Source of the DNA: Candidatus Amesbacteria bacterium | GTDB taxonomy: Bacteria > Patescibacteriota > Microgenomatia > CAZETR01 > Amesbacteraceae | Length of the DNA stretch: 64,000 nt | NCBI GenBank assembly: GCA_963736875.1 | Contig: CAVTQH010000002.1 | Location: forward strand, 199,927 to 263,926 | Direction: 5' to 3' | Part shown: positions 1 through 64,000 of the stretch, piece by piece | How the letters are laid out: every line of letters starts with the position of its first letter | Position numbering within the stretch: position 1 is the first letter of the stretch | Program-made: the position numbers and the translations under genes | The notes under the pieces: model-generated | The model's database searches: none | Seen by the model: the letters and a program-made list of their open reading frames with translations, nothing else | What the model was told of the DNA's origin: nothing

Positions 1-586
1 CCTGGTATTTAATTTTATCGATACTTCGGCTCAGCTGTTTTTCCGTGAGGTTTACCGTTTCCGTCCGCTGGTTGTTTCCGGAAACCTCGATTTTATTCTT
101 CTCAAACCGATTAACCCCCTGGTCCGGGTTTTATTGGGCGGTGCGGATGTCATGGATCTGCTTATGCTGGGATTTATCGGTATCGCCACAGTTTGGTTTG
201 GAGCAAGTTTCATCTCGGGAAGCCTTTTACACTGGCTTCTCTTTGCTTTATTGGTATTAAACGGAATAATCTTATCCGCCGCGTTTCATATTACCGTTCT
301 GGGTATCGGAATTATTACCATTTCCATCGACCACCTGATCATGATTTTCAGAGACCTTACGGCTATGATGCGTATTCCGGTCGATTTATATATCGAACCC
401 CTCCGTTCTCTTTTAACCTTTGTTATTCCTCTTGGCATTATGTTCACCTTTCCGGCTAAAGCTTTGATGAATATCCTCTCGTGGCAAATGATACTGGTGT
501 CTTTTGTGATAGCAGTCAGTGCTTTATCGGTTGCTTTACTATTCTGGCGCTATTCCCTGCGTCATTACCAATCCGCCAGCGGCTGA
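1..586 (+). CDS. ABC-2 family (DUF990-like) transporter permease, C-terminal part; 5' end lies upstream of the window
   Basis: Frame 2 is open from nt 2 to the TGA at 584-586. The product is polytopic and hydrophobic and ends ...RYSLRHYQSASG, like ABC-2 permeases. Confidence 0.4.
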   Translation, partial: LVFNFIDTSAQLFFREVYRFRPLVVSGNLDFILLKPINPLVRVLLGGADVMDLLMLGFIGIATVWFGASFISGSLLHWLLFALLVLNGIILSAAFHITVLGIGIITISIDHLIMIFRDLTAMMRIPVDLYIEPLRSLLTFVIPLGIMFTFPAKALMNILSWQMILVSFVIAVSALSVALLFWRYSLRHYQSASG

Positions 587-588
587 CT

Positions 589-1557
589 ATGCATAAAATG
601 CTTATTATTTGCGGCCCGACTGCTACCGGCAAGACTGCTTTCGGAATAGAAGTCGCTAAAAAACTTAAAGGTGAAATAATTTCTGCCGATTCCCGCCAGG
701 TTTATACGGGAATGGATATTGTCACCGGTAAAGATTTACCTCCCGGTTCCCGGCCTTACACGTCAAACCTAAAATGGCGGGACCGGTCACTGAAGTACTA
801 TACCGTCGACGGGGTCAATATTTGGCTATATGACATCGTTTTTCCTCACGAGCCGTTCAATATCGCTTTCTGGAACGAGGCGGCGGCTTTGGTCATCTCT
901 GACCTTCAAAGCCGGGGGAGGATTCCGATAATAGTTGGCGGTACCGGACTTTTTCTCAAATCCGTATATCATCCATTATCTCTGATATCTGTTTCCCCAA
1001 ACCCGGTCTTACGGGAAAAACTAGCGGGAAAATCAGCCGGTTATTTGTTTAATTATTTAAACCGTATCAATTCAGTTAAAGCTGCATCTCTCAACTCGTC
1101 CGACAGGCAAAATCCCCGGCGTTTAATCCGGGCTATTGAAATCTCCCTCTCTTCGCAAAATATTCTTCCGGAATCCGGTCCCCCGGACCGTAAATTATTA
1201 TCAATCGGTCTGACCGCCCCCGCCGATTTTCTTAAAGACCGGATAGATAAAAGAATTACCAACAGGCTGAATCAGGGGGCAATGAATGAATTCAACACTC
1301 TGAAAAACCGGTACGGTCGCAATTTGCCTTCGATGTCTGCCTGCGGCTACCGGGCCTTGGATGCGCCGAATATATTACAGAAATGGAACACTCTGGAACA
1401 CCAGTATCTCCGCAGGCAACTGACCTGGTTTAAAAAACAGCCCGATATTCATTGGTTTGATGTTTCTTCCGGCAACTGGAAAATCCGGGCCGTGAACATG
1501 GTGACTACTTGGTATAATAAAAACAGTTATGGGAAAGATTGCGCCCCAAAAGATTGA
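589..1557 (+). CDS. miaA: tRNA dimethylallyltransferase (tRNA isopentenyltransferase)
   Basis: The P-loop CGPTATGKT is followed by SADSRQVYTGMDIVTGK, and the IPP-transferase architecture is conserved. The ATG at 589 is the probable start; the track ORF extends to 481. Confidence 0.8.
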   Translation: MHKMLIICGPTATGKTAFGIEVAKKLKGEIISADSRQVYTGMDIVTGKDLPPGSRPYTSNLKWRDRSLKYYTVDGVNIWLYDIVFPHEPFNIAFWNEAAALVISDLQSRGRIPIIVGGTGLFLKSVYHPLSLISVSPNPVLREKLAGKSAGYLFNYLNRINSVKAASLNSSDRQNPRRLIRAIEISLSSQNILPESGPPDRKLLSIGLTAPADFLKDRIDKRITNRLNQGAMNEFNTLKNRYGRNLPSMSACGYRALDAPNILQKWNTLEHQYLRRQLTWFKKQPDIHWFDVSSGNWKIRAVNMVTTWYNKNSYGKDCAPKD

Positions 1558-2542
1558 AATCTCTCATCGCACCATAGTCGTAGCTGCGGTTACGGTATTT
1601 CTCTTTTGGCTGGTATTTAAAATTTGGGATCTGCTTCTGCTTCTTTTTATTTCAGTCATCATCATGTCAGCCTTAAAACCCGCAGTGGATTACTTGGAAC
1701 GTGCCAAGCTCCCCCGGAGTGTGGCGATTATTCTTGTTTACGTTTTACTCTGGGTTTTTCTGGGTTTGGTATTTGCCGGCATTATCCCTCCCCTGGTGGA
1801 GCAAACCAGAAAATTGGTTAATCTTATCCCTTCAGCCTTAAACAATATCCGGTACTTGGATATTCATCAGCAGGAAATCACCGCCCAAATAATTTCCGGC
1901 ATCGGCAGCCTGCCCGAAAATGTTTTCCGTATCACTTCGGGGATATTCGGAAACGTGCTGAATGTTATCACTACAATAGTCATCTCCTTCTACCTGCTTC
2001 TGGAAAGAAAACATCTGGATCAGTATCTTGCTGATTTTTTAGGTACCAAAACCAGCCCCAGGATTTCCGGATTAATTACCGAAATAGAAAATAAATTAGG
2101 CAGCTGGGTTCGGGGTGAACTTATTCTGATGACCGCAATCGGGGTAACCACGTACATCGGTCTCAGGCTGCTGGGTCTGGAAACCGCTCTGCCTTTGGCC
2201 ATACTGGCCGGGATGCTGGAAGTAATTCCCAACGTCGGACCTACGGTCTCGGCCATTCCCGCCGTAATTATTGCCCTCCTTATTCATCCTCTGCTGGCTT
2301 TATCCACAGTGGCTTTATACATTCTTATTCAGGCTCTGGAAAATAATTTTTTAGTCCCCCAGGTGATGCGCAAAACCACCGGGGTCAATCCCCTGGTAAG
2401 TATTTTAGGCCTGATGATAGGGTTTCGTCTGGCAGGCATTGCCGGGGCAATTCTGGCTATCCCCACAATTTTGGTTATTCAGGCTATAGGACTCCACTTC
2501 TTTTCCCTGTCACACCTGGAAGAAATTTCCGATACCGACTGA
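1529..2542 (+). CDS. AI-2E family transporter (UPF0118/PerM-like permease)
   Basis: A 337-aa 8-TM protein with the typical AI-2E length and hydropathy layout. Its start overlaps the miaA stop. Confidence 0.55.
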   Translation: MGKIAPQKIEISHRTIVVAAVTVFLFWLVFKIWDLLLLLFISVIIMSALKPAVDYLERAKLPRSVAIILVYVLLWVFLGLVFAGIIPPLVEQTRKLVNLIPSALNNIRYLDIHQQEITAQIISGIGSLPENVFRITSGIFGNVLNVITTIVISFYLLLERKHLDQYLADFLGTKTSPRISGLITEIENKLGSWVRGELILMTAIGVTTYIGLRLLGLETALPLAILAGMLEVIPNVGPTVSAIPAVIIALLIHPLLALSTVALYILIQALENNFLVPQVMRKTTGVNPLVSILGLMIGFRLAGIAGAILAIPTILVIQAIGLHFFSLSHLEEISDTD

Positions 2543-2562
2543 AAAAGTGTAAAATACCCCTG

Positions 2563-2828
2563 CCTGGAGGTAGGCGGCTACTCCGACGTCACGTCGGAGA
2601 GGAAAGTCCAGACAACTGAAGGCAGGGTGCCCCGTGTAAGCGGGGACGCGCAAGCGCTAGTTTAGAGCAACAGTGACGAACCGAGGTCATGCTCGGGTGA
2701 AACGGGCAATCCTCCCCGTTGCAACCTCCGATTTGGCCGATAAAGACGGAAGCCTTCCCGAGGCCTAAAGCTTGAGGGCATCAGACAGATTGCCGCTAAA
2801 ACAGAATCTGGCTTACTCACCTCCAGGC
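2563..2828 (+). ncRNA. rnpB: RNase P RNA, bacterial type A, reduced size (~265 nt)
   Basis: Universal motifs are present: GGAAAGUCC (gagaggaaagtccagac), AAGGCAGGGUGCC, GCGCAAGCG and the 3' ACAGAAUCUGGCUUA. P1 is formed by cctggaggt (2563-2571) pairing with acctccagg (2819-2827). Confidence 0.7.
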
Positions 2829-2851
2829 AACTTTTAAGATATAATTGTTTC

Positions 2852-3013
2852 ATGATCAATCCCGAATTATTTACCAACAGGGCGGCATTTCAGGGTCTCG
2901 TCTCCCTGATTTTTGGTGTGCTCGTTCTGATGTTTCCCAAGCTCTTAAACTATCTGATCGCTTTCTATTTCATTTTCACCGGCCTGTCCGCGGTCTTACC
3001 CTATCTTCGCTGA
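2852..3013 (+). CDS. small hydrophobic membrane protein, 53 aa (MINPELFTNRAAFQGLVSLIFGVLVLMFPKLLNYLIAFYFIFTGLSAVLPYLR)
   Basis: An ATG-initiated ORF below the 60-aa track cutoff with two predicted TM helices. It overlaps a less plausible 80-aa track ORF read in another frame. Confidence 0.3.
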   Translation: MINPELFTNRAAFQGLVSLIFGVLVLMFPKLLNYLIAFYFIFTGLSAVLPYLR

Positions 3014-3014
3014 C

Positions 3015-3569
3015 ATGCCGTATCTGCTGGATTTACCGGAGACAGATTTCAAATCCCGGCCGATTCTGTTCATCGACCTGGAAATGACCGGATTGGATGT
3101 TGAAAAACACGAAATTGTGGAAATTGCCGCGCTCCTGGTTCATCAGCCGGACTTTCAGGTAGTCAATTCTTTTTATACCAAAGTTAAACCCGTCCATCTC
3201 CAAACCGGCGACCCCAGATCACTGAAAATAATAAACTTTTCCGAAAAAAGCTGGGCCGATGCAATACCGCTCCGCGAAGCCCTGCAGGAATTGGCGGACT
3301 TTGCTCCCAACTGCCTTCTGGCGGGTTGGTGTGTCCAGAATGAATGGGATTTTTTAAACTATAGCCTTCAGAAAGAGGGGATACCTTATTTTTATGACCA
3401 TCGTCTGATAGAAGTCTTCAGTCTGGCCTACACCCGTTTTTACCATGATCCGGACATGAAATTTATAAGTCTTTCCCGCGTTGCCCGTAAGTTGGGAATA
3501 TATATCGATCAGCACAAACCCGACTCAGATATCCGTGCGACCTACGAAATCTTCAGGAAATTAATTTAA
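3015..3569 (+). CDS. orn: DEDDh 3'-5' exonuclease, oligoribonuclease (Orn)-like
   Basis: ILFIDLEMTGLD (Exo I motif), a later W..QNEWDF motif and a C-terminal H...D...DI segment match Orn / the DnaQ-like fold. Confidence 0.55.
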   Translation: MPYLLDLPETDFKSRPILFIDLEMTGLDVEKHEIVEIAALLVHQPDFQVVNSFYTKVKPVHLQTGDPRSLKIINFSEKSWADAIPLREALQELADFAPNCLLAGWCVQNEWDFLNYSLQKEGIPYFYDHRLIEVFSLAYTRFYHDPDMKFISLSRVARKLGIYIDQHKPDSDIRATYEIFRKLI

Positions 3570-3587
3570 TTCGGATTTCTCCACCCA

Positions 3588-3640
3588 AAAACCCCGCCTC
3601 TTTTCAAAAAACAACTCTTGTGGCGGGGTCTTTTGGGAAA
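3588..3640. terminator. bidirectional rho-independent terminator
   Basis: aaaaaCCCCGCC...GGCGGGGtctttt: a 7-bp GC stem flanked by an A-run and a T-run. It lies between convergent genes (orn on +, zinc-ribbon gene on -). Confidence 0.45.
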
Positions 3641-3649
3641 ATGGAAAAT

Positions 3650-3793
3650 TTATTTGCCTCCGATTTTGTACATACCCGTTCCGCAGACCGGGCACTTCCC
3701 TTTTAAAGCCTTTTTTCCATTTTTCATTGTTACTGCCTGAGCATTGGGATCTTCTCTCTTGGATCGGCATTTTACGCAATACATTGATGCCAT
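3650..3793 (-). CDS. DUF5679-like zinc-ribbon protein, 47 aa (MASMYCVKCRSKREDPNAQAVTMKNGKKALKGKCPVCGTGMYKIGGK)
   Basis: CxxC...CPVCG zinc ribbon, 47 aa, ATG to TAA. It is missing from the ORF track (<60 aa); the track's 80-aa ORF 3561-3803 is a different frame. Confidence 0.6.
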   Translation of the reverse strand: MASMYCVKCRSKREDPNAQAVTMKNGKKALKGKCPVCGTGMYKIGGK

Positions 3794-3814
3794 TCTCACT
3801 CACCCCCTCTCATA

Positions 3815-4096
3815 TCAAAAATTTCCAGCTATTTTTTGTAACATGGAATTGACTTGCTGCCATCCGCCCCGGTTTAAATAGACGGCGAGGCTGAATTGTA
3901 AAAGCAAAGCCAGAATAGTCATGGCCAGGCTCTTTGTCAAGTCCGAAGTTAATAATTTAGTCGAAAGAGTAATTTCCGGTACATAATATTCTTCTTTAGG
4001 GGAAGCGGTTTCTTTAACTGCTGCAGGCTCAATTCTTTCAAGCCTTCTCCTCAATTTTGCCGCAATTTTTTCAGCTTTTGTCCTTCTTCCAGCCAT
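3815..4096 (-). CDS. hypothetical small protein, basic N-terminus with a C-terminal TM helix
   Basis: ORF only; no recognisable family. Confidence 0.25.
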   Translation of the reverse strand: MAGRRTKAEKIAAKLRRRLERIEPAAVKETASPKEEYYVPEITLSTKLLTSDLTKSLAMTILALLLQFSLAVYLNRGGWQQVNSMLQKIAGNF

Positions 4097-4488
4097 GCCG
4101 ATATGCTAACACACTTGGTCAAAACCGGCAATCAAGATATAATTTACCCCGATGACGGCAATTTGGGGATTGTTTTTAATTTTGCTTATTTGGTTACTGA
4201 TATTAAGTTATTTTGTCTTCCGTTGGCATCGTCATTCACGCCGTTCATCTTCACCGGTTTCTTCATCCGGATTCCGTTTCAGCCTTCTTCGCTTCAATCC
4301 TTTTTCCGATACCGGGGGAGAGCAGAGTTTTGTTCTCTCTTTACTTGATGGGGGGGGAAATGGCATACTACTTACCAGTTTGCATGGACGGGGGACCACC
4401 CGCTTTTATGCCAAGAGGGTAATTGCCGGTAAAACCGACCAGGAACTCTCAGCTGAAGAAAAGAAAGCTCTTTCGGAAGCACTCAATC

Positions 4489-5682
4489 ATGAATAAAAAA
4501 ATTTCCATCATTTTAACCGGCTTATTGCTGTTTGCCGTTTCCACAGGCACCTCTTACGCCTTTTTCCGGTTTATTCAAAAGCCCTCTTCTCCTCCCGTTT
4601 CCCCTGAATCTGTCATCCCCACGCCCTCTTCCCGGAAATCAAAAATTGATCCCTCACTTCCCAAAACCGAAGTTTGTCCGCTGAACGGCCAGTTGTTTAC
4701 CAAGCCTGAGAAAGACGTTTGGATTACCCGCAGGCCTTTGGGCATAATGGTTGAAAATTCAATTGATTCCCGTCCCCAATCCGGATTGGGGAGTGCCGAT
4801 ATTGTTTACGAAGCCGTGGCTGAGGGAGGAGTCACCAGATTCATGGGGATGTATTATTGCGACGCCGCTATGACGGACAAACTGATGGTTGCCCCGGTCA
4901 GATCAGCCCGGATATATTTTGTTAACCTCGTATCCGAGTATGACGCTCTCTACAACCATGTCGGCGGGGCGGGGAATTGTGACGATATAAATGTCGATCC
5001 CCGGGCCAAGGCGCTTTGCCTGATTAATACCGCGAAAATTAAAAATATGGATCAGATGGGTTATGCCGGTGATTTCAAAATTTGTCACCGCCTGACCAAT
5101 CGGTTGGACCATGACGTTGCTTATGAACACACCATGGCCTGCTTTGTTGACGAAATTTATAATAAAGCTGCCAAGCTCAATTGGACTAATGTTGATAGTA
5201 AGGGTGTTTCCTGGGACAAAAACTTTGTGTCATGGAAATTTAAGTCGGCCGATGAAAAAGCCGCCGGGTCGGAAGCCAAAACCATTTCCTATATTTTCTG
5301 GAGCGGGGACAGGCAATTTAATCAAAACTTTGATGTCAAATGGATGTACGATCCCGCGGCAAATACTTACAAAAGATACAATAACAACGAACTCACCATC
5401 GACCTCAATACCAATAGTCCTCTGAAATTTAACACTGTCATAGTTCAGTTTGCCAAAGAAACGTTGTTGGGGGATTTGGAAAAGCACCTTCTCTATGACG
5501 TAGTGGGCAAAGGCAAAGCCATTGTTTTTATGGACGGAGTGGCGGTCGATGCCGCCTGGACCAAGACCACCCGCACCAGCCGCACTCTGTTTTATGACGT
5601 CAAAGGCAAAGAGCTTAAACTAAATCCCGGTCCTGTCTGGATTTCCATCCTTCCGCTTGGAAATTCTGTAGAGTACAATTAG
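4489..5682 (+). CDS. DUF3048 (YerB-like) secreted/lipoprotein
   Basis: Signal peptide MNKKISIILTGLLLFAVSTG, then RRPLGIMVENSIDSRPQSGLGSADIVYEAVAEGGVTRFMGMYY, typical of DUF3048. The ATG at 4489 is preferred to the upstream alternative start at 4423. Confidence 0.55.
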   Translation: MNKKISIILTGLLLFAVSTGTSYAFFRFIQKPSSPPVSPESVIPTPSSRKSKIDPSLPKTEVCPLNGQLFTKPEKDVWITRRPLGIMVENSIDSRPQSGLGSADIVYEAVAEGGVTRFMGMYYCDAAMTDKLMVAPVRSARIYFVNLVSEYDALYNHVGGAGNCDDINVDPRAKALCLINTAKIKNMDQMGYAGDFKICHRLTNRLDHDVAYEHTMACFVDEIYNKAAKLNWTNVDSKGVSWDKNFVSWKFKSADEKAAGSEAKTISYIFWSGDRQFNQNFDVKWMYDPAANTYKRYNNNELTIDLNTNSPLKFNTVIVQFAKETLLGDLEKHLLYDVVGKGKAIVFMDGVAVDAAWTKTTRTSRTLFYDVKGKELKLNPGPVWISILPLGNSVEYN

Positions 5683-5757
5683 TCCTCGCGTACACTTCTT
5701 ACTCACTCCCTCTTGAATTTCTCCAAACACGTGATATCTTTGGGATTAGAAATATCC

Positions 5758-6336
5758 ATGCTTAAGGATTTGTTTATATCAAAGACCCGTGTCAAGATTC
5801 TGGAAAATTTTCTTTCAGACCCCACCCAAATGTATCACGTCCGCGACTTGGTCAGAAGAACCGGTGAGGAGATTAACGCCGTCCGCCGTGAATTGGCCCG
5901 GATGGAACAGTTGGGAATGGTTAAAAAAGAACCCCGGGGTAACCGCCTTTACTACTGGTTTCGTCAGGATTATGTTTTTTACTCCGATCTTTTAAGTTTG
6001 GTAGCCAAAACTACCGGTATCGGCGAAAACATTATTAAAAACCGCCATAAACTCGGGCGGGTAAATATCGCCATGCTCGGCAGCCGTTTTGTGCGTCATG
6101 AACCGAAAGATCAGCCGGACGAAGTTGATTTGCTGGTGGTAGGGGATATTGTTCTGCCGGAACTGGCGGCAATTGTCCGGGCGGAAGAAGTCAAACGCGG
6201 TCAGACCATAAACTACACCCCCATGACCGAGGAAGAACTGAAATTTCGCCGGACCCGGCGTGACCCCTTCCTGCTCGGGATTTTAACCAACGGCCGGGTG
6301 ATGATTATCGGCAGCGACCAAGACTTGGTTGGTTAA
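5758..6336 (+). CDS. winged-HTH regulator fused to a minimal nucleotidyltransferase (MNT-like) domain
   Basis: An N-terminal wHTH (KTRVKILENF...LARMEQLGMVKK) is followed by a GS-x(n)-DxD motif (GSRFVRHEPKDQPDEVDLLVVGD). The track ORF starts at 5713. Confidence 0.45.
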   Translation: MLKDLFISKTRVKILENFLSDPTQMYHVRDLVRRTGEEINAVRRELARMEQLGMVKKEPRGNRLYYWFRQDYVFYSDLLSLVAKTTGIGENIIKNRHKLGRVNIAMLGSRFVRHEPKDQPDEVDLLVVGDIVLPELAAIVRAEEVKRGQTINYTPMTEEELKFRRTRRDPFLLGILTNGRVMIIGSDQDLVG

Positions 6337-6346
6337 CATCTGTCAT

Positions 6347-6532
6347 ATGAAACAGAAAATTCTCAAGACCGGCAACAGTTTGGCAGTGACCATTCCCGCA
6401 AAATTTGTTAGAATTTTAGGGTTAAAACCCGGAGACACGGTGGAAGTGAAATCCAATATCGCCAAAGGTACTCTCCACAGTACCTTTACGGGTACGGGTC
6501 AATTAAACCTGTTAAGCTCCGGGAAAAAGTAA
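6347..6532 (+). CDS. AbrB/MazE/SpoVT-type swapped-hairpin DNA-binding small protein
   Basis: KTGNSLAVTIPAKFVRILGLKPGDTVEV is the SpoVT-AbrB domain signature. It overlaps the stop of the upstream HTH-MNT gene. Confidence 0.5.
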   Translation: MKQKILKTGNSLAVTIPAKFVRILGLKPGDTVEVKSNIAKGTLHSTFTGTGQLNLLSSGKK

Positions 6533-6547
6533 TTTACCTGTTTTTTT

Positions 6548-7840
6548 ATGCGCACCACATTAATCATTACCGGTTGCCTGCTTTTTGCGGTTCTGATCAA
6601 TATGCCTTCACAGGTCAAAATCGGCAATGCCAAATTTTACCGCCCCAGGATTAACCTCAATTTTCTGGGCAAACAATATTACCGGGATCTGGACTTTAAA
6701 CTCGGACTGGATTTGCGGGGAGGCACCCATCTGGTTTATGAAGCGGATGTTTCCAAAGTAGCCGAGACTGATAAACAGGGAGCATTACTGGCTACCAAGG
6801 AAAATATCGACCGCCGCATCAATCTTCTCGGAGTTTCGGAACCCCTGATTCAGACTTCCCGGGTGGGTGACCAGTTTCGTCTGATCATTGAACTTCCCGG
6901 AGTTTCGGATGTCAAACAGGCAATTGACATTATCGGCCAGACGGCCCAGCTGGAATTCCGTCTTCCTTTAACCGCCACCCCTTCAAGTGAAAAGGACTTT
7001 TCAACTACCGACCTGACCGGCAAAGATTTGCTCCTGGCCCAGGTTCAGTTCAACTCCGGCGGGGAAAAAATGAATGCCGGTCCCAGTGTGGGTCTGGAAT
7101 TTAACTCCGACGGTGCCAAAAAATTTGCCAAACTGACCAAAGAAAATCTTGGCCGGCCGATCGCCATTTTTCTTGATAACCGGGTGCTGACGGCACCGGT
7201 GGTTCAGACGGAAATCACCGACGGTAAAGCGGTGATCACCGGAAATTTTACTCTGGATGAGGCCAAACAATTAACTATCCAGCTGAATGCCGGGGCTTTA
7301 CCCATACCCATCAATATTATCGAGCAGAGAAATGTCGGGGCGACTTTGGGCAGTGAATCAGTAACCAAAAGTCTGGTGGCGGGTGTTATCGGTTTTATCA
7401 TTATTCTTCTTTTTATGTTTACCAACTACGGGGCCAAAGGTTTGCTGGCTGACCTGGCTCTGATAATTTACGTGCTTCTTTCCCTCGCTTTATTCAAGCT
7501 AATTCCGGTTACTCTCACTCTGGCCGGTATTGCCGGATTTATTTTATCCGTGGGAATGGCGGTGGACGCCAATATTCTGATTTTTGAGAGAATTAAAGAA
7601 GAGATCAGATGGGGCCGGCCGCCCAAAGCCGCCATCGAACTGGGCTTTGTCAGAGCCTGGACATCGGTCAGGGACAGCAATGCCAGTTCTTTGATTACGG
7701 CCTCCATTCTTTTCTGGTTCGGTACCGGATCGATCCGGGGTTTTGCTCTGACTTTGATTGTCGGTATTCTGGTTTCATTATTTACTTCAATTACGATCAG
7801 CCGCAGTCTGATCCGTGCATTCTATGTCAACCGCAGGTAA
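6548..7840 (+). CDS. secD: protein translocase subunit SecD
   Basis: LGLDLRGGTHLVYEA is present, with a periplasmic domain and a C-terminal 6-TM bundle. Confidence 0.85.
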   Translation: MRTTLIITGCLLFAVLINMPSQVKIGNAKFYRPRINLNFLGKQYYRDLDFKLGLDLRGGTHLVYEADVSKVAETDKQGALLATKENIDRRINLLGVSEPLIQTSRVGDQFRLIIELPGVSDVKQAIDIIGQTAQLEFRLPLTATPSSEKDFSTTDLTGKDLLLAQVQFNSGGEKMNAGPSVGLEFNSDGAKKFAKLTKENLGRPIAIFLDNRVLTAPVVQTEITDGKAVITGNFTLDEAKQLTIQLNAGALPIPINIIEQRNVGATLGSESVTKSLVAGVIGFIIILLFMFTNYGAKGLLADLALIIYVLLSLALFKLIPVTLTLAGIAGFILSVGMAVDANILIFERIKEEIRWGRPPKAAIELGFVRAWTSVRDSNASSLITASILFWFGTGSIRGFALTLIVGILVSLFTSITISRSLIRAFYVNRR

Positions 7841-8732
7841 TCCTCCATATTTCCGGTTTATGAAATACAAATGGCTGTATTTCGGACTTTCCTTGGCTAT
7901 TATGCTCCCGGGCATGTTTTTTCTGGCCAGATTTGGTCTTAAACCGTCCATAGATTTCACCGGCGGCACCCTTCTGGAAATTCAGGCCGCAAAAGCCATA
8001 GAGACCTCCCAATTTAACCAAGTCGCCAAAAATCTGAATTTGGAACTGGCTTCCGTTCAGGCCTCATCCGACAACACATATTTATTACGCTTAAAACCTC
8101 TGACTCAGGACCAAAATGAGAAATTTAAACAGGAATTAAAGGCTGTAGCGGGAGATGTTACGGAAAAAAGATTTGAGACCGTCGGCCCGGTGGTCGGGGC
8201 GGAACTTACCAGAAATGCGGTTTTAGCTGTAGCAGTCGCTTCGGTCTTCATAATTATTTATATTTCCTGGTCATTTCGAAAAATCCCCAAGCCTTTTACT
8301 TCCTGGAAATTCGGGGCTTCGGCTGTGATCGCTCTTTTCCACGACGTCATTGTCATAGTTGGTCTGTCTTCAATTTTCGGAAAAATCTGGGGGGTCGAAA
8401 TTGATTCCCTCTTTGTTACCGCTCTTTTAACCATCATCGGTTTTTCCGTTCATGACACCATCGTTGTTTTTGACCGGGTCAGGGAGAATTTACCCAAAAT
8501 GCCCAAAGCTTCTTTTGAACAAGTGGTGGATTTCTCCATTACCGAAACTTTGAACCGCTCTATAAATACCTCCATGACCGTTATTCTGACTCTGACGGCA
8601 TTGTTGCTGTTCGGCGGGGAAACCATCCGCTGGTTTGTGGCAACTCTGCTAATCGGTATCATTTCCGGTACTTACTCCAGCATCTTCAATGCCAGCCCCA
8701 TCCTGGTTCTCTGGGAAAACAAAAAGAAATAA
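7815..8732 (+). CDS. secF: protein translocase subunit SecF
   Basis: IDFTGGT... plus a 6-TM layout. The likely true start is the ATG near 7860 (MKYKWLYFGL). Confidence 0.8.
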   Translation: MHSMSTAGNPPYFRFMKYKWLYFGLSLAIMLPGMFFLARFGLKPSIDFTGGTLLEIQAAKAIETSQFNQVAKNLNLELASVQASSDNTYLLRLKPLTQDQNEKFKQELKAVAGDVTEKRFETVGPVVGAELTRNAVLAVAVASVFIIIYISWSFRKIPKPFTSWKFGASAVIALFHDVIVIVGLSSIFGKIWGVEIDSLFVTALLTIIGFSVHDTIVVFDRVRENLPKMPKASFEQVVDFSITETLNRSINTSMTVILTLTALLLFGGETIRWFVATLLIGIISGTYSSIFNASPILVLWENKKK

Positions 8733-8741
8733 GGAATACTG

Positions 8742-10100
8742 CTACAAATCAGTCTCCTGTAATTTCCCGATCAGTGCCTGTTTTTCGTTCGGTAATCCCT
8801 TTTCCACTACCTCGTTAAAAATATATTCCAGGTATTTTCCCACCAGCGGTCCGGGGGTGATATTTTTGATTTTCATCACATCCGCGCCGCCGATTTTCAG
8901 ATCAGTCACGGAAAACGGTTGTTTCTGGACCTGTACCAGGCGTTTTTTAAATTCTTCCAGCCGCCAGCTGGTTTCCCTGGCTCCGCCCCCCAGCCTGTCC
9001 CCGGTTCGGAGTGCAAGCATCTCCGGGATATTTTCCACCCCCGCATTTTTTATAAACCGTCTGATGGCGCTGTCCGTCTGATTTTCATCCACGGTAAATT
9101 GATGCCACCTGACCAGCCTGACAAACTTCTGCTTCTGCTCATTGGAAAATCTCAGTCTTTCGGCAATTTTAAAGGCGATTTTTTCCCCCTCCATTTCGTG
9201 GTTATAAAAAGTAATTCTTCCGTCTGCATATACTTTCTGGGTTTTAACTTTACCCACATCATGAATTAACGTAGCCAGCCGGGTAATCGGATCTTTGGAA
9301 GGACAAAGTCTTAAAGCCTCCACACTGTGGGTTCCGACATCGTAAATATGGTGTCTGCCGGGACTTTTTTGCTCCACTCCGAAAGTTGCTCCCATTTCGG
9401 CAAGTATAATTTCCCCCAGCCCGCAATTTCGCAGTAGGAGATATCCGTCAGCCGGGTAATCCGAAGCAAAAATTTTCAGAAGTTCATCCCTTACCCTTTC
9501 CCCCGATATTTGTCTGATTTTTTCGGCATTGTTTTTAATCGCTCCGAAAGTCTCCTCCTCTATGGCAAATCTCAGTTGAGTGGCAATTCTCACAGCCCGC
9601 ATCATCCGCAGGGCATCTTCACCAAACCGGGCATCAGGGCTTCCCACACATTTAACTACCTTCGCTCTGACATCCTCCGCCCCTCCGAAAAAATCCAGCA
9701 ATTCATATTTTCCGGTCCTGACTTGCTTTAAAGCCATGGCGTTGATCGTAAAATCCCGTCGCTCCAGATCCTGCCTTAAGGTTTCCCCCCATTCCACCGC
9801 GTCGGGGTGTCTGTGATCCGTATATTCCTTTTCAGTCCGGTAGGTGGTGATTTCATAAGGCCGTTTGCCGTCACCGGCGGAAATTCCTACGGTTCCGAAT
9901 TTATTGTCATAATAAGCTTCCGGATAAAGTGCTAATATTTGCTCAGGGTTGGCGTTTGTCGTAAAGTCCCAGTCATATTGCGGCCGGTCCAGCATGACAT
10001 CTCTTACCACTCCGCCCACGATATAAATTTCATATCCGTTTTTGGTAAATTTTCTGATTATTTCCTGCACCTGTCCGGGGGGCTTTAAGGCAATTTCCAT
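8742..10100 (-). CDS. cca: CCA-adding tRNA nucleotidyltransferase with C-terminal HD domain
   Basis: IVGGVVRD...DFT head domain of the poly(A) polymerase/CCA family, with an HD-domain tail. Confidence 0.75.
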   Translation of the reverse strand: MEIALKPPGQVQEIIRKFTKNGYEIYIVGGVVRDVMLDRPQYDWDFTTNANPEQILALYPEAYYDNKFGTVGISAGDGKRPYEITTYRTEKEYTDHRHPDAVEWGETLRQDLERRDFTINAMALKQVRTGKYELLDFFGGAEDVRAKVVKCVGSPDARFGEDALRMMRAVRIATQLRFAIEEETFGAIKNNAEKIRQISGERVRDELLKIFASDYPADGYLLLRNCGLGEIILAEMGATFGVEQKSPGRHHIYDVGTHSVEALRLCPSKDPITRLATLIHDVGKVKTQKVYADGRITFYNHEMEGEKIAFKIAERLRFSNEQKQKFVRLVRWHQFTVDENQTDSAIRRFIKNAGVENIPEMLALRTGDRLGGGARETSWRLEEFKKRLVQVQKQPFSVTDLKIGGADVMKIKNITPGPLVGKYLEYIFNEVVEKGLPNEKQALIGKLQETDL

Positions 10101-10127
10101 ACTGCTAAAATTGTAACATGCTCAAAG

Positions 10128-11696
10128 ATGAACTTATCTCCGCTCTGCTTGATCCAAAAGGGCCTGATCACCCCCGGTCAGGTAAACGATTTTCTTCACC
10201 CCCAGCATCCTCTGGAAATTACCCCTTCCCGGCTGGGTTTATCAAAACAGGCAATCACCCGGGCAAAAAAGCTCGTTGACCGGCACATTTCAGCCGGTCA
10301 CCCCATAGCTGTTTACGGAGATTATGATGTCGACGGAATTTGCGCCACCGCTATTGTTTGGGAAACCCTGTATCCGCTTTCCCGTCAGGTTTTTCCCTAT
10401 ATTCCTGATCGCCGTGCAGAAGGTTACGGTCTGACAAACGCCGGTATTGACCACTGTCTGGCCAAAGGTGCCAAACTCATAATTGTTCTGGACAGCGGTA
10501 TTGTTGCCGCAAAAGAGATTAAATACTGCCGGGATAAAGGTTGTGACATTTTAGTCATCGACCATCATCAGCCGGAAAGTACACCGCCCCGTCCCACGGC
10601 ACTTATCCATTCCACTGCCACATCTGCTGCCGGTCTGGCCTGGTTTTTTGTGAGGGAGTTTCAAAAAAATCCGGATTCGGAGTCGCTTTCACTGGTGGCA
10701 ATTTCCGTCATCTGTGACCTGGTGCCGCTTACCGGCGTCAACCGGAGTCTGGCAAAATTCGGATTGGAGCAGTTAAACATTACCACCCGCCCGGGGTTGT
10801 TGGCTCTTATTTCCCAATCGGGGATTACCCCGGGCCAAATCGGTCCTTATGAAGTCGGTTTTATCATCGGCCCGCGTTTAAATGCCATGGGGAGGTTAGA
10901 ACACGCCATAGACAGTTTAAGGCTTCTTTGCACCACCGACGCGGACAGGGCTCATAAGTTGGCCGCTACTTTGGGAGAAACCAATCGCCTGCGTCAGGAT
11001 ATGACTCAGAAATCATCCGACCACGCCATTTCGCTTTTTGTAAATCAAAACCTGCCCCGGCTTTTAATTGCCGCCGATCCTGATTATGACGAGGGGATTA
11101 TCGGTCTGGTTGCAGCCAGGCTGGTGGAAAAATATTTCCGTCCGGCGATTGCCGTCAGTGTCGGCCGGGAAAAAAGCAAAGCTTCGGCCAGATCCGTCCC
11201 CGGCTTCCACATCACCGGATTTTTACGGCAATTTACTTCTCTGTTTGAATCGGTCGGGGGTCACGAAATGGCTGCCGGTTTTACTTTTCCGACAGCCAAA
11301 TTGGATGAAGTTAAAACCCGTTTGCAAAAACAGGCCGGAAAAGCAATTACTCCTGAAATGCTTATTAAAAACCAGCGGATTGACGCCGTGGTGCCGGTGG
11401 ATGTTTTGGATTGGGATTTATGCACCGCCCTGGAACAATTTACCCCGTTTGGCATCGGCAATCCCAGGCCGGTTTTTAAATCCCATAAAATTCCCGTTGC
11501 AAATTTTAAAAGAGTCGGTCAGACGGCCAAACATCTCAAATTCAGTGCCGGGGGAATTGACGCAATTTTCTTTAACGCTCCGGACCGTGTAGAGCAAAAA
11601 TTATCCGCCGCCGACCTGGTTTATCATTTAAACCCCCATGTTTATCAGGGTATTGCCGGTATTCAATTGGTTATTAAAGATTTAAAATCTGCCTGA
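10128..11696 (+). CDS. recJ: single-stranded-DNA-specific exonuclease RecJ
   Basis: The DHH motif is IAVYGDYDVDGICATAIV...ILVIDHH, followed by DHHA1. Confidence 0.8.
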   Translation: MNLSPLCLIQKGLITPGQVNDFLHPQHPLEITPSRLGLSKQAITRAKKLVDRHISAGHPIAVYGDYDVDGICATAIVWETLYPLSRQVFPYIPDRRAEGYGLTNAGIDHCLAKGAKLIIVLDSGIVAAKEIKYCRDKGCDILVIDHHQPESTPPRPTALIHSTATSAAGLAWFFVREFQKNPDSESLSLVAISVICDLVPLTGVNRSLAKFGLEQLNITTRPGLLALISQSGITPGQIGPYEVGFIIGPRLNAMGRLEHAIDSLRLLCTTDADRAHKLAATLGETNRLRQDMTQKSSDHAISLFVNQNLPRLLIAADPDYDEGIIGLVAARLVEKYFRPAIAVSVGREKSKASARSVPGFHITGFLRQFTSLFESVGGHEMAAGFTFPTAKLDEVKTRLQKQAGKAITPEMLIKNQRIDAVVPVDVLDWDLCTALEQFTPFGIGNPRPVFKSHKIPVANFKRVGQTAKHLKFSAGGIDAIFFNAPDRVEQKLSAADLVYHLNPHVYQGIAGIQLVIKDLKSA

Positions 11697-11699
11697 ATT

Positions 11700-13178
11700 A
11701 TGGATCCGCACTTAACTGACCTTTTAGACAGCATCAAAAAAACTCCCCGGCCGGTGGATGCCGGGGTGGTTACGGCTGCCTGGCAATTTGCCAACGATGT
11801 TCACTTGGGCCAAAATCGGCTTACCGGGGAGCCTTATATTATCCATCCCACCCAAGTAGCCAAAACACTGGCGTTATGGAATCTTGACACCACCACCGTT
11901 GTGGCCGGTTTACTGCATGACACTATTGAGGATGCGCAAGTTACCAGAGACAGTCTGGCAGCAGGTTTTGGCGAAGAAGTGGCCTTAATCGTCGACGGGG
12001 TTTCCAAAATCACTTCGATTCGTTTAAAAGGCAGTTCCGAACAGGAATTTATCGAAAATTTCAGAAAAATGCTTTTGGTTATGGCCCGTGATCTCCGGGT
12101 AATTTTAGTCAAACTGGCTGACCGGTTGCACAATATGCAGACTCTGGGGGCCCTTCCCCCGGAAAAACAATTTGCCAATGCCCGGGAGACACTGGAAATT
12201 TATGCTCCCCTGGCCGAAAGGCTGGGTATGGGGGAAATCAAAGGCATTCTGGAAGACCTGTCATTCCCTTACGTTTATCCGCAGGAATTTATTGCTATGA
12301 AAAAACAACTCAAACCCTTGATTACCAAAGGGGAGGAGTATATTAAAAAAATCCAGCAGGAGCTTTTAACCCTGATTCTTCCGGCAATTCCCGGCGCGGT
12401 TATCAGTACCCGCCAGAAGCATCTCTACAGCCTTTTTCAAAAACTACAGCGTCCGGAAATTGCGGGTGATATCAGTCTGATTCACGACTTATTTGCAGCC
12501 AGGGTGATTTTAGAAACCCCTTCCGAGTGTTATGAAGCCCTGGGTTTGATTCACAGCCAATATCACCCGGTTCCGTACCTGGGTGTCTCCGATTTTATTG
12601 CCACCCCCAAACCCAACGGCTACCAGTCAATTCACACCAAAATTTTCGGTCCTGACGGTCACATCATAGAGCTGCAAATCAGGACCACCAGCATGCACGA
12701 ACAGGCGGAAATGGGTATCGCCGCCCACTGGTTTTACAACGAGACCAAAACTTCCGGGGTTTCGGATCAGAAGCTGGAAAAGGGGATTGCCGGACCTGCA
12801 TCCAAACTGGATTGGGTCAAACAACTGGCTTCGCTTCAGGAAGAGATCAAAGACAACAGTGAATACTTGAAAACCCTCAAATTTGACGCCTTAAAGCACC
12901 GCTTGCTGGTCTTTTCCCCCAAGGGGGATGTCTATGACCTGCCGGCAGGAGCCACCCCGGTGGATTTTGCCTACGCGGTTCATACCGGCATGGGTTCCCA
13001 GGCCAAAGGAGCCAAAGTTAACGACAAAATGGTCCAGTTGGATTACCGTCTGAACAACGGAGACGTGGTGGAGATTTTAATTGACCGCAAAAGGAAAACT
13101 CCCAGTCCCCGCTGGCTGGATTTTGCGGTCACCGCCGCCGCCCGCCGGGAAATAAGTAAAAGCATAATATCGCCTTAA
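11700..13178 (+). CDS. rel: short RelA/SpoT-family (p)ppGpp synthetase/hydrolase (HD + synthetase + TGS; no ACT)
   Basis: HD motif (IIHPTQVA...HDTIED), a synthetase domain and TGS (GDVYDLPAGATPVDFAYAVHTGMG). The 492 aa end just after TGS. Confidence 0.75.
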   Translation: MDPHLTDLLDSIKKTPRPVDAGVVTAAWQFANDVHLGQNRLTGEPYIIHPTQVAKTLALWNLDTTTVVAGLLHDTIEDAQVTRDSLAAGFGEEVALIVDGVSKITSIRLKGSSEQEFIENFRKMLLVMARDLRVILVKLADRLHNMQTLGALPPEKQFANARETLEIYAPLAERLGMGEIKGILEDLSFPYVYPQEFIAMKKQLKPLITKGEEYIKKIQQELLTLILPAIPGAVISTRQKHLYSLFQKLQRPEIAGDISLIHDLFAARVILETPSECYEALGLIHSQYHPVPYLGVSDFIATPKPNGYQSIHTKIFGPDGHIIELQIRTTSMHEQAEMGIAAHWFYNETKTSGVSDQKLEKGIAGPASKLDWVKQLASLQEEIKDNSEYLKTLKFDALKHRLLVFSPKGDVYDLPAGATPVDFAYAVHTGMGSQAKGAKVNDKMVQLDYRLNNGDVVEILIDRKRKTPSPRWLDFAVTAAARREISKSIISP

Positions 13179-13189
13179 AAAAAACAAAT

Positions 13190-13525
13190 TTATTCTAACT
13201 TTGCATCGATTCTTCTGTTCTTACCGCCGTCAGGATGATCACTGCAGTCACTCACCTCAATATTTTTAACCACTTTCCCCCCCAGATGCGAAGATGGAAA
13301 TAAATCCGGAAGTCTAGTACCCAGATTGTTTACCAGGTCAATTAACTTTTTCTCGTACTCTGGTTTTGAACTACACACTTTATCCATATGACCGTTTATT
13401 GCATTACCTGGACCAATTAGGATATTAGCTAGAAATATTCCTGCAGGAGAATAAATCCGTAAAGCGTACACATCCCGGCCCATCTGTTTTGGATGGATTT
13501 CAAGATTTTCTTTATCATCATTCAT
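13190..13525 (-). CDS. hypothetical protein, 111 aa
   Basis: ORF only. Confidence 0.25.
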   Translation of the reverse strand: MNDDKENLEIHPKQMGRDVYALRIYSPAGIFLANILIGPGNAINGHMDKVCSSKPEYEKKLIDLVNNLGTRLPDLFPSSHLGGKVVKNIEVSDCSDHPDGGKNRRIDAKLE

Positions 13526-13586
13526 AAATATAAATTCGACAGGTTAGCCTTATTTTATCAGCGTTTAGTGTTAAAATCACTTAAAC

Positions 13587-14939
13587 ATGTCGAGGACTTT
13601 GATCAGTGAGACAGTTGTAAAAACAGGAGAAACGGTTTTGCTTCAGGGTTGGGTAAACACCAGACGGGATCATGGGCAGATTGTTTTTATCGATCTTCGG
13701 GACCGCACCGGTGTGGTTCAGGTGGTGGCTACTTCGGACCAGGCTCAGAAACTCCGCAGTGAGGATGTAATTTACGTCACCGGTACGGTTAAAAACCGTC
13801 CGGAAAAACTGGTTAATCCCAAGCTTCCCACCGGTTCCCTGGAAATCGAAGCAAAAACTATTGAAGTGGTGTCCAAAGCCGCTGAATTGCCGTTTGACAT
13901 GGGACAGCCGGTTTTGGAACTGCAGCTGCCGACTTTACTGGATAACCGGACTTTGACCCTGCGCCACCCCCGTGTCCGGGAAATTTTTCAGGTTCAGGAG
14001 GCCGTCATGGAAGGTTTTAGGCAGGCATCTCAAAAACTTGATTGCACTGAAATTTTTGTCCCTACTATTTCAGCTTCCGCCACCGAAGGGGGAGCGGATG
14101 TTTTCAAAGTTGATTATTACAAACATCCGGCTTTTTTGATCCAGAGTCCCCAGTTATACAAGCAAATGCTGGTTCCCGCTTTCGAACGGGTCTTTGTCAT
14201 CTCTCATGCTTACAGGTCTGAACCTTCTATTACCACCCGCCATCTCTCCGAAGTGGTTCAGCTGGATTGTGAATTGGGTTTTATGGACTTCCCGGCTTTG
14301 CTGGATTCTTTGGAATTTGTCGGTATCGCTACTTTACAATACGTTGTTGAACACTGTTCCCAAATTCTATCCCGCTACGGCATACCCCAAATCCTGATAC
14401 CGGAAAAAACACCCCGGCTGACGATGCGGCAGGTCCAGCAGATTATCAAAGACCGGACCGGTGTTGACCATACCAAAGAGCCGGATCTTATGCCCGAAGA
14501 CGAAAGGGAGATCTGCCTCTGGGCTGCCGAAACTCATCATTCGGATCTGGTTACCGTTACTCATTACCCCACCGCCAAAAGGGCTTTTTATACCATGCCC
14601 GATCCTGCAGATCCAGAATATTCACTAAGTTATGACCTTCTCTTCAGGGGAATGGAAATATTAAGCGGCAGTCAGCGGATAAACGACCTGGATCAGCTTT
14701 TGGCGGCCATGAAAAACAGGGGACTCGATCCTGACAATTTTTCCATGTATTTACAGGCCTTCCGTTATGGCATGCCTCCCGAAGGCGGATTTTCCTTTGG
14801 CCTGGAGCGCCTGACCATGCAGATTTTACAATTGTCCAATATCCGCGAAGCTTCCCTTTTTCCCCGGGATATGGAACGGGTGGATGTCCGCCTCTCCACC
14901 CTGGCCAAAAATAAAAAAAGGCCTTCCAAAAAGGTATAA
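13587..14939 (+). CDS. aspS: aspartyl-tRNA synthetase, archaeal/non-discriminating type (class IIb)
   Basis: An OB anticodon-binding N-terminus; QSPQLYKQML...RSEPSITTRHLSE (motif 2) and GFSFGLERL (motif 3). The 450-aa length fits archaeal-type AspRS. AsnRS is not fully excluded. Confidence 0.7.
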   Translation: MSRTLISETVVKTGETVLLQGWVNTRRDHGQIVFIDLRDRTGVVQVVATSDQAQKLRSEDVIYVTGTVKNRPEKLVNPKLPTGSLEIEAKTIEVVSKAAELPFDMGQPVLELQLPTLLDNRTLTLRHPRVREIFQVQEAVMEGFRQASQKLDCTEIFVPTISASATEGGADVFKVDYYKHPAFLIQSPQLYKQMLVPAFERVFVISHAYRSEPSITTRHLSEVVQLDCELGFMDFPALLDSLEFVGIATLQYVVEHCSQILSRYGIPQILIPEKTPRLTMRQVQQIIKDRTGVDHTKEPDLMPEDEREICLWAAETHHSDLVTVTHYPTAKRAFYTMPDPADPEYSLSYDLLFRGMEILSGSQRINDLDQLLAAMKNRGLDPDNFSMYLQAFRYGMPPEGGFSFGLERLTMQILQLSNIREASLFPRDMERVDVRLSTLAKNKKRPSKKV

Positions 14940-14954
14940 TCAGCCCCGATAACT

Positions 14955-15194
14955 ATGGGAATATTTAATTTGCTGGGTTTAATCCGCCGGATACTGTTTT
15001 TTTCCATTCTTTTATCTCTGGCCTGGAAATTGTCTTCAATGATAGTTCTTCCCGCTTCTTCCCCGGCACCTTTACCCGTAAATCTTGCCCCGGTGGCTTT
15101 ACCGGATCATCCGGTACCGGAAATTAACCGCCAAAAATGTTTTTATTATCGACCGGGCCTCCCGGACGGTGCTGATGGCCAAAAATGCCGATGA
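14955..15194 (+). other. orphan signal-peptide ORF, probable displaced N-terminus of the downstream carboxypeptidase (needs a +1 shift near 15120-15135)
   Basis: MGIFNLLGLIRRILFFSILLSLAWKLSS...PVPEI is read in frame 0. The carboxypeptidase homology (TAKNVFIIDRAS...) continues in frame 1. The junction lies in ccaaaaatgttttta. Confidence 0.35.
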
Positions 15195-15855
15195 CCGGAT
15201 TTATCCTGCTTCCACCACCAAGATGATGACTGCCATCGTCTCTTACGAAAAATATTCTCTTCACGAGCCTCTGGAAGTCAGCCGCTCCTACCCCGAAGGG
15301 ACAACTATCCATCTCCAGCCGGGAGAACAGGTAACAGTGGAAAATCTGCTTTACGCCATGCTTGTCCAATCAGCAAACGATGCTGCCGAAGTTCTGGCGG
15401 CAGCCTACCCGTCAGGCAGGGAAGTTTTTATAAATGAGATGAATGCTAAAGCCGATGCCATGCATTTATTTAATACCCGTTTTCAAAATCCCACCGGCCT
15501 TGACCAGGAAGGCCATTTCTCCTCGGCAGCCGATCTGGCCCGCCTGGCTGATTATCTGCTTCAGTCTCCGTATTTAGCCAAAATTGTAGCTACCCAGAAC
15601 GCAGTCATTGCCTCGGCCGATTATTCCTCTTTTCATCCGTTATCAAATATCAATAGTCTGTTGGGAAATATTACCGGGGTATTGGGTGTAAAAACCGGAT
15701 TTACCGACAAGGCAGGGGAATCCCTGGTTACCTTAGTCAGCCGGGACGGTCACGAAGTGATAATTTCCCTTTTGGGCAGCACCGACCGTTTTACCGACAC
15801 CACCAACCTGATTGAATGGATCTATTCGGCTTTTACCTGGCCTCGTCAGAAGTAA
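15085..15855 (+). CDS. D-alanyl-D-alanine carboxypeptidase (peptidase S11, PBP5/6-like)
   Basis: SxxK (ASTTKMMT), SxN (SANDAA) and KTG (KTGFT) are present. The TTG start at 15085 leaves no signal peptide, see the previous feature. Confidence 0.7.
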   Translation: MPRWLYRIIRYRKLTAKNVFIIDRASRTVLMAKNADDRIYPASTTKMMTAIVSYEKYSLHEPLEVSRSYPEGTTIHLQPGEQVTVENLLYAMLVQSANDAAEVLAAAYPSGREVFINEMNAKADAMHLFNTRFQNPTGLDQEGHFSSAADLARLADYLLQSPYLAKIVATQNAVIASADYSSFHPLSNINSLLGNITGVLGVKTGFTDKAGESLVTLVSRDGHEVIISLLGSTDRFTDTTNLIEWIYSAFTWPRQK

Positions 15856-16912
15856 ACTGCGTACCAACAGCCTGAACGTAAGCTGTAAATCCGGCATCAC
15901 CCTCAAATACGTAAACCGGCTGTAAAAACGCCTGTTGTTCATTTGACTCAAAATAAGCCAGGCTCACTCTTCTTACCGTCACCTGATTTTCGGTCGTTCT
16001 CTTGGCAATAAATCCTCCCCCGTCCACCAATTCTTTCCACGCTTCGCTCACCGGTCTTAAGGGGTAGGTGGCAAAATCGTCACCCAAAGTCTGAGAATAA
16101 TAATAATTGGCCTGGACTATTTGTTTATCCCCGGATAATCCGGAAACAATCACATTAACAGGCGACGTTTCCCCTCCCACAGTAACTATTTTCATTGTCA
16201 ATTTTTCCCCGGTCGGTAATTCCTCATTCTTTTCCGCCCGGTATAAATCTACCCTGGTGAAATTAGCTTCATAAGGAGAAATCTCCGGCAGCATTGCCGA
16301 AGACGTTGCCGATAGGTAAATAATCCGGCTGGTGCCGTTGGCAATGTCTTCAGGCAGTACCCCGAGCCTTTCCAGAAATCTCTTGGCATTAGAAACAGCT
16401 TCATTTCCTATCGGTACGTCCTGGACAAAATAGTTGCTCCGGTCTGTCGTCCAATCGTATTTGTATGATAATCCGCCGGTAATTACGTCAAATATCATAT
16501 CAATCGGTAATTTCGGACTGGAAAATCTGTACGTTCTCTCATCCAGTTGAATCGGTTCGTTTGAAAGCCCCACCGATCTGGCTTTCTCCGTCATCCTCTC
16601 CAGTATTAAAAGCCGTGATTTGTTTATTCCCACGGGGTATACCTTACTGACATTCGGCATGGCAGGCAAAGCCCCGGTAATTGTTTCCAGCTTGTATTCC
16701 GGAGTGGCAAAATTAGGCGCTTCCGGAAAAATAAGTTTCGGCAGTTTGCCGTATTTGACCGTGGGCGGAGGGGGAGGAGGCGGATTTAAAGTCAGATACA
16801 CTCTTCTCATTAAAGCCATTATTCCGGGTATCAACGCCATAATCACCAGTGCCACCAGTCCCCACTTGATTATTTTCCTGGCTAATACGCTTACTTCCGT
16901 CAGGGTTGCCAT
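15833..16912 (-). CDS. membrane-anchored hypothetical protein with poly-Pro linker
   Basis: An N-terminal TM (LVALVIMALIPGIMAL) is followed by PPPPPPPP and a ~300-aa extracytoplasmic domain. No family recognised. Confidence 0.35.
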   Translation of the reverse strand: MATLTEVSVLARKIIKWGLVALVIMALIPGIMALMRRVYLTLNPPPPPPPTVKYGKLPKLIFPEAPNFATPEYKLETITGALPAMPNVSKVYPVGINKSRLLILERMTEKARSVGLSNEPIQLDERTYRFSSPKLPIDMIFDVITGGLSYKYDWTTDRSNYFVQDVPIGNEAVSNAKRFLERLGVLPEDIANGTSRIIYLSATSSAMLPEISPYEANFTRVDLYRAEKNEELPTGEKLTMKIVTVGGETSPVNVIVSGLSGDKQIVQANYYYSQTLGDDFATYPLRPVSEAWKELVDGGGFIAKRTTENQVTVRRVSLAYFESNEQQAFLQPVYVFEGDAGFTAYVQAVGTQFTSDEAR

Positions 16913-16930
16913 GTTAAAATTTATTTTATC

Positions 16931-17977
16931 ATGGTTCGCACGCGTTTTGCCCCTTCTCCCACGGGTTTTTTACATATCGGCAGTTTGCGGACTGCTCTTT
17001 ACTCTTTCACACTGGCTAAAAGCTCCCAAGGTCAGTTTTTATTAAGGATAGAAGACACGGACCAAAAAAGGGAGGTCAAAGGAGCGGTTGAAAGTATTTA
17101 TAATAGTCTCAATAAATTCGGAATTTCCTGGGACGAACCGCCGGTTATCCAAAGCCAAAGAGCCCGGGAGGGGGTTTATATCGGGGCGGCGGAAAAACTG
17201 GTACAGCAGGGTCAGGCCTTTTATTGTCAATGCGAAGCCAGAAATGCCAAAATCCAGGGATTCAGCGGGATTCTTCGCGACCCCTGCCGGGACAAAAATT
17301 TGTCGCACGGCGCAATTAAACTCCGGGTTCCGGACGATCAGAAAGTCTCTTATCATGATTTTGTTTTGGACAGGGAAATTATCTGGGACACCAATACGGT
17401 TGCCGATGCCACCCTGCTTAAATCCGAATCCATGGGGCGGTTACCCACGTATCATCTGGCGGTGGTGGTGGATGACGTATTCATGCGCATATCCCATGCT
17501 CTCCGCGGCCACGACTGGCTTCCCAGCACCCCGATACATCTTTTAGTTTATAAATTTCTGGGATTTGAGTGTCCGGAAATCGGACATCTGACTGATATCC
17601 AATCATCCAAAGGAGGAAAACTATCCAAAAGAAAAGATTCCGTATTCTGTGAGAAGTTTTTGGATGACGGATATCTGCCTGAAGCCCTCTTAAATTTTGT
17701 CATGCTTTTAGGCTGGGCACCAAAGGATAACCGGGAAATGTATACTCTGTCGGAATTTGTCCAGTTTTTTGATCCTAAAGGATTTCAAAAATCAAATCCG
17801 TTATTTCTTCCGGCCAAACTTGACTGGTTTAACGGTCAGTATATCAGACAGAAATCGGATACAGAACTTATTCAGCTCGTGAAACCATACATGAAAAGTC
17901 AAATAACGGACATAATACTTACCCGAATAATGCCTTTAATCAAGGACAGAATAGTAAAACTTAACGGACATAAATAA
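16931..17977 (+). CDS. gltX: glutamyl-tRNA synthetase, catalytic core (348 aa; C-terminal domain disrupted, see next feature)
   Basis: RFAPSPTGFLHIGSLRTALYSF (HIGH), KLSKR (KMSKS) and a Cys cluster CQC...C. It stops at the TAA at 17975 inside the region homologous to GluRS 'LLWLNHHYI...'. Confidence 0.7.
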   Translation: MVRTRFAPSPTGFLHIGSLRTALYSFTLAKSSQGQFLLRIEDTDQKREVKGAVESIYNSLNKFGISWDEPPVIQSQRAREGVYIGAAEKLVQQGQAFYCQCEARNAKIQGFSGILRDPCRDKNLSHGAIKLRVPDDQKVSYHDFVLDREIIWDTNTVADATLLKSESMGRLPTYHLAVVVDDVFMRISHALRGHDWLPSTPIHLLVYKFLGFECPEIGHLTDIQSSKGGKLSKRKDSVFCEKFLDDGYLPEALLNFVMLLGWAPKDNREMYTLSEFVQFFDPKGFQKSNPLFLPAKLDWFNGQYIRQKSDTELIQLVKPYMKSQITDIILTRIMPLIKDRIVKLNGHK

Positions 17978-18298
17978 TTTACTGTCGCCTTTTATATCAG
18001 CTACCGGAAGATATCCGGCCGGAATTATATGCTTCAAACCCGGAAGTCATTTAGTCTCGGTATTTGAAACTATTAAAGCACAGTGATTTTACCAATTCGG
18101 AATCTTTAAATTCGGAATTCAAAAAGGAAATTGACAGGCTGAATATTAAAACCGGAGACTACTTTATGAACATGCGGGTAGCTTTAATGGGTTCCCGTTC
18201 CACCCCTCCCGATTACCGAATCGGCGGTAATTTTGGGTAAAGAGGAGTCACTGCGAAGAATTAATAACGCTCTTGAAATGCTAAGCATTAAACAATGA
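17974..18298 (+). pseudogene. gltX: disrupted 3' part of gltX encoding the anticodon-binding domain
   Basis: GluRS C-terminal homology (LPEDIRPELY..., IKTGDYFMNMRVALMGSRSTPP, ITESAVILGKEESLRRINNALEML) is readable only across frames: frame 2 to 1 near 17975, an in-frame TAG at 18052-18054, then frame 1 to 2 near 18210. Confidence 0.5.
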
Positions 18299-19224
18299 AT
18301 CGTAAATCTGCCCTCAACACATCCCTTTTTCGGGCTCGGCTCAAGCTTAAACACATCCAGTCGGAAAATCTGCTTACCGGCCATCATCCCCGGGCAGTTG
18401 CTCTGCTGGAAGCGGCAGGTGTCCGTCCCGGCGGCCTCCGTGCACATGCCGCAAAACTTCTGGCAGCGGGGGCTACGGCCACCACCATGGCCCTGTCACC
18501 GTTTCCCTTATTCCCGGCAGCGGCTCTTCCTGAATCTGCCCGCCATGTTTCAGCCTTTCCCCTGCACCAGCGTTCCCAGCTGGTATCACTTTTCCAGGGA
18601 ATATTACCTCCCGCCCCCAGACCGCTTTTTGAAGCTGAAGAAACCCAAATCAGCCAAATCCTGCATGATCTGTACGGTATCCATGCCACAGCGGAACTCG
18701 AAGGCAACCGGCTTAACACCGACTACGGCTATATCGGGGCGGAGCAGCATCTTCCCCGCTATCCGGGAGATTCAGCGGCCAACCACGGTACGCTGGTCGA
18801 AAAGGGGATTACCCCCGGCCGGGGAGCCTGGGGGTACTTTGCCTATTCCAAAGAACAGCTCACTCCGGATTTGATCGCCAAAGAAAAATATTACGTGGCG
18901 GTTCAGACTCTTTATCTTCCCGATTGGGAAACCCGCTTAAGTTATCTGCGTGACTGGTACAAATACCGCAAAGTAGTGGTAGCCAATCCCAGAACCGGCC
19001 GGGCAATTGTTGCGGTGGTTGCCGACTCCGGACCGGCTTACTGGACCGGAAAACATTTCGGCGGGTCTCCGGAAGTAATGAATTATCTGGAGTCCAAAGA
19101 TGGCCGGCAAAAAGGTCCGGTAATTCTGTTTTTTGTCGATGATCCCGAAGACAAGGTACCCCTCGGACCTTTGGAGTACAATTTAGAGCAGAACCCATTA
19201 TTATTAGCCACTCGGGAAGTATGA
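18295..19224 (+). CDS. hypothetical protein with C-terminal RlpA-like double-psi beta-barrel (DPBB)-like segment
   Basis: KVVVANPRTGRAIVAVVADSGPAYWTGKHFGGSPEVMNYL resembles the DPBB core of RlpA/expansin-like proteins. The N-terminal 130 codons are GC-rich and may not be coding. Confidence 0.3.
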   Translation: MNRKSALNTSLFRARLKLKHIQSENLLTGHHPRAVALLEAAGVRPGGLRAHAAKLLAAGATATTMALSPFPLFPAAALPESARHVSAFPLHQRSQLVSLFQGILPPAPRPLFEAEETQISQILHDLYGIHATAELEGNRLNTDYGYIGAEQHLPRYPGDSAANHGTLVEKGITPGRGAWGYFAYSKEQLTPDLIAKEKYYVAVQTLYLPDWETRLSYLRDWYKYRKVVVANPRTGRAIVAVVADSGPAYWTGKHFGGSPEVMNYLESKDGRQKGPVILFFVDDPEDKVPLGPLEYNLEQNPLLLATREV

Positions 19225-19562
19225 GTAAAATATTTTACGATCATTTGGTTATCAGAGAGGAAATTGATTTCGAGCTTAACCGCTTTCAAATCGATCCCGA
19301 GGAGCAGGAAGAATTAATAAGTCTGATCGATCAGACTCTCCATCACCATATTTTAAACGTCATCTTAAATCACTTGCCCAAAGAAAAGCATACAGAGTTT
19401 ATTTCCCGGCTTCATGCCAAGCCGGATGATGATACCCTGATTGATTATTTAAAAACTCATGCCCACCCTGAAATTGAAGCCGAAATCAAAAAACAAGCCG
19501 CCAAGATCAAAAAAGAAATCCTGGCTGATCTCAAAAAATCCTCCCGCCGTACTAAATCTTAG
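19221..19562 (+). CDS. hypothetical protein, 113 aa, acidic/helical
   Basis: ORF only. Confidence 0.25.
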   Translation: MSKIFYDHLVIREEIDFELNRFQIDPEEQEELISLIDQTLHHHILNVILNHLPKEKHTEFISRLHAKPDDDTLIDYLKTHAHPEIEAEIKKQAAKIKKEILADLKKSSRRTKS

Positions 19563-21684
19563 CTTTTTTCAAAAGCAGGGAATTGGTAATCACCGAGACT
19601 GAAGATAATGCCATAATAAGTCCCGCCAGCTCCGGTTTGAGTATCAGTCCCCAAGGAGCCAACACTCCGGCGGCAATCGGAATTCCCAAAACGTTATAAA
19701 TCAGGGCAAAAAACAAATTTTCCCTGATTTTATTCATGGTTTTTCTGGACAAATTAATAGCCGCCGTGACATCACCGGGATCATTTTTAACCAATACCAC
19801 TTCCCCGCTTTCGATTGCCACATCGGTTCCCGATCCCATGGTAATTCCCAGATCGGCAGCAGCCAGTGCCGGCGCATCATTTATCCCGTCACCTACCATG
19901 GCCACGGTTTTGCCGGCTGCCTGAAGCTTCCTGATTTCCCCGGTTTTGTTTTCCGGTAATACTTCAGCTAACACGTTTTCTATTCCCAGCCCGGAAGCTA
20001 CTGCTCTGACCGTTTTCTCGTTGTCGCCGCTTAAAAGCCACACGTCCATACCCAGGCGTTTCAGCCTTTTAATCGCATTATTGCTTTCCGCTCTCACTTT
20101 ATCCGCAACTGCGATAAGTCCCAGCATCTTTTTATCTTTGGCCAGAATAACAGCGGTCTTGCCTTCATTTTCCCATTTTCCCGTCTCTTTCCCGGTGAAT
20201 TTAATATGATTTTCCGCCATCATTTTTTTGTTTCCCAGAAAATACTTTACCCCCCTGATCCTCCCCGTCACTCCCTGCCCGGGTATGGCTGTAAAATCGT
20301 CAACATCTTCAATTTTCAATCCGCCTGATTTGGCCTTTTCGTAAATACATTTAGCCACGGGATGTTCAGAATTTCGTTCCAGACTTCCCGCCAGCTCGTA
20401 ACACCTCCGGAGAGGAAATATCGGTTACTTCCAGTTTTCCCTCGGTTAAGGTTCCGGTTTTATCAAAAACCACGGTATCGATTTTTCCCGCTTTTTCCAA
20501 AGCTTCCCCGCCTTTAATTAAAATGCCGTGAGTAGCTCCCAATCCCGTCCCTACCATAATGGCCGTGGGGGTGGCCAGCCCCAAAGCACACGGGCAGGCG
20601 ATTACTATCACCGAAACCATTGCCAGGACGGCATATGTCAATGATGCCTGCAAAACCACATACCACACTCCGAATGTAACTAAGGCAACAATTAACACCG
20701 CCGGTACAAACCAGCCCGATACCCGGTCCGCCAGATTCTGGATCGGGGCTTTTGTCTCCTGGGCTTCTTCAATTAATTTGCTGATTCGCGCTATTGTCGT
20801 TTGTTCTCCCACTCTGGTCACTCTGATTTCAATTACCCCCATCTGATTTATCGTTCCTCCGGACAACTTTGTCTCCCTCTTTTTTATCAACAGGCAGGCT
20901 TTCACCTGAAAGCATCGACTCGTTTACCGCCGTCTGTCCCCGGATTATTTCCCCGTCAATGGGGATTGTTTGCCCGGGCCTGACCAAAACCATATCCCCG
21001 ATTTTTAATTTTTCCGTTTCCGTCTCGGTTTCCTGACCGTTTCTGATCACAGTGGCGGTTTTAGGCTGAAGCTGCCCCAATTTCCTGATTGCCTCCGAGG
21101 TTTTTCCTTTGGCCCTGGCTTCCAGCCATTTGCCCAAAAGCACAAAAGTGATTAATAAAGCCGAAGTTTCAAAATAGGTAGCCTCTTTCCCCCAAATTAA
21201 ATTTATGACGCTGAATCCGTAGGCTACCGACGTGCCGATGGCGATTAGTGAATCCATATTAAAAGACTTTGACCGCAAGTGCCGACCATGCCCCCCGGTA
21301 AAATCTTCTGCCCAAAATAAACTGTACGGGAGTGGCCAGGATCCACCCCAAAAAAGGCGGAAGCATCATAATCGGTGCGGACAATATTCCCGCCCAAATA
21401 AATCTTTTTTTATACTCCCGTATTTCCGTTTCCTTCCCTATTTCTCTTTCAGCGCCGCTCCCCGCGATTTCAATTTTTGCCCCGTATCCCGCTTTTTCCA
21501 CCGCTTCCACCAGCTGTCCGGCCAAAACTTGGTTTTCGGCAATCACTCTGGCCTTTTCCGTCGCATAATTTACGTTTGCTTCCGTCACTCCGGGGATTTT
21601 TCTCAGACTTCTTTGAATCAAAAGTGCACATGATGTGCAGTCCATGCCCGTGATTTCCAGATTTACCTGCTTTTTCCCAGTCAT
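19552..21684 (-). pseudogene. copA: copper-translocating P1B-type ATPase CopA, split into four ORFs by three frameshifts
   Basis: The pieces are 21259-21684 (HMA GMDCTSCA plus TM1-2), 20829-21278 (A domain), 20366-20905 (CPC, DKTGTLT) and 19552-20358 (GDGINDAP, C-terminal TMs). Each junction needs a 1-nt shift: ...ALAVK|SFNMD, ...DKV|SGGTINQ and ...EVTD...|ELAGSLERNSEHP. Confidence 0.7.
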
Positions 21685-21950
21685 TTTTCTTCAAACACCT
21701 TCATTACTTCGGCAATCGCCCTGTCGCGCTCTTCGGGCGTTCCCTTGACGGAGTCGGCGACACAGGTCTTGAGGTGGTTTTCCAAAATCAAGGCATCCAC
21801 TTTTTTCAAAGCCGCCTGTACGGCCTGGGACTGAGTGAGAATATCGATGCAGTAATCACCTTTTTCCACCATCTCAATCACTCTCTCCAAATGTCCTCTT
21901 ACAATTTTTAACCGGTGTTCCACACCTCCTCTGCTATCCGTGGTCCTCAT
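21681..21950 (-). CDS. csoR: CsoR/RcnR-family metal-sensing repressor (copper-sensitive operon repressor)
   Basis: An 89-aa DUF156 fold carrying the C-H-C ligand set (YCIDIL..., HLKTC). It sits immediately upstream of the copA remnant with a 4-nt overlap. Confidence 0.7.
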   Translation of the reverse strand: MRTTDSRGGVEHRLKIVRGHLERVIEMVEKGDYCIDILTQSQAVQAALKKVDALILENHLKTCVADSVKGTPEERDRAIAEVMKVFEEK

Positions 21951-21982
21951 AACTTATATTGTAATCCCCCCAGGGGGGATTG

Positions 21983-23839
21983 TCAACCTGCTCCTCCGCC
22001 CCCGCCCCCGCCCCCGCCCCCGCCTCCCCCGGAAAAACCTCCGCCTCCGCCTACTCCGGAAGCTCCGAAGTTGGAAAAACCCGAAGATATTGCCGAAAAT
22101 CCGTTAAACATCGAAGAAAATGAGCCGGAGAAATCCCCTGAACCGCCGCCGCTGCCGTAAAATCCCGTATATAGTCCGGAGCCGGCGAAAGCCGCTGAAA
22201 AGTTAACCGGTAATTGTGCCAGAGCCTTCAGAGACAGTCCCAAAGCCGCTCCGTAAACCAGGTACCTCTCCCACAAAATTACGGAATCAATAGGGTTATT
22301 TTTAGTCACACTGTAATCCTTCAGGTATTTTTTAAAAGCTCTCCACGAAGCCAGCTCCTGATTCCCCGTGTCGGTTCTTTTATTGATAGCTACTCTGAGA
22401 ATTTTCATCACAATACCTGCAATTCCGCTCATAACTACCAGGCCAAAGAGCAACCAGCCAAAACCGCTTATTCTGTCTGCCACCTGGATCAAAAACCACC
22501 CGACGATTATCGCAGCGAAAATATAAATATCATCTTCCTTATCGATTTTTAATGAAGCTTCATAACTTTTCGGCTCCAGTAAGCCAGAGTCTACCAGATG
22601 TTTGGCACAATCCTTTTGCCAGGTTTTCCAAAATGCCTTGGCCTCTTTCGGTTTAGTTCTTCCGATATTTTTTACGCTGTCCAGGGATAATATATTGCTT
22701 TCGGAAAACAGGAAATCAATCAGTTCGGTTTCCAAAACAGACAATCCTGTCCGGCTTGTTTTGGTATCCAAAATCAGCAGAAATCTGTCTTTTTGGGGGA
22801 ATATCCCCAGGATCGGCTCCTGTTTCTCTTTTGAAATAGTTATCACCTTCTTACGTATCAGATCAATGATTGTCGCGGTAATCGCCTTACCGGTCGGTTT
22901 CAGATTCCAGGAAAGCAGGGTTTCCACCGAGCCCGGATCCAGGTCTGAAGGCGGTTCGTGCAGTGTTCCGGCCAGATTAACTGAAGGAATTGGTTTATCC
23001 CGGCCGATTCTCCACCACCGGATAATCCAGTAACACACCCGGGATATCATCAGTAAACTTATTCCCGCTGCCGCAGCCAGTAAAAGCATATCCCCCAGGC
23101 CCTGAATAATTCCCTGCTGCCGGGTTTCGTCGCCGAACTTTGTCTCTTCATTCAGTATTTCCTGCAGGGTTTGACTGCTTGTTCTGGGCATCCGCTCATC
23201 TGATTTGGGATACAACACTCTGACTTCAAACATTTTCTTTGGCGGCAGAGCCGAAGCGGAAAATTCTGCCTCCTGATTGGTCGATATGGTTACTTTTCCG
23301 TTTAATGGTCCGTGTCCGAAAGCCCATATTTTATCTTCCGGAGCCGGATAGGGGAGCAATACTTTAGCCGTGACCTCCCCGCTGCCTTTCTCCCATTTAT
23401 TGCCGATCAGCTGCCAGTAAAATTCCCGGATATCGGGGTGATCGGCAACCGCATTTTCCAGAGTGTACCTGATGGTAAATATCTTGGTGGTATTTACGGC
23501 CGAGTAAAACCATTTAAGATACAAACGGTCTGTCTCATTAGTTTTCTCAAACCGGAGCGGCCCCTTTTCATCAGTGATTTGGATATTATCAATGACGTAA
23601 TTGGAGCAAGTTGTGGCTTTGACGCATTTTCCCGTCAGATTTATCCACATATCCGCCCAGGAAAACGACCCGTCAAATTTATATGTTCTTTCCTCGGTTA
23701 TCAGTGCTTCCCCGCTTTTCTCCAGATTAACTGTAAAATCCGCCCGGGTAATCGTATAATCCTTGGCTTGAGCCCTGACAGGCTGCCAAATCGCTGCCAA
23801 AAAAAGTATCAGTATGATTGCTTTCAGCTTCATACACAA
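21983..23839 (-). CDS. DUF2207-family membrane protein with C-terminal poly-glycine tail
   Basis: A signal peptide, a ~190-aa extracytoplasmic domain, TM helices and a Gly-rich tail (GGGGGFSGGGGGGGGGGGGGAG) characteristic of DUF2207. Confidence 0.5.
   Translation of the reverse strand: MCMKLKAIILILFLAAIWQPVRAQAKDYTITRADFTVNLEKSGEALITEERTYKFDGSFSWADMWINLTGKCVKATTCSNYVIDNIQITDEKGPLRFEKTNETDRLYLKWFYSAVNTTKIFTIRYTLENAVADHPDIREFYWQLIGNKWEKGSGEVTAKVLLPYPAPEDKIWAFGHGPLNGKVTISTNQEAEFSASALPPKKMFEVRVLYPKSDERMPRTSSQTLQEILNEETKFGDETRQQGIIQGLGDMLLLAAAAGISLLMISRVCYWIIRWWRIGRDKPIPSVNLAGTLHEPPSDLDPGSVETLLSWNLKPTGKAITATIIDLIRKKVITISKEKQEPILGIFPQKDRFLLILDTKTSRTGLSVLETELIDFLFSESNILSLDSVKNIGRTKPKEAKAFWKTWQKDCAKHLVDSGLLEPKSYEASLKIDKEDDIYIFAAIIVGWFLIQVADRISGFGWLLFGLVVMSGIAGIVMKILRVAINKRTDTGNQELASWRAFKKYLKDYSVTKNNPIDSVILWERYLVYGAALGLSLKALAQLPVNFSAAFAGSGLYTGFYGSGGGSGDFSGSFSSMFNGFSAISSGFSNFGASGVGGGGGFSGGGGGGGGGGGGGAG
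21985..22030. repeat. (GGGGGC)n hexanucleotide repeat (~5 units) encoding the poly-Gly tail
   Basis: The + strand reads ccgcccccgcccccgcccccgcccccgcc. Confidence 0.6.
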
Positions 23840-23870
23840 TTTATTATAATCTGGTTTAAGCCCGAAGTTT

Positions 23871-24476
23871 ATGTACGAAGTTATTTTCGATCTGGAAACA
23901 CAGAATTGGTTTGACGAAACCGGTACAACTAATCCGGGAGATCTGAAAGTGTCCGTTGTTTCTCTCTACACCCGGGTGCTTGACGCGGATCTCAAAGAAA
24001 CAAAAGGGGAAATGTTAAGTTTTTGGGAACATGAGCTGGAGAAAATGTGGAAATATTTCCGGCAGGCAAACCGGATTATCGGCTTTAATTCAATTAATTT
24101 TGATGTACCGGTTCTTAAGTCCTATGCCCCGGCCGATTTTTCCGGGCTTCCCCACTTTGATATATTAAATCACGTCAAAGAAGCTTTTGGTCGCCGAATT
24201 TCTTTAAACCGGATTGCCAAAGATACTTTGGGTCAAACAAAAATCGATTCCGGGGCCAATGCCGTCAAATACTGGCGGAAAGGTGATCGGGAAAGCCTGG
24301 CCAAGCTCAAAAAATACTGCGAAGCGGATGTCACTATCACCCGGGACATTTATGATCATGGTTTGCACCACCGGCACCTGCGTTTTACCGATCACTGGAA
24401 TAATCCCCGTCTAATTGCCGTTGATTTTTCCTACCCCGAAAAAGACTCTTCTTCCGCCCAGCCCAGTTTGTTTTGA
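23871..24476 (+). CDS. RNase H-like fold 3'-5' exonuclease (YprB/PolB-exo-like, DEDD)
   Basis: VIFDLETQNWFD, IIGFNSINFDVPVL and YCEADVTITRDIY mark a DEDDy-type exonuclease. Confidence 0.5.
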   Translation: MYEVIFDLETQNWFDETGTTNPGDLKVSVVSLYTRVLDADLKETKGEMLSFWEHELEKMWKYFRQANRIIGFNSINFDVPVLKSYAPADFSGLPHFDILNHVKEAFGRRISLNRIAKDTLGQTKIDSGANAVKYWRKGDRESLAKLKKYCEADVTITRDIYDHGLHHRHLRFTDHWNNPRLIAVDFSYPEKDSSSAQPSLF

Positions 24477-25054
24477 TCTTTGATTATTACTGGTTTTTGA
24501 AGCAGAGTTTATAATCACAAACAATGGTGGACAAGCACCCCAGGGTGTATCGAGGCAGCGAGCGGCATATTTAGACGATCTTTATAAAAAGGCGATAAAT
24601 GGAGATTTTGAGCGGGAGGAGAGTTATCCAAAATTGCCGGGTGGATTTCCCTGGCCAGGGAGTTGGTCATAAAAATGGATAAGTGCTACCGGATCTGTCA
24701 GCGTAAAACCGGTCACCGATTTAAGGCAACAGGTTGAATTTAAAAGAGACAATATTTTACATTATGCATCCGCTGCCGCTGTCGGGCTAGATTACGGCAA
24801 ATCGGAGTAGCTGCTGAATGGGAAATGCCGCCTGCCGGTTCTACAATCGAGGAATTTCCCGTAATGCCTGTTTCCGAAGCAGCCGCGTTAATACACACTG
24901 CCCGGCAATTAAATAAAAGAGGCGGCGGAGTTCGGTTGGAAGATTGGTCGCACGCCGATCAGGAAAGGTTGTTAAGGGGAGAGAAACCCAAAGGAGTTCC
25001 GACACATAGAATTTATAGCGAGGCGGTCGGAAATGCTAGTATTTATATTGTCGC

Positions 25055-27475
25055 ATGGTTAAAAAAACACCCGCCCGGACCAACGAACTGAAGCTTTCCC
25101 GTGTATCTGCCTGGGCAGTGTTACTGCGCCAGCTGAAAAATCCGCTTTTATACATTCTTCTGGTTACCACCACTGTCGCTTTTCTTTTCGGTTCGCGTTT
25201 TTCTGCCCTGGTGGTTACCTGGATGATGTTTTTATCCGTTTTCCTGGGATTTTGGAACGAATTCCGGGCGGAGAAAACCATGGAGGATCTGTTAAAAAGG
25301 ATTTCCTTTACGGCTACGGTAATCAGAAACGGGACCAAACTAAGTCTTCCGGTTAAAGATATCCGGGTGGGGGATCATGTTCTGCTGTACCAGGGGGCGG
25401 TTGTTCCCGCGGACTTAAAGCTTCAAGAGGAGAAAGGATTGGAAGTCGATGAAGCGGTGATTACCGGTGAATCGGCTCCGGTTCATAAAAGCCGCGAAGA
25501 CGGACAGGTGTATATGGGAACAACTGTAGTTTCCGGAGAAGGCAGGGGGATTGTCACGGCCATCGGCACCGATACCAGATTCGGGGAAATCAGTGCCAGT
25601 GTGGCTTCAGTCCGGCCGGAAACTGAATTTCAGAAAGGTCTTAAATCCTTTGGTGTCCTGTTGGTTTGGGTTATCTCAACCATGGCTCTGGTGATTTTTG
25701 TTGTCAACTGGCTGTTGGGCAGATCCTGGATAGACTCCGCCCTTTTTGCTTTAGCGGTGGCTATCGGATTGACTCCGGAACTATTGCCTGTGGTGGTCAC
25801 CGTCAGTTTGTCCCATGGCGCCCGGCGTCTGGCCAAAAAAGACATTATTGTCAAGCAGCTGGTAGCCATTGAGGACCTGGGAAATATGGAGGTCCTCTGC
25901 TGTGACAAAACCGGCACTCTGACCGAGGGTAAACTGCAGTTGGTTTCCCACCAGAATCCCGAAGGGAAGGATAATCTGCGTGTTTTAGAGCTGGCTCTTA
26001 TCTGTAACTCCGCCGTTGTCCATCATAAAATTTTCGGTGATGCCATCGATTCAGCCATCTGGCAGCATGCCCAAAATCAGCGGATCAGACTTCCGGGAAA
26101 AATTACCAAAGTTCTGGAAATGCCCTTTGACTACGAACACCGGGCAATGTTTACTGTTGTCGAAGAAAATCACGACCGTACCTACATTTATAAAGGGGCT
26201 CCGGACGCGGTGATCGAAGCCAGCGCCGGTGACAAAAAAACCATTGCCGCACTTCATGCCAAAGTGGACAATTGGTATTCGTCAGGTTACAGGGTAATAG
26301 GAATTGCCACCAAACATGTTACCGCCTCCGAGCGTTACACTTTCTCCGACGCCCATCATTTGAAACTGGAAGGTTTTATTCTCTTTTCCGATCCGCCCAA
26401 ACCCGGGGTCAGAGCCGCCCTGGACCATTTTGAAAATTTAGGGGTGAAGCTGAAAGTGGTTACCGGTGACAATGAATTTGTCACCCGTAAAATCTGTCAG
26501 GAAATCGATTTAAAATGCGACAAAATTCTTACCGGACCGGAAGTGTCCCAAATGACCGAATCCGAATTAATCGATGTGGTCTGGCAGACGGACGTTTTTG
26601 CCCGTATGACGCCGGACAAAAAACTCCGGGTGATCAGGGCCTTGAAGCACGGTAACCATACGGTTGCTTACATCGGTGACGGTATTAATGACGCTCCGGC
26701 GCTTCACGAAGCCGATGCCGGCATATCGGTCGAAACCGCTGTTGATGTGGCCAAAGATACGGCCTCCATCGTTCTGATGCGCAAAAGTCTGAATGTGATT
26801 GTTGAAGGTGTGGCTGAAGGCCGCCGCACTTTTGTCAATACCCTCAAATATATTTTGATGGGTACCAGCAGCAATTTCGGGAATATGTTTTCCATGGCCG
26901 GGGCTTCCTTTATACTGCCGTTTCTTCCCATGACACCATCCCAGATTCTTCTGACCAATGCCATGTACGATGTTTCCCAGTTAAGCATCCCGACCGACAA
27001 TGTTGACCCGGAAGAACTTCATCAGCCCAAAAAATGGGATATCGGCATTATCCGCCGTTATATGGTCTTTTTCGGTCCGATCAGTTCCCTGTATGATTTT
27101 ATGACCTTCGGGGTAATGTATTTTCTGTTCCATGCCCGAGGCAGCCTCTTTCAGACCGGCTGGTTTATAGAATCACTGGCCACACAAATCATGGTGATTT
27201 TTATTATCCGTACCAACCGTATACCCTTTTATAAAAGCCGTCCCGGGTTAATTCTGACAGTTGCCAGTCTGGGAGCGGTTTTTGTTGCCATGTGTCTGCC
27301 GTTTTCCCCTCTTTCCCGTTTTTTTGAATTTTCACCTCTGCCCCCGCTTTACTTCCTGATCCTGGTTCTCATGGTTCTTACGTATCTCGTATTGGTTGAA
27401 GTGGGTAAAAAATTTCTTCTCCGCCGGGCTCTTACCCCTGCTGCCCCGGCTAAACTATTAAAGCCGCAGACTTAA
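25055..27475 (+). CDS. mgtA: Mg2+-importing P-type ATPase (MgtA/MgtB type)
   Basis: LLRQLKNPLLYILL, CCDKTGTLTEG, VTGDNEFV, GDGINDAPALHEADAGISV and a 10-TM layout. It is preceded by a ~580-bp non-coding leader. Confidence 0.7.
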   Translation: MVKKTPARTNELKLSRVSAWAVLLRQLKNPLLYILLVTTTVAFLFGSRFSALVVTWMMFLSVFLGFWNEFRAEKTMEDLLKRISFTATVIRNGTKLSLPVKDIRVGDHVLLYQGAVVPADLKLQEEKGLEVDEAVITGESAPVHKSREDGQVYMGTTVVSGEGRGIVTAIGTDTRFGEISASVASVRPETEFQKGLKSFGVLLVWVISTMALVIFVVNWLLGRSWIDSALFALAVAIGLTPELLPVVVTVSLSHGARRLAKKDIIVKQLVAIEDLGNMEVLCCDKTGTLTEGKLQLVSHQNPEGKDNLRVLELALICNSAVVHHKIFGDAIDSAIWQHAQNQRIRLPGKITKVLEMPFDYEHRAMFTVVEENHDRTYIYKGAPDAVIEASAGDKKTIAALHAKVDNWYSSGYRVIGIATKHVTASERYTFSDAHHLKLEGFILFSDPPKPGVRAALDHFENLGVKLKVVTGDNEFVTRKICQEIDLKCDKILTGPEVSQMTESELIDVVWQTDVFARMTPDKKLRVIRALKHGNHTVAYIGDGINDAPALHEADAGISVETAVDVAKDTASIVLMRKSLNVIVEGVAEGRRTFVNTLKYILMGTSSNFGNMFSMAGASFILPFLPMTPSQILLTNAMYDVSQLSIPTDNVDPEELHQPKKWDIGIIRRYMVFFGPISSLYDFMTFGVMYFLFHARGSLFQTGWFIESLATQIMVIFIIRTNRIPFYKSRPGLILTVASLGAVFVAMCLPFSPLSRFFEFSPLPPLYFLILVLMVLTYLVLVEVGKKFLLRRALTPAAPAKLLKPQT

Positions 27476-27627
27476 ATACTAATACAAATTTCCCGACAGC
27501 AGTTTTTTCAAGGAAAAAACTGTAAAACCTGGTAAATAATTTCATATGTCCCAATACTAGATCCGTTCCCCGAAATAATCCGTATCTTTTCTCACCGACA
27601 ATTCGTAATGCTTTTCACAAAAGAAGT

Positions 27628-29997
27628 TCAGCGCCTGGGTTTTCGCCACACCAAAGCGGCAAAGGCAACCGCATAACTGATGATTCCTATGGCTAAGGTG
27701 GTGTGTATGCCCCGGGAAATGGCCACAATTACCGCCAGCACTGAAGCCAAAACCGAGACAGCTCCGTTTATCGCCCAGAACCAGGGAGTCAGATGTTTAT
27801 GCTCCCGGTTTGCCAGCTTCAGTCCGATTCCAAACGGCATACCCATCAAAAAACTCAAAGGTACCAGAATCATAACCGTCAGCCCGATTCTCACCGGGGT
27901 GGTTTGACTTTGAAAGCCGGATACCAATCCGGAAGTTACCGCTCCCGCCAGCACCAGTACTCCTAAAAGTGTCCCCAAAAACCACCGGTAATGTTTAAAG
28001 TATTTCCCGGCCACAAAACTTCCCGCCCCGCCGCAGACCAAAAGTAAAAACAGCACCACCATTACGCTGTAGATTGGGTGCCCCAAAAAAATCATCAGTC
28101 TCTGCATCAGACCGATTTCCGTCATCATAAATCCCATGCCGATTCCTGCAAAAAAGATCAAAAACGGAACCGATCTGAAAAAATTCACATTTTGGCTTTT
28201 CTGCATCATGGGAAAAATCACCAGCACCAGCGTTAAGACGGTTACCATCAGAAGGAGATTGCCCAAAACTCTCGAAGAGTCATCCAAAGGCATCATTCCG
28301 CTGGACAGGCGTTTTTCACTGCCCCGTCCCCACATCAGCCTGCTCATTTGGAAAAAATAAGGACTGTCATCGACGGGAGCGGCAATATTTGCCGGGAAAT
28401 TGGCTATCACCGCCCGGTCTCCCTGTCCGGACAGAAGTTTAGGCAGGTCGGGGTCTGCCGACCGTCCGGGGATGTACAACAATTCAAATCCCAGATCATC
28501 CGCAACTTTTTTTATCGCCGCCAGTTGTGCAGGTTTAAAAGGTTTCTTACCGGCAATAACCGTCGCTACCCCTTCCGCTGAATTTTTATCACCTGCCGTC
28601 GGCAGTTTTTGCACTGCAATAATCACGTGCCCCGTGGCATCGGTTACTCCCAGGCGTTGTAAACCCGCACGGGCCAGGGTCACCAGGCGGTATACTTCCG
28701 CCGGTAATTTGGAGTTATACCACCGGGACACGGTTAATATTCCCCGGTCGCTCAGGTGATCAAAAAACAACTGCCAGGCTTCGGCGGTATACAGGGAATT
28801 TTCCGTCAGCGCATATGCTCCGGTAGACACGGACGCCCAGGTATCGATCAGTGAAATTTGTATCGCATCGTATTTTTCTTCTGCCCTGGCGATATAACTT
28901 CTCGCTTCATCCGTCACAATTTTTACTCTGGGGTCCTGGTTTAAATACCCCGTGTAATCTCCGAGTCTGCGGTGGACAATGTCGTTAATATCCTGGTTTA
29001 TCTCCACTCCTGTAACCGATTTTTGGCCCGTTACCAGAGCCGAAAGCACGTCTCTCCCTCCGCCCGATCCGATAACCAGCACTTTTCCGCCCGAAACCAG
29101 GTAATATCCGAAATTGGTTACGTCATATTTTAAAAAATTCAGTTTTGTCAGATCCCCGTCAAACCTGGTAATTACGGTAAAAGCGCTGGAATCAATATTC
29201 ATCCCCAGCTGGGGTATCTTTACCGCCGGCGTTTTTACCGACAATCCATATCCTTCCGGTAAATATGTCTGATTGGGATCTCCGAACACCATTACCCGGG
29301 AATAGGAATTCCATCTTTCGACGAGGGGTACCGGCTGAATCCGGTTTTTGGCCTGCCTGATCAGGATCGCCGATCGGCCGGTGAAGTTATAATACCCGGC
29401 ACCCATCAGGACCAGAATTCCCAGTCCCGCCCCTGTTTTCACCACCGTTTCTTTCAATTTATCCAGCCGGTAATATGTCGCCAGGTTGTAAGCCCCGAGA
29501 ATTGCCAGAAGAGCCACCCCTCCGCCCGCCGTCACTCCGTCCAGTATCTGCATCGCTCCGATGTATACCAGGCACCCTACTCCGGATCCGGCCAGATCCG
29601 CCGCATACATTTTCCCCGGTTCCGCCCCTGATCGCGTCAGGGCGGCACAAATGACAACTCCGCTGAAAAAAAACGGCACCGCCGCGATCAAAAATATCAC
29701 TGCCATCGGCAGGGGTATTAAAGCAAAAAGTACCAGTCCCGCCAGAGCCGTAAATGCCATCATGAGGGAACTCGTGCTCATTGTCCGGCCCAAAAGCTTA
29801 CTCCCGAAAATTGCCGGTTTCGTATATACAAATACCGCTCCGGCTGTCATCCCGAGCATCGCCAGAGATACTGCCATAAACGCAAAGTGGTACCACATCA
29901 GCACACTGAAAAACCGGGTCAGAAGCAGTTCGTACATCAGAGTCGCGGCCGATATCCAAAACAAACCTGAATAGTTAGACGATTTTTTCCCTGGCAT
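27628..29997 (-). CDS. polytopic membrane protein fused to a spermidine-synthase-like (SpeE fold) domain
   Basis: About 7 N-terminal TMs, then a central VLVIGSGGGRDVLSAL...VEINQDIND...DPRVKIVTDEARSYI...YDAIQISLID segment (SpeE-like), then C-terminal TMs. Confidence 0.55.
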   Translation of the reverse strand: MPGKKSSNYSGLFWISAATLMYELLLTRFFSVLMWYHFAFMAVSLAMLGMTAGAVFVYTKPAIFGSKLLGRTMSTSSLMMAFTALAGLVLFALIPLPMAVIFLIAAVPFFFSGVVICAALTRSGAEPGKMYAADLAGSGVGCLVYIGAMQILDGVTAGGGVALLAILGAYNLATYYRLDKLKETVVKTGAGLGILVLMGAGYYNFTGRSAILIRQAKNRIQPVPLVERWNSYSRVMVFGDPNQTYLPEGYGLSVKTPAVKIPQLGMNIDSSAFTVITRFDGDLTKLNFLKYDVTNFGYYLVSGGKVLVIGSGGGRDVLSALVTGQKSVTGVEINQDINDIVHRRLGDYTGYLNQDPRVKIVTDEARSYIARAEEKYDAIQISLIDTWASVSTGAYALTENSLYTAEAWQLFFDHLSDRGILTVSRWYNSKLPAEVYRLVTLARAGLQRLGVTDATGHVIIAVQKLPTAGDKNSAEGVATVIAGKKPFKPAQLAAIKKVADDLGFELLYIPGRSADPDLPKLLSGQGDRAVIANFPANIAAPVDDSPYFFQMSRLMWGRGSEKRLSSGMMPLDDSSRVLGNLLLMVTVLTLVLVIFPMMQKSQNVNFFRSVPFLIFFAGIGMGFMMTEIGLMQRLMIFLGHPIYSVMVVLFLLLVCGGAGSFVAGKYFKHYRWFLGTLLGVLVLAGAVTSGLVSGFQSQTTPVRIGLTVMILVPLSFLMGMPFGIGLKLANREHKHLTPWFWAINGAVSVLASVLAVIVAISRGIHTTLAIGIISYAVAFAALVWRKPRR

Positions 29998-30062
29998 GAT
30001 ATTTTTGTGATTATATCTTATCCGATAACCGTCAGAATTCTAACTTACGGTCTCTGTTCGGA

Positions 30063-30533
30063 TTATCTTCTTCCTCGTCGTATAGGTCCCACCAGCTTAT
30101 TTTTCAATTCTGCCGCCGGGCTTTTAATTATAAATCCGGTATTTTCGGGTAACCTGAACAGGTTATACCAGGCAACACCGGTAAATCTATCCGGATCAAC
30201 GGATATTGGACCGAGCATTTCCTTGTTTATCAGTGATATGGCAATATTTTGGACCAGATAATAACCCGTATCACTGGTAAATCCTTTGTCATCTTTTAGA
30301 TCTGTTCTTGGTCGCGGGTACAGTAATTTAATATTTTCGTCTGTAAGGCCTAACTGTTCCTGCAGAATTTGCCATGCACTCAGAAGCAGTGTGCGATAGT
30401 CGTGCAACACCTTCGGTCTGTGCATTTCTCCGGGAACCGTTAATGTACCGTCAACTTGACTCAAAAACAGCAGATCCGCCCCGGATGTATGCAGGTATAT
30501 CTGCAAACCCCTGTTTAATTCGCTGGAATTCAT
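30063..30533 (-). CDS. hypothetical protein, 156 aa
   Basis: ORF only. Confidence 0.25.
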   Translation of the reverse strand: MNSSELNRGLQIYLHTSGADLLFLSQVDGTLTVPGEMHRPKVLHDYRTLLLSAWQILQEQLGLTDENIKLLYPRPRTDLKDDKGFTSDTGYYLVQNIAISLINKEMLGPISVDPDRFTGVAWYNLFRLPENTGFIIKSPAAELKNKLVGPIRRGRR

Positions 30534-30637
30534 CGTGTGGCCATTGTATCAAGTTCAGTCAAGAGCTTTGGTGTTGAAGCTGCTCCCTTTTAAAAATGCC
30601 CGGCTTCATCCGGAAAAAATTTTAGTATACTGAAAGT

Positions 30638-33154
30638 ATGTCTCTGACTGCCACCATCGCATCTCTTTCCGGTTTATCGGGTACCGAAGCCCAAAATCGT
30701 CTGAAAAAGGAAGGTTACAACGAACTCCCTTCCCAAAAAAGCCACTCCTGGCTGGATATTTTGTTAAGCGTTTTCAAAGAACCCATGATTTTTCTTTTGG
30801 TGTTTACGGGTCTGATATATCTGTTTTTGGGTGAAGTCCCGGATGCATTAATGCTTCTGGGCGGGATTTTTATCGTCATCGGCATCACTTTTTTTCAGGA
30901 GCGCAAAACCGAGCGGGCTCTGGACGCTTTAAAAAATTTAAGCAGTCCCCGGGCTTTGGTTTTAAGAGACGGTCAGGAAATGCGGATTCCCGGCCGGGAA
31001 GTGGTGCGCGAAGATCTGATAGCCCTTCAGGAAGGGGACCGCATTCCCGCCGACGGTACCGTTCTTTCCTCCACCAACTTAAGCATTGATGAATCTCTTC
31101 TGACCGGTGAATCCCTGCCGGTTCGAAAAATAGACTGGAATAATCAGGCGGATTCAGTCCGGCCCGGAGGGGAAAACCTCCCCTATGTTTTTTCCGGGAC
31201 TTTGGTTACTCAGGGAAGGGCAATAGTCCGGGTTACCGCCACCGGTATCAAAACTGAAATGGGAAAAATCGGCAAATCACTGGAAACAATTCATGAAGAA
31301 GACACCCTGATTAAAAAAGAAACAGGCCAAATTATTAAAAAGTTTGCTTTAGCCGGACTGATTTTATGTCTGACGGTAGTAATTCTTTTCGGTTTAATCC
31401 GGGGTGACTGGATTCAGGGCTTGTTATCAGGTCTGACTTTATCCATCTCCATGCTGCCGGAAGAATTCGCGGTTATTCTGGTGGTATTTCTTACTCTCGG
31501 AGCCTGGCGTATGTCCAAATACCAGGTGCTTACCCGAAACACTGCTACCATCGAGACTTTAGGGGCAGCCACGGCTCTTTGTGTGGACAAAACCGGCACC
31601 ATCACCTTAAATCAGATTACTCTCGACGGATTATTAACCGACGGTGACTATTTTCCCTTTCCGCAATCCGACGGTCATATCCCCGACAAATTTCACTCTT
31701 TGCTTGATTATGCCATCCTTGCCAGCCAGCAGGATCCTTTCGATCCCCTGGAAAAAGCCATCAGAAAGGCCGGAAAGCAAATTCTTACTGAGTCGGAGCA
31801 CGACCATCACAATTGGAGACTGGTCCAGGAATATCCCCTGTCCCAAAAATTAATGTCTTTGTCCCACGTCTGGCAATCACCGGACTCAAAGCACTTTGTC
31901 GTTGCCGCCAAAGGGGCTCCGGAAGCAATTGCCGGGCTTTGCCGCCTGACCGGGGACGAGAAAGCCCGTCTGGAATCGCAAATTGACCGGCTGGCAAACA
32001 GGGGTTTGCGTTTAATCGGGGTTGCCAAAGCCTCCTTTCCCGGGGAAAAACTGCCGTCAAAACAGCAGGACTTTAACTTTGAATTTTTAGGCCTGATGGC
32101 CTTTACCGATCCTGTCAGGCCGGGAGTGGCGGCAGCTGTCCGGGAATGTTATACGGCAGGCCTTAGGGTGATTATGATCACCGGGGATTATCCGGGAACG
32201 GCTCAATACGTGGCCGGTCAGATCGGACTTAAAAATCCCGACCAGGTGATTACCGGCGGTGAGTTATCCGAATTATCACAGGAGGCAATCAGGGAGAAAA
32301 TAAAGACAACCAATATTTTCGCCCGGGTGGTCCCCGAACAAAAGCTGATTATTATTGATGCCCTCAAAGCAAATGGTGAAATTGTGGCCATGACCGGGGA
32401 CGGGGTTAATGATGCTCCGGCTCTCAAGGCAGCTCATATCGGCATTGCCATGGGTAAAAGGGGTACGGATGTAGCCCGGGAATCCTCGGATCTGGTTTTA
32501 TTGGATGACGATTTTTCCTCCATTGTGACGGCCGTCCGTACAGGCCGCCGGATTTTCGATAATCTCAAAAAGGCTGTTGTTTATATTTTTGCAGTCCATG
32601 CTCCCATCGCCGGAATTTCTTTACTGCCGATAATTTTTAACTGGCCGATGGTCCTTTTACCTGCCCATATCGCCTTTCTGGAACTGATCATCGATCCGGC
32701 CTGCTCCCTGGTTTTTGAATCGGAAGTGCCGGAATCTGACATTATGAGCCGTCCCCCGCGTCCTTTAAATTCCTCACTGTTTACCAAAAAAAGCATTATC
32801 ACCGGCTTGGTTCAGGGATTGAGTATTTTGATTTTTGTTTCTGCTGTTTATATTTATGCCATCACAAGCGGCCGCGGAGATACTTTCTCCAGGACCATCA
32901 CCTTTGCCACTTTGGTTTTTTCCAACCTGCTTTTGATTCTTACCAATCTCTCCTGGTCCCGGAATATTTTTAAGACTCTCATCGGCCGTAACCGGGCATT
33001 GTACTGGGTTCTGGGAATGGCCGCCTCGGGCTTGCTGATTATTCTCCGTTCCCCGGCTGTCAGCTCTCTCTTTCACTTTTCTCCCCTGACTGGAGTGACT
33101 TACTTCTGGCATTTGCCGCCGGACTTATCGGCGTCATTTGGTTCGAAGTTCTGA
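30638..33154 (+). CDS. cation-transporting P-type ATPase, P2 (Ca2+-ATPase-like)
   Basis: CVDKTGTITLNQ, MITGDYPGTA, MTGDGVNDAPALKAAHIGIAMG and a 10-TM topology. Confidence 0.75.
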   Translation: MSLTATIASLSGLSGTEAQNRLKKEGYNELPSQKSHSWLDILLSVFKEPMIFLLVFTGLIYLFLGEVPDALMLLGGIFIVIGITFFQERKTERALDALKNLSSPRALVLRDGQEMRIPGREVVREDLIALQEGDRIPADGTVLSSTNLSIDESLLTGESLPVRKIDWNNQADSVRPGGENLPYVFSGTLVTQGRAIVRVTATGIKTEMGKIGKSLETIHEEDTLIKKETGQIIKKFALAGLILCLTVVILFGLIRGDWIQGLLSGLTLSISMLPEEFAVILVVFLTLGAWRMSKYQVLTRNTATIETLGAATALCVDKTGTITLNQITLDGLLTDGDYFPFPQSDGHIPDKFHSLLDYAILASQQDPFDPLEKAIRKAGKQILTESEHDHHNWRLVQEYPLSQKLMSLSHVWQSPDSKHFVVAAKGAPEAIAGLCRLTGDEKARLESQIDRLANRGLRLIGVAKASFPGEKLPSKQQDFNFEFLGLMAFTDPVRPGVAAAVRECYTAGLRVIMITGDYPGTAQYVAGQIGLKNPDQVITGGELSELSQEAIREKIKTTNIFARVVPEQKLIIIDALKANGEIVAMTGDGVNDAPALKAAHIGIAMGKRGTDVARESSDLVLLDDDFSSIVTAVRTGRRIFDNLKKAVVYIFAVHAPIAGISLLPIIFNWPMVLLPAHIAFLELIIDPACSLVFESEVPESDIMSRPPRPLNSSLFTKKSIITGLVQGLSILIFVSAVYIYAITSGRGDTFSRTITFATLVFSNLLLILTNLSWSRNIFKTLIGRNRALYWVLGMAASGLLIILRSPAVSSLFHFSPLTGVTYFWHLPPDLSASFGSKF

Positions 33155-33181
33155 AAATGCTTCATTTGAAAATTGCCTAGT

Positions 33182-33721
33182 CTATTTCTTATACTTCAAA
33201 AGATTTTCCGTAATATCCACAAATTCAATCCCCTTGGGTACTTCAAATACGGTTTCATCCAATTGCCAGTGGGCACAATTTACTTCATTCTCACCGCTAA
33301 GTTTTGCATACGATCCAAGAATTGATTCGGCTGAAGTTGCAGATCCGGTTGCGGTCAGCTGATTCAATTCTATTTTCAGACCCCGGCCGAGTGACGTCCA
33401 GATATACGCCTGCTTACCGTCTGAAATTATATGGCTGACGGATGTATTTCCGTTGCTTCTTGTTTGAATATCCATCCTGAACCGGTTTTTGGAAATTAAT
33501 ATGTTTCCAAAACTGCCTTCATTTTGGGTCTCTTTAATGGTAGAGGTGCAGGTGACATCATCTCCGGATTTTAAAGCTTCTGACAATACCCCGCCCTTAA
33601 TTATCTCGTCCGGGGGTAACGTGTTTATTTTTGGCGGACTTGGTTTGGGCCAGGTGAGTATCAGAGCCAAAATTCCCGACAATATCACCCCGCCCACAAT
33701 TGACAATTTCTTTTTTTTCAT
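33182..33721 (-). CDS. secreted hypothetical protein (signal peptide, 179 aa)
   Basis: MKKKKLSIVGGVILSGILALILT signal anchor. No family recognised. Confidence 0.3.
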   Translation of the reverse strand: MKKKKLSIVGGVILSGILALILTWPKPSPPKINTLPPDEIIKGGVLSEALKSGDDVTCTSTIKETQNEGSFGNILISKNRFRMDIQTRSNGNTSVSHIISDGKQAYIWTSLGRGLKIELNQLTATGSATSAESILGSYAKLSGENEVNCAHWQLDETVFEVPKGIEFVDITENLLKYKK

Positions 33722-33749
33722 TCCGCCTTTACTTTATCAGAAAATACCG

Positions 33750-34589
33750 TCAAAGGCTGAATCCTTTTTTGGCAGTCATTACTAATACATGTCCCCATCG
33801 GGATTTGCGCCGGTGGTATTTAACGCTGTTTAATCCTAAAAAACCGGTTATTTCCCGGCCGTACGGAAAAAACCACCAGCCCGCTACCGGATTGTGGCAA
33901 TAAGTCACAATCCGTGTCACACCGGCTCGTTTGGCCAGATCCGCGAGTCTTCCGGCTGACAGGTCATCCTCAAAACCGAATGCCCATTTGTTCCGCCGGA
34001 TAAGTATCTGTTTGGCCACCATAAACGGAATATCCCCGGAGTTGGGAGCCGCGATTACCAATATTCCTCCCGGCTTGACCAGCCGCCACATGATTTTGAT
34101 CATCTCAATTTTCCTGTCATCGGAAAAATGTTCAATCACCCCGCCGTTCCAGACCACGTCAAAAAATTTCCCGGGAAATTTCATGGAAAATGCATCCCGG
34201 CAATAAAATTTCGCTTTCAGTTTTTTTAATTTGAAGTATTTTTTTTGGAAAGCCAATGCTTTCTTCGAGATATCTACCAGATACAACTCCGCTCCCAAGC
34301 CGGCCAGATATGCCGAGGCCATTCCTGTACCGCTTCCCACTTCCAGAATTTTCTTTCCCTTTAAATTTTTTCCCATCACCTCTTCCAATTCTTCAAAATG
34401 GGCAATATAGTCAGGATTTGCATCAGCCTCGGAAGAATAACTTTCAGCAACTTTATCCCATAATTTTTCGGATTGCATACACCGATTGTACCAGTAACCT
34501 AAAGTTTGATAAAAAATATCCCGGTAATATAACTGGTCCCTTTCAGTAATCGGTTTCCGGTCAATATCCCTCCGTGGCTGTTTTCCCAA
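33750..34589 (-). CDS. class I SAM-dependent methyltransferase
   Basis: Motif I ILEVGSGTGMASAYL and post-I LYLVDIS. The true start is probably the internal M at ~34481 (MQSEKLW...), because the track ORF overlaps the Memo fragment. Confidence 0.6.
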   Translation of the reverse strand: MGKQPRRDIDRKPITERDQLYYRDIFYQTLGYWYNRCMQSEKLWDKVAESYSSEADANPDYIAHFEELEEVMGKNLKGKKILEVGSGTGMASAYLAGLGAELYLVDISKKALAFQKKYFKLKKLKAKFYCRDAFSMKFPGKFFDVVWNGGVIEHFSDDRKIEMIKIMWRLVKPGGILVIAAPNSGDIPFMVAKQILIRRNKWAFGFEDDLSAGRLADLAKRAGVTRIVTYCHNPVAGWWFFPYGREITGFLGLNSVKYHRRKSRWGHVLVMTAKKGFSL

Positions 34590-34990
34590 AGTTCCCAGTC
34601 AGTAGTTCCCAGTTTCTCCATGATCATCATTACCGTGGCCATCGCCGCCGGCGAATCCAGGTGGTTATCGTCGAACTTATACAAATTCAGGTAATCAAAA
34701 TTCCTGATGGTATTTATGGTCTGACTGTCATACTTTTCAGCCGGTTCAGGCAAATTATTATGGGAAAAATCCACACTCGCCACATATAAAGTGTTCTCCG
34801 GCATGATCTTGATGATAGCTTCAGCCATCCGCTTCAGAGTCTCCGGGGTATAACCGGGAGCGGTTAATATCGGCACAAATTCAGACCCGGTAAAAGCCTG
34901 TTTTAAATATTTTATGGGAACATTCACTCCGTGTTCATCACCAACCAGTTTGTCATCAATTACCAGTTGGCGGGAACTGCTGATTTAAGC
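34499..34990 (-). pseudogene. MEMO1-family (AmmeMemoRadiSam protein B-like) C-terminal two-thirds; N-terminal part missing or decayed
   Basis: ...LVIDDKLVGDEHGVNVPIKYL..., YVASVDFSHNN (DxSH) and NSHGGIL align with the C-terminal half of the intact Memo domain encoded at 35294-36904. The reading frame closes with a TAA at ~34990 and no Memo N-terminal motifs lie upstream in frame. Confidence 0.4.
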
Positions 34991-35293
34991 TGCAATACCG
35001 ATTTCCGGGCGATCGGGTAGTCGGGACTGCTTTCGGCCGTGGTGAACGTCCCGCCCCGCATCCGGAAATGGTTAGGGGAAAAAACTACAATAAACCGGGG
35101 ATTCTGGTTAATTTTATTTTATTGACGGCTCTGATGATTAAATCTTTTGCCAATTCGTGATGGGGAAGCACCACACCGCTGATACTCTGCCGGTTGCCCG
35201 GGATAACTTTATCAACCCTCAGCTCCCTGATTCCCAGGAAAACTGTCACTATAACTAAAATTAAAATCTTTTTCCGCATGGATAATACCGGGT

Positions 35294-36904
35294 TTAAAAA
35301 ACCTGGGCTTGATAAATATAAATTTCGGTTTCGGGATCCTGATAGCAATTTTTGGAAAGCCCCGCTTTCTGACTGCAAAGCTCCCCTAAAAATTCTTCCA
35401 AGCTCCATCCGGTGTCGGTAGCGACCTGCGGCAGAAATGTTCCCGAGCGGTTTCCCGAAACGATTACCACCCCGTCTGTTCCTAACCTGATCTGCTTCCA
35501 GTCACCGATTTTTTGTCTGGGGGTCATCACGGAAATTTCCAAAGTAATTTGAGAAAGTTCGGAAGCCGTAACCGGAGTAAACCGGGGGTCATTAGAAGCC
35601 GCATCCGCGGTTTTTTGCTGAATTACTTTATAAAGGGGTTCGTTGGGTTCAAACTCGCCGATGCACCCCCTCAGATCCCCGTTTTTTCTCAAAGTCACAA
35701 AAGCTCCCAGGGGATCATTCAATTCCGGATTTCTGACCGTGATTTCCCCGGGTAATTTTTTATCAGTGACAAAATCAGAAAGCGTCAGACGGGCAATTTC
35801 CAGCGCTTCTTTTTTGGCTTCCGGGGAAATTTCAGAAACAGCAAACTTCACCGTTGCGCCGGTAAAACCTATGGCCGCGTATCCCACCACCCGGTTTTTA
35901 TCGGATGTTACATCCCCGCTGTTTTGGTATTTCAGAAGTTTCGGAGGATCAAGTTTTAAAAGCTGCGAAACTTCCAAGGCCACTCTCAAAGCCTGAAAAC
36001 CGCAGGCCGGCGTTTCCACCCCGGGTTGTCTGACTGCGGTATTTTCTGCCATTTTTTTTTCAAACTCCGCTCTGCCGGCGGTTAATATTGCCTCTATCGT
36101 TTTTCCGTCAACAAGTTTGGCGGTATTGTAATCCGGGTAGTGGGACAAATCCGTGCTCACAACCAGAAGCGTTTTCTCATCCGTGTTTTGGGCGATTCGA
36201 AAAGCCAGAGCCGAAATTAATTGATCCGACGGCGTGCTCACCAAAATCGGAACAATTTTAAAATTATTAAGCACTTTTTGCAGCCATATAATTTCAGTTT
36301 CCAGCGAATGTTCTTTTTCATGTACTGTGGTATCGGCAATAATTTTCTGATCAGGGCTGATTATTTTTTGGGCCAGGTCGGTATCAATTTCTGCATTACC
36401 CAAAGGGGTTTCCCACACGCCTCCGGCAAACACCGCTGCGTGGTCGAAGCGGTGTTGATGGCTGGATCCCAGAATAATCACCCTGCCGAAATCGCTTCCT
36501 GCAATTTGTGCATAAGCCTCTGCTGCCGCTCTCCCGGAATAATCCAGTCCGGCATGGGGGACAATCAGTATCCGGAAAGCGCTGTCAGCGGAAATCTTTC
36601 GGGCTTGGGCAAGAAGGTTTTCGAGTTTGTTATCCAGCTCTTTAGTGTCTTTCGGGTAAAAAGTTCCTGCTGCTGCCGGTTTCCGGACGGAATCGGCTCC
36701 GGAAGTGCCGGCACTTGCCTGATTGCCTCCCGGCGGATTCGGACTGCGCCAGGCCAAAATCCCGATTATCAAAACCATGCCCAGCGTTATCCCCAATGCG
36801 GTCAGGACGGGATTTCTGAAATTTATTTTCATTCTGACTGTATTATAATCATAGCCGGTGAAGAAAATTTTAATGGTATTTTTGATACTGATTCTTCTGG
36901 GCAT
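35294..36904 (-). CDS. membrane-anchored MEMO1-like + AMMECR1 fusion protein (AmmeMemoRadiSam proteins B+A fused)
   Basis: N-terminal TM; Memo motifs AGTFYP, VPHAGLDYSG, LGSSH and VSTDLSHY; C-terminal AMMECR1 (LRGCIGEFEP...). Confidence 0.65.
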   Translation of the reverse strand: MPRRISIKNTIKIFFTGYDYNTVRMKINFRNPVLTALGITLGMVLIIGILAWRSPNPPGGNQASAGTSGADSVRKPAAAGTFYPKDTKELDNKLENLLAQARKISADSAFRILIVPHAGLDYSGRAAAEAYAQIAGSDFGRVIILGSSHQHRFDHAAVFAGGVWETPLGNAEIDTDLAQKIISPDQKIIADTTVHEKEHSLETEIIWLQKVLNNFKIVPILVSTPSDQLISALAFRIAQNTDEKTLLVVSTDLSHYPDYNTAKLVDGKTIEAILTAGRAEFEKKMAENTAVRQPGVETPACGFQALRVALEVSQLLKLDPPKLLKYQNSGDVTSDKNRVVGYAAIGFTGATVKFAVSEISPEAKKEALEIARLTLSDFVTDKKLPGEITVRNPELNDPLGAFVTLRKNGDLRGCIGEFEPNEPLYKVIQQKTADAASNDPRFTPVTASELSQITLEISVMTPRQKIGDWKQIRLGTDGVVIVSGNRSGTFLPQVATDTGWSLEEFLGELCSQKAGLSKNCYQDPETEIYIYQAQVF

Positions 36905-37595
36905 TTTGGCTATAGTTCTGGTTCTGGGCTACTTTGGTTTTTTCCCGGGAGTTTCAGCTCTTTTCGGGTCGAACCGGCCGCGTGATTTAGGTGTGAAGTA
37001 TTCTCAGGCAGACTACGTGTCTTATCAGCAAAAATCCGGTTCGGAAACTATTCCCCTGACCGCAGTAGCTGAGGCTGGTAAATCCCTGAATTTTTCAGGC
37101 CAAAAAGATCTTACTGCCTCATTCAGCGAAACCGAAGTCAGCGCCCGGATCAGTCATTCTCTCTGGCGGTATATGCCCTTTACCGATTTTCAGATCCGGT
37201 TCCCCGGGCAGAATTTAATTGAGTTTTCAGGCATATTGGCGACTGACCGCTTATCAGGTTTTATCTCCGAAGTCGGGGGAGTGGAAATTTCCCAGGCGGA
37301 TATCGATAAGGGTTTGAACTATTTAAAAATATTTTCTAAAAATACTCCGGTGTATGCCAAAGCCGAAGTCCGGGTTCAGGATAATAAAGTGGATATTCAA
37401 ATGCAGAAGCTGGAAATCGGCCGCATCCCGGTACCCTTGGAAAGTTGGAACGCCAGCTCATCATTTACCGATGCCGCTCAGGAAATAATTGACAAAGTTC
37501 CGGGCTTGGACGCCAAGTCGGTCACATTCGGGGACGGTAAAATGTCCTTTACCGGTACTGTACCGACACAGATTTCCGCCCTGATGGCTAACTGA
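36858..37595 (+). CDS. membrane-anchored hypothetical protein
   Basis: An N-terminal TM (MKKILMVFLILILLGILAIVLVLGYF) with a ~200-aa extracytoplasmic domain. Confidence 0.3.
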   Translation: MKKILMVFLILILLGILAIVLVLGYFGFFPGVSALFGSNRPRDLGVKYSQADYVSYQQKSGSETIPLTAVAEAGKSLNFSGQKDLTASFSETEVSARISHSLWRYMPFTDFQIRFPGQNLIEFSGILATDRLSGFISEVGGVEISQADIDKGLNYLKIFSKNTPVYAKAEVRVQDNKVDIQMQKLEIGRIPVPLESWNASSSFTDAAQEIIDKVPGLDAKSVTFGDGKMSFTGTVPTQISALMAN

Positions 37596-37635
37596 TTTTT
37601 AGAGTAAAATTCAATCTCCGAAGTAATAGTAATTT

Positions 37636-38611
37636 ATGAAAAAATTTCTCATTTTTATCGGTTTGATTTTTATTTCGGTTATAACCCTGTTAATCTTGGG
37701 TCGACATTATTTTGGCCCGCCGGGTAAATCCGTGGAACAGCAGATTTTTACCGTTCCCGAAAAACAGCCGGATTTTAACCCGGTGCAAAGTCTTTCGGAT
37801 CAGGGTTTTATCAAAAATAAATCCGCTTTTTCATTTTTAAAAGAAAAGTTCACCCCGGGAAAAGAGGTTAAACCCGGCGGCTACTATCTTAAGTCAGAAT
37901 ATGTTTGCCTGGCAGGTTCTGGAAAAAATTACCGGCAAACCGGATTTGTTATGGCTTACCGTCTCCGGTTGCCCCCGGAAAGAACAGATCGGGGAAAAGC
38001 TGGCGGATCTTCTGGGATGGACTTCAAAGGAAGTAAAAGACTGGAATTCGCTTTATTCTGATTTTAAATCCGAGTATTTTGAAGGAGTTTATTACCCCGA
38101 CACATATTTGATTCCGGTTACGGAGTCAGCGGGTCAGATTGCCCGGCGTTTTATCGACCGTTTCAACACAAAATTTGCTCCCCTGGCTGACAAGTTTGTA
38201 GAGGCCAATATCAAATGGACGACCGGAGTAAAAATTGCCTCTCTGATCGCCCGCGAAGCCGCGGGAGACAGCGACATGCGCCTTATAGCCGGCATTATCT
38301 GGAACCGGCTGGACCAGGGGATGCGCCTGCAGATTGACGCCACCATGCAGTACACTCTGGGAAAACGCTCCGACGGCAGCTGGTGGGGACCCGTTGATTT
38401 GAGCCAAAAACAAAGCGATTCTCCCTACAATACCTATTTATATGAGGGTCTTCCCCCGACCCCCATCTGCAGCCCGGATATCAGGTATCTGGAAGCGGTC
38501 ATAAATCCCGAAAGTACCGATTGCCTCTACTATCTGCACGATTCCGGGGGTCAGATCCATTGTGCCAAAACTTATGCCGGCCACAAATCCAATATCAGTA
38601 AATACTTATAG
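37636..38611 (+). pseudogene. mltG: endolytic murein transglycosylase MltG (YceG-like), interrupted by an apparent 1-nt frameshift near 37895-37905
   Basis: The N-terminal TM plus FTVPEKQ...KPGGYYLKSEY runs in frame 1 (ORF 37636-38061). It continues as MFAWQVLEKITGKPDLLWL...EGVYYPDTYLI...IASLIAREA...SPYNTYLYEGLPPTPICSP in frame 2 (ORF 37901-38611). The junction is gaatatgtttgcc. Confidence 0.6.
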
Positions 38612-40069
38612 ATAAACCAGTCTGCCTTCAGTCTCCCGGCCGATATTCTGGTTGTTTTTCAGATATTCTTCCAGTACTTCCCGGGCGGAAGTGGTTACCA
38701 CTTTTACCTCCCCGGATTCCAGAAGTTTTTCATTGGAAATTCCCAGGTAGGCTTTTGATTGATTAAAGTGGTATCCCTGCAATGCAATCGTATAAAATTG
38801 TTCATCCTCAACCTCCCGGTTTTTTACTGTCAAAGATGTCAGTTCTTTTTTTGCATCACTGTAGACGGCTTTGACACCGTCATTTACCTGGTAGCATTCT
38901 CCCTCTCCGTCCCGGTTTTCCGCTCTCATAATGTGGGCGAAAATTTGTTTTAGCCGGGTACCGCTGACTTTATATCTCGTAATACTGTCGTCATAGGGAA
39001 AACACGCCAGGAAATCTTTCAGAGTTACCATCGGTCCCATTTCCTTGACCCTCACCGAGCCGCTGCCCAAAAACATCACATCACACTGGGCGTTTTCAGC
39101 CAGGGCATCGGCCAGAAGATTTCCCAGTGAAGTTTCTTCCTCCCGTTTCGGGTGGGTTAATTTCCTGGCAAATTTACAGATAATCATCGAATATTTCCTG
39201 TCCACCTCGGCTTTGAAAGATTTGATATATTTCTCCAATTCCCTATCCGGCTTAGCCAGTTTTTCGTTTATTGGGATAAGTCTCCATTTATAATTCACTA
39301 TCGAATTTGTCTCATCATCGACGGTGATATCAAATCTGCCGATCTGGTCAGACCCGACTCCGGCCTGGGCGATCAGTACCCCGTTTACTTTTTCGGGTTT
39401 ATCAAGCACCGTATGTGAATGCCCGCCGATAATCATGTCCACTCCCCAGGCGGGGTTGAGCATTTTGGCCAGGGCGATATCCGATTCAAATCCGATGTGG
39501 GTCAGAAGGATAGTCAGATCAATATCGTCGTTTTTGTAAGCGTTGCAGATTTTACCCACTTCCTGGCCGGCTTCCTCTAAAGTCACAAAACTCCCTACCA
39601 GTTTGTCCATGTTAATCGAATCCATAACTTTTTCGGTGATAATCCCGGTGAACAATATTTCAAACCCGGCTTTATTGATAATCTTATAAGGGCTCATCAA
39701 CCGCCGGTCGTATTTTTTGATATACAAATTGGCGTTGACGATGGGGAAATTAGCCATTTTTTCCAGAAAAAGCAGATGGGGGAGTCCGTAATCAAATTCG
39801 TGATTGCCGAGTGCCACCACATCCGGAGCCAGATAATTCATTATTTCCATGGTGGATATTCCTTTGTATTCCGCGTCGATTAAAGATCCCTGCACCATGT
39901 CCCCGGAAATCACATACAGTACATTTTCCTCTTCACTGCGGACTTTATTGATATAGCCGGAAAGAAGTGCCAACCCTCCGATAAGTTTTCCCTTTTTCCC
40001 GGACACTTCAGCCAGGAAATCCCCGTGCATGTCGTTGGAATGTAAAATCGTGAATTTCTTCGTTTTCAT
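38606..40069 (-). CDS. bifunctional metallophosphoesterase/5'-nucleotidase family protein
   Basis: An N-terminal calcineurin-like phosphoesterase (ILHSNDMHG, GNHEFD, GGHSH) plus a C-terminal 5'-nucleotidase substrate-binding domain. No signal peptide. Confidence 0.65.
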   Translation of the reverse strand: MKTKKFTILHSNDMHGDFLAEVSGKKGKLIGGLALLSGYINKVRSEEENVLYVISGDMVQGSLIDAEYKGISTMEIMNYLAPDVVALGNHEFDYGLPHLLFLEKMANFPIVNANLYIKKYDRRLMSPYKIINKAGFEILFTGIITEKVMDSINMDKLVGSFVTLEEAGQEVGKICNAYKNDDIDLTILLTHIGFESDIALAKMLNPAWGVDMIIGGHSHTVLDKPEKVNGVLIAQAGVGSDQIGRFDITVDDETNSIVNYKWRLIPINEKLAKPDRELEKYIKSFKAEVDRKYSMIICKFARKLTHPKREEETSLGNLLADALAENAQCDVMFLGSGSVRVKEMGPMVTLKDFLACFPYDDSITRYKVSGTRLKQIFAHIMRAENRDGEGECYQVNDGVKAVYSDAKKELTSLTVKNREVEDEQFYTIALQGYHFNQSKAYLGISNEKLLESGEVKVVTTSAREVLEEYLKNNQNIGRETEGRLVYL

Positions 40070-40521
40070 TGGCCGGTCTCTTTTTTCAGATCTTTGATTA
40101 TTTCTCCGGCGTGAGAAAGGGGATTGACTTTGGCATATACTTTTTTGATTTCCCCTTCGGGATCGATCAGATATGAAGTGCGCAGTGTACCTTCAAATTC
40201 TTTTCCCAGGAATTTTTTCTTTCCCCAGGCTTTATATTTCTTAATCACCTCTTTCTCCGGGTCGGAAAGTATCGGAAAATTCAAACCGTATTTTTTTACG
40301 AATTTTAGGTGAGATTCAACCGAATCCTTGGACACTCCTAATATGACTGCACCCATTTTTTCCAGCACCCGGAAACTGTCACGGAAATTACATGCCTCTT
40401 TGGTACATCCCGGGGTATTATCTTTTGGATAAAAGTACAGCACCACCCATTTGCCCCGGTATTGGGATAACGTATGGATTTTTCCGTTTTGATCGGGGAG
40501 TGAGAAATCAGTAGCTTTCAT
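40066..40521 (-). CDS. bcp: thiol peroxidase Bcp (peroxiredoxin, AhpC/TSA family)
   Basis: YFYPKDNTPGCTKEAC. Confidence 0.75.
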   Translation of the reverse strand: MKATDFSLPDQNGKIHTLSQYRGKWVVLYFYPKDNTPGCTKEACNFRDSFRVLEKMGAVILGVSKDSVESHLKFVKKYGLNFPILSDPEKEVIKKYKAWGKKKFLGKEFEGTLRTSYLIDPEGEIKKVYAKVNPLSHAGEIIKDLKKETGQ

Positions 40522-40549
40522 AGTATTATTTTACCCCAATCAAAGTAGT

Positions 40550-42169
40550 TTAAATGTCACCGTTGGTGGGATCTTCTATATCCAAATCAAAGAAATACCT
40601 TAGTACAGGGCTTAACCCTAAACTATTATAATGTCTGGTACGATCTTCACAATGTTCCACGAAACCCGGATACCATTTTACTATCTGCCTGGATACCTCC
40701 GAATCAGGGATAAATCCTTCCAGACTGATTATCCGGGAGAGGGTGTCATTTGGCCTTCTGGTAAAAATGAAGTTCGAAGGTACTCCTGTCGCCCAGCTAT
40801 ACTCCCTGTCTGCCTGCTTCATGATTCTTTTTCCTTTCCACCTTACTTCATCAATGATATTTTTCATTTCCTTGTTTATATCAAAGTAGGGATAATTCTG
40901 GTGCACCTGTTCCAGGTATTCCATCACATTACCGACTCCTTCGGGGATATGACCCATCCGGCCGGCCAGTATATACATGTTCTGCAGCAAATCCCCGAAT
41001 TTTTCAGTAGGTAAATCCGGCTTTTCAAGATATTTTACCCATCTCTTAGCCAACCACAGGGCGTATATTTCCAATGGGGTATTAGCATTTAAGTCCTTAT
41101 ACCAGTAACCGACGATTTTCCCCTCGGCTACACCTTTTACCTCCCGGCTGATACCGCGCTGTTTAGCCACAATCTCCCGCATATCGGAATCCGGATCTTT
41201 CCAGCTGAACCTGTCGGTATTGTAAATGGCTTTATCTGACCGGTAATTTCCGGATATCTCTGCAATCCCGGTACGTGCAGCCTCCATGGCTTGTGTACAG
41301 GTATATAACCCGTCATAACCAATAGCGGCCATGTTAATCGTCATATCCCGGCTGTTGGCATAGTCAATATAATCCAGCTCTCCCCCTCTTTTCATTTCCA
41401 CCCCTGCCGGATCGACACCCAGAAGCGTCGCCTTCGCTCTGGCCGTAACCTGGTCACCGCAGGCCACAACATCCATATCATTAAAAGGCAATTCTGCAGC
41501 TCTCATGGATAAGGGAGCTCCGGACCAGATATCATTCAACAATCTGGCATCACCACCCTTCCCCATGATCGTTCTGTCAAACGGTGCTCTCCGTTCATAC
41601 CAAATATTCGTATAAGGATGCTTATATCTGAGGATATTTAATCTGATACCGTTGACTGTTTCTTTCTTTGTGGCAAACCATTCCGGGTATTTATCTTCAA
41701 TTTCCTCAAATGGAACCACAATCTTGTTGACTGGTATCAGCTCCTGGGCAAAAGGTTCTGCCATAAACCGTGAAACCTCCATTATTCGCTCATCAGCCCG
41801 GATTCCGAGCATTTCATGATATCTTTCTTTCCATTTATTTCTTGTTTCTTCTTCCCATTCCGGTTTGGGTTTATTTCTCAAAGGATCAAATAGCGGGTCG
41901 TCGATATGTTCTCGAGTATATGTTTTCTCTGCCCTGAGAACTTCCATAGCCTTATCCAAAATTGGTTTTAAGTAATCCTGCGTTTCTTTGGGAAAGGCTT
42001 CCAGGTTTCTTCTCACCCGGTTTATGTTTAAGGCAAATGAAAAAACCCAATCCTCGGGCGGTCTCTCCAGTAATTCGGGTATTTCTGATAATACTTCCCG
42101 TAGTTCTATCCGCCTCATTATGGCCCTATTCCCGTCTTCCGGATTATTGTTTATTTGCTCTGAACTCAT
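40550..42169 (-). CDS. hypothetical protein, 539 aa, soluble
   Basis: A long intact ORF with no family recognised. Confidence 0.3.
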   Translation of the reverse strand: MSSEQINNNPEDGNRAIMRRIELREVLSEIPELLERPPEDWVFSFALNINRVRRNLEAFPKETQDYLKPILDKAMEVLRAEKTYTREHIDDPLFDPLRNKPKPEWEEETRNKWKERYHEMLGIRADERIMEVSRFMAEPFAQELIPVNKIVVPFEEIEDKYPEWFATKKETVNGIRLNILRYKHPYTNIWYERRAPFDRTIMGKGGDARLLNDIWSGAPLSMRAAELPFNDMDVVACGDQVTARAKATLLGVDPAGVEMKRGGELDYIDYANSRDMTINMAAIGYDGLYTCTQAMEAARTGIAEISGNYRSDKAIYNTDRFSWKDPDSDMREIVAKQRGISREVKGVAEGKIVGYWYKDLNANTPLEIYALWLAKRWVKYLEKPDLPTEKFGDLLQNMYILAGRMGHIPEGVGNVMEYLEQVHQNYPYFDINKEMKNIIDEVRWKGKRIMKQADREYSWATGVPSNFIFTRRPNDTLSRIISLEGFIPDSEVSRQIVKWYPGFVEHCEDRTRHYNSLGLSPVLRYFFDLDIEDPTNGDI

Positions 42170-42342
42170 AGCGTCCGATTATACAAGTTATAGGTTATTT
42201 ATCAAATTATCATGGTAAGATACTCAGATGGGCAAAGAAAATCCGATACCCTCAACCGACTCAAAATCTTGGAATCGAGGGGAATCAAAGAGGTGTCGAT
42301 ATCGAGCATAAGGTAGCCGGATTAATCCGGGGTTTACCTCAT

Positions 42343-42744
42343 GTGATCTCCGTCAAGGAGACCGAGAAACTTAGCAGAGAAGATATAAACATGATCGACC
42401 TGATAGTTACAGTCGACGGCAATAATGACATGTTGGTACATAAAGTCTTCGTTCAGATCAAAGCCAGCACCAGAGGAGTGGAACACTTCGAGGAACAAGT
42501 ATCAGCCCGGATAAAACGTAAAAAGAGGGCTAATGGGCAGGTTGACAGAAAGACCTGGATGCTGCAAAATCACAGGATTTTACTCAACGGGGATATTAAA
42601 ATGACTAAAAGCCATAAACACAGCCGGCAGCTGACCGATGAGGAAATAGTGGCTGACTTCGAAAAACAACTTCAGGAAATTGAAAACTACGAAAGATCCA
42701 GTCAGACAGCAAACAGCCCCGTGACCGGCACGGAGGCTGTTTGA
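42343..42744 (+). CDS. hypothetical protein, 133 aa
   Basis: ORF only. Confidence 0.25.
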   Translation: MISVKETEKLSREDINMIDLIVTVDGNNDMLVHKVFVQIKASTRGVEHFEEQVSARIKRKKRANGQVDRKTWMLQNHRILLNGDIKMTKSHKHSRQLTDEEIVADFEKQLQEIENYERSSQTANSPVTGTEAV

Positions 42745-42752
42745 TTTTTTTG
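42712..42752 (+). terminator. rho-independent terminator
   Basis: The hairpin acagcc-ccgtg-accgg-cacgg-a-ggctgt is followed by ttgattttttt, right at the stop of the 42343-42744 gene. Confidence 0.45.
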
Positions 42753-42762
42753 GGACCGGCTC

Positions 42763-43200
42763 TTACCAGCCGTGCATTCCCCCGCCCATTCCGCCCCGCA
42801 TTCCCATACCTTTTCCGCCAAAACCAAAACCCAGATCGGTATTTTCCAGATTATTGGCTTTCAGCCAGGATTGCCAGTCGGTTCTTTCTTTTTCGCGCTC
42901 CTGCTGCATTTCTTGATGTTTAGCCAAAACTGCATTCTTCTGCGCTTCCGTAATCTTGCCGTCTTTGACAGCCTGGGTCAGATTAGCTTCAAAACGCTTT
43001 TGCATTTCGGCTTGTCTTTCGTCTCTTTGGACATCAAAAACCGATTGCACATCAGCCTGTTTCAGCCCGAACTTGGCAGCAATCCTTTCAATGATTGTCT
43101 GGGCCGGAGAAGTCTGAGCGGAAACCCGGGACATGCCTGCCCAGGTCAAACCGCCGGCAAGAAGTACCCCCGTCAATATAAAGATCAGTGAATATTTCAT
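42763..43200 (-). CDS. secreted small protein with Gly/Met-rich C-terminal tail
   Basis: Signal peptide; helical Q/E-rich middle; GFGFGGKGMGMRGGMGGGMHGW tail. Confidence 0.3.
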   Translation of the reverse strand: MKYSLIFILTGVLLAGGLTWAGMSRVSAQTSPAQTIIERIAAKFGLKQADVQSVFDVQRDERQAEMQKRFEANLTQAVKDGKITEAQKNAVLAKHQEMQQEREKERTDWQSWLKANNLENTDLGFGFGGKGMGMRGGMGGGMHGW

Positions 43201-43316
43201 TTGTTGGTATCACCCCCTTTCATATGACGTTGAAGATATCAGCCAAAACTGAAATAAAGCTTAAAGCTTTTTAGTGGAATCTGGGCGCAATTCTTGTTAC
43301 AATATCCTATAACATC

Positions 43317-43568
43317 ATGTGTCCTGAAGAGAAAAAGGATATATTGGTCATTGATTTACCCGGGAAACCAAGTATTGATTTCGCCATGCGCGTCCATGCA
43401 GTCAGAATAGACGCTTTTCGTGTGTGTTTCGGATGTATCGGGGCACGTGGTTGCGATCTCCAAAAAATTATTGAGGTTGAAAAGAAGTTTTGGAGCAGAG
43501 AAAACGACCCTGACCTGAAAGCTGTCGAAGCTTGCCCGGATTTTGTACCTGACCCGGGGAAAGATTAA
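43317..43568 (+). CDS. small protein with a TGS-like N-terminal segment and Cys cluster
   Basis: DILVIDLPGKPSIDFAMRVHAVRIDA resembles TGS (compare the Rel TGS at 12900-13050). It is followed by CFGCIGARGC...ACP. Confidence 0.25.
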   Translation: MCPEEKKDILVIDLPGKPSIDFAMRVHAVRIDAFRVCFGCIGARGCDLQKIIEVEKKFWSRENDPDLKAVEACPDFVPDPGKD

Positions 43569-44855
43569 TCAGAAACCGAAAGGAAACTTCGCGTATACCG
43601 CCCTGTCACCCAGTTCGTGTTCAATCCGCATCAGCCGGTTGTACTTGGCTACCCGTTCGGACCTGGCCGGCGCTCCGGCTTTGATTTGCCCGGAGCCCAA
43701 GGCGACAACCAGGTCGGCGATAAAAGTGTCCTCGGTTTCACCGCTTCTGTGCGATACAATACTGGCCATTCCGTTTTCCCGGGCCAGGATTATGGCGTTA
43801 ATCGTTTCCGTCAGGGTGCCAATCTGGTTAAGTTTGATCAGAATCGCATTGGTTGATTTATTCTCTATCCCTTTTTGCAGTCTTTTGACGTTGGTAACGT
43901 ACAGATCATCACCCACGATTTGGATTTTTTGCCCGGCTGAAGCGGTAAAACCGGCAAACGCTTCCCAGTCGTCTTCGGCAAAAGCGTCCTCAATCGAGAC
44001 GATGGGGTATTTTTTCAAAAGTTCTTTATAAAATTCCCCCAACTCATCACTCCCGACCGTTTTCCCTTCTTTATTCAGTTTGTATTTCCCGTCCTCAAAA
44101 AATTCCGACGCGGCCGGGTCAATTCCCAGGCAGATTTCTTTCCCCGGAGTGTAACCCGCTTTCTCGATGGCCTCGCAAATAAGCTGGAAAGGTTCTTCGT
44201 TTGTCGCCACACCGGGGGCAAATCCGCCCTCGTCGCCGACTGACGTGGCATACCCTTTGGCTTTAATAACACCCTTGAGTGTTTGGTACACCTCCGTATT
44301 CATCCGGACTGCCCCGGCAATTGAACCGGCGCCCACGGGAAACAGCATGTACTCCTGGATATCCGTAGCCCAATTGGCATGTTTGCCGCCGTTTTCCACA
44401 TTCATTTCCGGAATCGGCATGGTGTATGTCCCGGAAAAACCGGGATTGAAGCGGGTCAGATATTCATAAAGTTCTTTTTTCTCACAAACCGCCTGCGCCC
44501 GGGCGGTGCTTAAAGATACCGAAAGAATGGCGTTTGCCCCCAGATTGGCTTTATTTTCGGTGCCGTCCAGAGAAATCATAGTCTGGTCAAGTTTTTCCTG
44601 GTCCTGTGCTTCCAGTCCCGTAATCACGGGCCCGATGGTCGTATTGACGTTTCCGACGGCTTTGAAAACTCCCAATCCCTGATACCGGCTCTGATCGCCG
44701 TCTCTCAGTTCCACCGCCTCGTATTTGCCGGTTGAGGCGCCGGAAGGGACCGCCGCCCGGCCTTGCGACCCGTCTTCCAGGGTAATCACGGTTTCTACGG
44801 TGGGATTACCCCGGCTGTCCAGAATTTCCTGTGCCCAAACGGATTTTATTTTCAT
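43569..44855 (-). CDS. eno: enolase (phosphopyruvate hydratase)
   Basis: QEILDSRGNPTVE, SGASTGKYEA and the full-length TIM barrel. Confidence 0.9.
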   Translation of the reverse strand: MKIKSVWAQEILDSRGNPTVETVITLEDGSQGRAAVPSGASTGKYEAVELRDGDQSRYQGLGVFKAVGNVNTTIGPVITGLEAQDQEKLDQTMISLDGTENKANLGANAILSVSLSTARAQAVCEKKELYEYLTRFNPGFSGTYTMPIPEMNVENGGKHANWATDIQEYMLFPVGAGSIAGAVRMNTEVYQTLKGVIKAKGYATSVGDEGGFAPGVATNEEPFQLICEAIEKAGYTPGKEICLGIDPAASEFFEDGKYKLNKEGKTVGSDELGEFYKELLKKYPIVSIEDAFAEDDWEAFAGFTASAGQKIQIVGDDLYVTNVKRLQKGIENKSTNAILIKLNQIGTLTETINAIILARENGMASIVSHRSGETEDTFIADLVVALGSGQIKAGAPARSERVAKYNRLMRIEHELGDRAVYAKFPFGF

Positions 44856-44887
44856 AAATCTATAATAATTCTAGTATACTTTATCCG

Positions 44888-45907
44888 ATGGAAGATCAGG
44901 GACAGAAAGATTTGCCGGTAAAAGCTCCGGAATATTCCTCGCTTCGTGATCAGGAGCGGGCAGCCGCTTTCCAAAGACATATCTACCAGGGGGGAAAATT
45001 AATCTCCGGCGGAAAATATTCGGAGGCCATTAAATATTTCAGGAATAAAGAAGAGGCAGGTAAAGCCGGATTAATACTTGATATTCGGGCACACAGACTT
45101 GGAGGTTCCATCCTTTCGGAAAATGTGGAAAGTGATGCTAATTGGATAGCCGATAAATGTTGGTTTATTGACAGTGAAAGAAAAATCCAGGTTTCCGGGG
45201 CCTATAGCGGAGACAAAAATATAATGGACATTCCCACGGGACAAATGAATCAGGCTGAAAAGGCTATGGCGCATGAAGTTGCCCTTTTACATATGGAAGA
45301 GTATCTCCACGCATTACAATTTTTAAGAGGTTCTCCGGTAGCCGGATTTGAAAATAGTGAAGTTGATGTTGCCGCCTATATGCAGAAAAACGGCATACCC
45401 ATGACCCCTGTTTTTTTAAGGCGTTACGACAGGGGTTTTTACCTGTCGGGGGATGAGGGCATTGATGATTCACTATCCAAAGTACCTGCAATCAGAAGAG
45501 GTGTTTTTGTCAACGTCCGACGGTCGGACGGTAAAATTGAATCTGACTGGCAGATTTCCGGATTCAATGATCAGACCGGAGACGCAATTGTCAGAAATTA
45601 TGCCGGTGATCTCAAAAAACAAATCCCCAAACCCGAGCTGTCGGATCTGAATTCCGAAGGGGTCTACCCTTTCGTGGCCGGTAAAGACTTTCAGGAAATC
45701 TTCTCGGTAATTGACCGGTTAAAAAAAATTCAGGGGACAAACGAGGTGTACAATGCGGTAGAGCTGAAACAACTTATTAACCGGGTAAGAAGCGGCAACG
45801 AAGATTTAAATAAAATTCCCAGATCCGGCGGATTAAGGTTAAAAGTGGCGGAACTGCTGAATATTCAGGCGGTAAATGTCTCAGAGCCGACAGCCCGCTT
45901 ATCCTAG
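44888..45907 (+). CDS. hypothetical protein, 339 aa
   Basis: ORF only. Confidence 0.3.
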   Translation: MEDQGQKDLPVKAPEYSSLRDQERAAAFQRHIYQGGKLISGGKYSEAIKYFRNKEEAGKAGLILDIRAHRLGGSILSENVESDANWIADKCWFIDSERKIQVSGAYSGDKNIMDIPTGQMNQAEKAMAHEVALLHMEEYLHALQFLRGSPVAGFENSEVDVAAYMQKNGIPMTPVFLRRYDRGFYLSGDEGIDDSLSKVPAIRRGVFVNVRRSDGKIESDWQISGFNDQTGDAIVRNYAGDLKKQIPKPELSDLNSEGVYPFVAGKDFQEIFSVIDRLKKIQGTNEVYNAVELKQLINRVRSGNEDLNKIPRSGGLRLKVAELLNIQAVNVSEPTARLS

Positions 45908-45930
45908 CATGCAATCGGGGTTGAAAATTC

Positions 45931-46623
45931 CTATTTCGCGGTCCTTTTTAAAAGCTCCTCAAAACCATTATGGATATGCCGGCGGATATTTTCCTCGGGG
46001 ATATTTCCCATCGGGTCAAACACTGGGGAGAGATATACATGGAAGCCCGACGGAAAGACAGGTTTGGCCAGCGAGTAGACGGACGGGAATTCCCGTACCA
46101 TATCGATCACGGTATTTCTGATTCGTTCCTCCTGTCGGAATGTTTTCCGGCTGCCGTACGGCGCGACGTTGCCGATTGCATGAGGCCGGTCAATCAGGTT
46201 CAAATAGTCATTCATAACTTCCAGGTTTGTGCCCTTACGCTGTCCGTATTCCTCTTCGGAAGCATGCTTTGCATCCTCAAATCTCACCACTTTCTGAATC
46301 GATAAATGCTCCTTTTTTATTAATTGCTTTAAAAATCTCACCTCCAAAGAATGAATTGACCCATTTGATTGTCATCAATCCGGCGGCAAACTGCAGATCC
46401 GGTATCTCTTTAGCCAGGGCAATGATCGAAGCAAATATATCCAGTTCTTTCCGGTGTGCATCCAGATCCAATGCCCCTTTTTCTTACTAACATCCTGCAG
46501 CTGGTAAATAGCTTTTCTGGTAATCGGATCATGGGAAATATGGCTGAGGGCTATAGCAAAATGGCCGAAAGGAAAAAACCCGTACATTCGGATTTTGGAT
46601 ATATCTTCGGATACTGCGCTCAT
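45931..46623 (-). other. overlapping ORFs in three frames (45931-46347, 46277-46471, 46375-46623), possibly a degraded gene
   Basis: Two same-frame ORFs are separated by TGATGA. A third frame carries ...LDLDAHRKELDIFASIIALAKEIP.... Confidence 0.2.
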
Positions 46624-46750
46624 ATAAAAGGGGATTATATACCTATGGGGCCAGCTGCAGGATATGATTAAAACCCTCGGTCCTGACGCTAAAATTGCCG
46701 ATATTCAGAATGCCGTTCGGGAACAAAGTAAAACAAGGCGCAGGAGATAA

Positions 46751-47341
46751 TTAACGGTTTGCCAGCCACAGGGCTAACTGCCGGTAATGAATGCTGTCTT
46801 TATTTTGTCTTGCGTCCCTCTCAGCCCGCCAGGTTCGGGAAAACACGCACAGGGGTTTGTTTTCACCCGGAGGAATCAGTATCCGGTCAAATTCGCCGGC
46901 AACTTCATCCATCGGATCCCAGATTTTATCAGCCAGGGTAAATCCGCTGTCAACATAGTTAAATATTTTCGGCTCCTTCATTCCCGGCTCGAGATAAGCC
47001 AGGGACTGACGGAATTCTGCGTTTCTGTTAGTTTCTCCTGTCATCAATTTCAATATTCCGGCTATACCGATGGTATCCGTTACAAAATGAATAAAAGTTT
47101 TGGGAAATCCACCCAAAGCCTCAATAAATATTCCGGAGTCTTCCACCATCAGAGGGGCATTTACCATTTTTATCGCCTGGAGGGCTTTTTCCGCAACGAT
47201 TTTTTCCGGATCTTCCTCCCTTGGCTCAATTATCTCCGCTTCTTTTTGGATAACCTTAATCCCGGATCCGGCAAGGGCTGTCTGCGCATGCAAAATCTTG
47301 GTCTGGTTACCGGTTATAAAATATATGACTTTCTCCATCAC
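46751..47341 (-). CDS. rdgB: non-canonical purine NTP pyrophosphatase (Ham1/RdgB/ITPase family)
   Basis: An FITGNQTK N-terminus and the Ham1 fold length. Confidence 0.6.
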   Translation of the reverse strand: MMEKVIYFITGNQTKILHAQTALAGSGIKVIQKEAEIIEPREEDPEKIVAEKALQAIKMVNAPLMVEDSGIFIEALGGFPKTFIHFVTDTIGIAGILKLMTGETNRNAEFRQSLAYLEPGMKEPKIFNYVDSGFTLADKIWDPMDEVAGEFDRILIPPGENKPLCVFSRTWRAERDARQNKDSIHYRQLALWLANR

Positions 47342-47438
47342 CTGATTTTAACCCAAATTTCCAAACTGTAGTTTCTCAACACCGGGTCATGGCGCGCTCA
47401 TGTCACCGGGCTGATAAACACCTTCCGGCACCCGAAGG

Positions 47439-47948
47439 TCAAGACCTGTTTCCCTTTTGAATTTTTAATTCTATTGCTCTTTGGATTATTCTTTCTCCGA
47501 TTTCTCCCCAATCAAAATATTCCCGGTAATCTTTTGGATTGATAAGTTTAATCTCCGTAATACTTCCGTCTGGATCTTTTTCGAACTTTCCCAGAGGTTC
47601 GACAATAGCGCAAAACCGAAGTTGATAAACAGTATTATCATCGGGAGTTGTAACTTCTTGTACTCCTACAGGAAAGGCTTTTAAAACTTTCATATTAGTT
47701 TCTTCCTGAACTTCTCTGATTAAGGTTTGCTCAAAGGTTTCCCCTTTTTCTATGTGTCCTCCGACCAGACCCCAACCTTTGCCGTCTTCCCCGCTTTCCC
47801 CCCTTACTATTACCAGGTTGTCATCACAGAAACAAACTCCGTAAACCTGCTGGCATTTATCGTGGGGTAGAGAAGAAAAAGAATCCAAATCATAGTATTT
47901 CACTTTTACAACATACCCTTTCCAAATAAATGACGAATTTATTGTCAT
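47439..47948 (-). CDS. NUDIX hydrolase
   Basis: Nudix box GGHIEKGETFEQTLIREVQEETNM. Confidence 0.7.
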   Translation of the reverse strand: MTINSSFIWKGYVVKVKYYDLDSFSSLPHDKCQQVYGVCFCDDNLVIVRGESGEDGKGWGLVGGHIEKGETFEQTLIREVQEETNMKVLKAFPVGVQEVTTPDDNTVYQLRFCAIVEPLGKFEKDPDGSITEIKLINPKDYREYFDWGEIGERIIQRAIELKIQKGNRS

Positions 47949-47989
47949 TTTATATATTATATGCGTTTTTGTATTTCCTTCCCTCTGCT

Positions 47990-48040
47990 CATGCAGGCAT
48001 GCCCGCCGAATTACAGTACCCCATCACCCCGGATCTTCAC
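47990..48040. repeat. copy 1 of a ~50-bp intergenic repeat (core aTGCCyGCCGAATTrCAGTAyCyyrTCAyCCCGrAT)
   Basis: atgcccgccgaattacagtaccccatcaccccggat: about 40/50 identity to copies at 55445-55496 and 63087-63138. Confidence 0.55.
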
Positions 48041-48105
48041 AGCCCGGAGTTAAGGAAAACGCATTTGAAAATACAGGGTTGAAAATCCCTTATTAGAGAC
48101 CTATA

Positions 48106-48774
48106 ATGCCACCCATGCGGACAGAGCAGGAGCGGGGACAGATCATCATCCGCCAGCGTGAGGGCAAGCCACATTTACAGGCATACGGATTTGTGGATTT
48201 CGGCAGTTTAATTGAAACCGTTTCCGAAATGGGCTTGAGTGAAAAAAGAGCCTCAAGAATAAAAAAAATAATCACTGCCGGAAGTGATCAGGTCCAGAAT
48301 TTACTGGCAACCGGAGGCGCCATCACTACGGGTGGCCGGATTGTTGCCATGGGTGAGGAAGACAGCCATTTCATTGAGACTTTCTTTATATCCAAACCGG
48401 AAAAAGTGATTACTCATGCCTCGGGGGCTGAAGTGGAAGGAATCGCCCGTTTCAGAGACAAATACGAACTCTATTTAAGACCCAGGGGAAAAGTAATGAT
48501 TTTCAGGGAAAATGCCGGTAGCCAACTCGGATATGATGTTTATAGATTGGGCAGTTGCAGTTTACGGTTTGCGGACACGGCTGATGATAAAGTGGGGTAT
48601 GAAGGCGTAAGGGATGCTGATTCCCTGTTCAGGGCTGTTGCCAACCGTTTCACCCGGATGTATCTGCAAACCGGAATTCCTTTAAAAGGCGTGGTTGGTC
48701 CGGAGACATTATCCAAGCAGCTTCTATTAAACATTGCCGAAAAATCCGGGCGGTCGGTTCTGAATCGGTATTGA
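48106..48774 (+). CDS. hypothetical protein, 222 aa
   Basis: ORF only. Confidence 0.3.
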   Translation: MPPMRTEQERGQIIIRQREGKPHLQAYGFVDFGSLIETVSEMGLSEKRASRIKKIITAGSDQVQNLLATGGAITTGGRIVAMGEEDSHFIETFFISKPEKVITHASGAEVEGIARFRDKYELYLRPRGKVMIFRENAGSQLGYDVYRLGSCSLRFADTADDKVGYEGVRDADSLFRAVANRFTRMYLQTGIPLKGVVGPETLSKQLLLNIAEKSGRSVLNRY

Positions 48775-48780
48775 TCTTCT

Positions 48781-49488
48781 TTAATAATTTAATACGGCAA
48801 AATCCCCAGCCCTTAAAATTTCCATGAAGACGCTCATTGCCTCGTATTTACCGTTATCAAAGACAGGCCGTTTGACTCTCCATTCAAAGGTATCCGCCGC
48901 CCGATTTTTCCTGCCTTCAACAACCAATAGTTTATCCCTTTCCATAATCAGGCCGTTTTGCACACCTATGACAATGGGGGCAACCCAGCCGCTTCTTCCG
49001 TCGCGAACCCACTGAAAAGTCTCTCCCCTGATTCTTTGGAAAGGATTTTTTTCCAGAACGGTGGTTTCAAGCCGGTGTCCTGTTAAGTCAATTACCGGTT
49101 CTTTATCCGCCAGACGCAGAACCGGCAGGGCAATTATCCTGCCGGTTTTCCGCCAGGATATGGTGGCCCTGTCCAGCTCCTCGTCGGTCAGGTCGGGTAT
49201 ATTTATTCCGGCCGTCCCCACAACCAGGATTTCCCGTTTATGAATGATGGATTTTTTTAAAACCCCTTGCGCGTATTTAGGGATGATACCCCGGGTGTAA
49301 TCCAGCAGGTTCAGATATCTGACTTCGGTCTCCGGACAAGTCGCACCCGCAAATGCTTCCGGCAAACCGGCCAGGAGTTCCAAATCCGCAGGATCCTTAA
49401 ACCTGGGGGCATACGTTTCCATTACAATCCGTCGTGCCCAATCGGCATATTCATCTGTATCTTGGGGAGATTGTTCCGATGCAGCCAT
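48781..49488 (-). CDS. hypothetical protein, 235 aa
   Basis: ORF only. It is convergent with the previous gene. Confidence 0.3.
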   Translation of the reverse strand: MAASEQSPQDTDEYADWARRIVMETYAPRFKDPADLELLAGLPEAFAGATCPETEVRYLNLLDYTRGIIPKYAQGVLKKSIIHKREILVVGTAGINIPDLTDEELDRATISWRKTGRIIALPVLRLADKEPVIDLTGHRLETTVLEKNPFQRIRGETFQWVRDGRSGWVAPIVIGVQNGLIMERDKLLVVEGRKNRAADTFEWRVKRPVFDNGKYEAMSVFMEILRAGDFAVLNY

Positions 49489-49629
49489 GGGTCAAGTTTA
49501 TCACCGCCCATCTCCCCTTCCTGCAGCAGATAGAAAAATCTCAGGAAGTCAATCTCAAGATCAATAATCTAATCTAAAACTTTCTATATGGTTTATATAC
49601 TCGGAAGGAAACTTAAATTTATTAGCAGC

Positions 49630-50009
49630 TTATATTATTCTTTCCAAATAGTCTGACTGATCAAACTTACCTGCGGTTAGATTGTCATTATCGATATAAA
49701 CCCATGATTTAATATAAATACCTTCAAACCTTACATTTTCTTCTACTCTATTGTAAGTCTTTGGGATTTTATTATAACCTTCACTCTTATCTAATGCGTT
49801 CAAAGCAACATCATTAATATCAAATAATAGTCCATATACCTTTGGAACACGAATTTGTAGTATCAATAGCTATATTAGCCTTACAGCGGTTATTTTAAAA
49901 AAAATTCCCAACCTTCTAGTATAGCTACTCCTAATAACCCGAAGTTATCTACACATCTAACCTTCATTTGATTTAAATCCATGTTTGAACCATAAGCAAA
50001 GTATTTCAT
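49630..50009 (-). pseudogene. AIG2/GGACT (gamma-glutamyl cyclotransferase-like) family gene, frameshifted at an A8/T8 homopolymer (~49888-49895)
   Basis: An N-terminal piece MKYFAYGSNMDLNQMKVRC... (start ~50009) and a C-terminal piece ...VYGLLFDINDVALNALDKSEGYNKIPKTYNRVEEN... (49630-49866) lie in different frames. Confidence 0.45.
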
Positions 50010-50096
50010 TTTCTGCCTACAAAATAACCCAGACGAAGTAGGAGGTAAAGGTATTTGTAGCTTTCATACTTGCTGGGCGTGAAACAATTGAAGAAG

Positions 50097-51818
50097 TTAT
50101 GTTAGTAGATTTTTTAGATTCATAACATACTGATCTTCAAATGAATAACTATACTTTTTAGCCAAACTCCAGAATGAATCTTTAATATCTTGCTCATTGC
50201 GAATCAATTTTCTAGCTTCTGATAAGGAGGTAATAATATTACCCCTTGCCCTTGATGCCACCCTACTCAAATTAGTTGGTATCGTTGTTCTTAGTTTCCA
50301 GCTTTTAACGTCCCATATTAAATTAATACATGAATCAAGGTGGGTTTCATATTCACCAAACAGATCCTCGACCGCAAATCCATCAGGTAGAGTAATTATA
50401 TAAAGGTTACTTTTGGAATTAGGTATTAAATATTTTTTAAATCCATTGCTTAATTGAGGATCACCAACGATATATTTACTATACACATCTTTTCCTTTAT
50501 CGCTATCAACAATAAAGTATGCCTTCTTTTGTACAAGATCGGGTATATTTAATAAAACATCTATTGTTCTAGTTATTTGAGCTACACCTTCAAAACAGTT
50601 GGTAATTTTAATACCAACCTGTTCGTAAACATCCTTTGTTTCAGCTCTTTTATCTTCAATAAATGTTAGTAATTTGTCCTGAGAGGTATAGAAATATACA
50701 TAAAAGTTAGAATCTCCCATTAATTTCCCAATTTCAACTACTTCCTCCTTTGTCCATAATTTCATCTTTTTGTTTTTAACAACCACATGCTCTTTTAATA
50801 GACACCACTCTATGTTATCACCCCCTAAATTACTTGAGGCTAATATTATTGGGGAGTGTGTAGAAACGACCATTTGGATGTTCTTCAGCCAAGCTTGTGA
50901 ATTAAGTTCTTGAGAGAACTTGACCATTAAATCACCATGGAGAAAGGATTCTGGTTCTTCCAACAACCATATTGGGTGATATTCTCCTCTGTGAAGTGAC
51001 CTATCACTATCAAGTAAATAATGTGTTTGATATAAGATGGTTGATTGAGCTCCCGTTCCATGTGAGGTAAGCTCAATTTCTGGAAGTGTTTGTTGCCCTT
51101 TAAAACTTATATCAGAGATTTCAACAATTTCTTTAATATTTTTAGGAAGGTCAAGAGCTGCTTCACTTCCAGGCCACATAGTTTGCAGGCTTTTAGTTAA
51201 TGAGGATGAAAGGTACGATCTGGCTTGTCTACGAAATTCCTCCCACTTTTTTTGTAACTCATTAATACCTATAGATAAATTTGGGTTTCTACCCCAATTC
51301 GCTAATAACCTTTGTCTTAATTTTTCTTGCGCATTCTTAAGTAGATCTCTACCTTCTTGGGGGTGAATGTATGTCACCCTTACGCTCATTAACAACTTTT
51401 TAACATCTGGGTCAATATCGTCGAATGAATCATAAACATAACCTAAAAAGGTATATGAAAACGAAACTTTCCTTGATGATGGTAAAAATGTGATTATTTT
51501 CTTAATATCCGCCTTCTTATTCTTGAACAACCTTATCAGGCGATTTCTTAAAACATTACTAGTTAATTCTTCTAAATTAAATGTTATTGAGATCTCAGCA
51601 TGGTTATACCCTGCCTTTTTTGCTAGGTAGGTGGTTCTGTTTAGAAAAGTTTCATCTTGATATAACGAATCGTTAAAAAAGAAGTTTAAAGCATTTAAAA
51701 TCGCCGTTTTCCCTGCATTATTTATCCCTATTAAATAAGTTCCTTGGGATAAATTTATTTGAGTCTTTGACCGAAAGCACTTAAAGTTTTCTATTTCAAG
51801 CGAATTAATTAAACTCAT
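50097..51818 (-). CDS. OLD-family-like ABC-type ATPase with C-terminal TOPRIM/DUF4435-like domain
   Basis: Walker A GINNAGKTAILNAL, signature-like SHGTGAQS, Walker B IWLLEEPESFLH, H-loop VVSTHSP. The C-terminus has FEG...(Glu) and FIVDSDKGKD (DxD) as in TOPRIM. Confidence 0.55.
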   Translation of the reverse strand: MSLINSLEIENFKCFRSKTQINLSQGTYLIGINNAGKTAILNALNFFFNDSLYQDETFLNRTTYLAKKAGYNHAEISITFNLEELTSNVLRNRLIRLFKNKKADIKKIITFLPSSRKVSFSYTFLGYVYDSFDDIDPDVKKLLMSVRVTYIHPQEGRDLLKNAQEKLRQRLLANWGRNPNLSIGINELQKKWEEFRRQARSYLSSSLTKSLQTMWPGSEAALDLPKNIKEIVEISDISFKGQQTLPEIELTSHGTGAQSTILYQTHYLLDSDRSLHRGEYHPIWLLEEPESFLHGDLMVKFSQELNSQAWLKNIQMVVSTHSPIILASSNLGGDNIEWCLLKEHVVVKNKKMKLWTKEEVVEIGKLMGDSNFYVYFYTSQDKLLTFIEDKRAETKDVYEQVGIKITNCFEGVAQITRTIDVLLNIPDLVQKKAYFIVDSDKGKDVYSKYIVGDPQLSNGFKKYLIPNSKSNLYIITLPDGFAVEDLFGEYETHLDSCINLIWDVKSWKLRTTIPTNLSRVASRARGNIITSLSEARKLIRNEQDIKDSFWSLAKKYSYSFEDQYVMNLKNLLT

Positions 51819-51870
51819 ATGTTTTTTAAATAGCGGTTATGGCCTTAAAATAGCCTTAAATTTCTTAATG

Positions 51871-52500
51871 TCAAGCTATTCTAGTACCAGTATTTACTCC
51901 GCCGTGGTGGGAGCAGGTACCAGAGCGATGTTGACTAAAACTATACGTACCATCACCACACTTTGCAGTTGCCCCCACCGGAGGAGAATTGTAATAAGTA
52001 GGTGACTGTACTTTGTTTCCGTCTACATTTATATAGTAATCTGGGCTAGATTGAGTTTGGGGAGCTATTGTTGGAACTGGTTTAAATGTTGGTCTTGGAG
52101 TCGGCTTAAGAGTGGGGGTCAATGTTGGTGTTGGAGTTGGAGCTACAGTTAGGACCGGGGAAATAATTTCACTGGCTGGACTCAAGATTTCTACTCCCCC
52201 AATTTGTCCCTCAACTTTCGGCGACTCTGTTTTTATTTGGATGTTTGATCGTGGAACAGTGGAAACGTCTACTGGGATTTTTGGACTTGACCAAAACGAT
52301 GTTGAAATCAACGCCAATAAACACAAAGCCGCGATCGACCCAATTTTTACTTTATGCTTCCAGTTATTTCTGAAAATGACATAAGCAAAGAAAAAAGGCC
52401 AGAAAATGATTGCCAAAAGTAGTTTCCACCAAGTTTTATACCAGGGTCGTGGGGCAGACACGTCCGATTGGACGGTCATTAGCCTGGATGTTAGTTCCAA
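51871..52500 (-). CDS. membrane protein with PT-rich linker and C-terminal DUF3761-like Cys domain
   Basis: TM; (PT)n linker; YINVDGNKV...ATAKCGDGTYSFSQHRSGTCSHHGGV. Confidence 0.4.
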   Translation of the reverse strand: MELTSRLMTVQSDVSAPRPWYKTWWKLLLAIIFWPFFFAYVIFRNNWKHKVKIGSIAALCLLALISTSFWSSPKIPVDVSTVPRSNIQIKTESPKVEGQIGGVEILSPASEIISPVLTVAPTPTPTLTPTLKPTPRPTFKPVPTIAPQTQSSPDYYINVDGNKVQSPTYYNSPPVGATAKCGDGTYSFSQHRSGTCSHHGGVNTGTRIA

Positions 52501-52554
52501 GATGACCTATAGTCAAGTTTTACCGGGCGTGATCACATTATTTTAGACGACTTT

Positions 52555-53010
52555 TCAAGGTTGTGTTTCATACATAGCAACCTCACATTTTTTAGCAGTA
52601 AGACTTGTGCCACCTCTTGAATATGGTAAATCATGATCGAAATGTAGGTTCTGATTTGACTTACATATTACACATTTTCCTTGATCTCTTTTCCAAACCT
52701 CCTTTTTTACTTCCGATGGGATTAGTCTAGTATGAGAAAGTTGTACTTTCTGAATATCTCCCGAGATAGATTGGTTACCTGATAGTTTTAAAATAAAACG
52801 GAATACATTTCTATTACTATTGTTTTTCACTGTGTAATCAATAAGTTCGAAGTATCCCTTTGATGACCAAACTCCATTCATTATTTTTTCATAAACTTTC
52901 ACAATCTCAGGGTTGGCATCTTTTTCCTTGTATCCTTTTACTGCACGAATAAATAATCCATTCTGTGTTAATTTCCCTGAAGGTAATATTTCTGGCTGAT
53001 CGTCTAATTT
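52555..53010 (-). CDS. HNH endonuclease (start codon uncertain)
   Basis: CVICKSNQNLHFDHDLPYSRGG is an HNH motif. The frame is open back to ~53010 with no ATG. The upstream 64-aa ORF 53032-53226 is in the same frame, separated by TAA and TGA. Confidence 0.55.
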   Translation of the reverse strand, partial: KLDDQPEILPSGKLTQNGLFIRAVKGYKEKDANPEIVKVYEKIMNGVWSSKGYFELIDYTVKNNSNRNVFRFILKLSGNQSISGDIQKVQLSHTRLIPSEVKKEVWKRDQGKCVICKSNQNLHFDHDLPYSRGGTSLTAKKCEVAMYETQP

Positions 53011-53428
53011 TGGATTATGTCATATGCTTTTTTAGATATATCGTGTCCTTCGTATTCTATCGGTAATTCCATCGGAATATATTTTATCTTTATATGGGGC
53101 ATTTGATCTTTGGGACATCAAAATTAAAGAGTAACGAGGATTTAGTCGGTAATTCATTCCTCGTTGAAGAGTTTGAACATTTTCTAAATCACACATTTCC
53201 CTGTAAGAAAATATTTGATCAAGCACAGGTCAATTCCTTTTTAAACATAATTTGTATTTATTGGCTATTTAATTTACACTCTCCCCAAAAGAAAGCAATT
53301 GATTTGGGTCGAAAATATTATTTCCTCTTATTGATTCGTCTATTTCTCTTATTTTTTTATAACCTAAGAATTTAATAGCCTCGTTTAATTTTAAACACGG
53401 ATTGGAAAACGTTGGCCTTTTTAGCTCA

Positions 53429-54382
53429 TCAAACACTTTCCTTTTTCTTTCTTCGGAAGAGACAATAAAAAGTGGGTAACTTGAATTTGGGTTTCCTGAC
53501 TCTTAAATCTGATAACCTCAATATTCCTGAGTAAATCGAAGTCGTATGTTCAATTTCGAAGGCTGATTTAATTGAATATGGTCCATATTTCCATACAACA
53601 TCAATATTTTTAATTGTCGGAGGTACATCAAGTGATTCATGAAATTCTGATAATACGTGTTCTTTAAATCTATTACCTTGAAAGGACTTTCCTTGGTCGT
53701 TAGAGGGAACCCATATGTCAAATTTTGCCAATTCACCTAGCCTTATTAACCTCCATTGTATCTCAACATGTTCAGTAGTCGATTGTTCAATGTGTTCGTC
53801 AAGTTCTGTTATTGCCTTTGTTTGTTGTGGTATTTCTCTGATTTTTTCTCCCTTTTCTATTGTCTTTAGTGTACCTAATAAATCCCCATATCTGCTTAAG
53901 AAATATTTAGTTGCATCTTCATTTATCATTGTTAATCCTTGTGGAGAATAATTCTCCTTATATCCAAATAGTGGATTAATTTTTGATAGCGGTACCGAGA
54001 CTCTCTCTTCGTTAAGAATAAAATATATTAATTCCCAAGTTTCGCCCTCTGGAGTTTCATGCCAAAAATACTTAGCTAATTCTTTGCTTCTGACTTTAGC
54101 CGCTATCTCGCCAACAAATCTTATGTAACCATTATTATAAATAAGTACTACGTCTCCAGACTCCATTTTTTCCCATCGAGTTTCATTTAAAGGTCCTGGA
54201 ACAGCTCCCCAGACAATAAAGGGTAAGTTATGGTAGATATTTTCTAGATTACTGATCTCTTTTTGTGGAAGATAATTTCTTATTTCGTTAAGATTTCTTT
54301 TGTTTTGAATTGTATCCTCAAAATGACGTTGAGCCTCGTAGTTACCACCAGCAACTACAATAAATACTTTTCTAATCTTCAT
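53429..54382 (-). CDS. EVE/PUA-like domain fused to a restriction-endonuclease-like (PD-(D/E)XK-like) C-terminal domain
   Basis: The N-terminus reads PFIVWGAVPG...MESGDVVLIYNNGYIRFVGEIAAKV, EVE-like. The C-terminus reads ...IDVVWKYGP...FEIEHTTS.... A 2-nt gap separates it from the MazG-like gene. Confidence 0.35.
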   Translation of the reverse strand: MKIRKVFIVVAGGNYEAQRHFEDTIQNKRNLNEIRNYLPQKEISNLENIYHNLPFIVWGAVPGPLNETRWEKMESGDVVLIYNNGYIRFVGEIAAKVRSKELAKYFWHETPEGETWELIYFILNEERVSVPLSKINPLFGYKENYSPQGLTMINEDATKYFLSRYGDLLGTLKTIEKGEKIREIPQQTKAITELDEHIEQSTTEHVEIQWRLIRLGELAKFDIWVPSNDQGKSFQGNRFKEHVLSEFHESLDVPPTIKNIDVVWKYGPYSIKSAFEIEHTTSIYSGILRLSDLRVRKPKFKLPTFYCLFRRKKKESV

Positions 54383-54384
54383 AT

Positions 54385-54855
54385 TTAAAGCTGATTATAC
54401 TTTGTGTGTTTACCCTTTGTCTTTTCAATAGGGTACCTTAGATTGTTCTTTGCTATTTTCTTATCAAGAGCTGCCAATATATCAATATTTAAATCATTAC
54501 TCATAAGTAATACCCAATACAACACGTCAGCTAATTCTTCGCCTATTTCATTTTTATGATTCTTAACATGTTCTTCGATCTCTTCTTTGTTCTTCCATTG
54601 GAAGTGTTCCATTACTTCTGCTGCTTCTAGAATCAGAGATAGAGATGCATCTTTAGGATTATGAAACTGCTTCCAATCCCTAGCATTCCGGAAATTGATA
54701 ATTCTCTGAGTTAAACTTTTTATTGTTTTCACTTTTAGCCTGATTTTACTCCTTTTTTCCCTTTTTTCGCGGATTTGATAGGATATAGATAGTGAAATTA
54801 ATAAGCGTACGGAAATTGGGATTTTATAAAAGCAAGTTCTTTGTCTTTTTCGCAT
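54385..54855 (-). CDS. MazG-like nucleotide pyrophosphohydrolase (all-alpha NTP-PPase, YpjD-like)
   Basis: RDWKQFHNPKDASLSLILEAAEVMEHFQWK...IGEELADVLYWVLLMSNDLNIDILAAL. The real start is probably ~54760. Confidence 0.55.
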   Translation of the reverse strand: MRKRQRTCFYKIPISVRLLISLSISYQIREKREKRSKIRLKVKTIKSLTQRIINFRNARDWKQFHNPKDASLSLILEAAEVMEHFQWKNKEEIEEHVKNHKNEIGEELADVLYWVLLMSNDLNIDILAALDKKIAKNNLRYPIEKTKGKHTKYNQL

Positions 54856-55436
54856 CTGCTTCTATTTTGGTAGTGCTGTTGTTTGTATTAAATAATTTAT
54901 TTATTTCCCTGGCTGGAACCTTACTTTTCATAGTACTTTTTAAAAAATACAAACCCTATGAAAAAGGTTTGTTGGGTGAAACGGACATCAGCGATGAATT
55001 GAGGAAACTTCCACCTGAATACCATTTCTTTTCCGATATAGAAACTGACCGGAGTAAGGCCAATATTGATAAAGTGCTTATCGGACCAACCGGGGTATGG
55101 GTAATAGAAGTTAAAAATATGCAGGGTAAGTTTACTTTTGATGGCCAGAAACTGTTAAAAAATGGTTATCCGATGCCAAAAGATATCCTTAGCCAAACCT
55201 GGAAGGAATCCTATACCATCCGCGATTTAATCAAAGAAAGATTAAATTTTGGTGTTACTGTCCAGCCAGTACTGGTTTTTTCCAGTTCCAAGGCATACTT
55301 TAAGTTTGGAATGAATAAGGTGAAGGGGATTTATATTATCGGGAAGAAATGGTTGAACCAGTTAGTGAATGAAAAAACAACCCAACCTCTAGACCCCCAA
55401 ACCATCGATAAGATTTCAGCTATCTTCAAATTTTAA
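54792..55436 (+). CDS. NERD-domain (nuclease-related domain) membrane protein
   Basis: Two N-terminal TMs, then GLLGETDISDELRKLPPEYHFFSDIE...IDKVLIGPTGVWVIEVKN. Confidence 0.55.
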   Translation: MKLISVRKLGFYKSKFFVFFASASILVVLLFVLNNLFISLAGTLLFIVLFKKYKPYEKGLLGETDISDELRKLPPEYHFFSDIETDRSKANIDKVLIGPTGVWVIEVKNMQGKFTFDGQKLLKNGYPMPKDILSQTWKESYTIRDLIKERLNFGVTVQPVLVFSSSKAYFKFGMNKVKGIYIIGKKWLNQLVNEKTTQPLDPQTIDKISAIFKF

Positions 55437-55444
55437 ACCTCAAA

Positions 55445-55496
55445 GCGTGAGCACGGATTTATGCCTGCCGAATTACAGTACTCTGTCATCCCGAAT
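55445..55496. repeat. copy 2 of the ~52-bp intergenic repeat
   Basis: gcgtgagcacggatttatgcctgccgaattacagtactctgtcatcccgaat: 30/30 then 18/22 identity with copy 3. It is followed by a CCGG-rich hairpin and a T-run. Confidence 0.6.
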
Positions 55497-55535
55497 CTGC
55501 GCGGTCCGGGCCGGTCCGGTGCCGGGAGTACTGAT

Positions 55536-55886
55536 TTATTTTTTGTCCAAAAAAGCAGCCATTGCGGAAACCACCCGCGCTTGCCAATCCAGAATATGGG
55601 CTTCCTGTATCTGCTCCCCTTCGGTGGTAATTGAAGTAACTGATTTTTTAACTACTTCCGCTTCCCAGTCCACCTCCCGCAAATCGTCCATTGGTCCTCT
55701 TGACGGGGGCATTTCCGTATTGCGCTTCTGGAACATGTACAGATTCGGGCATTCAACTTCATAAGTCTTGGCTGTTTTACCGTCGTCCGCAAATTGTTCC
55801 CTGGCCATTTCCGCCAATTTTCCCAAGGCAAAGCATTTACGCTCTATTCCTACCACCGGGCACCCTTCACATCTTACTACCGGCAT
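55536..55886 (-). CDS. small Cys-containing protein, 116 aa (CEGCP...C...C)
   Basis: ATG preceded by GAGGAG. It lies 9 nt downstream of the 58-aa gene. Confidence 0.35.
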   Translation of the reverse strand: MPVVRCEGCPVVGIERKCFALGKLAEMAREQFADDGKTAKTYEVECPNLYMFQKRNTEMPPSRGPMDDLREVDWEAEVVKKSVTSITTEGEQIQEAHILDWQARVVSAMAAFLDKK

Positions 55887-55895
55887 ATCCGCATT

Positions 55896-56072
55896 TTACT
55901 CCTCGTTAAATCTTGGTGTGGAAGGGCACCGGCCGGCGGATCCGCAGGTACCGTCATTTTTTACCAAAGTGCAGGCGGGATCAACCGGGCACTTCGGCTT
56001 TAACTCTTTAACTTTATCTGCATCTTTTCCGCTTGGTTGGATTTGTGGCTTGGTTTCGGTCTTTACTGCCAT
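55896..56072 (-). CDS. Cys-rich small protein, 58 aa (MAVKTETKPQIQPSGKDADKVKELKPKCPVDPACTLVKNDGTCGSAGRCPSTPRFNEE)
   Basis: ATG to TAA, six Cys in the C-terminal 30 aa. Not in the ORF track. Confidence 0.3.
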   Translation of the reverse strand: MAVKTETKPQIQPSGKDADKVKELKPKCPVDPACTLVKNDGTCGSAGRCPSTPRFNEE

Positions 56073-56135
56073 TTGCGGATTATAGGATAAGTTGTTCGTG
56101 ATGTAAACAGTTTTGCGTCTCCGGGGGTGCGGGGT

Positions 56136-57476
56136 TTAATTTACGGGGATGGTGGAAGGAATGTAATAGACATTGCCCGTCAGCTGTCCGTTTAAGACGT
56201 TGGCCGATGAATCGGTGGTGTCGGAATCAAAATGATAAAGCATCATGGTATCGGCATCGGGGGTAAACGGCAGTTTGGAAGGAGTGAAATTTCCGGTGTA
56301 TCTGGCGGTATCGGAAACCCTCACTTCATCGATGACTCCCTGGAAGAAATCATAAAACGGCAGGTTTTTATCAAACAACCCGGCTCCGATGTGCAGACTC
56401 CGGCCGTTATTGCAGACAATCATGCCTACGTTGTAGGAATTTAATTTGACTCCGTTTTCGTAAATATGCAGGTTGCCGTTTTGTAAAACCCCGGCGACAT
56501 GTTTCCAGGAATTAAACTCTCCCGGGGTAACTGTGATGTAATTGCAGATGTTCCAGGGGTTCCAGTTACAGTTACCGGAATAAACCACCGTTTGGTTGCA
56601 GCCGTTGTTCGAACTTTGGACATCAAAGTAATAAATATACGAAACATTTGCTCCGTTGGGTATGGCATCCATTGATAGCCGGTAAGTATTATCGACAATG
56701 CGGTATCCGTAGCCGGCTTTTGCCGGGGCAATCGGCTTTATCCAGGCCTCAACCGTAACATTATCAGTCGGCAGATTCATCTTGGAAGAATACGGCACTT
56801 CCATATACTGCAGCACCGGGGTGTAAGACGGCGGGTTAAGGCCGGCAACTTTGCCTCCGAAAACCGCGGCTTCGCCCCAGGGGTAAGCCGGGGTGGGAGT
56901 GGGTGCCGGAGTGGAAGTGGGTGCCGGAGTCGGGGTGGGAACAATTAAACAGTCTTCTGATTTCATTAAAGGCCGGCACCAATAGCAGTCAGGGGAAATA
57001 ATATGGGTACCGGGACAGCCGGGATCATTGACTCCGAATTTATTGTATCTGGTTTCGGCATCAAGATTTTCGGTCTTGGATTTGGGGTTATAGCACAGAA
57101 CCGCCGAATTACCGCACCTGGTAATATGGATTTCTTTAAGTTCCGGCGTGGAAAGATATATTTCTTCAAATTTCGGGTCCTTGATCAGTTCGTGGATGCA
57201 GTCGGGAATATCCGTCAGAGGAACACCTGCGTTTAATTCATTCCGGCAGTCGGGATTCACATCCCAGGGGAGTTTTTTATGACTGCTGTAATACCCGATA
57301 GCGGAATTAATCACATCCTTGATTACGACTTTGGAACTGGCATCCGCGGCCTTGGAAATCTGTTCGGCGGGATTAACGGCAAAAAGAACCGTGGACAAAA
57401 TGACTGTCAGAATACCCATGACCATTAAAAGCTCAATCAGGGTAAAACCGGTGGCAATTTTATACCTCGTAACCAC
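56136..57476 (-). CDS. type IV pilin/pseudopilin-like protein with large lectin/LamG-like C-terminal domain
   Basis: A class III signal with prepilin cleavage/methylation motif G|FTLIELLMV, a (TP)n linker, and a Cys-rich jelly-roll-like C-terminus. Confidence 0.6.
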   Translation of the reverse strand: MVTRYKIATGFTLIELLMVMGILTVILSTVLFAVNPAEQISKAADASSKVVIKDVINSAIGYYSSHKKLPWDVNPDCRNELNAGVPLTDIPDCIHELIKDPKFEEIYLSTPELKEIHITRCGNSAVLCYNPKSKTENLDAETRYNKFGVNDPGCPGTHIISPDCYWCRPLMKSEDCLIVPTPTPAPTSTPAPTPTPAYPWGEAAVFGGKVAGLNPPSYTPVLQYMEVPYSSKMNLPTDNVTVEAWIKPIAPAKAGYGYRIVDNTYRLSMDAIPNGANVSYIYYFDVQSSNNGCNQTVVYSGNCNWNPWNICNYITVTPGEFNSWKHVAGVLQNGNLHIYENGVKLNSYNVGMIVCNNGRSLHIGAGLFDKNLPFYDFFQGVIDEVRVSDTARYTGNFTPSKLPFTPDADTMMLYHFDSDTTDSSANVLNGQLTGNVYYIPSTIPVN

Positions 57477-57508
57477 TTTGATTAATTATAGATGAAGGAA
57501 GTACTTAT

Positions 57509-60500
57509 TTGCTTCCTGGCAACCAAATCCGGATAGTGATACTATTAATAGTAGGATTTATGAAAAGTGAATATTCTGCTTTGGCAGAGCTTCTGATAGC
57601 AAAAGGAGTATCCGATACGGAAACTGTGTCCCGGATAAAAGATGCGGTTCTGGAAAAATTCCGCGACGAATATCCCAAAAGCCCCGCGGACGCTGCGGTC
57701 CTGGTCAATGAAAAGTCCGGTGATGTGATGATTTTTTCGGGTAACGAAAACATCACCCCGCCGAAATTCGGGGAAAAAGCCGCAGCCGTTGCCCGGCAGG
57801 TAATGATCGAAATACTGGCCCAGGCGGAAGGAAGCGGGAAGGGAAAAGCCAAACCTGTAACGGGGAGTCAGGTTCCGGGCCCCTGGACTTCAATCTTGGC
57901 CAACCTTTTTTTCTGGGGATACAACATCTATTTTGCCTTATTTAACCTGGGGCTGGTGTTTTCATTTTTCACCCCCGGATCCCTGACCGCCTTTATAGAT
58001 AACCTGAAAAATCTGGGAATTTTTAAACTGTTTTTTGCCCTGATCCTTATAGCTACCCCTTTGGCTTCCATGTACCTTACTCTCAGAAGAAAACTTTATA
58101 CCGCCCCCGGACGGCTTTTAAGGCTGTTTTTCCTGTTTGAACTGCCGGTGGTATTTGCGTGCCTTCTGCCCCTTGCTATGCTGGGGCAGACCACGCCGTT
58201 TTCAATTCTGTTTTCCCTGGCGGTTCTGGCCCTGCCGGGAATAATTTACCTGTACACCGCGGATATCAAATTTTCCGGCATTTGGCTGAAGGCCGTCTTC
58301 TTTATCCAGGAATTTGTGTTTATTATTGCGGCTTATTTGGGCCTGTTGCTGGCTTTTGTCGTCCCGGTAATTCTGGGAGGAGCCGCCAAATCGCTTTTTG
58401 ATTTCGGTCACTATTCATACGGTTACGGTTATTCCGTGTTTCAGCCTGAAATGGTAATCGGATTTTTCCTTAGTATGGGTTTAAACACCATCATCATGCT
58501 TCTGATTACGGGAGTGCTTTCCCTCCCATATCTGATACTGATGTTTTTAGGCAGAGCGGTTAATAAAACCCGCGCCGTTTTAACAGAGGTTTTGGGTAAA
58601 GAGCAGCTCTTTACCCTGGAAGCTGTTTTTGCAGTAATTATTCTCACTCTGGGAGCAATTTCAGCCTACCAACCGACAGGAAGTAAACTTCTGGATCCTT
58701 TAAGAAATATTTCCACGAGCACCACTTTTGAAGCCAAAGAGCAGATTGCCAAAGACCTGACACCGCAGGAGAAAAAACTAAAAACCCTGGTCGCTAACAT
58801 CAGCCGGGCCAGGAGCCGCTACCTGACGACCAAGGATGACAAAACAATACAACGTGCATATGAAGATGTTTTTGATATGAATGATACTTTAGCCGGAGCG
58901 GTGAACAGCATGTTCCTGACAGCAGCCTACCCGCTGGTTTACCAGGGAGAAAGCCGGGACAGTTATCAGCTCGGGCAGAATTTCTATTACATTTTCGGGT
59001 ATTCTCCTTTCGAAAGCACTGCCAAAACCAAAACTTCCATTGCCCCCGTCCCGGCATCTGCCAATAATGTGCTTTTAAACTACCGCAAAGTTACGGTCAC
59101 CCCGGACAGCGGCGGACTGACGGCCAAAATTGCCATTGAGGAGGAATACACCAATTCAACGAGCCAGCAGCAGGAAGTGCTATACGAATTTACTCTGCCC
59201 CGGGGAGCGGTCATGACCGGCCTGAAACTGGGACCGGATCTGGAATTTGAGGGCATCATTGCCCCCAAAGGCGCCGCCCAGAAAACTTACGAACAGCAGC
59301 TGCAGGTTCGAAGGGACCCGGCTTTATTGGAAGAAACCGGACCGCGGCAATACCGCCTGAGAGTATTTCCTGTCCCGGCCAAAAATGATTACGCCACTCT
59401 CAAAGGCCGGCGGCAAAAAGTCAGATTTGAATATGCCGCAGCGGCCACCCCGGAGGGCTTCCCTCTTCCGGAAATCACCCGCAAAACCAATGTCTATACC
59501 ACGGGAGCCAGCCAGATAATGCTTGTCACCGATCAGGGCAATAAACCGCTCTCGGAAAAAGATACTTATATCCCCCTGACCACTCTGGCCAAAGCGGATT
59601 TTTGTCAGGGCACGGGTGCTGCAGCCGGGACAATGACGGATCTTCTGGCCAACCAGCAGGATTTTAAATCCGTGGTCTGTGCCGACCCGGGAGGATTGCT
59701 GGGGAGTATTTCCGGATTAAAAATTGCCGTATTTTACGACGTCTCGGCGGAAAACAGAACCAAAAACCAGGAAGCGCAATTAAAGATTCTCGGTGAAAGC
59801 AAAAAATTCCTGACCAACAATAAAGTTGACCTTTACAAGTACAGCGATTTGCCGGGACAGGCGGTCGGCCTGACGGCTGATAATTTTGCCGAAGAGTCCA
59901 AGGTTACGTACTTCGGGAAAAGCAATGCTCTGGCGGCTTTGAACACTTTCAGCCAAAAATATGACCTGGTGCTGATCCTTACAGGCAATGCCGCATTTGC
60001 CCAGACGGAAATCCTGCCGTTTGCGTATCCGACGCAGGTATATCTTGTGCATCCGCAATTGCCGCCCGCCTACACCATGAAACTGGCATCCAAACTGCTG
60101 CAAACCGGCGGTGACGCCACCGGTTCTCTATCGGAAGCTCTGAAACTGTATGTGCTGAACCGGGCTATGGAAAGCAAATACGCAAAAGGCGGATACCTGG
60201 TCAACGATTATGTCGGGGCGACTTTCCCCGTTCAGGGAACGGACTCGCTTTTGGGAGTGGATAAAAACGGGGGAGCCGCGGCCGCTCTGGTAAACAAGGG
60301 TATCTACAGGACATCCCTGACCGGAAAACTGGGCGACATTTCGGGAGACGTCAGTATTCTGGATAAACTGCATGCATTTGCCCGGGAAGCCCAAATAGTT
60401 ACCGTCTATTCTTCACTCATTTCCCTCGTGAACGCCCAGCAGCTGCAGACACTGGAACAACTGCAGCAGCAGTACAACCGGTACGAAGACCGGACTTTGA

Positions 60501-60829
60501 TAGAAAACAGAACGATTACAACACCTCCCATGGAATTGAACCAGATGGAGTTGCCAACTACCAGATTCGGCTCCATCGGCAGTTCCCTGTTTAACGTGGA
60601 TATGATACAAACCGATTTGAAAAGTGTCAGCGGCGGCGGAGGTAATTTCGGGGGAATCAGCGGAGCCGGGGTACTTTCTAACCCGAGTGCAAGTTTTGGC
60701 GTCAGTGGCGGCGGTATGGGACTGGGAAGTTTGGTGTCAGGCCTGCCCCTGTTTCTGATAGCTAATGCCCTGCTTCTCGCATTTGGTCTGGGATTCTATA
60801 TTGTCAGGCTGCTGCGCCACAGGAAGTAA
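57509..60829 (+). CDS. giant polytopic membrane protein (1106 aa) with Gly-rich C-terminal anchor
   Basis: A ~110-aa soluble N-terminus, ~10 TMs, a ~650-aa extracytoplasmic domain, and a GGGGNFGGISG...GGGMGLGSLVSGLPLFLIANALLLAFGLGFYIVRLLRHRK tail. Confidence 0.4.
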   Translation: MLPGNQIRIVILLIVGFMKSEYSALAELLIAKGVSDTETVSRIKDAVLEKFRDEYPKSPADAAVLVNEKSGDVMIFSGNENITPPKFGEKAAAVARQVMIEILAQAEGSGKGKAKPVTGSQVPGPWTSILANLFFWGYNIYFALFNLGLVFSFFTPGSLTAFIDNLKNLGIFKLFFALILIATPLASMYLTLRRKLYTAPGRLLRLFFLFELPVVFACLLPLAMLGQTTPFSILFSLAVLALPGIIYLYTADIKFSGIWLKAVFFIQEFVFIIAAYLGLLLAFVVPVILGGAAKSLFDFGHYSYGYGYSVFQPEMVIGFFLSMGLNTIIMLLITGVLSLPYLILMFLGRAVNKTRAVLTEVLGKEQLFTLEAVFAVIILTLGAISAYQPTGSKLLDPLRNISTSTTFEAKEQIAKDLTPQEKKLKTLVANISRARSRYLTTKDDKTIQRAYEDVFDMNDTLAGAVNSMFLTAAYPLVYQGESRDSYQLGQNFYYIFGYSPFESTAKTKTSIAPVPASANNVLLNYRKVTVTPDSGGLTAKIAIEEEYTNSTSQQQEVLYEFTLPRGAVMTGLKLGPDLEFEGIIAPKGAAQKTYEQQLQVRRDPALLEETGPRQYRLRVFPVPAKNDYATLKGRRQKVRFEYAAAATPEGFPLPEITRKTNVYTTGASQIMLVTDQGNKPLSEKDTYIPLTTLAKADFCQGTGAAAGTMTDLLANQQDFKSVVCADPGGLLGSISGLKIAVFYDVSAENRTKNQEAQLKILGESKKFLTNNKVDLYKYSDLPGQAVGLTADNFAEESKVTYFGKSNALAALNTFSQKYDLVLILTGNAAFAQTEILPFAYPTQVYLVHPQLPPAYTMKLASKLLQTGGDATGSLSEALKLYVLNRAMESKYAKGGYLVNDYVGATFPVQGTDSLLGVDKNGGAAAALVNKGIYRTSLTGKLGDISGDVSILDKLHAFAREAQIVTVYSSLISLVNAQQLQTLEQLQQQYNRYEDRTLIENRTITTPPMELNQMELPTTRFGSIGSSLFNVDMIQTDLKSVSGGGGNFGGISGAGVLSNPSASFGVSGGGMGLGSLVSGLPLFLIANALLLAFGLGFYIVRLLRHRK

Positions 60830-60837
60830 ACTATTAA

Positions 60838-61271
60838 TGGAAAAAAGGGGAGTACTCACCAAAATATTGACGGTTACCGGAGCTTTTCTGGTATGGTTTC
60901 CGGTTCTGGCACCGTTTATTTTCTCTGCCGGCTCGCTTATGGGAGACGGCATATTTAGGTTTGACTTCCTTATGCCCGCCGAACTTTTTCCTCTGATACT
61001 TATCGGCGGCGGATTACTTTTCTGGGCATCCCGGCGGGCAGGTTCACAGCAGAAGTTCATCGGTTGGAGTCTGGTTCTGACCGTGGTTTTTCTGGTCAGT
61101 TGCCAGGGGTTAGCTATGATAACGGGGTTAGCGTCAGGTGAAACCGAACCCGTGGGACTTCCCTTAATAGCCGTTACTTATTTGCTGGCTGGTTATATTC
61201 TGGGGGCGGTGGCAGTGGGGGTGGGGGGATTACTTCTGCTTCGTGATCTGTTTATATTCTCACGAAGATAG
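60838..61271 (+). CDS. small polytopic membrane protein (~144 aa)
   Basis: Four TMs. It starts right after the stop of the giant gene (track ORF 60765-61271). Confidence 0.3.
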
Positions 61272-61367
61272 AATAACTGACCATACAGGCATTCCAGTAA
61301 ATAGTATCGCAGCTGGATCCAGGCAACGACCAGGTAGTCGAGAAACGCATTTGCGAATGCCGAATGG

Positions 61368-62549
61368 TCACTTCTTTAATACGGATTTATAGTGCAAGGC
61401 CAAAGCTCCCAGGCCTGTCCACAAAACTACCAGTGAGATGAAAAATCCCAAGAACGGAATCATTTTAAGTAAATAAATCGCTGTCATTCCCGCGGCGAAA
61501 ACTGCATAAACCGAAGGTTTTTTCCATCCGGATTTTTCTGACAGCCAGATACCCAAAGATAAACCCGCCACAATTTTAGCCAGATACATATTTATCAGAA
61601 ATACCAGAATTACCAAACCGGCCAGAGGTATTCCTACTATGGTAAGCGCCAGAATTATCAGTGCCGGAATAATAGCTATGCAAATCAAAAATCCTGTTCC
61701 CAGACTGGTCCAAAATGAATTGGTTACCCGTTTTGCCGACTCGGAAAATGTTTTATTAAACAGTTTAAGGCAAATAAGTCCGACAATCAGCACCCCGATC
61801 AGGGAGAAAATATTTGCCGCCAGTCTGAACGTCGCAAAAGCTTTCGGCAAATCTTTCCTGGCAAGTTCCAAATTATTCTTACCGGTGAACTTATTCTCAG
61901 TCTTATTAATCGTTCCTCCGATAGTTGCCGAATCCGAGATATTGATTTCTGTTGTCCTGTCCCCCAAAGCGTAGTATAAATCTTTGGCGATTTTTGCATT
62001 CGGACCGATCGAAATGTTTCCGGCTCCGATGCGGACTTCACCGCCCACTGCCGAGTTGACGTCCGCGTTTCCCGCGCCCGCAAAAATATTCCTTTTGACC
62101 GGGGAATTAATCGTGATGCTTCCGGTTCCCGCCAGTATCGAACCGCTGATTGATGAATCCGCGTCAATACTGACATTTCCCGCTCCCACCAGAAGCGAGT
62201 CGCCGATTATTGCATTACTTACAATCACATTCCCGGCTCCGACATAAGCATTCTGGCTTACCCGCCCGCTCAAATACACAATTCCGCCGCCCGCGTGCAG
62301 GGACCCGTTGATGATGCCGTTGATGCGGATGGTTTCTGCCCCCGCGTACACATCACCATTTACCGTTCCGAATATTTCCACCGTTTGCGCGGCAACCAAC
62401 AGATCATCATTGATTATTTCACCCTTGGCAATTGTTACCACTCCCTTTTCCACGGAAATTACTTTAGCCGCGGCTTCGGTCACGGGAAACGTTAGCAATG
62501 CCAAACCAAAAACCAGTAAAGCCGGTAAGAACTTACTGATAAATTTCAC
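61368..62549 (-). CDS. bactofilin-like (DUF583 beta-helical repeat) protein with signal peptide and C-terminal TM domain
   Basis: Repeats GTVNGDVYAGAETIRINGIINGSLHAGGGIVYLSGRV...GAGNVIV..., then 4-5 TMs. Confidence 0.5.
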   Translation of the reverse strand: MKFISKFLPALLVFGLALLTFPVTEAAAKVISVEKGVVTIAKGEIINDDLLVAAQTVEIFGTVNGDVYAGAETIRINGIINGSLHAGGGIVYLSGRVSQNAYVGAGNVIVSNAIIGDSLLVGAGNVSIDADSSISGSILAGTGSITINSPVKRNIFAGAGNADVNSAVGGEVRIGAGNISIGPNAKIAKDLYYALGDRTTEINISDSATIGGTINKTENKFTGKNNLELARKDLPKAFATFRLAANIFSLIGVLIVGLICLKLFNKTFSESAKRVTNSFWTSLGTGFLICIAIIPALIILALTIVGIPLAGLVILVFLINMYLAKIVAGLSLGIWLSEKSGWKKPSVYAVFAAGMTAIYLLKMIPFLGFFISLVVLWTGLGALALHYKSVLKK

Positions 62550-62708
62550 AGTATCATTATATATCCCAATTCAATTAATTAATATAAAAGTCTTGAAGTA
62601 GCAGTACTCTATCTATTGCCCAGTGCTTAGTCCCTTGTGCCTTTCCCTATTTCCCTCCCAAACTCATGCCCGTATTTTACTCCCTTTTGTCATGAAGAAC
62701 GATACCGG

Positions 62709-62993
62709 CTATACAGCAGGACTGATCCGGAGCTTGTGCTCGATTTTTACTGTTCTCTCTGCCAAATCATTTACTTTGCTATTAACACCCGAAAGAATAG
62801 TCTGTTCCTCCCTGATGACTTTCAACTCTCCCATGACTTCATCCATTTTCCCGTAAAATTCCTCTTTGTTCGGGAGATGTTTGATATCATCTTTGGTAAC
62901 AAATTTCCGGTTTTCGTCGAGGGTGGTTTCTACCAGACTTTTGATATTAGTTAAATCCTTTTTGGTTAACGGCATGAAGTTATTAAACGTCAC
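62709..62993 (-). CDS. hypothetical protein, 94 aa
   Basis: ORF only. Confidence 0.25.
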   Translation of the reverse strand: MTFNNFMPLTKKDLTNIKSLVETTLDENRKFVTKDDIKHLPNKEEFYGKMDEVMGELKVIREEQTILSGVNSKVNDLAERTVKIEHKLRISPAV

Positions 62994-63086
62994 AAAACAT
63001 GGGGTGTCAATAAGACAGACGGATAATTATGCAATGCAGGCAGGATAATAAATCCGCGCGCAATCAGGCACATGCCCCGACAGTTG

Positions 63087-63138
63087 CGCGTGAGCACGGA
63101 TTTATGCCTGCCGAATTGCAGTATCCTGCCATCCCGAA
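63087..63138. repeat. copy 3 of the ~52-bp intergenic repeat
   Basis: gcgtgagcacggatttatgcctgccgaattgcagtatcctgccatcccgaat. It is preceded by an inverted repeat aaatccgcgcgca...tgcgcgtgagcacggattt. Confidence 0.6.
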
Positions 63139-63165
63139 TGCACTACCAGTGTATAATTTCAGCAA

Positions 63166-63927
63166 ATGAGCAGCTACTACAATCCCCAAAGGACCAAAAA
63201 TTTGTACGATCCCGAAACCAAAGAAAGGTTTCGTTTAAGCCGGTCAAAAATTGATCTTTATATCAATTGTCCCCGCTGTTTTTATCTGGACCGGAAACTC
63301 GGGGTGGCCCAGCCGCCGGGTTATCCGTTTTCTTTAAACTCCGCGGTGGACAAGCTTCTCAAAAAAGAATTTGATATCCACCGGGCTCACGGCACTACCC
63401 ACCCCCTGATGAAAACTTATGGCATAGACGCGATCCCCCTGGCCCACGAAAAAATCAACGAGTGGCGGGATTCATTAAGAGGGGGAATTACCGTAAATAT
63501 CAAAGGAACAAATGTGGTGGTGACCGGGGGAGTGGATGATGTCTGGGTTACTCCGTCCGGGGAATATCTGATAGTGGACTACAAAGCCACTTCCAAAGAG
63601 GAGGAAGTTACTCTGGATGCCGACTGGCAGATAGGATACAAGCGCCAGATGGAAATATACCAGTGGCTTTTCCGGCAAAATGGTTTCCGGGTGTCAACGA
63701 CCGGAATATTTGTCTACTGCAACGGCAACACCGATAAGGAAGCCTTTGACGGCAGGCTGGAGTTTGATATCAAGATTATTCCGTACGAAGGTGACGATTC
63801 CTGGGTGGAAAACACCATTAAAGATGCCATTACCTGTTTAAAGCAGGACAAACTGCCCGATCCGGGTCCCGATTGCGACTTCTGCAAATACCGGGAAGCA
63901 GCCTCAAAAGTCGAGGGTAATACCTGA
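63166..63927 (+). CDS. Cas4/RecB-like PD-(D/E)XK nuclease family protein (DUF83-like) with 4-Cys cluster
   Basis: N-terminal CPRC, GGVDDVWV, IVDYKAT (D-x-K) and C-terminal CDFC. No CRISPR array nearby. Confidence 0.55.
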   Translation: MSSYYNPQRTKNLYDPETKERFRLSRSKIDLYINCPRCFYLDRKLGVAQPPGYPFSLNSAVDKLLKKEFDIHRAHGTTHPLMKTYGIDAIPLAHEKINEWRDSLRGGITVNIKGTNVVVTGGVDDVWVTPSGEYLIVDYKATSKEEEVTLDADWQIGYKRQMEIYQWLFRQNGFRVSTTGIFVYCNGNTDKEAFDGRLEFDIKIIPYEGDDSWVENTIKDAITCLKQDKLPDPGPDCDFCKYREAASKVEGNT

Positions 63928-64000
63928 TATTCTGGTAAAAAACAGTATTTAATGGTAAAATGAGACAGGTACTGCTTGATATCGAGTTTGATACTTTGAT

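Follow-up and report, generated by a model that had tools for sequence, protein, structure and literature searches.

Clustered single-base indels interrupt conserved genes in a Candidatus Amesbacteria contig and probably reflect assembly or consensus error

Introduction

In a contig of a Candidatus Amesbacteria-like genome (CPR/Patescibacteria), several recognizable genes are split between reading frames, and the question raised by this locus is whether these genes are decaying in the organism or have been broken during sequence reconstruction. The window analyzed here is the whole stretch of 64,000 nucleotides, and an earlier note on its positions 14955–38611 (the flagged range) had listed six interrupted genes (dacA, gltX, copA, a second Memo copy, mltG, and an AIG2-like gene) and read them either as genuine decay in a reduced genome or as the product of local low coverage. 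In the deposited assembly (NCBI, ENA), the broken pieces occur as separate called proteins. Here, we mapped the individual lesions, compared them with the contigs of related genomes, and examined the selection acting on the interrupted genes.

Results

Distribution of lesions in the window

Seventeen lesions were mapped in eight genes between 10.1 and 46.5 kb of the window, comprising twelve +1, four −1, and one −2 changes (Table 1). Every lesion but one (2 bp) was 1 bp in size, and insertions outnumbered deletions by 12 to 5 among all 17; among the first 14 mapped, the ratio was 11:3 (P = 0.001 against a deletion-biased expectation). The lesions were grouped in patches at 15.1–21.3 kb, 33.1–37.9 kb, and 46.3–46.5 kb, with a single one at 10.15 kb, and the pattern reached outside the flagged range, to recJ at 10152 and to a gene for a 230-aa protein at 45931–46625. 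Lesions were clustered more than expected by chance, with five of them falling within 260 bp of gltX (P of about 1e−4, given 14 lesions spread over the flagged range), a cluster reached in none of 200,000 simulations spanning the whole window.

Table 1. Genes interrupted in the window and the lesions mapped in them
Feature	Position	Strand	Lesions and basis
recJ-like gene (DHH/DHHA1/RecJ_OB)	10118–11696	+	+1 at ~10152, 12th codon; Pfam, DNA alignment to L097
dacA (D-Ala-D-Ala carboxypeptidase, Peptidase_S11)	14955–15855	+	+1 at 15127 (ATTA[A]CC)
gltX (glutamyl-tRNA synthetase)	16931–18298	+	five private single-base lesions; Pfam, DNA alignment to relatives
gltX lesions	17961; 18002/3; 18048–50; 18080/1; 18211	+	+1; +1; −1; +1; +1 (net +3)
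copA (Cu+ P-type ATPase, HMA domain)	19552–21684	−	four ORF pieces; +1 at 21268, 20863, and 20394
Ca2+-type P-type ATPase	30638–33179	+	−1 at ~33090; listed as a clean 838-aa ORF
Second Memo copy, Memo2 (AmmeMemoRadiSam protein B)	34499–35278	−	−1 at ~35113; +1 at 34978 and 34968
mltG (YceG-like endolytic transglycosylase)	37636–38611	+	+1 at ~37889–37891 (CTT[A]AGT)
230-aa hypothetical gene	45931–46625	−	−1 at ~46472; −2 at ~46317

Reading frames of the interrupted genes

Five of the six genes named earlier (dacA, gltX, copA, the second Memo copy, and mltG) were indeed broken, and the sixth, the AIG2-like gene, was not found: no Pfam match to AIG2-like/GGACT proteins occurred in any scanned ORF (sizeable and gap ORFs), and a six-frame search for the YGTL-type motif of this family returned nothing convincing. 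An ORF at 33182–33721 that begins with ATG followed by A8 was intact and had no Pfam match, and the idea of an AIG2-like gene broken at an A8 run was rejected.

In gltX, the part encoding the catalytic domain (16931–17977) was unbroken, and the part encoding the anticodon-binding region (17961–18298) took five frame corrections; relatives carry the whole protein of 453–454 aa (L081, L082, and L083), and a single gltX copy was found within the window. The corrected CopA was colinear at full length with an intact 710-aa relative and kept the CPC, DKTGT, and GDGxND motifs, and unbroken relatives are known from L096 (P0130, 710 aa, 90% amino acid identity) and L001 (704 aa). For Memo2, unbroken relatives of 256–259 aa were available (P0122 and P0123), and the out-of-frame middle segment, when read in its shifted frame, gave conserved protein sequence. 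Removal of the indels yielded full-length GltX, CopA, and Memo2 proteins with zero internal stops, and the catalytic motifs of GltX, CopA, and Memo were preserved once the indels were corrected. The stop read-through that the earlier note had named as an alternative to frame changes is thus not required, and an alternative genetic code was rejected as well, because in-frame stops were absent from the corrected frames. Altogether, the window contains three P-type ATPases and two Memo genes.

The dacA gene is divided into a signal/transmembrane part in one frame (14955–15126) and a Peptidase_S11 domain that starts at 15128 in the next, and its relatives are unbroken in L082 (299 aa) and L097 (310 aa). 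Across the break in mltG, where the lesion was placed from protein-level evidence only, an intact relative from the same 90% cluster (P0256, 324 aa) has PGGYYINQNMFAWQ. A metagenome scan with the Memo-AMMECR1 protein returned only distant relatives (≤55%), with no mltG neighbor among them.

The long ORFs of the flagged range had been described as clean. This holds for the 806-aa and 1106-aa ORFs, each of which aligned to a relative in a single piece, but not for the 838-aa ORF, a Ca2+-type ATPase that is frameshifted 28 codons ahead of its true stop (~33179); its real C-terminus (WSDLLLAFAAGLIGVIWFEVLKMLHLKIA) sits in the next frame, and the unbroken relative P0263 has 847 aa. In recJ, whose N-terminus was compared in three frames with L097 and L083, an in-frame ATG further on, at 10128, masks the break by yielding a seemingly clean ORF of 522 aa. 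The 230-aa gene has a −1 beside a G run and a −2 in ATATA, which together bring about a net change of −3, and therefore 155 bp are read out of frame; this shifted middle segment also still encodes conserved protein sequence in the shifted frame. The intact relative of this gene (P0269, 230 aa; 95% amino acid identity over the matched stretch) lies on L098, which is 95.5% identical to the window in DNA sequence across the gene. The DUF4446 gene at 4152–4496, which contains a G8 run and had been suspected of truncation, reads as an intact short form.

Sequence context of the lesions

The earlier note had placed one break at an A8 run and the others at short homopolymers. Neither claim was upheld by the mapped lesions, whose sites lay in runs of approximately 1–5 bases or in none; about half lay in no run. 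The A8, T8, and T9 runs of the flagged range (29666, 33711, 34239, and 36052) were all in frame within uninterrupted ORFs (four of four). Because no lesion occurred in a run longer than approximately 5 bases and the runs of 8–9 bases were intact, homopolymer-driven errors or slippage were rejected as the cause. Errors from nanopore, 454, and Ion Torrent sequencing are typically associated with homopolymers, and the typical nanopore profile consists of deletions in long homopolymers; in contrast, insertions predominate among the lesions of the window and its long runs are clean. These run data argue against a model of pure homopolymer error, not against error as such.

Comparison with the contigs of relatives

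Comparison with sister genomes, suggested earlier as a check for decay, spoke against it: the relatives were in frame at the lesion sites, and all of the lesions checked were private to the window's assembly. In close relatives (84–91% nucleotide identity) whose contigs bear MEGAHIT-style or JGI names, the genes were intact. Over 2.8 kb aligned four ways, private indels were absent from L081 (a MEGAHIT-style name) and L082 (a JGI contig) despite their 111 and 246 private substitutions, respectively, whereas the window had five and L097 had seven. The remaining lesions mapped at the DNA level were missing from all aligned relatives, including L082, L093–L096, and L098. No assembly of the same strain was found among the contigs compared, the closest relatives being 84–95% identical, and exact matches to the window's proteins fell on only one contig, the 441,639-bp contig from which the window comes. 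The related samples hold several strains at 84–95% identity.

Indel lesions recur in two other contigs. L097 (ENA ERZ25039461 contig_174720, from an independent assembly, which has a Flye-style name and is approximately 88% identical to the window) carries private +1 insertions at 15923, 16121, 17078, 17635, 18259 (two), and 18442, and its gltX is split into three pieces (61 + 159 + 193 aa); none of the window's lesions is present in it. L092 is riddled with indels (201 bases present in the window and missing from L092 within 3 kb), and because it is itself rich in deletions, it is a weak witness for the lesion sites.

Within gltX, the densest cluster of lesions coincided with the part of the gene that is most variable among strains, and at 18002 and 18211, the window has the variant bases of both relatives in tandem. 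When all lesions were considered, there was only a weak tendency for them to lie in locally variable patches, so the idea that a mixture of strains gave rise to them draws weak support.

Selection and the lesion spectrum

Downstream (3′) of the first break, the substitutions specific to the window were 12 synonymous to 7 nonsynonymous in gltX and 41 to 17 in copA. These ratios matched those of the relatives (Fisher P = 0.68) and departed from the 30% synonymous share expected under neutrality (P = 2.5e−12); that is, selection downstream of the gltX and copA breaks was not relaxed. The synonymous-to-nonsynonymous check, another test of decay named in the earlier note, therefore turned out against decay for these two genes, and for Memo2, the purifying signal was less clear (14 synonymous to 23 nonsynonymous on the window branch). 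There were no nonsense substitutions in the corrected gltX, copA, and Memo2 frames (approximately 1,420 codons). In the 296 bp of gltX with five indels, the window had 12 private substitutions, compared with 29 and 51 in the relatives.

Bacterial mutation is biased toward deletions, and its slippage hot spots lie at long homopolymers. Pseudogene-rich genomes such as those of Mycobacterium leprae, Sodalis, and Rickettsia show relaxed selection, nonsense mutations, multi-base deletions, and deletion bias. The window resembles them in that it mixes frameshifted with intact long genes and has several lesions in some genes, but it differs in having neither relaxed selection nor nonsense mutations, multi-base deletions, or deletion bias, and in that gltX, an essential aminoacyl-tRNA synthetase gene, is among the “broken” genes. 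The spectrum of multi-base deletions, nonsense mutations, and deletion bias that marks genuine pseudogenes was not matched by the 17 lesions. The lesion spectrum is thus unlike the one that the literature reports for natural decay.

Discussion

We consider it very probable, from the sequence comparisons above, that the interruptions are locally clustered indel errors of assembly or consensus rather than features of the organism. The low-coverage reading offered earlier is supported in the sense of a local error of this type, and genuine decay is not supported. The most likely origin of the indels would be an error-prone consensus, from long reads or another source, in which indels may have been left unmended at low coverage or where co-occurring strain variants confused the alignment of reads. 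The window's contig may have been made in the same way as L097. The living cell most probably has intact copies of dacA, gltX, copA, the Ca2+-type ATPase gene, Memo2, mltG, recJ, and the 230-aa gene. Some observations run counter to error as the explanation: the classic nanopore signature is absent from the lesions, the Memo2 ratio is less clearly purifying, and the deletions in the 230-aa gene, which adjoin short runs or repeats, may have arisen naturally.

Indels are the dominant error of long-read sequencing; they raise the pseudogene counts of metagenome-assembled genomes (MAGs), and low coverage aggravates them (PMC8103633). Such errors in long-read genomes and MAGs split genes as well (PMC8103633; PMC12007338). 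The indels of the window are likewise single-base, private, and patchy, and they fragment conserved genes. In a collapsed consensus, nearby allelic variants can also bring in indel errors (PMC8445201). The tandem variant bases at 18002 and 18211 and the cluster in the variable part of gltX are reminiscent of this process, although that case concerned a diploid eukaryote, whereas the window is bacterial and its lesions are only weakly associated with variability.

Very recent pseudogenization in a reduced CPR genome, with the affected genes being lost, would account for the presence of the breaks in the deposited sequence and for the occurrence of more than one lesion in several genes, as expected of dead genes; furthermore, the cell could plausibly do without copA and the second Memo copy, and the nonsynonymous share of Memo2 is somewhat raised on the window branch. 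We nevertheless regard it as highly unlikely. The lesions are private and mostly +1, no nonsense change accompanies them, and gltX and copA show no relaxation of selection 3′ of their breaks. The excess of insertions and the avoidance of long homopolymers are the opposite of the bacterial mutation bias, and five indels are accompanied by few private substitutions in the same 296 bp of gltX. The genes hit are essential or core genes (gltX, and also mltG, dacA, and recJ), and L097, the relative with a Flye-style name, has lesions of the same type elsewhere, whereas such lesions are absent from relatives' contigs named in the MEGAHIT or JGI style. If the changes were real, they would amount to a recent wave of +1 insertions outside homopolymers in this Amesbacteria lineage, even in gltX, which is extremely unlikely; such a burst might stem from, for example, an error-prone polymerase or a repair defect, and the cells might survive by a second gltX copy, complementation by a host or partner, or heterogeneity within the population. 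A mixed origin, in which most of the interruptions are assembly errors and a few genes (for example, Memo2, copA, and the 230-aa gene) are truly inactivated, seems unlikely to us. The Memo2 substitution ratio and the resemblance of the 230-aa gene's two deletions to natural slippage would fit it, and none of these three genes is obviously essential; against this, the copA branch is clearly purifying, the shifted middles of Memo2 and the 230-aa gene still encode conserved protein, and the lesions in all three are the same in kind as those in gltX. Finally, passage of the breaks by programmed ribosomal frameshifting, transcriptional slippage, or an alternative genetic code would explain why the downstream frames remain conserved, its one point of support, and has a negligible probability: because close relatives read one uninterrupted frame at each lesion site, no shift site is conserved; no slippery motif is common to the sites; no known recoding pattern packs five shifts into 260 bp of a single gene; and, with long ORFs read cleanly by table 11 and corrected frames free of in-frame stops, stop reassignment is unnecessary.

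Since the breaks look like consensus errors, the finding is an ordinary one and chiefly a warning about sequence quality, and its value is practical rather than biological: users of this MAG for metabolic reconstruction, completeness estimates, pseudogene counts, or claims of “gene decay” in a reduced CPR genome would be led astray. Were the lesions real, a damaged gltX in a free-standing genome would be striking, but the evidence points otherwise. At least eight genes in the 64 kb are split or wrongly ended, and a plain ORF list hides three of the errors (in the 838-aa ATPase, recJ, and the 230-aa gene). The corrected readings give back intact GltX, CopA, DacA, MltG, Memo, and ATPase proteins.

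Frame-shifting lesions in the window

Pfam scans and three-frame views showed that five of the six genes that an earlier note had described as interrupted between 14955 and 38611 are indeed broken. In dacA, the frame of the signal/TM segment differs from that of the Peptidase_S11 domain; in gltX, the anticodon-binding domain is scrambled and the catalytic domain intact; copA is divided among four ORFs; the second Memo gene (Memo2) requires three frame corrections; and mltG has a single split. The sixth, an AIG2-like gene, was found neither by Pfam in the ORFs scanned nor by a motif search, and all four runs of 8–9 identical bases inside this range were in frame within uninterrupted ORFs. No in-frame stop demands the read-through that had been proposed, every apparent stop being the consequence of an indel. 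Exact-sequence look-ups found the fragments of GltX (348 aa), MltG (236 aa), CopA (268 aa), and Memo (142 aa) standing as proteins in NCBI/ENA, on the single 441,639-bp contig that also encodes the window's other proteins; because these pieces are among the deposited proteins, the lesions were already in the deposited assembly and are not of later origin.

We located 17 lesions by DNA alignment to close relatives, which were contigs from public metagenome assemblies: L081 (ENA, MEGAHIT-style name, 91.5% nucleotide identity), L082 (JGI, 86.6%), L093, L094, and L095 (80–84%), L096 (ENA, MEGAHIT-style name, 86%, with an intact CopA of 710 aa), and L098 (95.5% across the 230-aa hypothetical gene). 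Intact relatives of MltG (P0256, 324 aa) and of the 838-aa ATPase (P0263, 847 aa) were also available; no second assembly of the same strain was present in the collections searched. The lesions extend beyond both ends of the range to which the pattern had been assigned, and the 838-aa ORF, earlier regarded as clean, has its last 28 codons in another frame.

Lesions (+, insertion; -, deletion; in bases) and other features of the window
Feature	Position	Detail
recJ	10152	+1
dacA	15127	+1
gltX	17961, 18002, 18080, 18211	+1
gltX	18049	-1
copA	20394, 20863, 21268	+1
838-aa ATPase	33090	-1
Memo2	34968, 34978	+1
Memo2	35113	-1
mltG	about 37890	+1
230-aa gene	46317	-2
230-aa gene	46472	-1
RNase P RNA	2563-2827 (+)	
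Asp/Asn-tRNA synthetase	13587-14939	450 aa
Three P-type ATPases	19552-33179	CopA; 806-aa Mg2+-type; Ca2+-type of about 847 aa
CsoR-type repressor	21681-21950	with CopA
806-aa P-type ATPase	25055-27475	
789-aa ORF	27628-29997 (-)	
Antisense ORF	29492-29974	
Memo2 and Memo-AMMECR1 pair	34499-36904 (-)	
Memo-AMMECR1 fusion	35294-36904 (-)	536 aa
Low-G+C island	about 50000-56000	34-39% G+C
AAA_15/AbiEii-like ATPase	50097-51818	in island

Almost all lesions are single-base, insertions outnumber deletions 12:5, the 17 include neither nonsense changes nor larger deletions, and the longest run holding any of them is about five bases. Indel mutation in bacteria is biased to deletions and concentrated in homopolymers, and the lesion spectrum is wrong for natural mutation. 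This insertion-rich, non-homopolymer profile differs from the textbook nanopore error profile. The lesions form patches at 15.1–21.3, 33.1–37.9, and 46.3–46.5 kb, with 21.3–33.0 kb apparently clean. Five fall within 260 bp of gltX (P about 1e-4 for 14 lesions scattered randomly over 14955–38611; 0 of 200,000 random trials over the whole window). This cluster lies in the most strain-variable segment, but the association of lesions with local variability in general is weak. The variant bases of both relatives stand in tandem in the window at 18002 and 18211.

Origin of the interruptions

The sequence does largely show what had been observed, but the gene interruptions most probably do not exist in the organism itself. 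Judged from the sequences compared, they are very probably assembly errors, and six independent lines led to this verdict: the privacy of the lesions, their spectrum, unrelaxed selection, the fact that the essential gltX is the most heavily affected gene, a like signature in an independent assembly of a relative, and a documented error mechanism. In a 2.8-kb four-way alignment, the window has five private indels and L081 and L082 have none, despite 111 and 246 private substitutions, respectively. In the same 2.8 kb, the independent assembly, L097 (ENA ERZ25039461 contig_174720, named in Flye style), has seven private +1 insertions, none in a long run and all at positions different from the window's lesions. 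These insertions cut its gltX into 61+159+193 aa; at every lesion site of the window L097 shows the intact state. A technical error process would be expected to make gltX appear "lost" in two related strains, at separate places and in one kind of assembly only. Another relative, L092, is also riddled with indels. In long-read data, indels are the dominant errors and inflate pseudogene counts in MAGs, more so at low coverage, according to PMC8103633 and PMC12007338, and indel errors arise from nearby allelic variants in collapsed consensus sequences (PMC8445201); the latter mechanism agrees with the position of the gltX cluster in the most strain-variable segment and with the tandem variant bases. 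As a guess, the errors could stem from low coverage, strain mixture, or incomplete polishing.

Wholesale genuine gene decay is highly improbable. Once the indels are removed, GltX, CopA, and Memo2 can be read from end to end, free of stops and with every motif preserved. Past the first break, synonymous and non-synonymous changes on the window branch number 12:7 in gltX and 41:17 in copA. The intact relatives show the same balance (Fisher P=0.68), and neutral drift would not give such ratios (P=2.5e-12). A gltX drifting long enough to gain five indels should have accumulated many more substitutions, mostly non-synonymous; the 296 bp holding them have 12 private substitutions in the window versus 29 and 51 in the relatives. 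It is unlikely that a minority of the lesions is genuine, with some room left by the Memo2 window-branch ratio (14:23) and by the deletion-type lesions of the 230-aa gene. The practical value of the assembly-error reading lies in a warning about the sequence and in corrected gene models.

Neighboring features

Only one Rfam hit in the window, an RNase P RNA, reached the gathering score; its best model was archaeal (RF00373; 88.8 bits, gathering score 84) rather than bacterial, in spite of the genome being that of a CPR bacterium. A reduced form of the RNA in CPR might explain this, as might indel errors here too. ARAGORN detected no tRNA or tmRNA genes across the 64 kb. In L097 (5847–7727), the Asp/Asn-tRNA synthetase is called at 626 aa and has an additional tRNA_edit (PF04073) domain; either the fusion is genuine or L097's own indel errors may have created it.

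A low-G+C island, against about 47% elsewhere, also encodes a DUF3761 protein, a small HNH/Endonuclease VII-like ORF, a MazG-like protein, and a NERD nuclease-domain protein, and looks horizontally acquired or defense-type. In L098, a type I restriction-modification system and AAA_15 genes lie upstream of the shared 230-aa gene. The Memo-AMMECR1 fusion lies directly upstream of the stand-alone Memo2, an AmmeMemoRadiSam protein B gene. A uracil-DNA glycosylase gene between Memo2 and a methyltransferase in L094 (1305–2006) is absent from the window (34460–34554), a real difference in gene content between strains.

The 789-aa ORF yielded no close relative; its sole domain match is a weak, spermidine-synthase-like one in mid-protein (residues 303–422), and the ORF antisense to it has a fairly high coding score. 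The window is syntenic at 19.6–27.4 kb with the Candidatus Amesbacteria MAG contig L001, to which the 806-aa ATPase shows 79% amino acid identity; it is accordingly assigned to an Amesbacteria-like genome (CPR/Patescibacteria) of ~47% G+C. Three P-type ATPases inside 14 kb constitute a dense ion-transport neighborhood for a small genome.

Follow-up and report, generated by a model that had tools for sequence, protein, structure and literature searches.

The window, by which we mean the whole 64-kb stretch of DNA that was analyzed, comes from a Microgenomates (CPR) bacterium and carries gltX, the gene for glutamyl-tRNA synthetase (GluRS, or glutamate--tRNA ligase), on its forward strand, within a gene order common to the window and its relatives: an S11 peptidase, a 359-aa hypothetical protein on the reverse strand, gltX, a 309-aa hypothetical protein, a 113-aa protein, and a P-type ATPase. 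As written, gltX is an ATG-initiated open reading frame (ORF) of 348 aa at 16931-17977 (+), closed by a TAA at 17975-17977. An earlier, sequence-only reading of this region had described the catalytic core as intact, and this is borne out: the class I Glu/Gln catalytic domain (PF00749) is recovered in the 348-aa ORF with E = 1.5e-69, and the translation contains a HIGH-type motif ('HIGS', residues 14-17) and a KMSKS-type motif ('KLSKR', residues 239-243). The ORF also passes the bacterial gltX equivalog model TIGR00464, at 351.2 bits against a cut-off of 289.95. The anticodon-binding domain (PF19269) is not contiguous with the catalytic domain in the ORF as written; the 348-aa product ends at residue 348 and consists of the catalytic core followed, from residue 312 onward, by the anticodon-binding domain's first ~36 residues. 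No second gltX was found within the 64-kb window.

Immediately downstream lies a conserved hypothetical gene of 309 aa (18295-19224, +), whose protein has no Pfam match. The same reading had placed the start of this gene at the stop of the gltX remnant, and that is where it lies: its ATG at 18295 overlaps the ancestral gltX stop, TGA 18296-18298, as ATGA. The overlap is the same in the relative L165, where gltX occupies 765-2129 and the next gene 2126-3055.

Several features elsewhere in the window are recorded in their own right. A short RNase P RNA of ~269 nt lies at 2563-2831 (+); with the archaeal model RF00373 it exceeds the cut-off (88.8 vs. 84 bits), and with the bacterial class A model RF00010 its slightly higher score of 90.9 bits, over model positions 1-367, falls short of the required 100. 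It has the look of a bacterial RNase P RNA in reduced form. An island of low GC content at ~50000-56000 (34-39% GC vs. about 47% elsewhere) has defense-like content, comprising a 573-aa AAA_15/AAA_21 (AbiEii-like) ATPase, a DUF3761 protein, MazG-like and NERD nuclease-related proteins, and an unannotated 317-aa ORF; it was probably acquired horizontally. ARAGORN found no tRNA genes across the whole 64 kb (1-64000).

The nearest proteins to the gltX product are intact GluRS of 453-454 aa, with amino acid identities of 92% (P0001) and 90% (P0002), and with P0122, encoded by L165, closer still. At the nucleotide level, the four syntenic relatives are 94% (L165), 91.5% (L001), 88.7% (L166), and 86.6% (L002) identical to the window. 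A same-strain assembly or closer relative was not found in the genome-contig scan, in which the best identity was 68%, and among the matches listed in the metagenome-contig scan none exceeded 67% identity. DNA alignments with L165, L001, L002, and L166 indicate that the full span of gltX, as in intact relatives, is 16931-18298 (+), or 1368 nt in the window vs. 1365 nt in L165 and L001. Beyond the TAA, GluRS homology continues for ~111 codons, corresponding to about residues 344-454 of the relatives, as far as the TGA at 18296-18298.

Alignment to L165, L001, and L166 resolves five 1-nt indels in the window's gltX; the alignment to L002 recovers these events too, with its gaps shifted by as much as 9 bases. 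None of the five occurs in any of the four relatives. The first is an insertion at 17961/17962, the T of CTTA, where relatives have the leucine codons CTC, CTG, or TTA and the window has C followed by TTA; it shifts the homologous frame (position mod 3) from 2 to 0. The second, an insertion at 18002 (18002-18003) in the context GC-TA-CC, shifts frame 0 to frame 1; L165 and L001 have A here, L002 and L166 have T, and the window has both. The third is a deletion between 18049 and 18050, which shifts frame 1 to frame 0 through the loss of a column that is C in L165 and L001 and G in L002 and L166. The fourth, an insertion at 18080 (GC-A-CAG), shifts frame 0 to frame 1 beside a column that is C in L165, L001, and L166 and A in L002, the window having C and then A. 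The fifth, an insertion at 18211 (18211-18212; CCC-GA-TTACC), shifts frame 1 to frame 2 where L165, L001, and L166 have A, L002 has G, and the window has G and then A. The homologous frame along gltX therefore runs 2, 0, 1, 0, 1, 2, and the scrambled remainder of the anticodon-binding domain (17964-18298, +; relatives' residues ~345-454) is read in frame 0 at 17964-18001, frame 1 at 18003-18049, frame 0 at 18050-18079, frame 1 at 18081-18210, and frame 2 at 18212-18298.

The net change is +3 nt, so that gltX begins and finishes in the same frame, and the TAA at 17975-17977 exists only because of the first frameshift. The sequence-only reading was thus right that the anticodon-binding domain is disrupted and that homology extends past the TAA, and it underestimated the disruption: it had described two frameshifts and a single excursion from frame 2 to frame 1 and back, where alignment to the relatives gives five indels and the longer succession above. 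A TAG is indeed present at 18052-18054, as had been reported, but it is not in frame; it belongs to frame 1, and as a consequence of the third indel the homology at this point is in frame 0 ('LVSVFETIKA', 18050-18079).

When the four inserted bases are taken out and the one missing position is padded, the result is an uninterrupted gltX of 454 aa that is stop-free over the 111 tail codons. With TIGR00464 the repaired protein scores 399.7 bits over profile positions 2-468 of 470, against 400.0 bits for the intact P0122, and it matches positions 1-141 of 141 of Pfam Anticodon_2 with E = 5e-23; this match of the conceptually repaired tail to the anticodon-binding domain is far beyond chance. The continuous ORF of ~455 aa that the earlier reading had set against its own claim of a disrupted gene is therefore obtained in silico, at 454 aa, with five single-base edits. 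Compared with the bacterial gltX of Microgenomates/Patescibacteria (TIGR00464; PF00749 and PF19269), the window's gene has a core 90-92% identical to P0002 and P0001, lies in the same gene order, and, after the five edits, encodes a protein co-linear with the whole model; it differs from intact gltX in that three frames are needed to read its last 111 codons and its ORF stops at residue 348.

The identity of the affected bases is informative. At all four insertions, the added base and the one beside it are the two alleles of one column that is polymorphic among the relatives: C/T in the leucine codon, T/A at 18002, C/A at 18080, and G/A at 18211. The deletion after 18049 also falls on a polymorphic column (C/G). 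Under a null model, the chance of such a pattern per insertion is 0.21 when computed in the variable tail and 0.12 when the whole 2.3-kb alignment is used, so that its occurrence in four of four insertions has p of about 2e-4 to 2e-3, for a test that was designed post hoc. The five sites contain no homopolymer or slippery heptamer (contexts CTTAAC, GCTACC, GTCATTT, GCACAG, and CCCGATT), and no common sequence motif, such as a methylation motif, is apparent there. Four of the five indels lie within a patch of raised, mosaic divergence at 17701-18150 (+). The difference to L165 is 18% in 17901-18150, compared with 3.5% upstream, whereas the difference between L165 and L001 stays near 9%; 33 of the 45 differences to L165 use alleles found in other relatives, in an interleaved mosaic. 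Such a patch is what a consensus of mixed strain haplotypes would look like.

The relatives differ in the quality of their assemblies. Over the shared 2.3 kb, no private indels occur in L165, L001, or L002, which look like short-read or standard assemblies. L166 (ENA ERZ25039461 contig_174720, 23 kb, with Flye-style contig naming) is itself error-prone: its gltX (9727-11081) is called as three pieces of 61, 159, and 193 aa, split by private single-base insertions of its own at window coordinates of about 17078, 17635, 18254, and 18259, and many further single-base insertions are scattered across the locus. Artifacts of this kind do, then, occur in gltX of this lineage. The pattern of both alleles is seen in only one of five of L166's own insertions, and the signature is therefore not general to such assemblies. 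A further GluRS of 348 aa, P0077 (L167 2557-3610, JGI 3300063110), was considered as evidence for a naturally truncated family and rejected, as its stop lies near a contig end. It ends '...KDRI*' exactly where the first frameshift of the window falls; its stop, however, lies in an A/T run with only 7 nt of the 3.6-kb contig remaining, and homology ('KKL') goes on out of frame. The stop in P0077 is probably a contig-end error, and its agreement with the window's stop a coincidence.

gltX is not the only broken gene in the window, which contains at least four further frameshifted genes. The gene for an S11 D-alanyl-D-alanine carboxypeptidase (14940-15855, +) has an extra A at 15127, near its 5' end, where the window reads AATTAACCG and both L002 and L166 read AATTA-CCG; intact relatives are 299-310 aa long, and the longest ORF in the window is 256 aa with a TTG start. 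A heavy-metal P1B-type ATPase (19552-21684, -) is distributed over four consecutive ORFs in three frames, with its pieces in order (HMA, E1-E2 ATPase positions 2-71, E1-E2 ATPase positions 64-180, and Hydrolase positions 44-191). Relative to L002 it has an extra base at 20395, and the frame changes at least twice more, near 20.87 and 21.27 kb; the available homologs are partial close relatives, and base-level placement is therefore given for 20395 alone. Intact P1B ATPase paralogs are present at 25055-27475 and 30638-33154. An mltG/YceG-like gene (37636-38611, +) changes frame at about 37830-37900: a 324-aa homolog from L105 aligns over residues 6-89 in frame 1 and 67-324 in frame 2, and Pfam YceG positions 54-275 are found in the second mltG ORF. 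A Memo-like gene (34499-35408, -) appears split and is probably frameshifted, with Memo profile positions 126-246 in the ORF at 34499-34927 and the N-terminal part ('VVLPHHELA') in another frame at 35085-35408; the adjoining intact 536-aa ORF (35294-36904) appears, from its sequence, to encode a related Memo-type protein. A codon-usage frame plot, which was noisy, gave no frameshift candidates beyond those obtained from homology.

We consider it probable, and hold this with some confidence, that the gltX indels are a consensus artifact, produced when strain variants were collapsed in an assembly that was prone to error and probably made from long reads. The sampled population would have included two or more strain haplotypes in a hypervariable 3' segment, and reads from these haplotypes would have been merged into a single consensus sequence, probably built from or polished with long reads. 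Where SNPs occurred, that consensus may have kept both alleles adjacent to each other (the four insertions) or neither of them (the one deletion), and the frame changes from the five indels, in the last 340 nt of the gene, would then have created the TAA at 17975 and the apparent 348-aa enzyme. In NCBI/ENA, the 348-aa product is recorded on one contig, 441,639 bp in length; for a metagenome contig from a CPR bacterium this is very long and suggests long reads. Bases of this sort are not readily invented in short-read contigs built from De Bruijn graphs.

There is precedent for such errors. The collapse of nearby allelic variants has been documented as a source of spurious ORF truncation and indel errors (PMC8445201), and gene-fragmenting indel errors described previously (Cosentino et al., 2021, PMC8445201; Kastor, PMC12007338) resemble those in the window in several respects: private single-base indels break conserved genes, they cluster at close allelic variants, and correction restores the ORF. 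The precedent differs in that it concerns a diploid eukaryote, whereas the 'alleles' in the window would be those of co-existing strains in a metagenome. It is also unusual for uniform error to place five errors within 250 bp and none in the flanking 2.9 kb, and the explanation therefore needs an assumption of local heterogeneity.

An alternative is that the indels record real and very recent pseudogenization of the 3' end: the frameshift at 17961 would have truncated GluRS, and the other four indels would then have gathered in the untranslated tail, with the cell kept alive by an impaired 348-aa enzyme, by another gltX copy elsewhere in the genome, or by a host. The stop and the frameshifts are, after all, present in the sequence as given, the indels cluster downstream of the first one as a loss of constraint would predict, and the other broken genes in the window could mean ongoing gene decay. 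CPR bacteria are, moreover, thought to depend on other organisms. Against this reading stands the state of the tail itself. The repaired gene was compared codon by codon with three intact relatives over the 3' 111 codons, giving dN/dS of 0.26 against L165, 0.16 against L001, and 0.13 against L002, near the values among the intact relatives themselves (0.18, 0.13, and 0.14). The first of these, the comparison to the closest relative, is somewhat above 0.18 and counts against the artifact. At sites where L165, L001, and L002 agree, changes private to the window comprise 7 synonymous and 3 non-synonymous substitutions; the same count gives 4 and 7 for L165 and 6 and 3 for L001, so that the window shows no excess. 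Across 17901-18150, the window has 12 substitutions absent from all four relatives, and L165 also has 12, without indels.

None of the signs of relaxed selection that were looked for past the first disruption was seen in the repaired tail, whether dN/dS near 1, an excess of private substitutions, or stops in the repaired frame over its 111 codons. A tail free of selection for long enough to gather four further indels would be expected to have acquired tens of neutral, mostly non-synonymous, substitutions as well as stops, and five indels to ~10-12 mostly synonymous substitutions is not the spectrum of natural decay. The repaired tail still looks to be under purifying selection, as judged from these codon comparisons, and the lack of a relaxed-selection signal implies that the indels, if they are biological at all, arose extremely recently. 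A genuine truncation, if very recent, would likewise show hardly any sign of relaxed selection. Mutation does not, however, explain why the inserted bases duplicate known alleles, and the 64-kb window offers no substitute gltX. Bases of the anticodon loop are identity elements of tRNA-Glu in E. coli (PMC9976931), and the loss of the anticodon-binding domain should therefore be costly. Altogether, we regard recent pseudogenization as unlikely.

The consequence that would follow from real indels deserves separate mention. That the bacterium lives with a GluRS missing approximately three quarters of its anticodon-binding domain is, in our estimation, quite doubtful. If true, the enzyme would be a natural 'minimal' GluRS that depends solely on the acceptor and D-arm to recognize tRNA-Glu and perhaps tRNA-Gln; alternatively, the cell would depend on a host or on a second synthetase. 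The collapsed-strain artifact is in better agreement with the observations at hand, and the suggestion of an error-ridden region, which the sequence-only reading had offered as one of two possibilities, is the one that we retain: the indels are private, leave no trace of relaxed selection, fall on polymorphic sites, and are accompanied by other frameshifted genes in the window.

The other of those possibilities, a tolerated, truncated GluRS of GluQRS-like size, fares poorly. GluQRS (YadB, tRNA glutamyl-Q34 synthetase) lacks an anticodon-binding domain by design and glutamylates a tRNA modification instead of charging tRNA-Glu, and a functional short GluRS paralog of this kind would accord with the length of the window's ORF (348 aa, near GluQRS size), with its class I Glu/Gln catalytic fold, with its intact catalytic core bearing HIGS and KLSKR, and with a sizeable partial score against the GluQRS models. 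The ORF is nevertheless below the cut-off of all five GluQRS models, including TIGR03838 and PRK05710 (best 197.3 vs. 276.7 bits), and above that of the bacterial gltX model (351 vs. 290 bits). The partial score reflects only shared similarity of the catalytic core, because the intact P0122 scores the same (197.6 bits). The nearest relatives are, further, full-length GluRS in the same syntenic slot, and the window's gene clusters at ≥90% identity with true GluRS in the gltX position; it is also followed by a complete remnant of the anticodon-binding domain at 17964-18298, for which GluQRS has no counterpart. Family models and synteny effectively rule out a GluQRS-like functional paralog, and we take this reading to be very improbable.

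Programmed recoding, in which the ribosome or RNA polymerase would shift frame at five sites to give a full-length protein, is hardly credible: the net frame change of zero (+3 nt) and the full conservation of the repaired protein would suit it, but it requires the frame to shift separately five times, forward and backward, in a stretch of 250 nt, at sites with no homopolymer or slippery heptamer motifs and none of which is common to any relative, with a TAA 14 nt after the first. Reassignment of TAA and TAG as sense codons was rejected, as the homologous frame changes at each site.

The main value of this locus is as a warning about quality: the contig carries local consensus errors, and gltX itself is ordinary. 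Gene-content and pseudogene statistics from this assembly need frameshift-aware correction first, given at least five affected genes in 64 kb. The signature of both alleles side by side may serve as a read-free diagnostic for indels that arise from collapsed strains. Taken at face value, the 348-aa ORF would point to a CPR bacterium in which an essential synthetase no longer has its anticodon-binding domain, and claims of such losses feed narratives of 'reduced translation machinery' in CPR organisms. The organism itself most likely has an ordinary, intact, bacterial-type GluRS of 454 aa.

Follow-up and report, generated by a model that had tools for sequence, protein, structure and literature searches.

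The fused Memo-AMMECR1 gene, its membrane anchor and its neighbours

The stretch of Candidatus Amesbacteria DNA analysed in this work (64 kb, referred to below as the window) carries on its minus strand, at 35294..36904, a fused gene that joins AmmeMemoRadiSam protein B (Memo) and protein A (AMMECR1) in one reading frame, with a longest ORF of 536 aa and matches in both Pfam and NCBIfam. The first-pass annotation of this DNA had described such a fused 536-aa polypeptide and had proposed HMM searches as a check of the two domain calls. Both halves scored above the cutoffs. The Memo domain spans residues 76-345 (35870..36679, minus strand) and matched PF01875 at 193.9 bits (cutoff 27; 4e-57) and TIGR04336 at 235.6 bits (cutoff 26; 6e-70), the latter over profile positions 1-268 of 270. 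The AMMECR1 domain spans residues 369-536 (35297..35800, minus strand) and matched PF01871 at 169.7 bits (5e-50) and TIGR04335 at 164.9 bits (cutoff 99; 1e-48) over profile positions 3-175 of 175. The protein is 100% identical to a 512-aa entry already present in NCBI/ENA (P0001), which differs from the window ORF in the choice of start codon alone (512 vs 536 aa). Because P0001 is 512 aa long and the N-termini of homologs align at Met25, the true start is probably Met25 at 36832, giving a product of 512 aa.

In a 26-sequence alignment the Memo half retains the residues of the invariant columns, H117, H149, H199, E202, D252, H255, and C301, which lie in the motifs PHAG and SSH (His), EHSLE (His and Glu), DLSH (Asp and His), and ACG (Cys). 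We take these to be putative metal-binding or active-site residues, which would map onto the ligands of human MEMO1. The AMMECR1 half carries an LRGCIG motif, and L411, G413, C414, and G416 are invariant in the same alignment. Since every family-invariant residue has been kept, the fused protein is presumably functional.

A single hydrophobic, transmembrane-like segment, VLTALGITLGMVLIIGILA, was located at residues 33-51 of the 536-aa ORF (36752..36808, minus strand; mean Kyte-Doolittle value of 2.54 over 19 residues), in agreement with the N-terminal transmembrane helix proposed earlier. A similar N-terminal segment was detected by hydropathy in 98 of 120 fusion homologs and can also be seen in the alignment. 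Lys and Arg residues were richer on the C-terminal flank of the helix in 71 homologs, with the opposite distribution in 16; the window protein itself is ambiguous in charge (two K/R before the helix and one after). From the concentration of K/R residues directly after the helix in CPR homologs, both domains probably sit on the cytoplasmic side of the membrane. Non-CPR homologs, however, carry lipoprotein-like signal peptides, which point to the periplasm and thus to the opposite placement. The N-termini of radical SAM partners from Bacteroidales gave only sub-threshold matches to Pfam TAT_signal (∼12 bits, E ∼0.2).

Downstream of the fusion lies a second, stand-alone Memo-like gene (Memo2, described below), followed on the minus strand by a gene for a SAM-dependent class I methyltransferase (33750..34478, 242 aa from ATG; Methyltransf_11 and Methyltransf_25 matches) that is 89% identical to its counterpart in locus L083 and is syntenic in L083 and L087. 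Next to it is a gene for a 179-aa protein (33182..33721, minus strand) whose N-terminus is hydrophobic and which matches no Pfam family; it has orthologs in L083 (82% identity) and L087. A P2-type cation-transporting ATPase of 838 aa is encoded on the plus strand at 30638..33154, convergent with the cluster; its assignment was based on Pfam-annotated orthologs and phmmer matches, and its neighbouring position is conserved in L083, L085, and L087. All five genes (fusion, Memo2, methyltransferase, ∼180-aa protein, and ATPase) form a conserved cluster in the window, L083, and L087; the contig of L085 is short and shows just the fusion beside the ATPase.

Memo2, a separate gene with two frame breaks

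Memo2 starts 14 nt downstream of the fusion on the same strand (34499..35279, minus strand). Three-frame translation and ortholog alignment indicated a full-length, stand-alone, anchored Memo-like gene of ∼260 codons that is spread over frames 0, then 2, then 1, with its own hydrophobic N-terminus and PHH, SPNHF, DEHG, and VDFSH motifs. The reconstructed protein matched PF01875 at 38.3 bits (cutoff 27). Two intact orthologs, P0126 (259 aa, 75% identity) and P0127 (256 aa, 72% identity), align with it over ∼256 aa. The first-pass annotation had reported only a C-terminal Memo fragment at this position; the gene turned out to be complete, with 260 codons and a helix of its own.

The earlier description of this element as a second, decayed Memo copy implies that the Memo half was duplicated in tandem and that the duplicate is now decaying. 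The position of Memo2 (14 nt downstream, same strand) and its match to the Memo HMM are what one would expect of such a duplicate. Memo2, however, shares only 18% identity with the fusion's Memo domain, against 72-75% with the intact 256-259-aa proteins of relatives, it possesses a separate N-terminal helix and distinct motifs (PHH; Ala in place of the Cys), the same gene pair is found in L083 with both members intact, and the clade of stand-alone anchored Memo proteins to which it belongs numbers 289 clusters matched at E<=1e-30. A tandem duplication remnant was ruled out by these identities and by the intact pair in L083, and we consider a decaying duplicate extremely improbable. Neither does the gene look decayed, having syntenic intact orthologs and two small indels only. 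We concluded that Memo2 is an ortholog of a separate clade of intact stand-alone Memo proteins, as judged from sequence comparison, and is not a copy derived from the fusion.

The members of this clade (P0126-P0130, including one from Candidatus Woesebacteria annotated as 'AmmeMemoRadiSam system protein B') resemble Memo2 in their PHH, NH, EH, and DFSH motifs, in having an N-terminal helix, and in their gene neighbourhood, and differ from it in that their frames are intact whereas the window copy is broken twice. The conserved Cys of canonical Memo proteins has been lost from the clade, where Ala or Ser takes its place, while the His and Asp residues have been kept. Within the closest relatives Memo2 is intact and lies in the same cluster. 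No further Memo gene accompanies the fusion in any of the 80 species-representative loci, and the two stand together only in a few close relatives; elsewhere, members of the Memo2 family occur in unrelated contexts, beside an alpha-2-macroglobulin-like gene.

The window has no uninterrupted Memo2 ORF. DNA alignment with the intact orthologs of L083 and L084 placed the first frame break, a 1-nt deletion, at ∼35115..35116 (minus strand) within AATAAAAT-AAAATT, and the second, a 2-nt insertion, at ∼34971..34972 (minus strand) in GTTCC[CG]CCAACTG. Stops occur at 35085-35087 and ∼34960. Programmed frameshifting was rejected; two sites of different kinds would be needed, and the orthologs have none. 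Two readings of the breaks are left, a very recent pseudogene and an indel artefact of the assembly, and we regard the two as about equally probable.

If both breaks are assembly or sequencing errors, the gene would be intact and expressed in the organism, a possibility that we place slightly below an even chance. Consistent with it, Memo2 keeps all clade-invariant residues (P39, H40, H71, D109, H117, D171, S173, and H174 in the alignment) and shows no accelerated divergence, its distance to outgroups (34.7 and 37.1%) being equal to that of the intact orthologs (∼36%). The first break is located within an A/T-rich low-complexity run. In addition, frame breaks affect at least three further genes of the 64 kb, namely a CopA-type ATPase in four pieces (19552-21684), MltG/YceG (∼37900-38060), and a second P-type ATPase, broken at its N-terminus (∼25055-25091); so many broken genes are unusual in a genome as streamlined as those of CPR, and MltG has a housekeeping role. 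The second break, however, is a 2-nt insertion outside a homopolymer, and many long genes in the window are intact (838, 806, 789, and 1106 aa). The breaks are also clustered, with at least three in CopA and two in the 0.78-kb Memo2, a pattern better explained by relaxed selection on individual genes than by random error. At several other places, overlapping ORFs proved to be distinct genes: the sets at 134-2542, 4152-5682, and 6548-8732 were considered as frameshifts and rejected, as they match different families. A scan of 57509-61271 for a frameshift gave no sign of a break. With several frame-broken genes in one window, no pseudogene should be interpreted until the indel quality of the assembly has been checked.

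Spread of the fusion and its radical SAM partner

The earlier annotation implied that the fusion is unusual, a view that the homolog searches contradicted. The protein homologs compared were the best 120 of 7,680 matches, and all 120 carry both PF01875 and PF01871 at 47-65% identity and a length of ∼500 aa; several of them (P0002, P0003, P0006) carry the JGI annotation 'AmmeMemoRadiSam system protein B/protein A'. Among contigs from one genome per species at least 596 matches were obtained, of which the best 80 are all fusions spanning residues ∼73-536, and the hosts of these 80 loci include CPR, Bacteroidales, Sulfurimonas, Anaerolineae, Latescibacteria, Desulfobulbaceae, and others. Fused B/A proteins of Microgenomates (OGD09727.1 from Candidatus Amesbacteria and MGB9706649.1 from a Microgenomates group bacterium) have the same layout of helix, Memo domain, short linker, and AMMECR1 domain, and such relatives share with the window protein all invariant residues and the length of ∼500 aa. 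On sequence grounds, the fused gene can be assigned as an ordinary member of a very large and already annotated family of anchored Memo-AMMECR1 proteins, found in CPR and beyond.

Among proteins of known structure, human MEMO1 (PDB 3BCZ and 7KQ8) is homologous to residues 74-257 of the fused protein (E ∼7e-16), and the archaeal AMMECR1 homolog PH0010 (PDB 1VAJ) matched residues 368-536 (E=5e-26). MEMO1, PH0010, and a further archaeal AMMECR1 homolog, MM0484 (1ZQ7), are separate soluble single-domain proteins, unlike the anchored fusion. We know of no established enzymatic reaction of MEMO1 or the archaeal AMMECR1 homologs that could be transferred to it. The classical AmmeMemoRadiSam system consists of three genes (TIGR04335 for A, TIGR04336 for B, and TIGR04337 for the radical SAM protein), whereas here A and B form one anchored polypeptide, whose two components score well above the curated cutoffs of the families of the classical system. 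The contexts of the three-gene system have reportedly been analysed by Burroughs and co-workers (2019, J Biol Chem 294:10211; cited in PMC7159879). Our literature search found no functional study of AmmeMemoRadiSam or of AMMECR1, Memo, and radical SAM together, and to our knowledge no member of the Memo/AMMECR1/radical SAM system has a known biochemical function.

The third component was searched for in the window by two methods. The radical SAM CX3CX2C motif was absent from all window ORFs of at least 100 aa, apart from a spurious 103-aa ORF, and an HMM built from eight verified TIGR04337 partners gave no match at E<=10 in the six-frame ORFs of at least 70 aa. No TIGR04337 gene is therefore found within 34 kb on one side and 27 kb on the other side of the fusion, and the earlier statement that the window holds no radical SAM gene was confirmed by both searches. 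In the 80 species-representative loci a TIGR04337 gene lies within 10 kb of the fusion in 32, and directly adjacent in eight. A verified TIGR04337 gene adjoins the fusion in L012, L027, L074, L004, L023, and L068, and is separated from it by 1.4 kb in L028 and by 2.2 kb in L033. Among CPR relatives both arrangements occur, direct adjacency and a distance of kilobases. Where the full 10-kb flanks were available, a TIGR04337 gene was nearby in 12 of the 24 loci; since the other half of these relatives are also unlinked, the absence of the partner from the window is not special. Among the best 120 matches listed, fusion and radical SAM matches from Microgenomates were linked in ten cases by contigs of the same length. 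In the seven loci with the closest fusions (56-65% identity: L001, L083, L085, L086, L087, L088, and L089), no TIGR04337 gene was present in the flanks seen.

Reading of the locus and its implications

We consider it very likely that the window carries a typical member of the fused B/A family whose radical SAM partner is located elsewhere, together with a gene of a separate clade, Memo2, that is broken by two small indels. The fusion would then probably have as its partner a TIGR04337 radical SAM enzyme whose gene lies at another site in the genome, and the substrate of the fusion is likely to be membrane-associated.

An alternative is that in an Amesbacteria-like subclade the fusion has become independent of radical SAM and instead forms, with Memo2, the methyltransferase, the small protein that looks secreted, and the P-type ATPase, a membrane module whose chemistry relates to metals or lipids. 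The conservation of the cluster in the window, L083, and L087 and the fusion-ATPase pair in L085 are in line with this idea, as is the lack of TIGR04337 in the flanks seen of the window and the seven closest-fusion loci. The source contig (441,639 bp) is also missing from the best 120 radical SAM matches, a listing that is uninformative on this point. The flanks seen, however, extend to 10 kb at most or belong to short contigs, and slightly more distant Microgenomates fusions (P0021, P0023, P0024, and P0032; 55-57% identity) share a contig with a radical SAM gene. Only a few close relatives have the cluster, whose gene order could simply have been inherited, the relatives of Memo2 elsewhere sit in unrelated contexts, and disruption of Memo2 would not be expected for an essential partner. 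We therefore regard independence from radical SAM as improbable. Slightly more doubtful still is the specific proposal that a small Microgenomates subclade possesses the fusion without any radical SAM enzyme and with the Cys-less Memo paralog, the methyltransferase, the small exported protein, and the P-type ATPase as a conserved membrane module; if true, this radical-SAM-free module would be a bacterial analogue of the eukaryotic Memo/AMMECR1 pair, which is also free of radical SAM.

Under the preferred reading, that of a typical fused B/A protein with its partner elsewhere, the discovery value of the locus is small; the fusion is a standard annotated architecture in thousands of genomes, and the exact protein is already public. 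The useful outcomes are corrective: the annotation of Memo2 should give it as a complete gene with frame breaks that belongs to a distinct clade of anchored Memo proteins, and caution is called for with indels in this assembly. For the biology of the family, the consistent targeting of the components of the system to the membrane or for export may offer a better lead than the fusion itself.

Domain structure and distribution of the Memo-AMMECR1 fusion

The minus-strand interval 34499..36904 holds two genes, not a gene and a fragment. The larger is a 536-aa ORF (35294..36904, minus strand; ORF call, Pfam and NCBIfam), in which residues 76-345 match Memo (4e-57) and residues 369-536 match AMMECR1 (5e-50) in Pfam. 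Against NCBIfam it scored 235.6 bits for TIGR04336, 'AmmeMemoRadiSam system protein B' (cutoff 26), and 164.9 bits for TIGR04335, 'protein A' (cutoff 99). Both HMM sets thus confirm the first-pass annotation that Memo and AMMECR1 are fused in one 536-aa polypeptide, and the N-terminal transmembrane helix it described was found as a single hydrophobic segment, VLTALGITLGMVLIIGILA, ahead of the Memo domain. A start at 36832 (Met25) appears likelier than the 536-aa ORF start, because an exact database copy, P0001 (512 aa; NCBI/ENA, 441,639-bp contig), begins at Met25 and the N-termini of homologs also line up there. The fusion holds every invariant residue of a 26-sequence alignment: H117, H149, H199/E202, D252/H255 and C301 in the Memo half, and L411, G413, C414 and G416 in the AMMECR1 half. 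The closest solved structures are human MEMO1 (3BCZ/7KQ8, about 7e-16) and the archaeal AMMECR1 homolog PH0010 (1VAJ, 5e-26). On every sequence-level test the fusion scored as AmmeMemoRadiSam proteins B and A and as a member of the anchored fused subfamily.

A search of 5.8 billion proteins gave 7,680 matches, and the best 120 were inspected. All 120 carry both PF01875 and PF01871 (47-65% identity, about 450-535 aa); many are already named by JGI 'AmmeMemoRadiSam system protein B/AmmeMemoRadiSam system protein A', and those listed under an organism name belong to Candidatus Amesbacteria and the Microgenomates group. A one-genome-per-species scan yielded at least 596 confirmed matches, the best 80 of which all span residues ~73-536 within one ORF; their hosts include CPR/Patescibacteria, Bacteroidales, Sulfurimonas, Anaerolineae, Latescibacteria, Desulfobulbaceae and others. 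With the two-domain form in every one of these best proteins and loci, we concluded that the fusion is an ordinary, already annotated architecture and not the unusual one that had been implied.

Membrane anchor and radical SAM partner

A similar N-terminal hydrophobic segment occurs in 98 of 120 homologs; the anchor is a trait of the fusion family, not special to the window gene. Among these 98, K/R residues are richer C-terminal to the segment in 71 and N-terminal to it in 16, and the window fusion is ambiguous (2 K/R before, 1 after). By the positive-inside rule, the K/R bias in homologs suggests that the anchor holds the catalytic domains on the cytoplasmic side of the membrane.

The first-pass annotation saw no radical SAM gene in the window, and we agree. 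The CX3CX2C motif was absent from window ORFs of at least 100 aa, save one spurious 103-aa ORF, and an HMM of the radical SAM enzyme TIGR04337, built from enzymes verified beside fusion genes in eight relatives, had no match in the window at E<=10. At the system level, then, a linked radical SAM enzyme was not found within the 64 kb. The same HMM detected a partner in 32 of 80 fusion loci, immediately adjacent in eight. Where full 10-kb flanks were present on both sides (n = 24 loci), the partner was found in 12 and absent in 12. Ten further co-occurrences in Microgenomates were read from fusion and radical SAM matches on contigs of equal length. The fused form thus still normally accompanies a radical SAM enzyme, loosely linked, and because the linkage is loose, its absence from 64 kb is unremarkable. 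None of the best 120 radical SAM matches lies on a contig of 441,639 bp, the length of the P0001 contig, which is uninformative about the rest of the genome. Since the seven loci with the closest fusions (L001, L083, L085-L089) also have no TIGR04337 partner in the flanks available, there is a small chance that these and the window gene form a subclade free of the enzyme.

The CPR partners near fusions have a transmembrane-like helix at the N-terminus, with K/R residues after it (L004:1599-2795, L006:1-1209, L009:235-1386, L017:6486-7601), and both components appear membrane-tethered in these bacteria. The fused B/A proteins of Bacteroidales and other non-CPR relatives (L033, L039, L043, L046-L050, L052, L054, L055, L062, L063, L069, L072, L079) open with lipoprotein-like signal peptides (e.g., ...FACNSQ, ...LSCRGE). 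Their TIGR04337 partners, about 2.2 kb off, share an N-terminal [ST]-K-R-[DE]-F-L-K and a hydrophobic stretch, a motif that is Tat-like but with KR, not RR; Pfam TAT_signal matched these N-termini below threshold only (about 12 bits). The whole system might be exported in non-CPR bacteria; for a radical SAM enzyme, export would be surprising.

Memo2 and the frame breaks

The second gene, Memo2 (minus strand, 35279 to 34499), has its ATG 14 nt past the fusion's stop codon and runs through frames 0, 2 and 1. It had been taken for a decayed C-terminal fragment paralogous to the fusion's Memo. Rebuilt, it is a full 260-aa gene above threshold for Pfam Memo, with its own hydrophobic N-terminus followed by PHH, SPNHF, DEHG and VDFSH motifs; it shares just 18% identity with the Memo domain of the fusion but, along its full length, 75% with P0126 (259 aa) and 72% with P0127 (256 aa), both intact. 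Run against 1.84 billion representatives, a Memo2-clade profile matched 289 clusters at E<=1e-30, most of them 250-320 aa long; clade members retain the His/Asp positions, and the conserved Cys of canonical Memo is replaced by Ala or Ser. DNA alignment with two relatives' loci (L083, L084) showed that the window gene lacks 1 nt at about 35115/35116 and has 2 nt inserted at about 34971-34972. The window copy holds all clade-invariant residues and is as close to outgroup members (34.7/37.1%) as intact orthologs are (about 36%). By these sequence measures, Memo2 has lost its frame and nothing else.

Other window genes are broken too. An intact metal-sensitive repressor of the CsoR/RcnR type (PF02583) is followed directly by a CopA-type heavy-metal P-type ATPase (19552..21684, within 19552-21950, minus strand) that is spread over four ORFs in differing frames (HMA; E1-E2 profile positions 2-71; E1-E2 64-180; hydrolase 44-191). 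This ATPase is probably either a pseudogene or poorly assembled sequence. One frame break each is apparent in MltG/YceG (37636..38611, plus strand; a 236-aa ORF covers profile positions 54-275, with the N-terminal helix in another frame) and in a second, P2-type ATPase (24825..27475, plus strand; the 806-aa ORF begins at Cation_ATPase_N position 36). Together with Memo2, these suggest either a raised indel rate in the assembly or several recent pseudogenes. For Memo2 itself we rate the two about evenly: breakage of MltG, a housekeeping gene, speaks for assembly errors and against real, recent inactivation, but the clustering of breaks (at least 3 in CopA, 2 in Memo2), the many intact long genes in the window and the non-homopolymer 2-nt insertion speak the other way.

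Genomic context and the known system

In the close relative L083, the fusion is followed by an intact Memo2 and then by a uracil-DNA glycosylase family gene (L083:1305-2006), the methyltransferase, a 180-aa protein and the P-type ATPase; in the window, Memo2 and the methyltransferase are separated by just 20 nt (34478-34499). L087 has the L083 gene set slightly rearranged, and in L085 the ATPase adjoins the fusion. Memo contexts are reportedly tied to nucleotide-base and isoprenoid modification. More distant Memo2-clade members (P0130, P0129; about 36% identity) come immediately after a 1,736-aa alpha-2-macroglobulin-like gene on two different Microgenomates contigs (L081/L082:4783-10807; L090:4733-10747), a recurring association without obvious explanation. 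Elsewhere in the window, a low-GC island at ~50000-55500 (0.34-0.39 vs. about 0.47 in the remainder) resembles a defence or mobile island gained by horizontal transfer; its products are an AAA_15/AAA_21 (OLD/AbiEii-like) ATPase, a DUF3761 protein, a MazG-like pyrophosphatase and a NERD nuclease-related protein.

A literature search found no functional study of the AmmeMemoRadiSam system; the sole comparative analysis traced is that of Burroughs et al. (2019), as cited in PMC7159879. Because the fusion is ordinary and Memo2 is a separate gene, the first-pass finding is an accurate account of a known architecture, already carried in existing annotations, with a mis-described neighbour.

Follow-up and report, generated by a model that had tools for sequence, protein, structure and literature searches.

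The window considered here, namely, the whole 64-kb stretch of DNA that was analyzed, contains three direct, plus-strand copies of a non-coding repeat, each 36-65 bp long, raising the question of whether these mark sites at which accessory DNA has entered the genome. Bacteria of the candidate phyla radiation (CPR) have tiny genomes that often, as in the present case, lack recognizable machinery of mobile elements, and to our knowledge, very little is known of how accessory and defence genes are gained or exchanged in these organisms. The initial annotation had the copies delimiting successive accessory blocks of ~7.5 kb, and offered recombination or attachment sites, the ends of a miniature element, a regulatory or terminator motif and a small non-coding RNA as possible identities.

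Extent and distribution of the repeat

A repeat search grouped the copies in a single family, D2, comprising positions 47983-48034 (69%), 55445-55496 (reference) and 63088-63139 (92%), with spacings of 7462 and then 7643 bp. When the window was scanned with the 20-mer core ATGCCYGCCGAATTRCAGTA, allowing up to three mismatches, three matches were obtained, as compared to 0.00 expected, while an nhmmer profile and a covariance model recovered only the same three copies (E 1e-14 to 1e-21; next best E ~0.1). The presence of a ~52-bp repeat three times, as initially annotated, was thus borne out by each approach. Local alignment revealed copies 2 and 3 to be identical at 48 of 52 positions, in keeping with the 30/30 and then 18/22 matches counted earlier, with values of 39/49 for copies 1 and 2 (47999-48047 vs. 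55461-55509) and 28/36 for copies 1 and 3. Common to all three is a 36-bp core (47999-48034, 55461-55496 and 63104-63139), flanked by a 16-bp left extension in copies 2 and 3 and by a 13-bp right extension in copies 1 and 2. The boundaries of the repeat are, as such, both sharp and mosaic, with the extensions differing by pair of copies. An assembly chimera formed at a shared k-mer is an unlikely source of this pattern, given that exact matches between copies extend to 30 bp at most and that none of the junctions mapped with relatives falls at the repeat.

Ahead of copy 3 lies an inverted, gapped partial copy that faces it, termed copy 3' (Table 1), with an alignment score of 34, as compared to a maximum of 26 in 300 local shuffles. 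Together with positions 63091-63126, copy 3' forms an imperfect palindrome of ~105 nt (DNA dG -28/-29 kcal/mol; z -4.1/-3.6). The 13-bp inverted repeat described earlier at this site was recovered as 15 nt (87%), and proved to be part of this larger feature. The direct copies and the inverted partial copy are all confined to the variable right-hand 16 kb of the window.

Further copies were also sought. GTDB genomes, JGI metagenomes and IMG/VR, scanned for exact matches to the core, returned nothing beyond chance, with matches being limited to the searched core and found in unrelated, mostly coding sequence, while blastn searches of plasmids and phages yielded no match. Within the window, the best non-copy match lies inside the Memo+AMMECR1 gene, with a score of 39 that was reached by none of 300 shuffled elements. 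At the protein level, the sequences flanking the copies resembled Memo over no more than 12 residues. Antisense pairing of minus-strand repeat RNA with the Memo mRNA was rejected, since the -49 kcal/mol obtained was equalled by random windows (minimum -49.7).

Table 1. Positions of the repeat copies and associated features in the window.
Feature	Position	Strand	Description
Copy 1	47999-48047	+	36-bp core and 13-bp right extension, without left extension; most diverged
Copy 2	55445-55509	+	Most complete: 16-bp left extension, 36-bp core and 13-bp right extension
Copy 3	63088-63139	+	Left extension and core
Copy 3'	63021-63062	-	Inverted, gapped partial copy facing copy 3
Candidate 5+4 bp hairpin in core	55468-55494	-	Equivalents at 48006-48032 and 63111-63137
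Terminator-like hairpin and T-run after NERD gene	55476-55545	+	5' arm CAGTACTC within copy 2 core
GC-rich hairpin, 28 bp	47382-47409		Conserved; marks left border of slot
Replaceable slot, 668 bp	47410-48077		NUDIX gene, its promoter and copy 1
AT-rich island	49533-55444		GC 0.343, defence-type; left junction mapped against L035; right end adjoins copy 2
Low-GC segment left of copy 3	62550-63087		GC 0.407; contains p88 and copy 3'
Best non-copy match	36123-36160	-	Inside Memo+AMMECR1 gene; 14 nt exact, then 12/14

Gene neighborhoods and comparison with relatives

All three full copies are intergenic, as had been noted, each lying between supported genes. Copy 1 is found between a NUDIX gene (47439-47948, minus strand) and p222 (48106-48774, plus strand). 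Copy 2 starts 8 bp past the NERD stop codon and, as previously described, occupies the right end of the AT-rich island (GC 0.34) between convergent genes, namely, NERD (54792-55436, plus strand) and p116 (55536-55886, minus strand). Copy 3 lies between p88 (62709-62975, minus strand), an 88-aa gene for which a TTGACA-17-TTTAAT promoter was identified by eye, and a gene encoding a Cas4-like nuclease (63166-63927, plus strand), and ends 13 bp upstream of the TATAAT of the latter. Two copies are accordingly found in divergent regions and one in a convergent region, and such inconsistent positioning relative to genes and promoters argues against a cis-regulatory role. The terminator-like hairpin that follows the NERD gene is specific to copy 2, and no sigma-70 promoter or intrinsic terminator common to the copies was found.

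The repeat is polar relative to steps in GC content. Over 500 bp, GC content rises from left to right from 0.38 to 0.47 at copy 1, from 0.38 to 0.52 at copy 2 and from 0.43 to 0.48 at copy 3, steps as large being seen at fractions of 0.041, 0.006 and 0.143 of window positions, respectively. In all three cases, low GC content is found to the left and genome-typical GC content to the right, although the association is statistically thin, with n = 3-4 copies and copy 2 having been noticed through its island. The low-GC genes to the left of each copy were apparently acquired, with those of the island encoding an Old/GajA-like ATPase, an HNH protein, a restriction-enzyme-like protein, a MazG-like protein and NERD.

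Three metagenome contigs from relatives (L011, L034 and L035; 39 kb of loci in total) were compared, all of which cover the copy 1 locus only, with the loci of copies 2 and 3 lying outside their coverage. As such, the positions given for the right-hand junctions of the island and the p88 segment are deduced solely from composition. In L034 and L035, the slot holding copy 1 is instead occupied by a MerR cassette, and in L011, 21 bp replaces positions 46751-48077; the GC-rich hairpin bordering the slot is kept regardless of content. No copy of the repeat, even gapped, was detected in the 39 kb of relatives' loci, such that copy 1, missing along with its cassette, was gained or lost jointly with it. 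Genes p222 and p235, located between copy 1 and the island, are syntenic in all three contigs and are conserved residents. Downstream of p222 or p235, L034 encodes type I restriction-modification genes alongside an AAA_15 ATPase and SNase, and L035 helicase-domain and uncharacterized genes; with content thus differing in each relative, the region looks like a swapping hot spot. No internal repeats of at least 28 bp with a possible equivalent role were seen in L034 or L035. Synteny was also sought via a 1106-aa VIT-domain protein (57509-60829), yet the closest homologue other than the protein itself shares 46% identity and is found in an unrelated context.

These comparisons bear directly on the proposed delimiting of islands, here spanning 47990-55445 and 55445-63138, by att-type direct repeats arising from site-specific integration. 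Imperfect direct repeats of ~50 bp near an AT-rich defence island do recall the att sites of integrative islands, and three copies in one orientation, at near-equal spacing, with one at an island edge and the outermost being the most diverged, as would fit an older junction, are what such integration could leave behind. Nonetheless, p222 and p235, which belong to the first of the ~7.5-kb blocks, reside in relatives that lack copy 1, and copy 1 is itself within the replaceable slot, where a repeat copy is found only near the right end. The true left junction of the island, mapped against L035 to 49532/49533, is without a copy, as is the case at one end of each variable segment, while no single-copy empty site was seen in relatives at the copy 1 locus. 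Nor do the copies overlap any tRNA, tmRNA or gene end. With ARAGORN detecting 0 tRNA/tmRNA genes in the window and Rfam nothing at the copies, a tRNA or tmRNA fragment serving as att site was ruled out. Neither block encodes an integrase or recombinase; indeed, searches of tested ORFs at 46.7-64 kb and of most larger ORFs elsewhere in the window using Pfam, PADLOC and NCBIfam revealed no integrase, recombinase or transposase. The att model, already contradicted for the first block, is hardly credible for the locus as a whole; the copies do not flank islands as paired att sites, and the AT-rich island is not so bracketed. What stands of the initial annotation on this point is compatibility with a recombination-related site or miniature-element end, given the same-polarity GC steps and the absence of copy 1 together with its cassette.

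RNA, peptide and selfish-repeat readings

On the minus strand, the core could form a hairpin followed by a conserved single-stranded tail, so that the copies might correspond to a cis- or trans-acting RNA element, i.e., a small RNA, a UTR element or a signal governing processing or stability. RNAalifold predicted a minus-strand consensus in which all 9 pairs (27/27 cells) are kept in all three copies, with one AU to GC compensatory double change and three one-sided changes that remain G-U wobbles, whereas in the plus-strand hairpin, 2 pairs are broken in copy 1. The apical 12 nt, moreover, contain every one of the four positions at which copies 2 and 3 differ, two being compensatory and two in the loop, and a strong hairpin with a U-rich tail follows copy 3 on the minus strand. 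Even so, the 9-bp hairpin is weak and thermodynamically insignificant, folding z-scores are -0.4 to -1.2, and a shuffle control (159/500) was not significant with three sequences. Rfam detected only RNase P in the whole window at the gathering threshold, and only noise around each copy at E<=10. Transcript context also varies, with copy 1 lying upstream of the NUDIX gene, copy 2 lying 3' of p116 and copy 3 preceding the p88 promoter, and the repeat is missing from the three relatives. An RNA element is accordingly considered rather unlikely; with no Rfam match, no consistent promoter or terminator and insignificant folding, the earlier suggestions of a terminator motif or small non-coding RNA find little support.

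A peptide reading, in which the core would be the start of a small plus-strand ORF (MPAELQY[PS]x[IT]P[ND]...) serving as a leader or micro-peptide or representing a duplicated 5' gene end, is very improbable. It is true that all three copies open an ORF at a conserved ATG (27, 57 and 21 codons), that the three changes in the first 7 codons are all synonymous third-position changes and that in copy 3, the ORF terminates within an ATGA sequence that also contains the first codon of the Cas4-like gene. The synonymous pattern, however, has p ~0.08 after six-frame correction, and changes in codons 8-13 are mostly non-synonymous; ORF lengths and C-termini are unrelated, no ribosome-binding site or promoter is common to the copies, and the ORF opened by copy 2 crosses a terminator and extends into p116 in antisense. 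No protein of the fetched loci has such a start, save for chance matches to the searched core DNA pattern. A minus-strand peptide (xxYCNSAG...) was similarly dropped, as lengths and ends are not conserved.

The copies could instead represent a passive REP- or MITE-like selfish repeat playing no part in gene acquisition and surviving in tolerant intergenic DNA of the flexible genome. REPs and BIMEs, repetitive extragenic palindromes mobilized by RAYT (Y1) transposases, are likewise tens of bp long, strictly intergenic and sharply bounded, contain an internal dyad and form long palindromes as inverted pairs, much as do copies 3' and 3, and a function-linked position is not evident for the present repeat. 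Here, however, a stable palindrome is found only in the copy 3'/copy 3 pair and not within units, where the perfect stem is only 4 bp and folding energy is not significant. As read from the sequence, a GTAG-type head, terminal inverted repeats and target-site duplications are absent; the GCGTGAGC... and ...CCCGAAT ends are not inverted copies of each other, and the sequences flanking copies 2 and 3 have no target-site duplication in common. The copy number observed in the 64 kb is very low, with zero copies in the 39 kb of relatives, the three full copies are co-oriented and the window contains no RAYT-type, Y1 or HUH gene. The shared polarity at three GC steps would be unexpected for a passenger, though chance would produce it in ~1 of 4 cases. 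We consider a selfish repeat to be rather unlikely. REP-like repeats or direct repeats at islands in CPR/Microgenomates yielded nothing relevant in the literature.

A proposed one-sided repeat beside exchanged DNA

The copies are best, if tentatively and with somewhat less than even confidence, explained as a lineage-private, non-coding interspersed repeat, effective as DNA and associated with sites of accessory DNA exchange. The repeat has no counterpart among known families of repeats, RNAs or recombination sites. The repeat, a unit of up to 65 bp with a 36-bp core, would act or have acted at the DNA level, with each copy lying, in the same orientation, on the genome-typical-GC side of a low-GC segment, be it the NUDIX cassette, the defence island or the segment containing p88. 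The opposite end of each segment is without a copy, and one locus carries an inverted pair arranged as a long palindrome. We infer that the repeat may be carried at one end of incoming cassettes or may offer a one-sided anchor or target for the joining of foreign DNA, possibly through illegitimate recombination facilitated by homology or through one-ended insertion catalyzed by an enzyme whose gene lies elsewhere. Counting against this reading, a cognate recombinase or transposase is absent from the window, the core was not found elsewhere, leaving mobility hypothetical, terminal inverted repeats and target-site duplications are lacking and, folded as DNA, the hairpin is energetically insignificant (42-nt cores: 0, -2.7 and -5.3 kcal/mol; z +1.95, +0.22 and -1.54).

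Purely by analogy, the polarity seen at 3/3 copies matches that of one-sided anchors in homology-facilitated illegitimate recombination or of the origin ends of IS91/ISCR-type elements, where newly acquired DNA is flanked by a conserved sequence on a single side, with unrelated sequence at the other junction. Unlike in those systems, a HUH/rolling-circle transposase gene was not found in the window and there is no known donor molecule; for a homologous anchor, moreover, a length of 36-65 bp would be short. Integron attC sites and cassette arrays also place a conserved site, in a single orientation and with strand-specific folding proposed, at one end of variable cassettes with or without a promoter. 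Here, however, inverted R''/R' cores (RYYYAAC...GTTRRRY) are, on inspection of the letters, absent, as is an integron integrase, and the cassettes form no array, being 7.5 kb apart and separated by resident genes, with one 'cassette' being a 5.9-kb multi-gene island with genes in both orientations.

A bolder version of the cassette-junction reading, to which we give little credence, has the repeat as the conserved end or docking sequence of an undescribed one-ended cassette-exchange system in Microgenomates (CPR). In such a system, an enzyme whose gene lies elsewhere in the genome would insert or swap the small promoter-bearing NUDIX and p88 cassettes, as well as whole defence islands, beside a site of 36-65 bp, with neither flanking repeats nor a local integrase. 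More generally, any short sequence found reliably to one side of exchanged cassettes would provide a handle for finding exchange points genome-wide and could eventually lead to the enzyme using it; a mere passenger repeat would be a minor curiosity of one lineage. In hand already is an island in the likely hot spot that follows p222 and p235, where relatives carry different sets of defence genes.

The repeat and its copies

A repeat-family search of the window recovered, at the positions given in the initial annotation, the three copies of a single family, all on the + strand and spaced by 7462 bp (copies 1 to 2) and 7643 bp (copies 2 to 3). Local alignment revealed 48 of 52 positions to be identical between copies 2 and 3, 39 of 49 between copies 1 and 2 (47999-48047 versus 55461-55509) and 28 of 36 between copies 1 and 3. 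The three copies share a 36-bp core that starts with ATGCC. Because a left extension of 16 bp beyond this core is shared by copies 2 and 3, and a right extension of 13 bp by copies 1 and 2, copy 2 represents the most complete unit, of ~65 bp. A 20-mer of the core, with up to three mismatches allowed, found three matches in the window versus 0.00 expected, while an nhmmer profile and a covariance model run with filters off matched only copies 1-3 there. In addition, a gapped search of the window detected copy 3', an inverted, partial and gapped copy facing copy 3, with a score of 34 versus a maximum of 26 among 300 local shuffles. Together with 63091-63126, copy 3' forms an imperfect palindrome of ~105 nt (DNA dG -28 to -29 kcal/mol; z -3.6 to -4.1), of which the 13-bp inverted repeat earlier noted before copy 3 proved to be a part.

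Gene calls flanking the copies rest on domain hits or conservation. With NERD and p116 as its flanks and the AT-rich island ending at 55444, copy 2 indeed lies between convergent genes at the right end of that island. No integrase, recombinase or transposase was found among the tested ORFs of 46.7-64 kb, nor among most of the larger ORFs elsewhere in the window, and no tRNA or tmRNA was found within the window.

Features of the window and of related contigs (genes are named by product length or domain)
Feature	Position	Strand	Setting or content	Basis
Copy 1	47983-48034	+	Between divergent NUDIX (47439-47948, -) and p222 (48106-48774, +)	Repeat-family search
Copy 2	55445-55496	+	Between convergent NERD (54792-55436, +) and p116 (55536-55886, -)	Repeat-family search
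Copy 3	63088-63139	+	Between divergent p88 (62709-62975, -) and Cas4-like PD-(D/E)XK nuclease gene (63166-63927, +)	Repeat-family search
Copy 3'	63021-63062	-	Facing copy 3	Gapped search
Conserved hairpin	47382-47409		28 bp, GC-rich	
Slot	47410-48077		668 bp: NUDIX gene, NUDIX promoter, copy 1	blastn
MerR cassettes	L034 9292-9972; L035 1493-2171		Counterparts of slot	blastn
Island	49533-55444		5.9 kb, GC 0.343	
TATAAT-like box regions	48079-48115, 47946-47962, 62976-63010, 63152-63168		p222, NUDIX, p88, Cas4-like	By eye
Memo+AMMECR1 gene	35294-36904			
Match to repeat in Memo+AMMECR1	36123-36160	-	Sense strand of gene	
RNase P RNA	2563-2831	+	~269 nt	RF00373
P-type ATPase halves	19552-20905	-	E1-E2_ATPase 20366-20905; HAD hydrolase 19552-20358	
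Intact P-type ATPase genes	25055-27475, 30638-33154			

Putative exchange of DNA beside the copies

All three copies have low-GC DNA to their left and DNA of genome-typical GC to their right, the GC of the repeat itself (0.50-0.60) being above that of the cargo to its left. Over 500 bp, GC rises from 0.38 to 0.47 at copy 1, from 0.38 to 0.52 at copy 2 and from 0.43 to 0.48 at copy 3, with steps as large being seen at fractions of 0.041, 0.006 and 0.143 of window positions, respectively. The low-GC segment left of copy 1 is replaceable and the island left of copy 2 is variable at its left junction; judging from composition, the right end of the island would fall at copy 2, and the segment left of copy 3 would be acquired DNA. 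As the far junction of each low-GC segment carries no repeat copy, the arrangement is one-sided.

Replacement was considered by aligning three related metagenome contigs to the window by blastn, namely, L011, whose enolase is 91% identical to that of the window, and L034 and L035, in which p222 is 72-82% identical and adjoining DNA reaches 95% identity. All three retain the p222 gene and its promoter (TTGAAA-17-TATAAT), homology beginning exactly at window position 48078, and p235 and the DNA up to 49532 are kept in L035 (89%). By contrast, a MerR-family gene cassette of ~680 bp stands in place of the slot in L034 and L035, and in L011 a mere 21 bp stand for the entire 46751-48077 region. The slot, bordered by the conserved hairpin on the left and by the p222 promoter on the right, holds swappable single-gene content. 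Copy 1 varies together with this cassette, and the repeat is absent from the 39 kb of sequence of the three relatives.

Other differences from these relatives were noted. The Ham1 gene beside the slot is mostly lost in L034, where its last ~23 bp remain. At 46646-46750, a 68-aa gene that is intact in L011 (895-1101) and L034 (9038-9244) survives in the window as its last ~35 codons, the 5' part being lost. Finally, ~2.2 kb of the window (40523-42702), holding a 539-aa ORF that matched neither Pfam nor NCBIfam, along with another open region, is missing from L011, where the flanks 40522 and 42703 stand 17 bp apart; its borders hold no copy of the repeat.

Homology to L035 stops sharply at 49532/49533, the start of the island, where no repeat copy was found, even by gapped search; the island touches a copy at its right end only. 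This defence island encodes an Old/GajA-like ATPase, an HNH protein, a restriction-enzyme-like protein, a MazG-like protein and NERD, with no integrase found. After the same p222/p235 position, L034 (10670-20020) carries type I restriction-modification genes, an AAA_15 ATPase and SNase, and L035 (3630-12880) carries helicase-domain genes, a DUF488 gene and uncharacterised genes. Accessory gene content at this hot spot is wholly different in each genome.

Readings of the repeat

The polarity of the copies, the joint variation of copy 1 and its cassette, the lack of a partner copy at the far junction and the mosaic boundaries were all observed directly. From these we infer, tentatively, that the repeat is a lineage-private, DNA-level interspersed repeat tied to junctions of swapped-in DNA, the best-supported of the readings considered. 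Incoming cassettes might carry such a repeat at one end, or it might serve as a one-sided anchor or target. In GTDB genomes, JGI metagenomes and IMG/VR, the exact core met just core-length chance matches in unrelated sequence; no match came from collections of plasmids and phages, and literature searches returned nothing relevant. The initial annotation had proposed successive accessory blocks of ~7.5 kb delimited by the copies, and named attachment sites among several options for these. Such an attachment-site model of the blocks is scarcely credible and is contradicted for the stretch between copies 1 and 2, which consists of part of the slot, two resident genes and the island, and is not a bounded accessory block, since relatives keep p222 and p235 and replace or lack the slot, and homology to L035 ends at the copy-free 49532/49533 junction.

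It is unlikely that the repeat is instead a minus-strand RNA element. A minus-strand hairpin of 5+4 bp is maintained in all three copies through a double change from AU to GC and three one-sided changes, each of which leaves a G-U pair, two pairs of its plus-strand version are broken in copy 1, and the four positions at which copies 2 and 3 differ all lie within the apical 12 nt. While suggestive, this is weighed against by a covariation shuffle control that, with three sequences, was not significant (159/500), and by ordinary folding energies of the copies as RNA (z -0.4 to -1.2) and DNA (0, -2.7 and -5.3 kcal/mol). Rfam gave no match to the copies, which share no promoter or terminator; a terminator-like hairpin and T-run after NERD takes one arm from copy 2, with none at the other copies. 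The core ATG starts plus-strand ORFs of 27, 57 and 21 codons sharing MPAELQY[PS]x[IT]P[ND], with three changes in codons 1-7, all synonymous, and the copy 3 ORF stop overlaps the Cas4-like start as ATGA. However, the ORFs resemble each other neither in length nor at the C-terminus, and that of copy 2 continues antisense into p116; a small ORF is a very unlikely reading. A passive REP- or MITE-like passenger is unlikely, to the same degree as the RNA element. Among testable features, the repeat is without those defining att sites, REPs, MITEs or attC; it can only be assigned to the general class of short interspersed intergenic repeats.

As to origin, the best match to the unit in the window other than the copies lies in the Memo+AMMECR1 gene, where 38 nt encoding the VVSTDLSHYPDYNT segment of the protein resemble the repeat's left part (an exact run of 14 nt, a 3-nt gap, then 12/14). 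The score of 39 was reached by none of 300 shuffled elements; no similarity extends beyond this stretch, and the predicted duplex energy of repeat and gene is not exceptional. The repeat may derive from a gene fragment of this kind, or the match may be due to chance.

Other features of the window

Window genes, such as those for SecDF, RelA/SpoT, RecJ, MiaA and a type IV pilin signal, are bacterial, and the closest named homologues of the enolase are from Candidatus Roizmanbacteria (CPR, Microgenomates). Inspection by eye revealed a TATAAT-like box 6-9 nt before the start codon, with no Shine-Dalgarno sequence, at p222, NUDIX, p88 and the Cas4-like gene, suggesting leaderless mRNAs to be common in the source organism; of these, the scan also called just one promoter, that of p222, which is conserved in relatives. 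The RNase P RNA matched the archaeal model RF00373 at its gathering threshold (88.8 bits), whereas with laxer filters the best model was bacterial class A (90.9 bits, under its cut-off of 100). The alignment lacks a 43-position block of the model and, close to the 3' end, another helix; the RNA is of bacterial type A in reduced form, the archaeal label being a threshold artefact. Lastly, two adjoining ORFs corresponding to P-type ATPase halves appear to be a third copy that has been split or has decayed, beside the two intact genes of the window.
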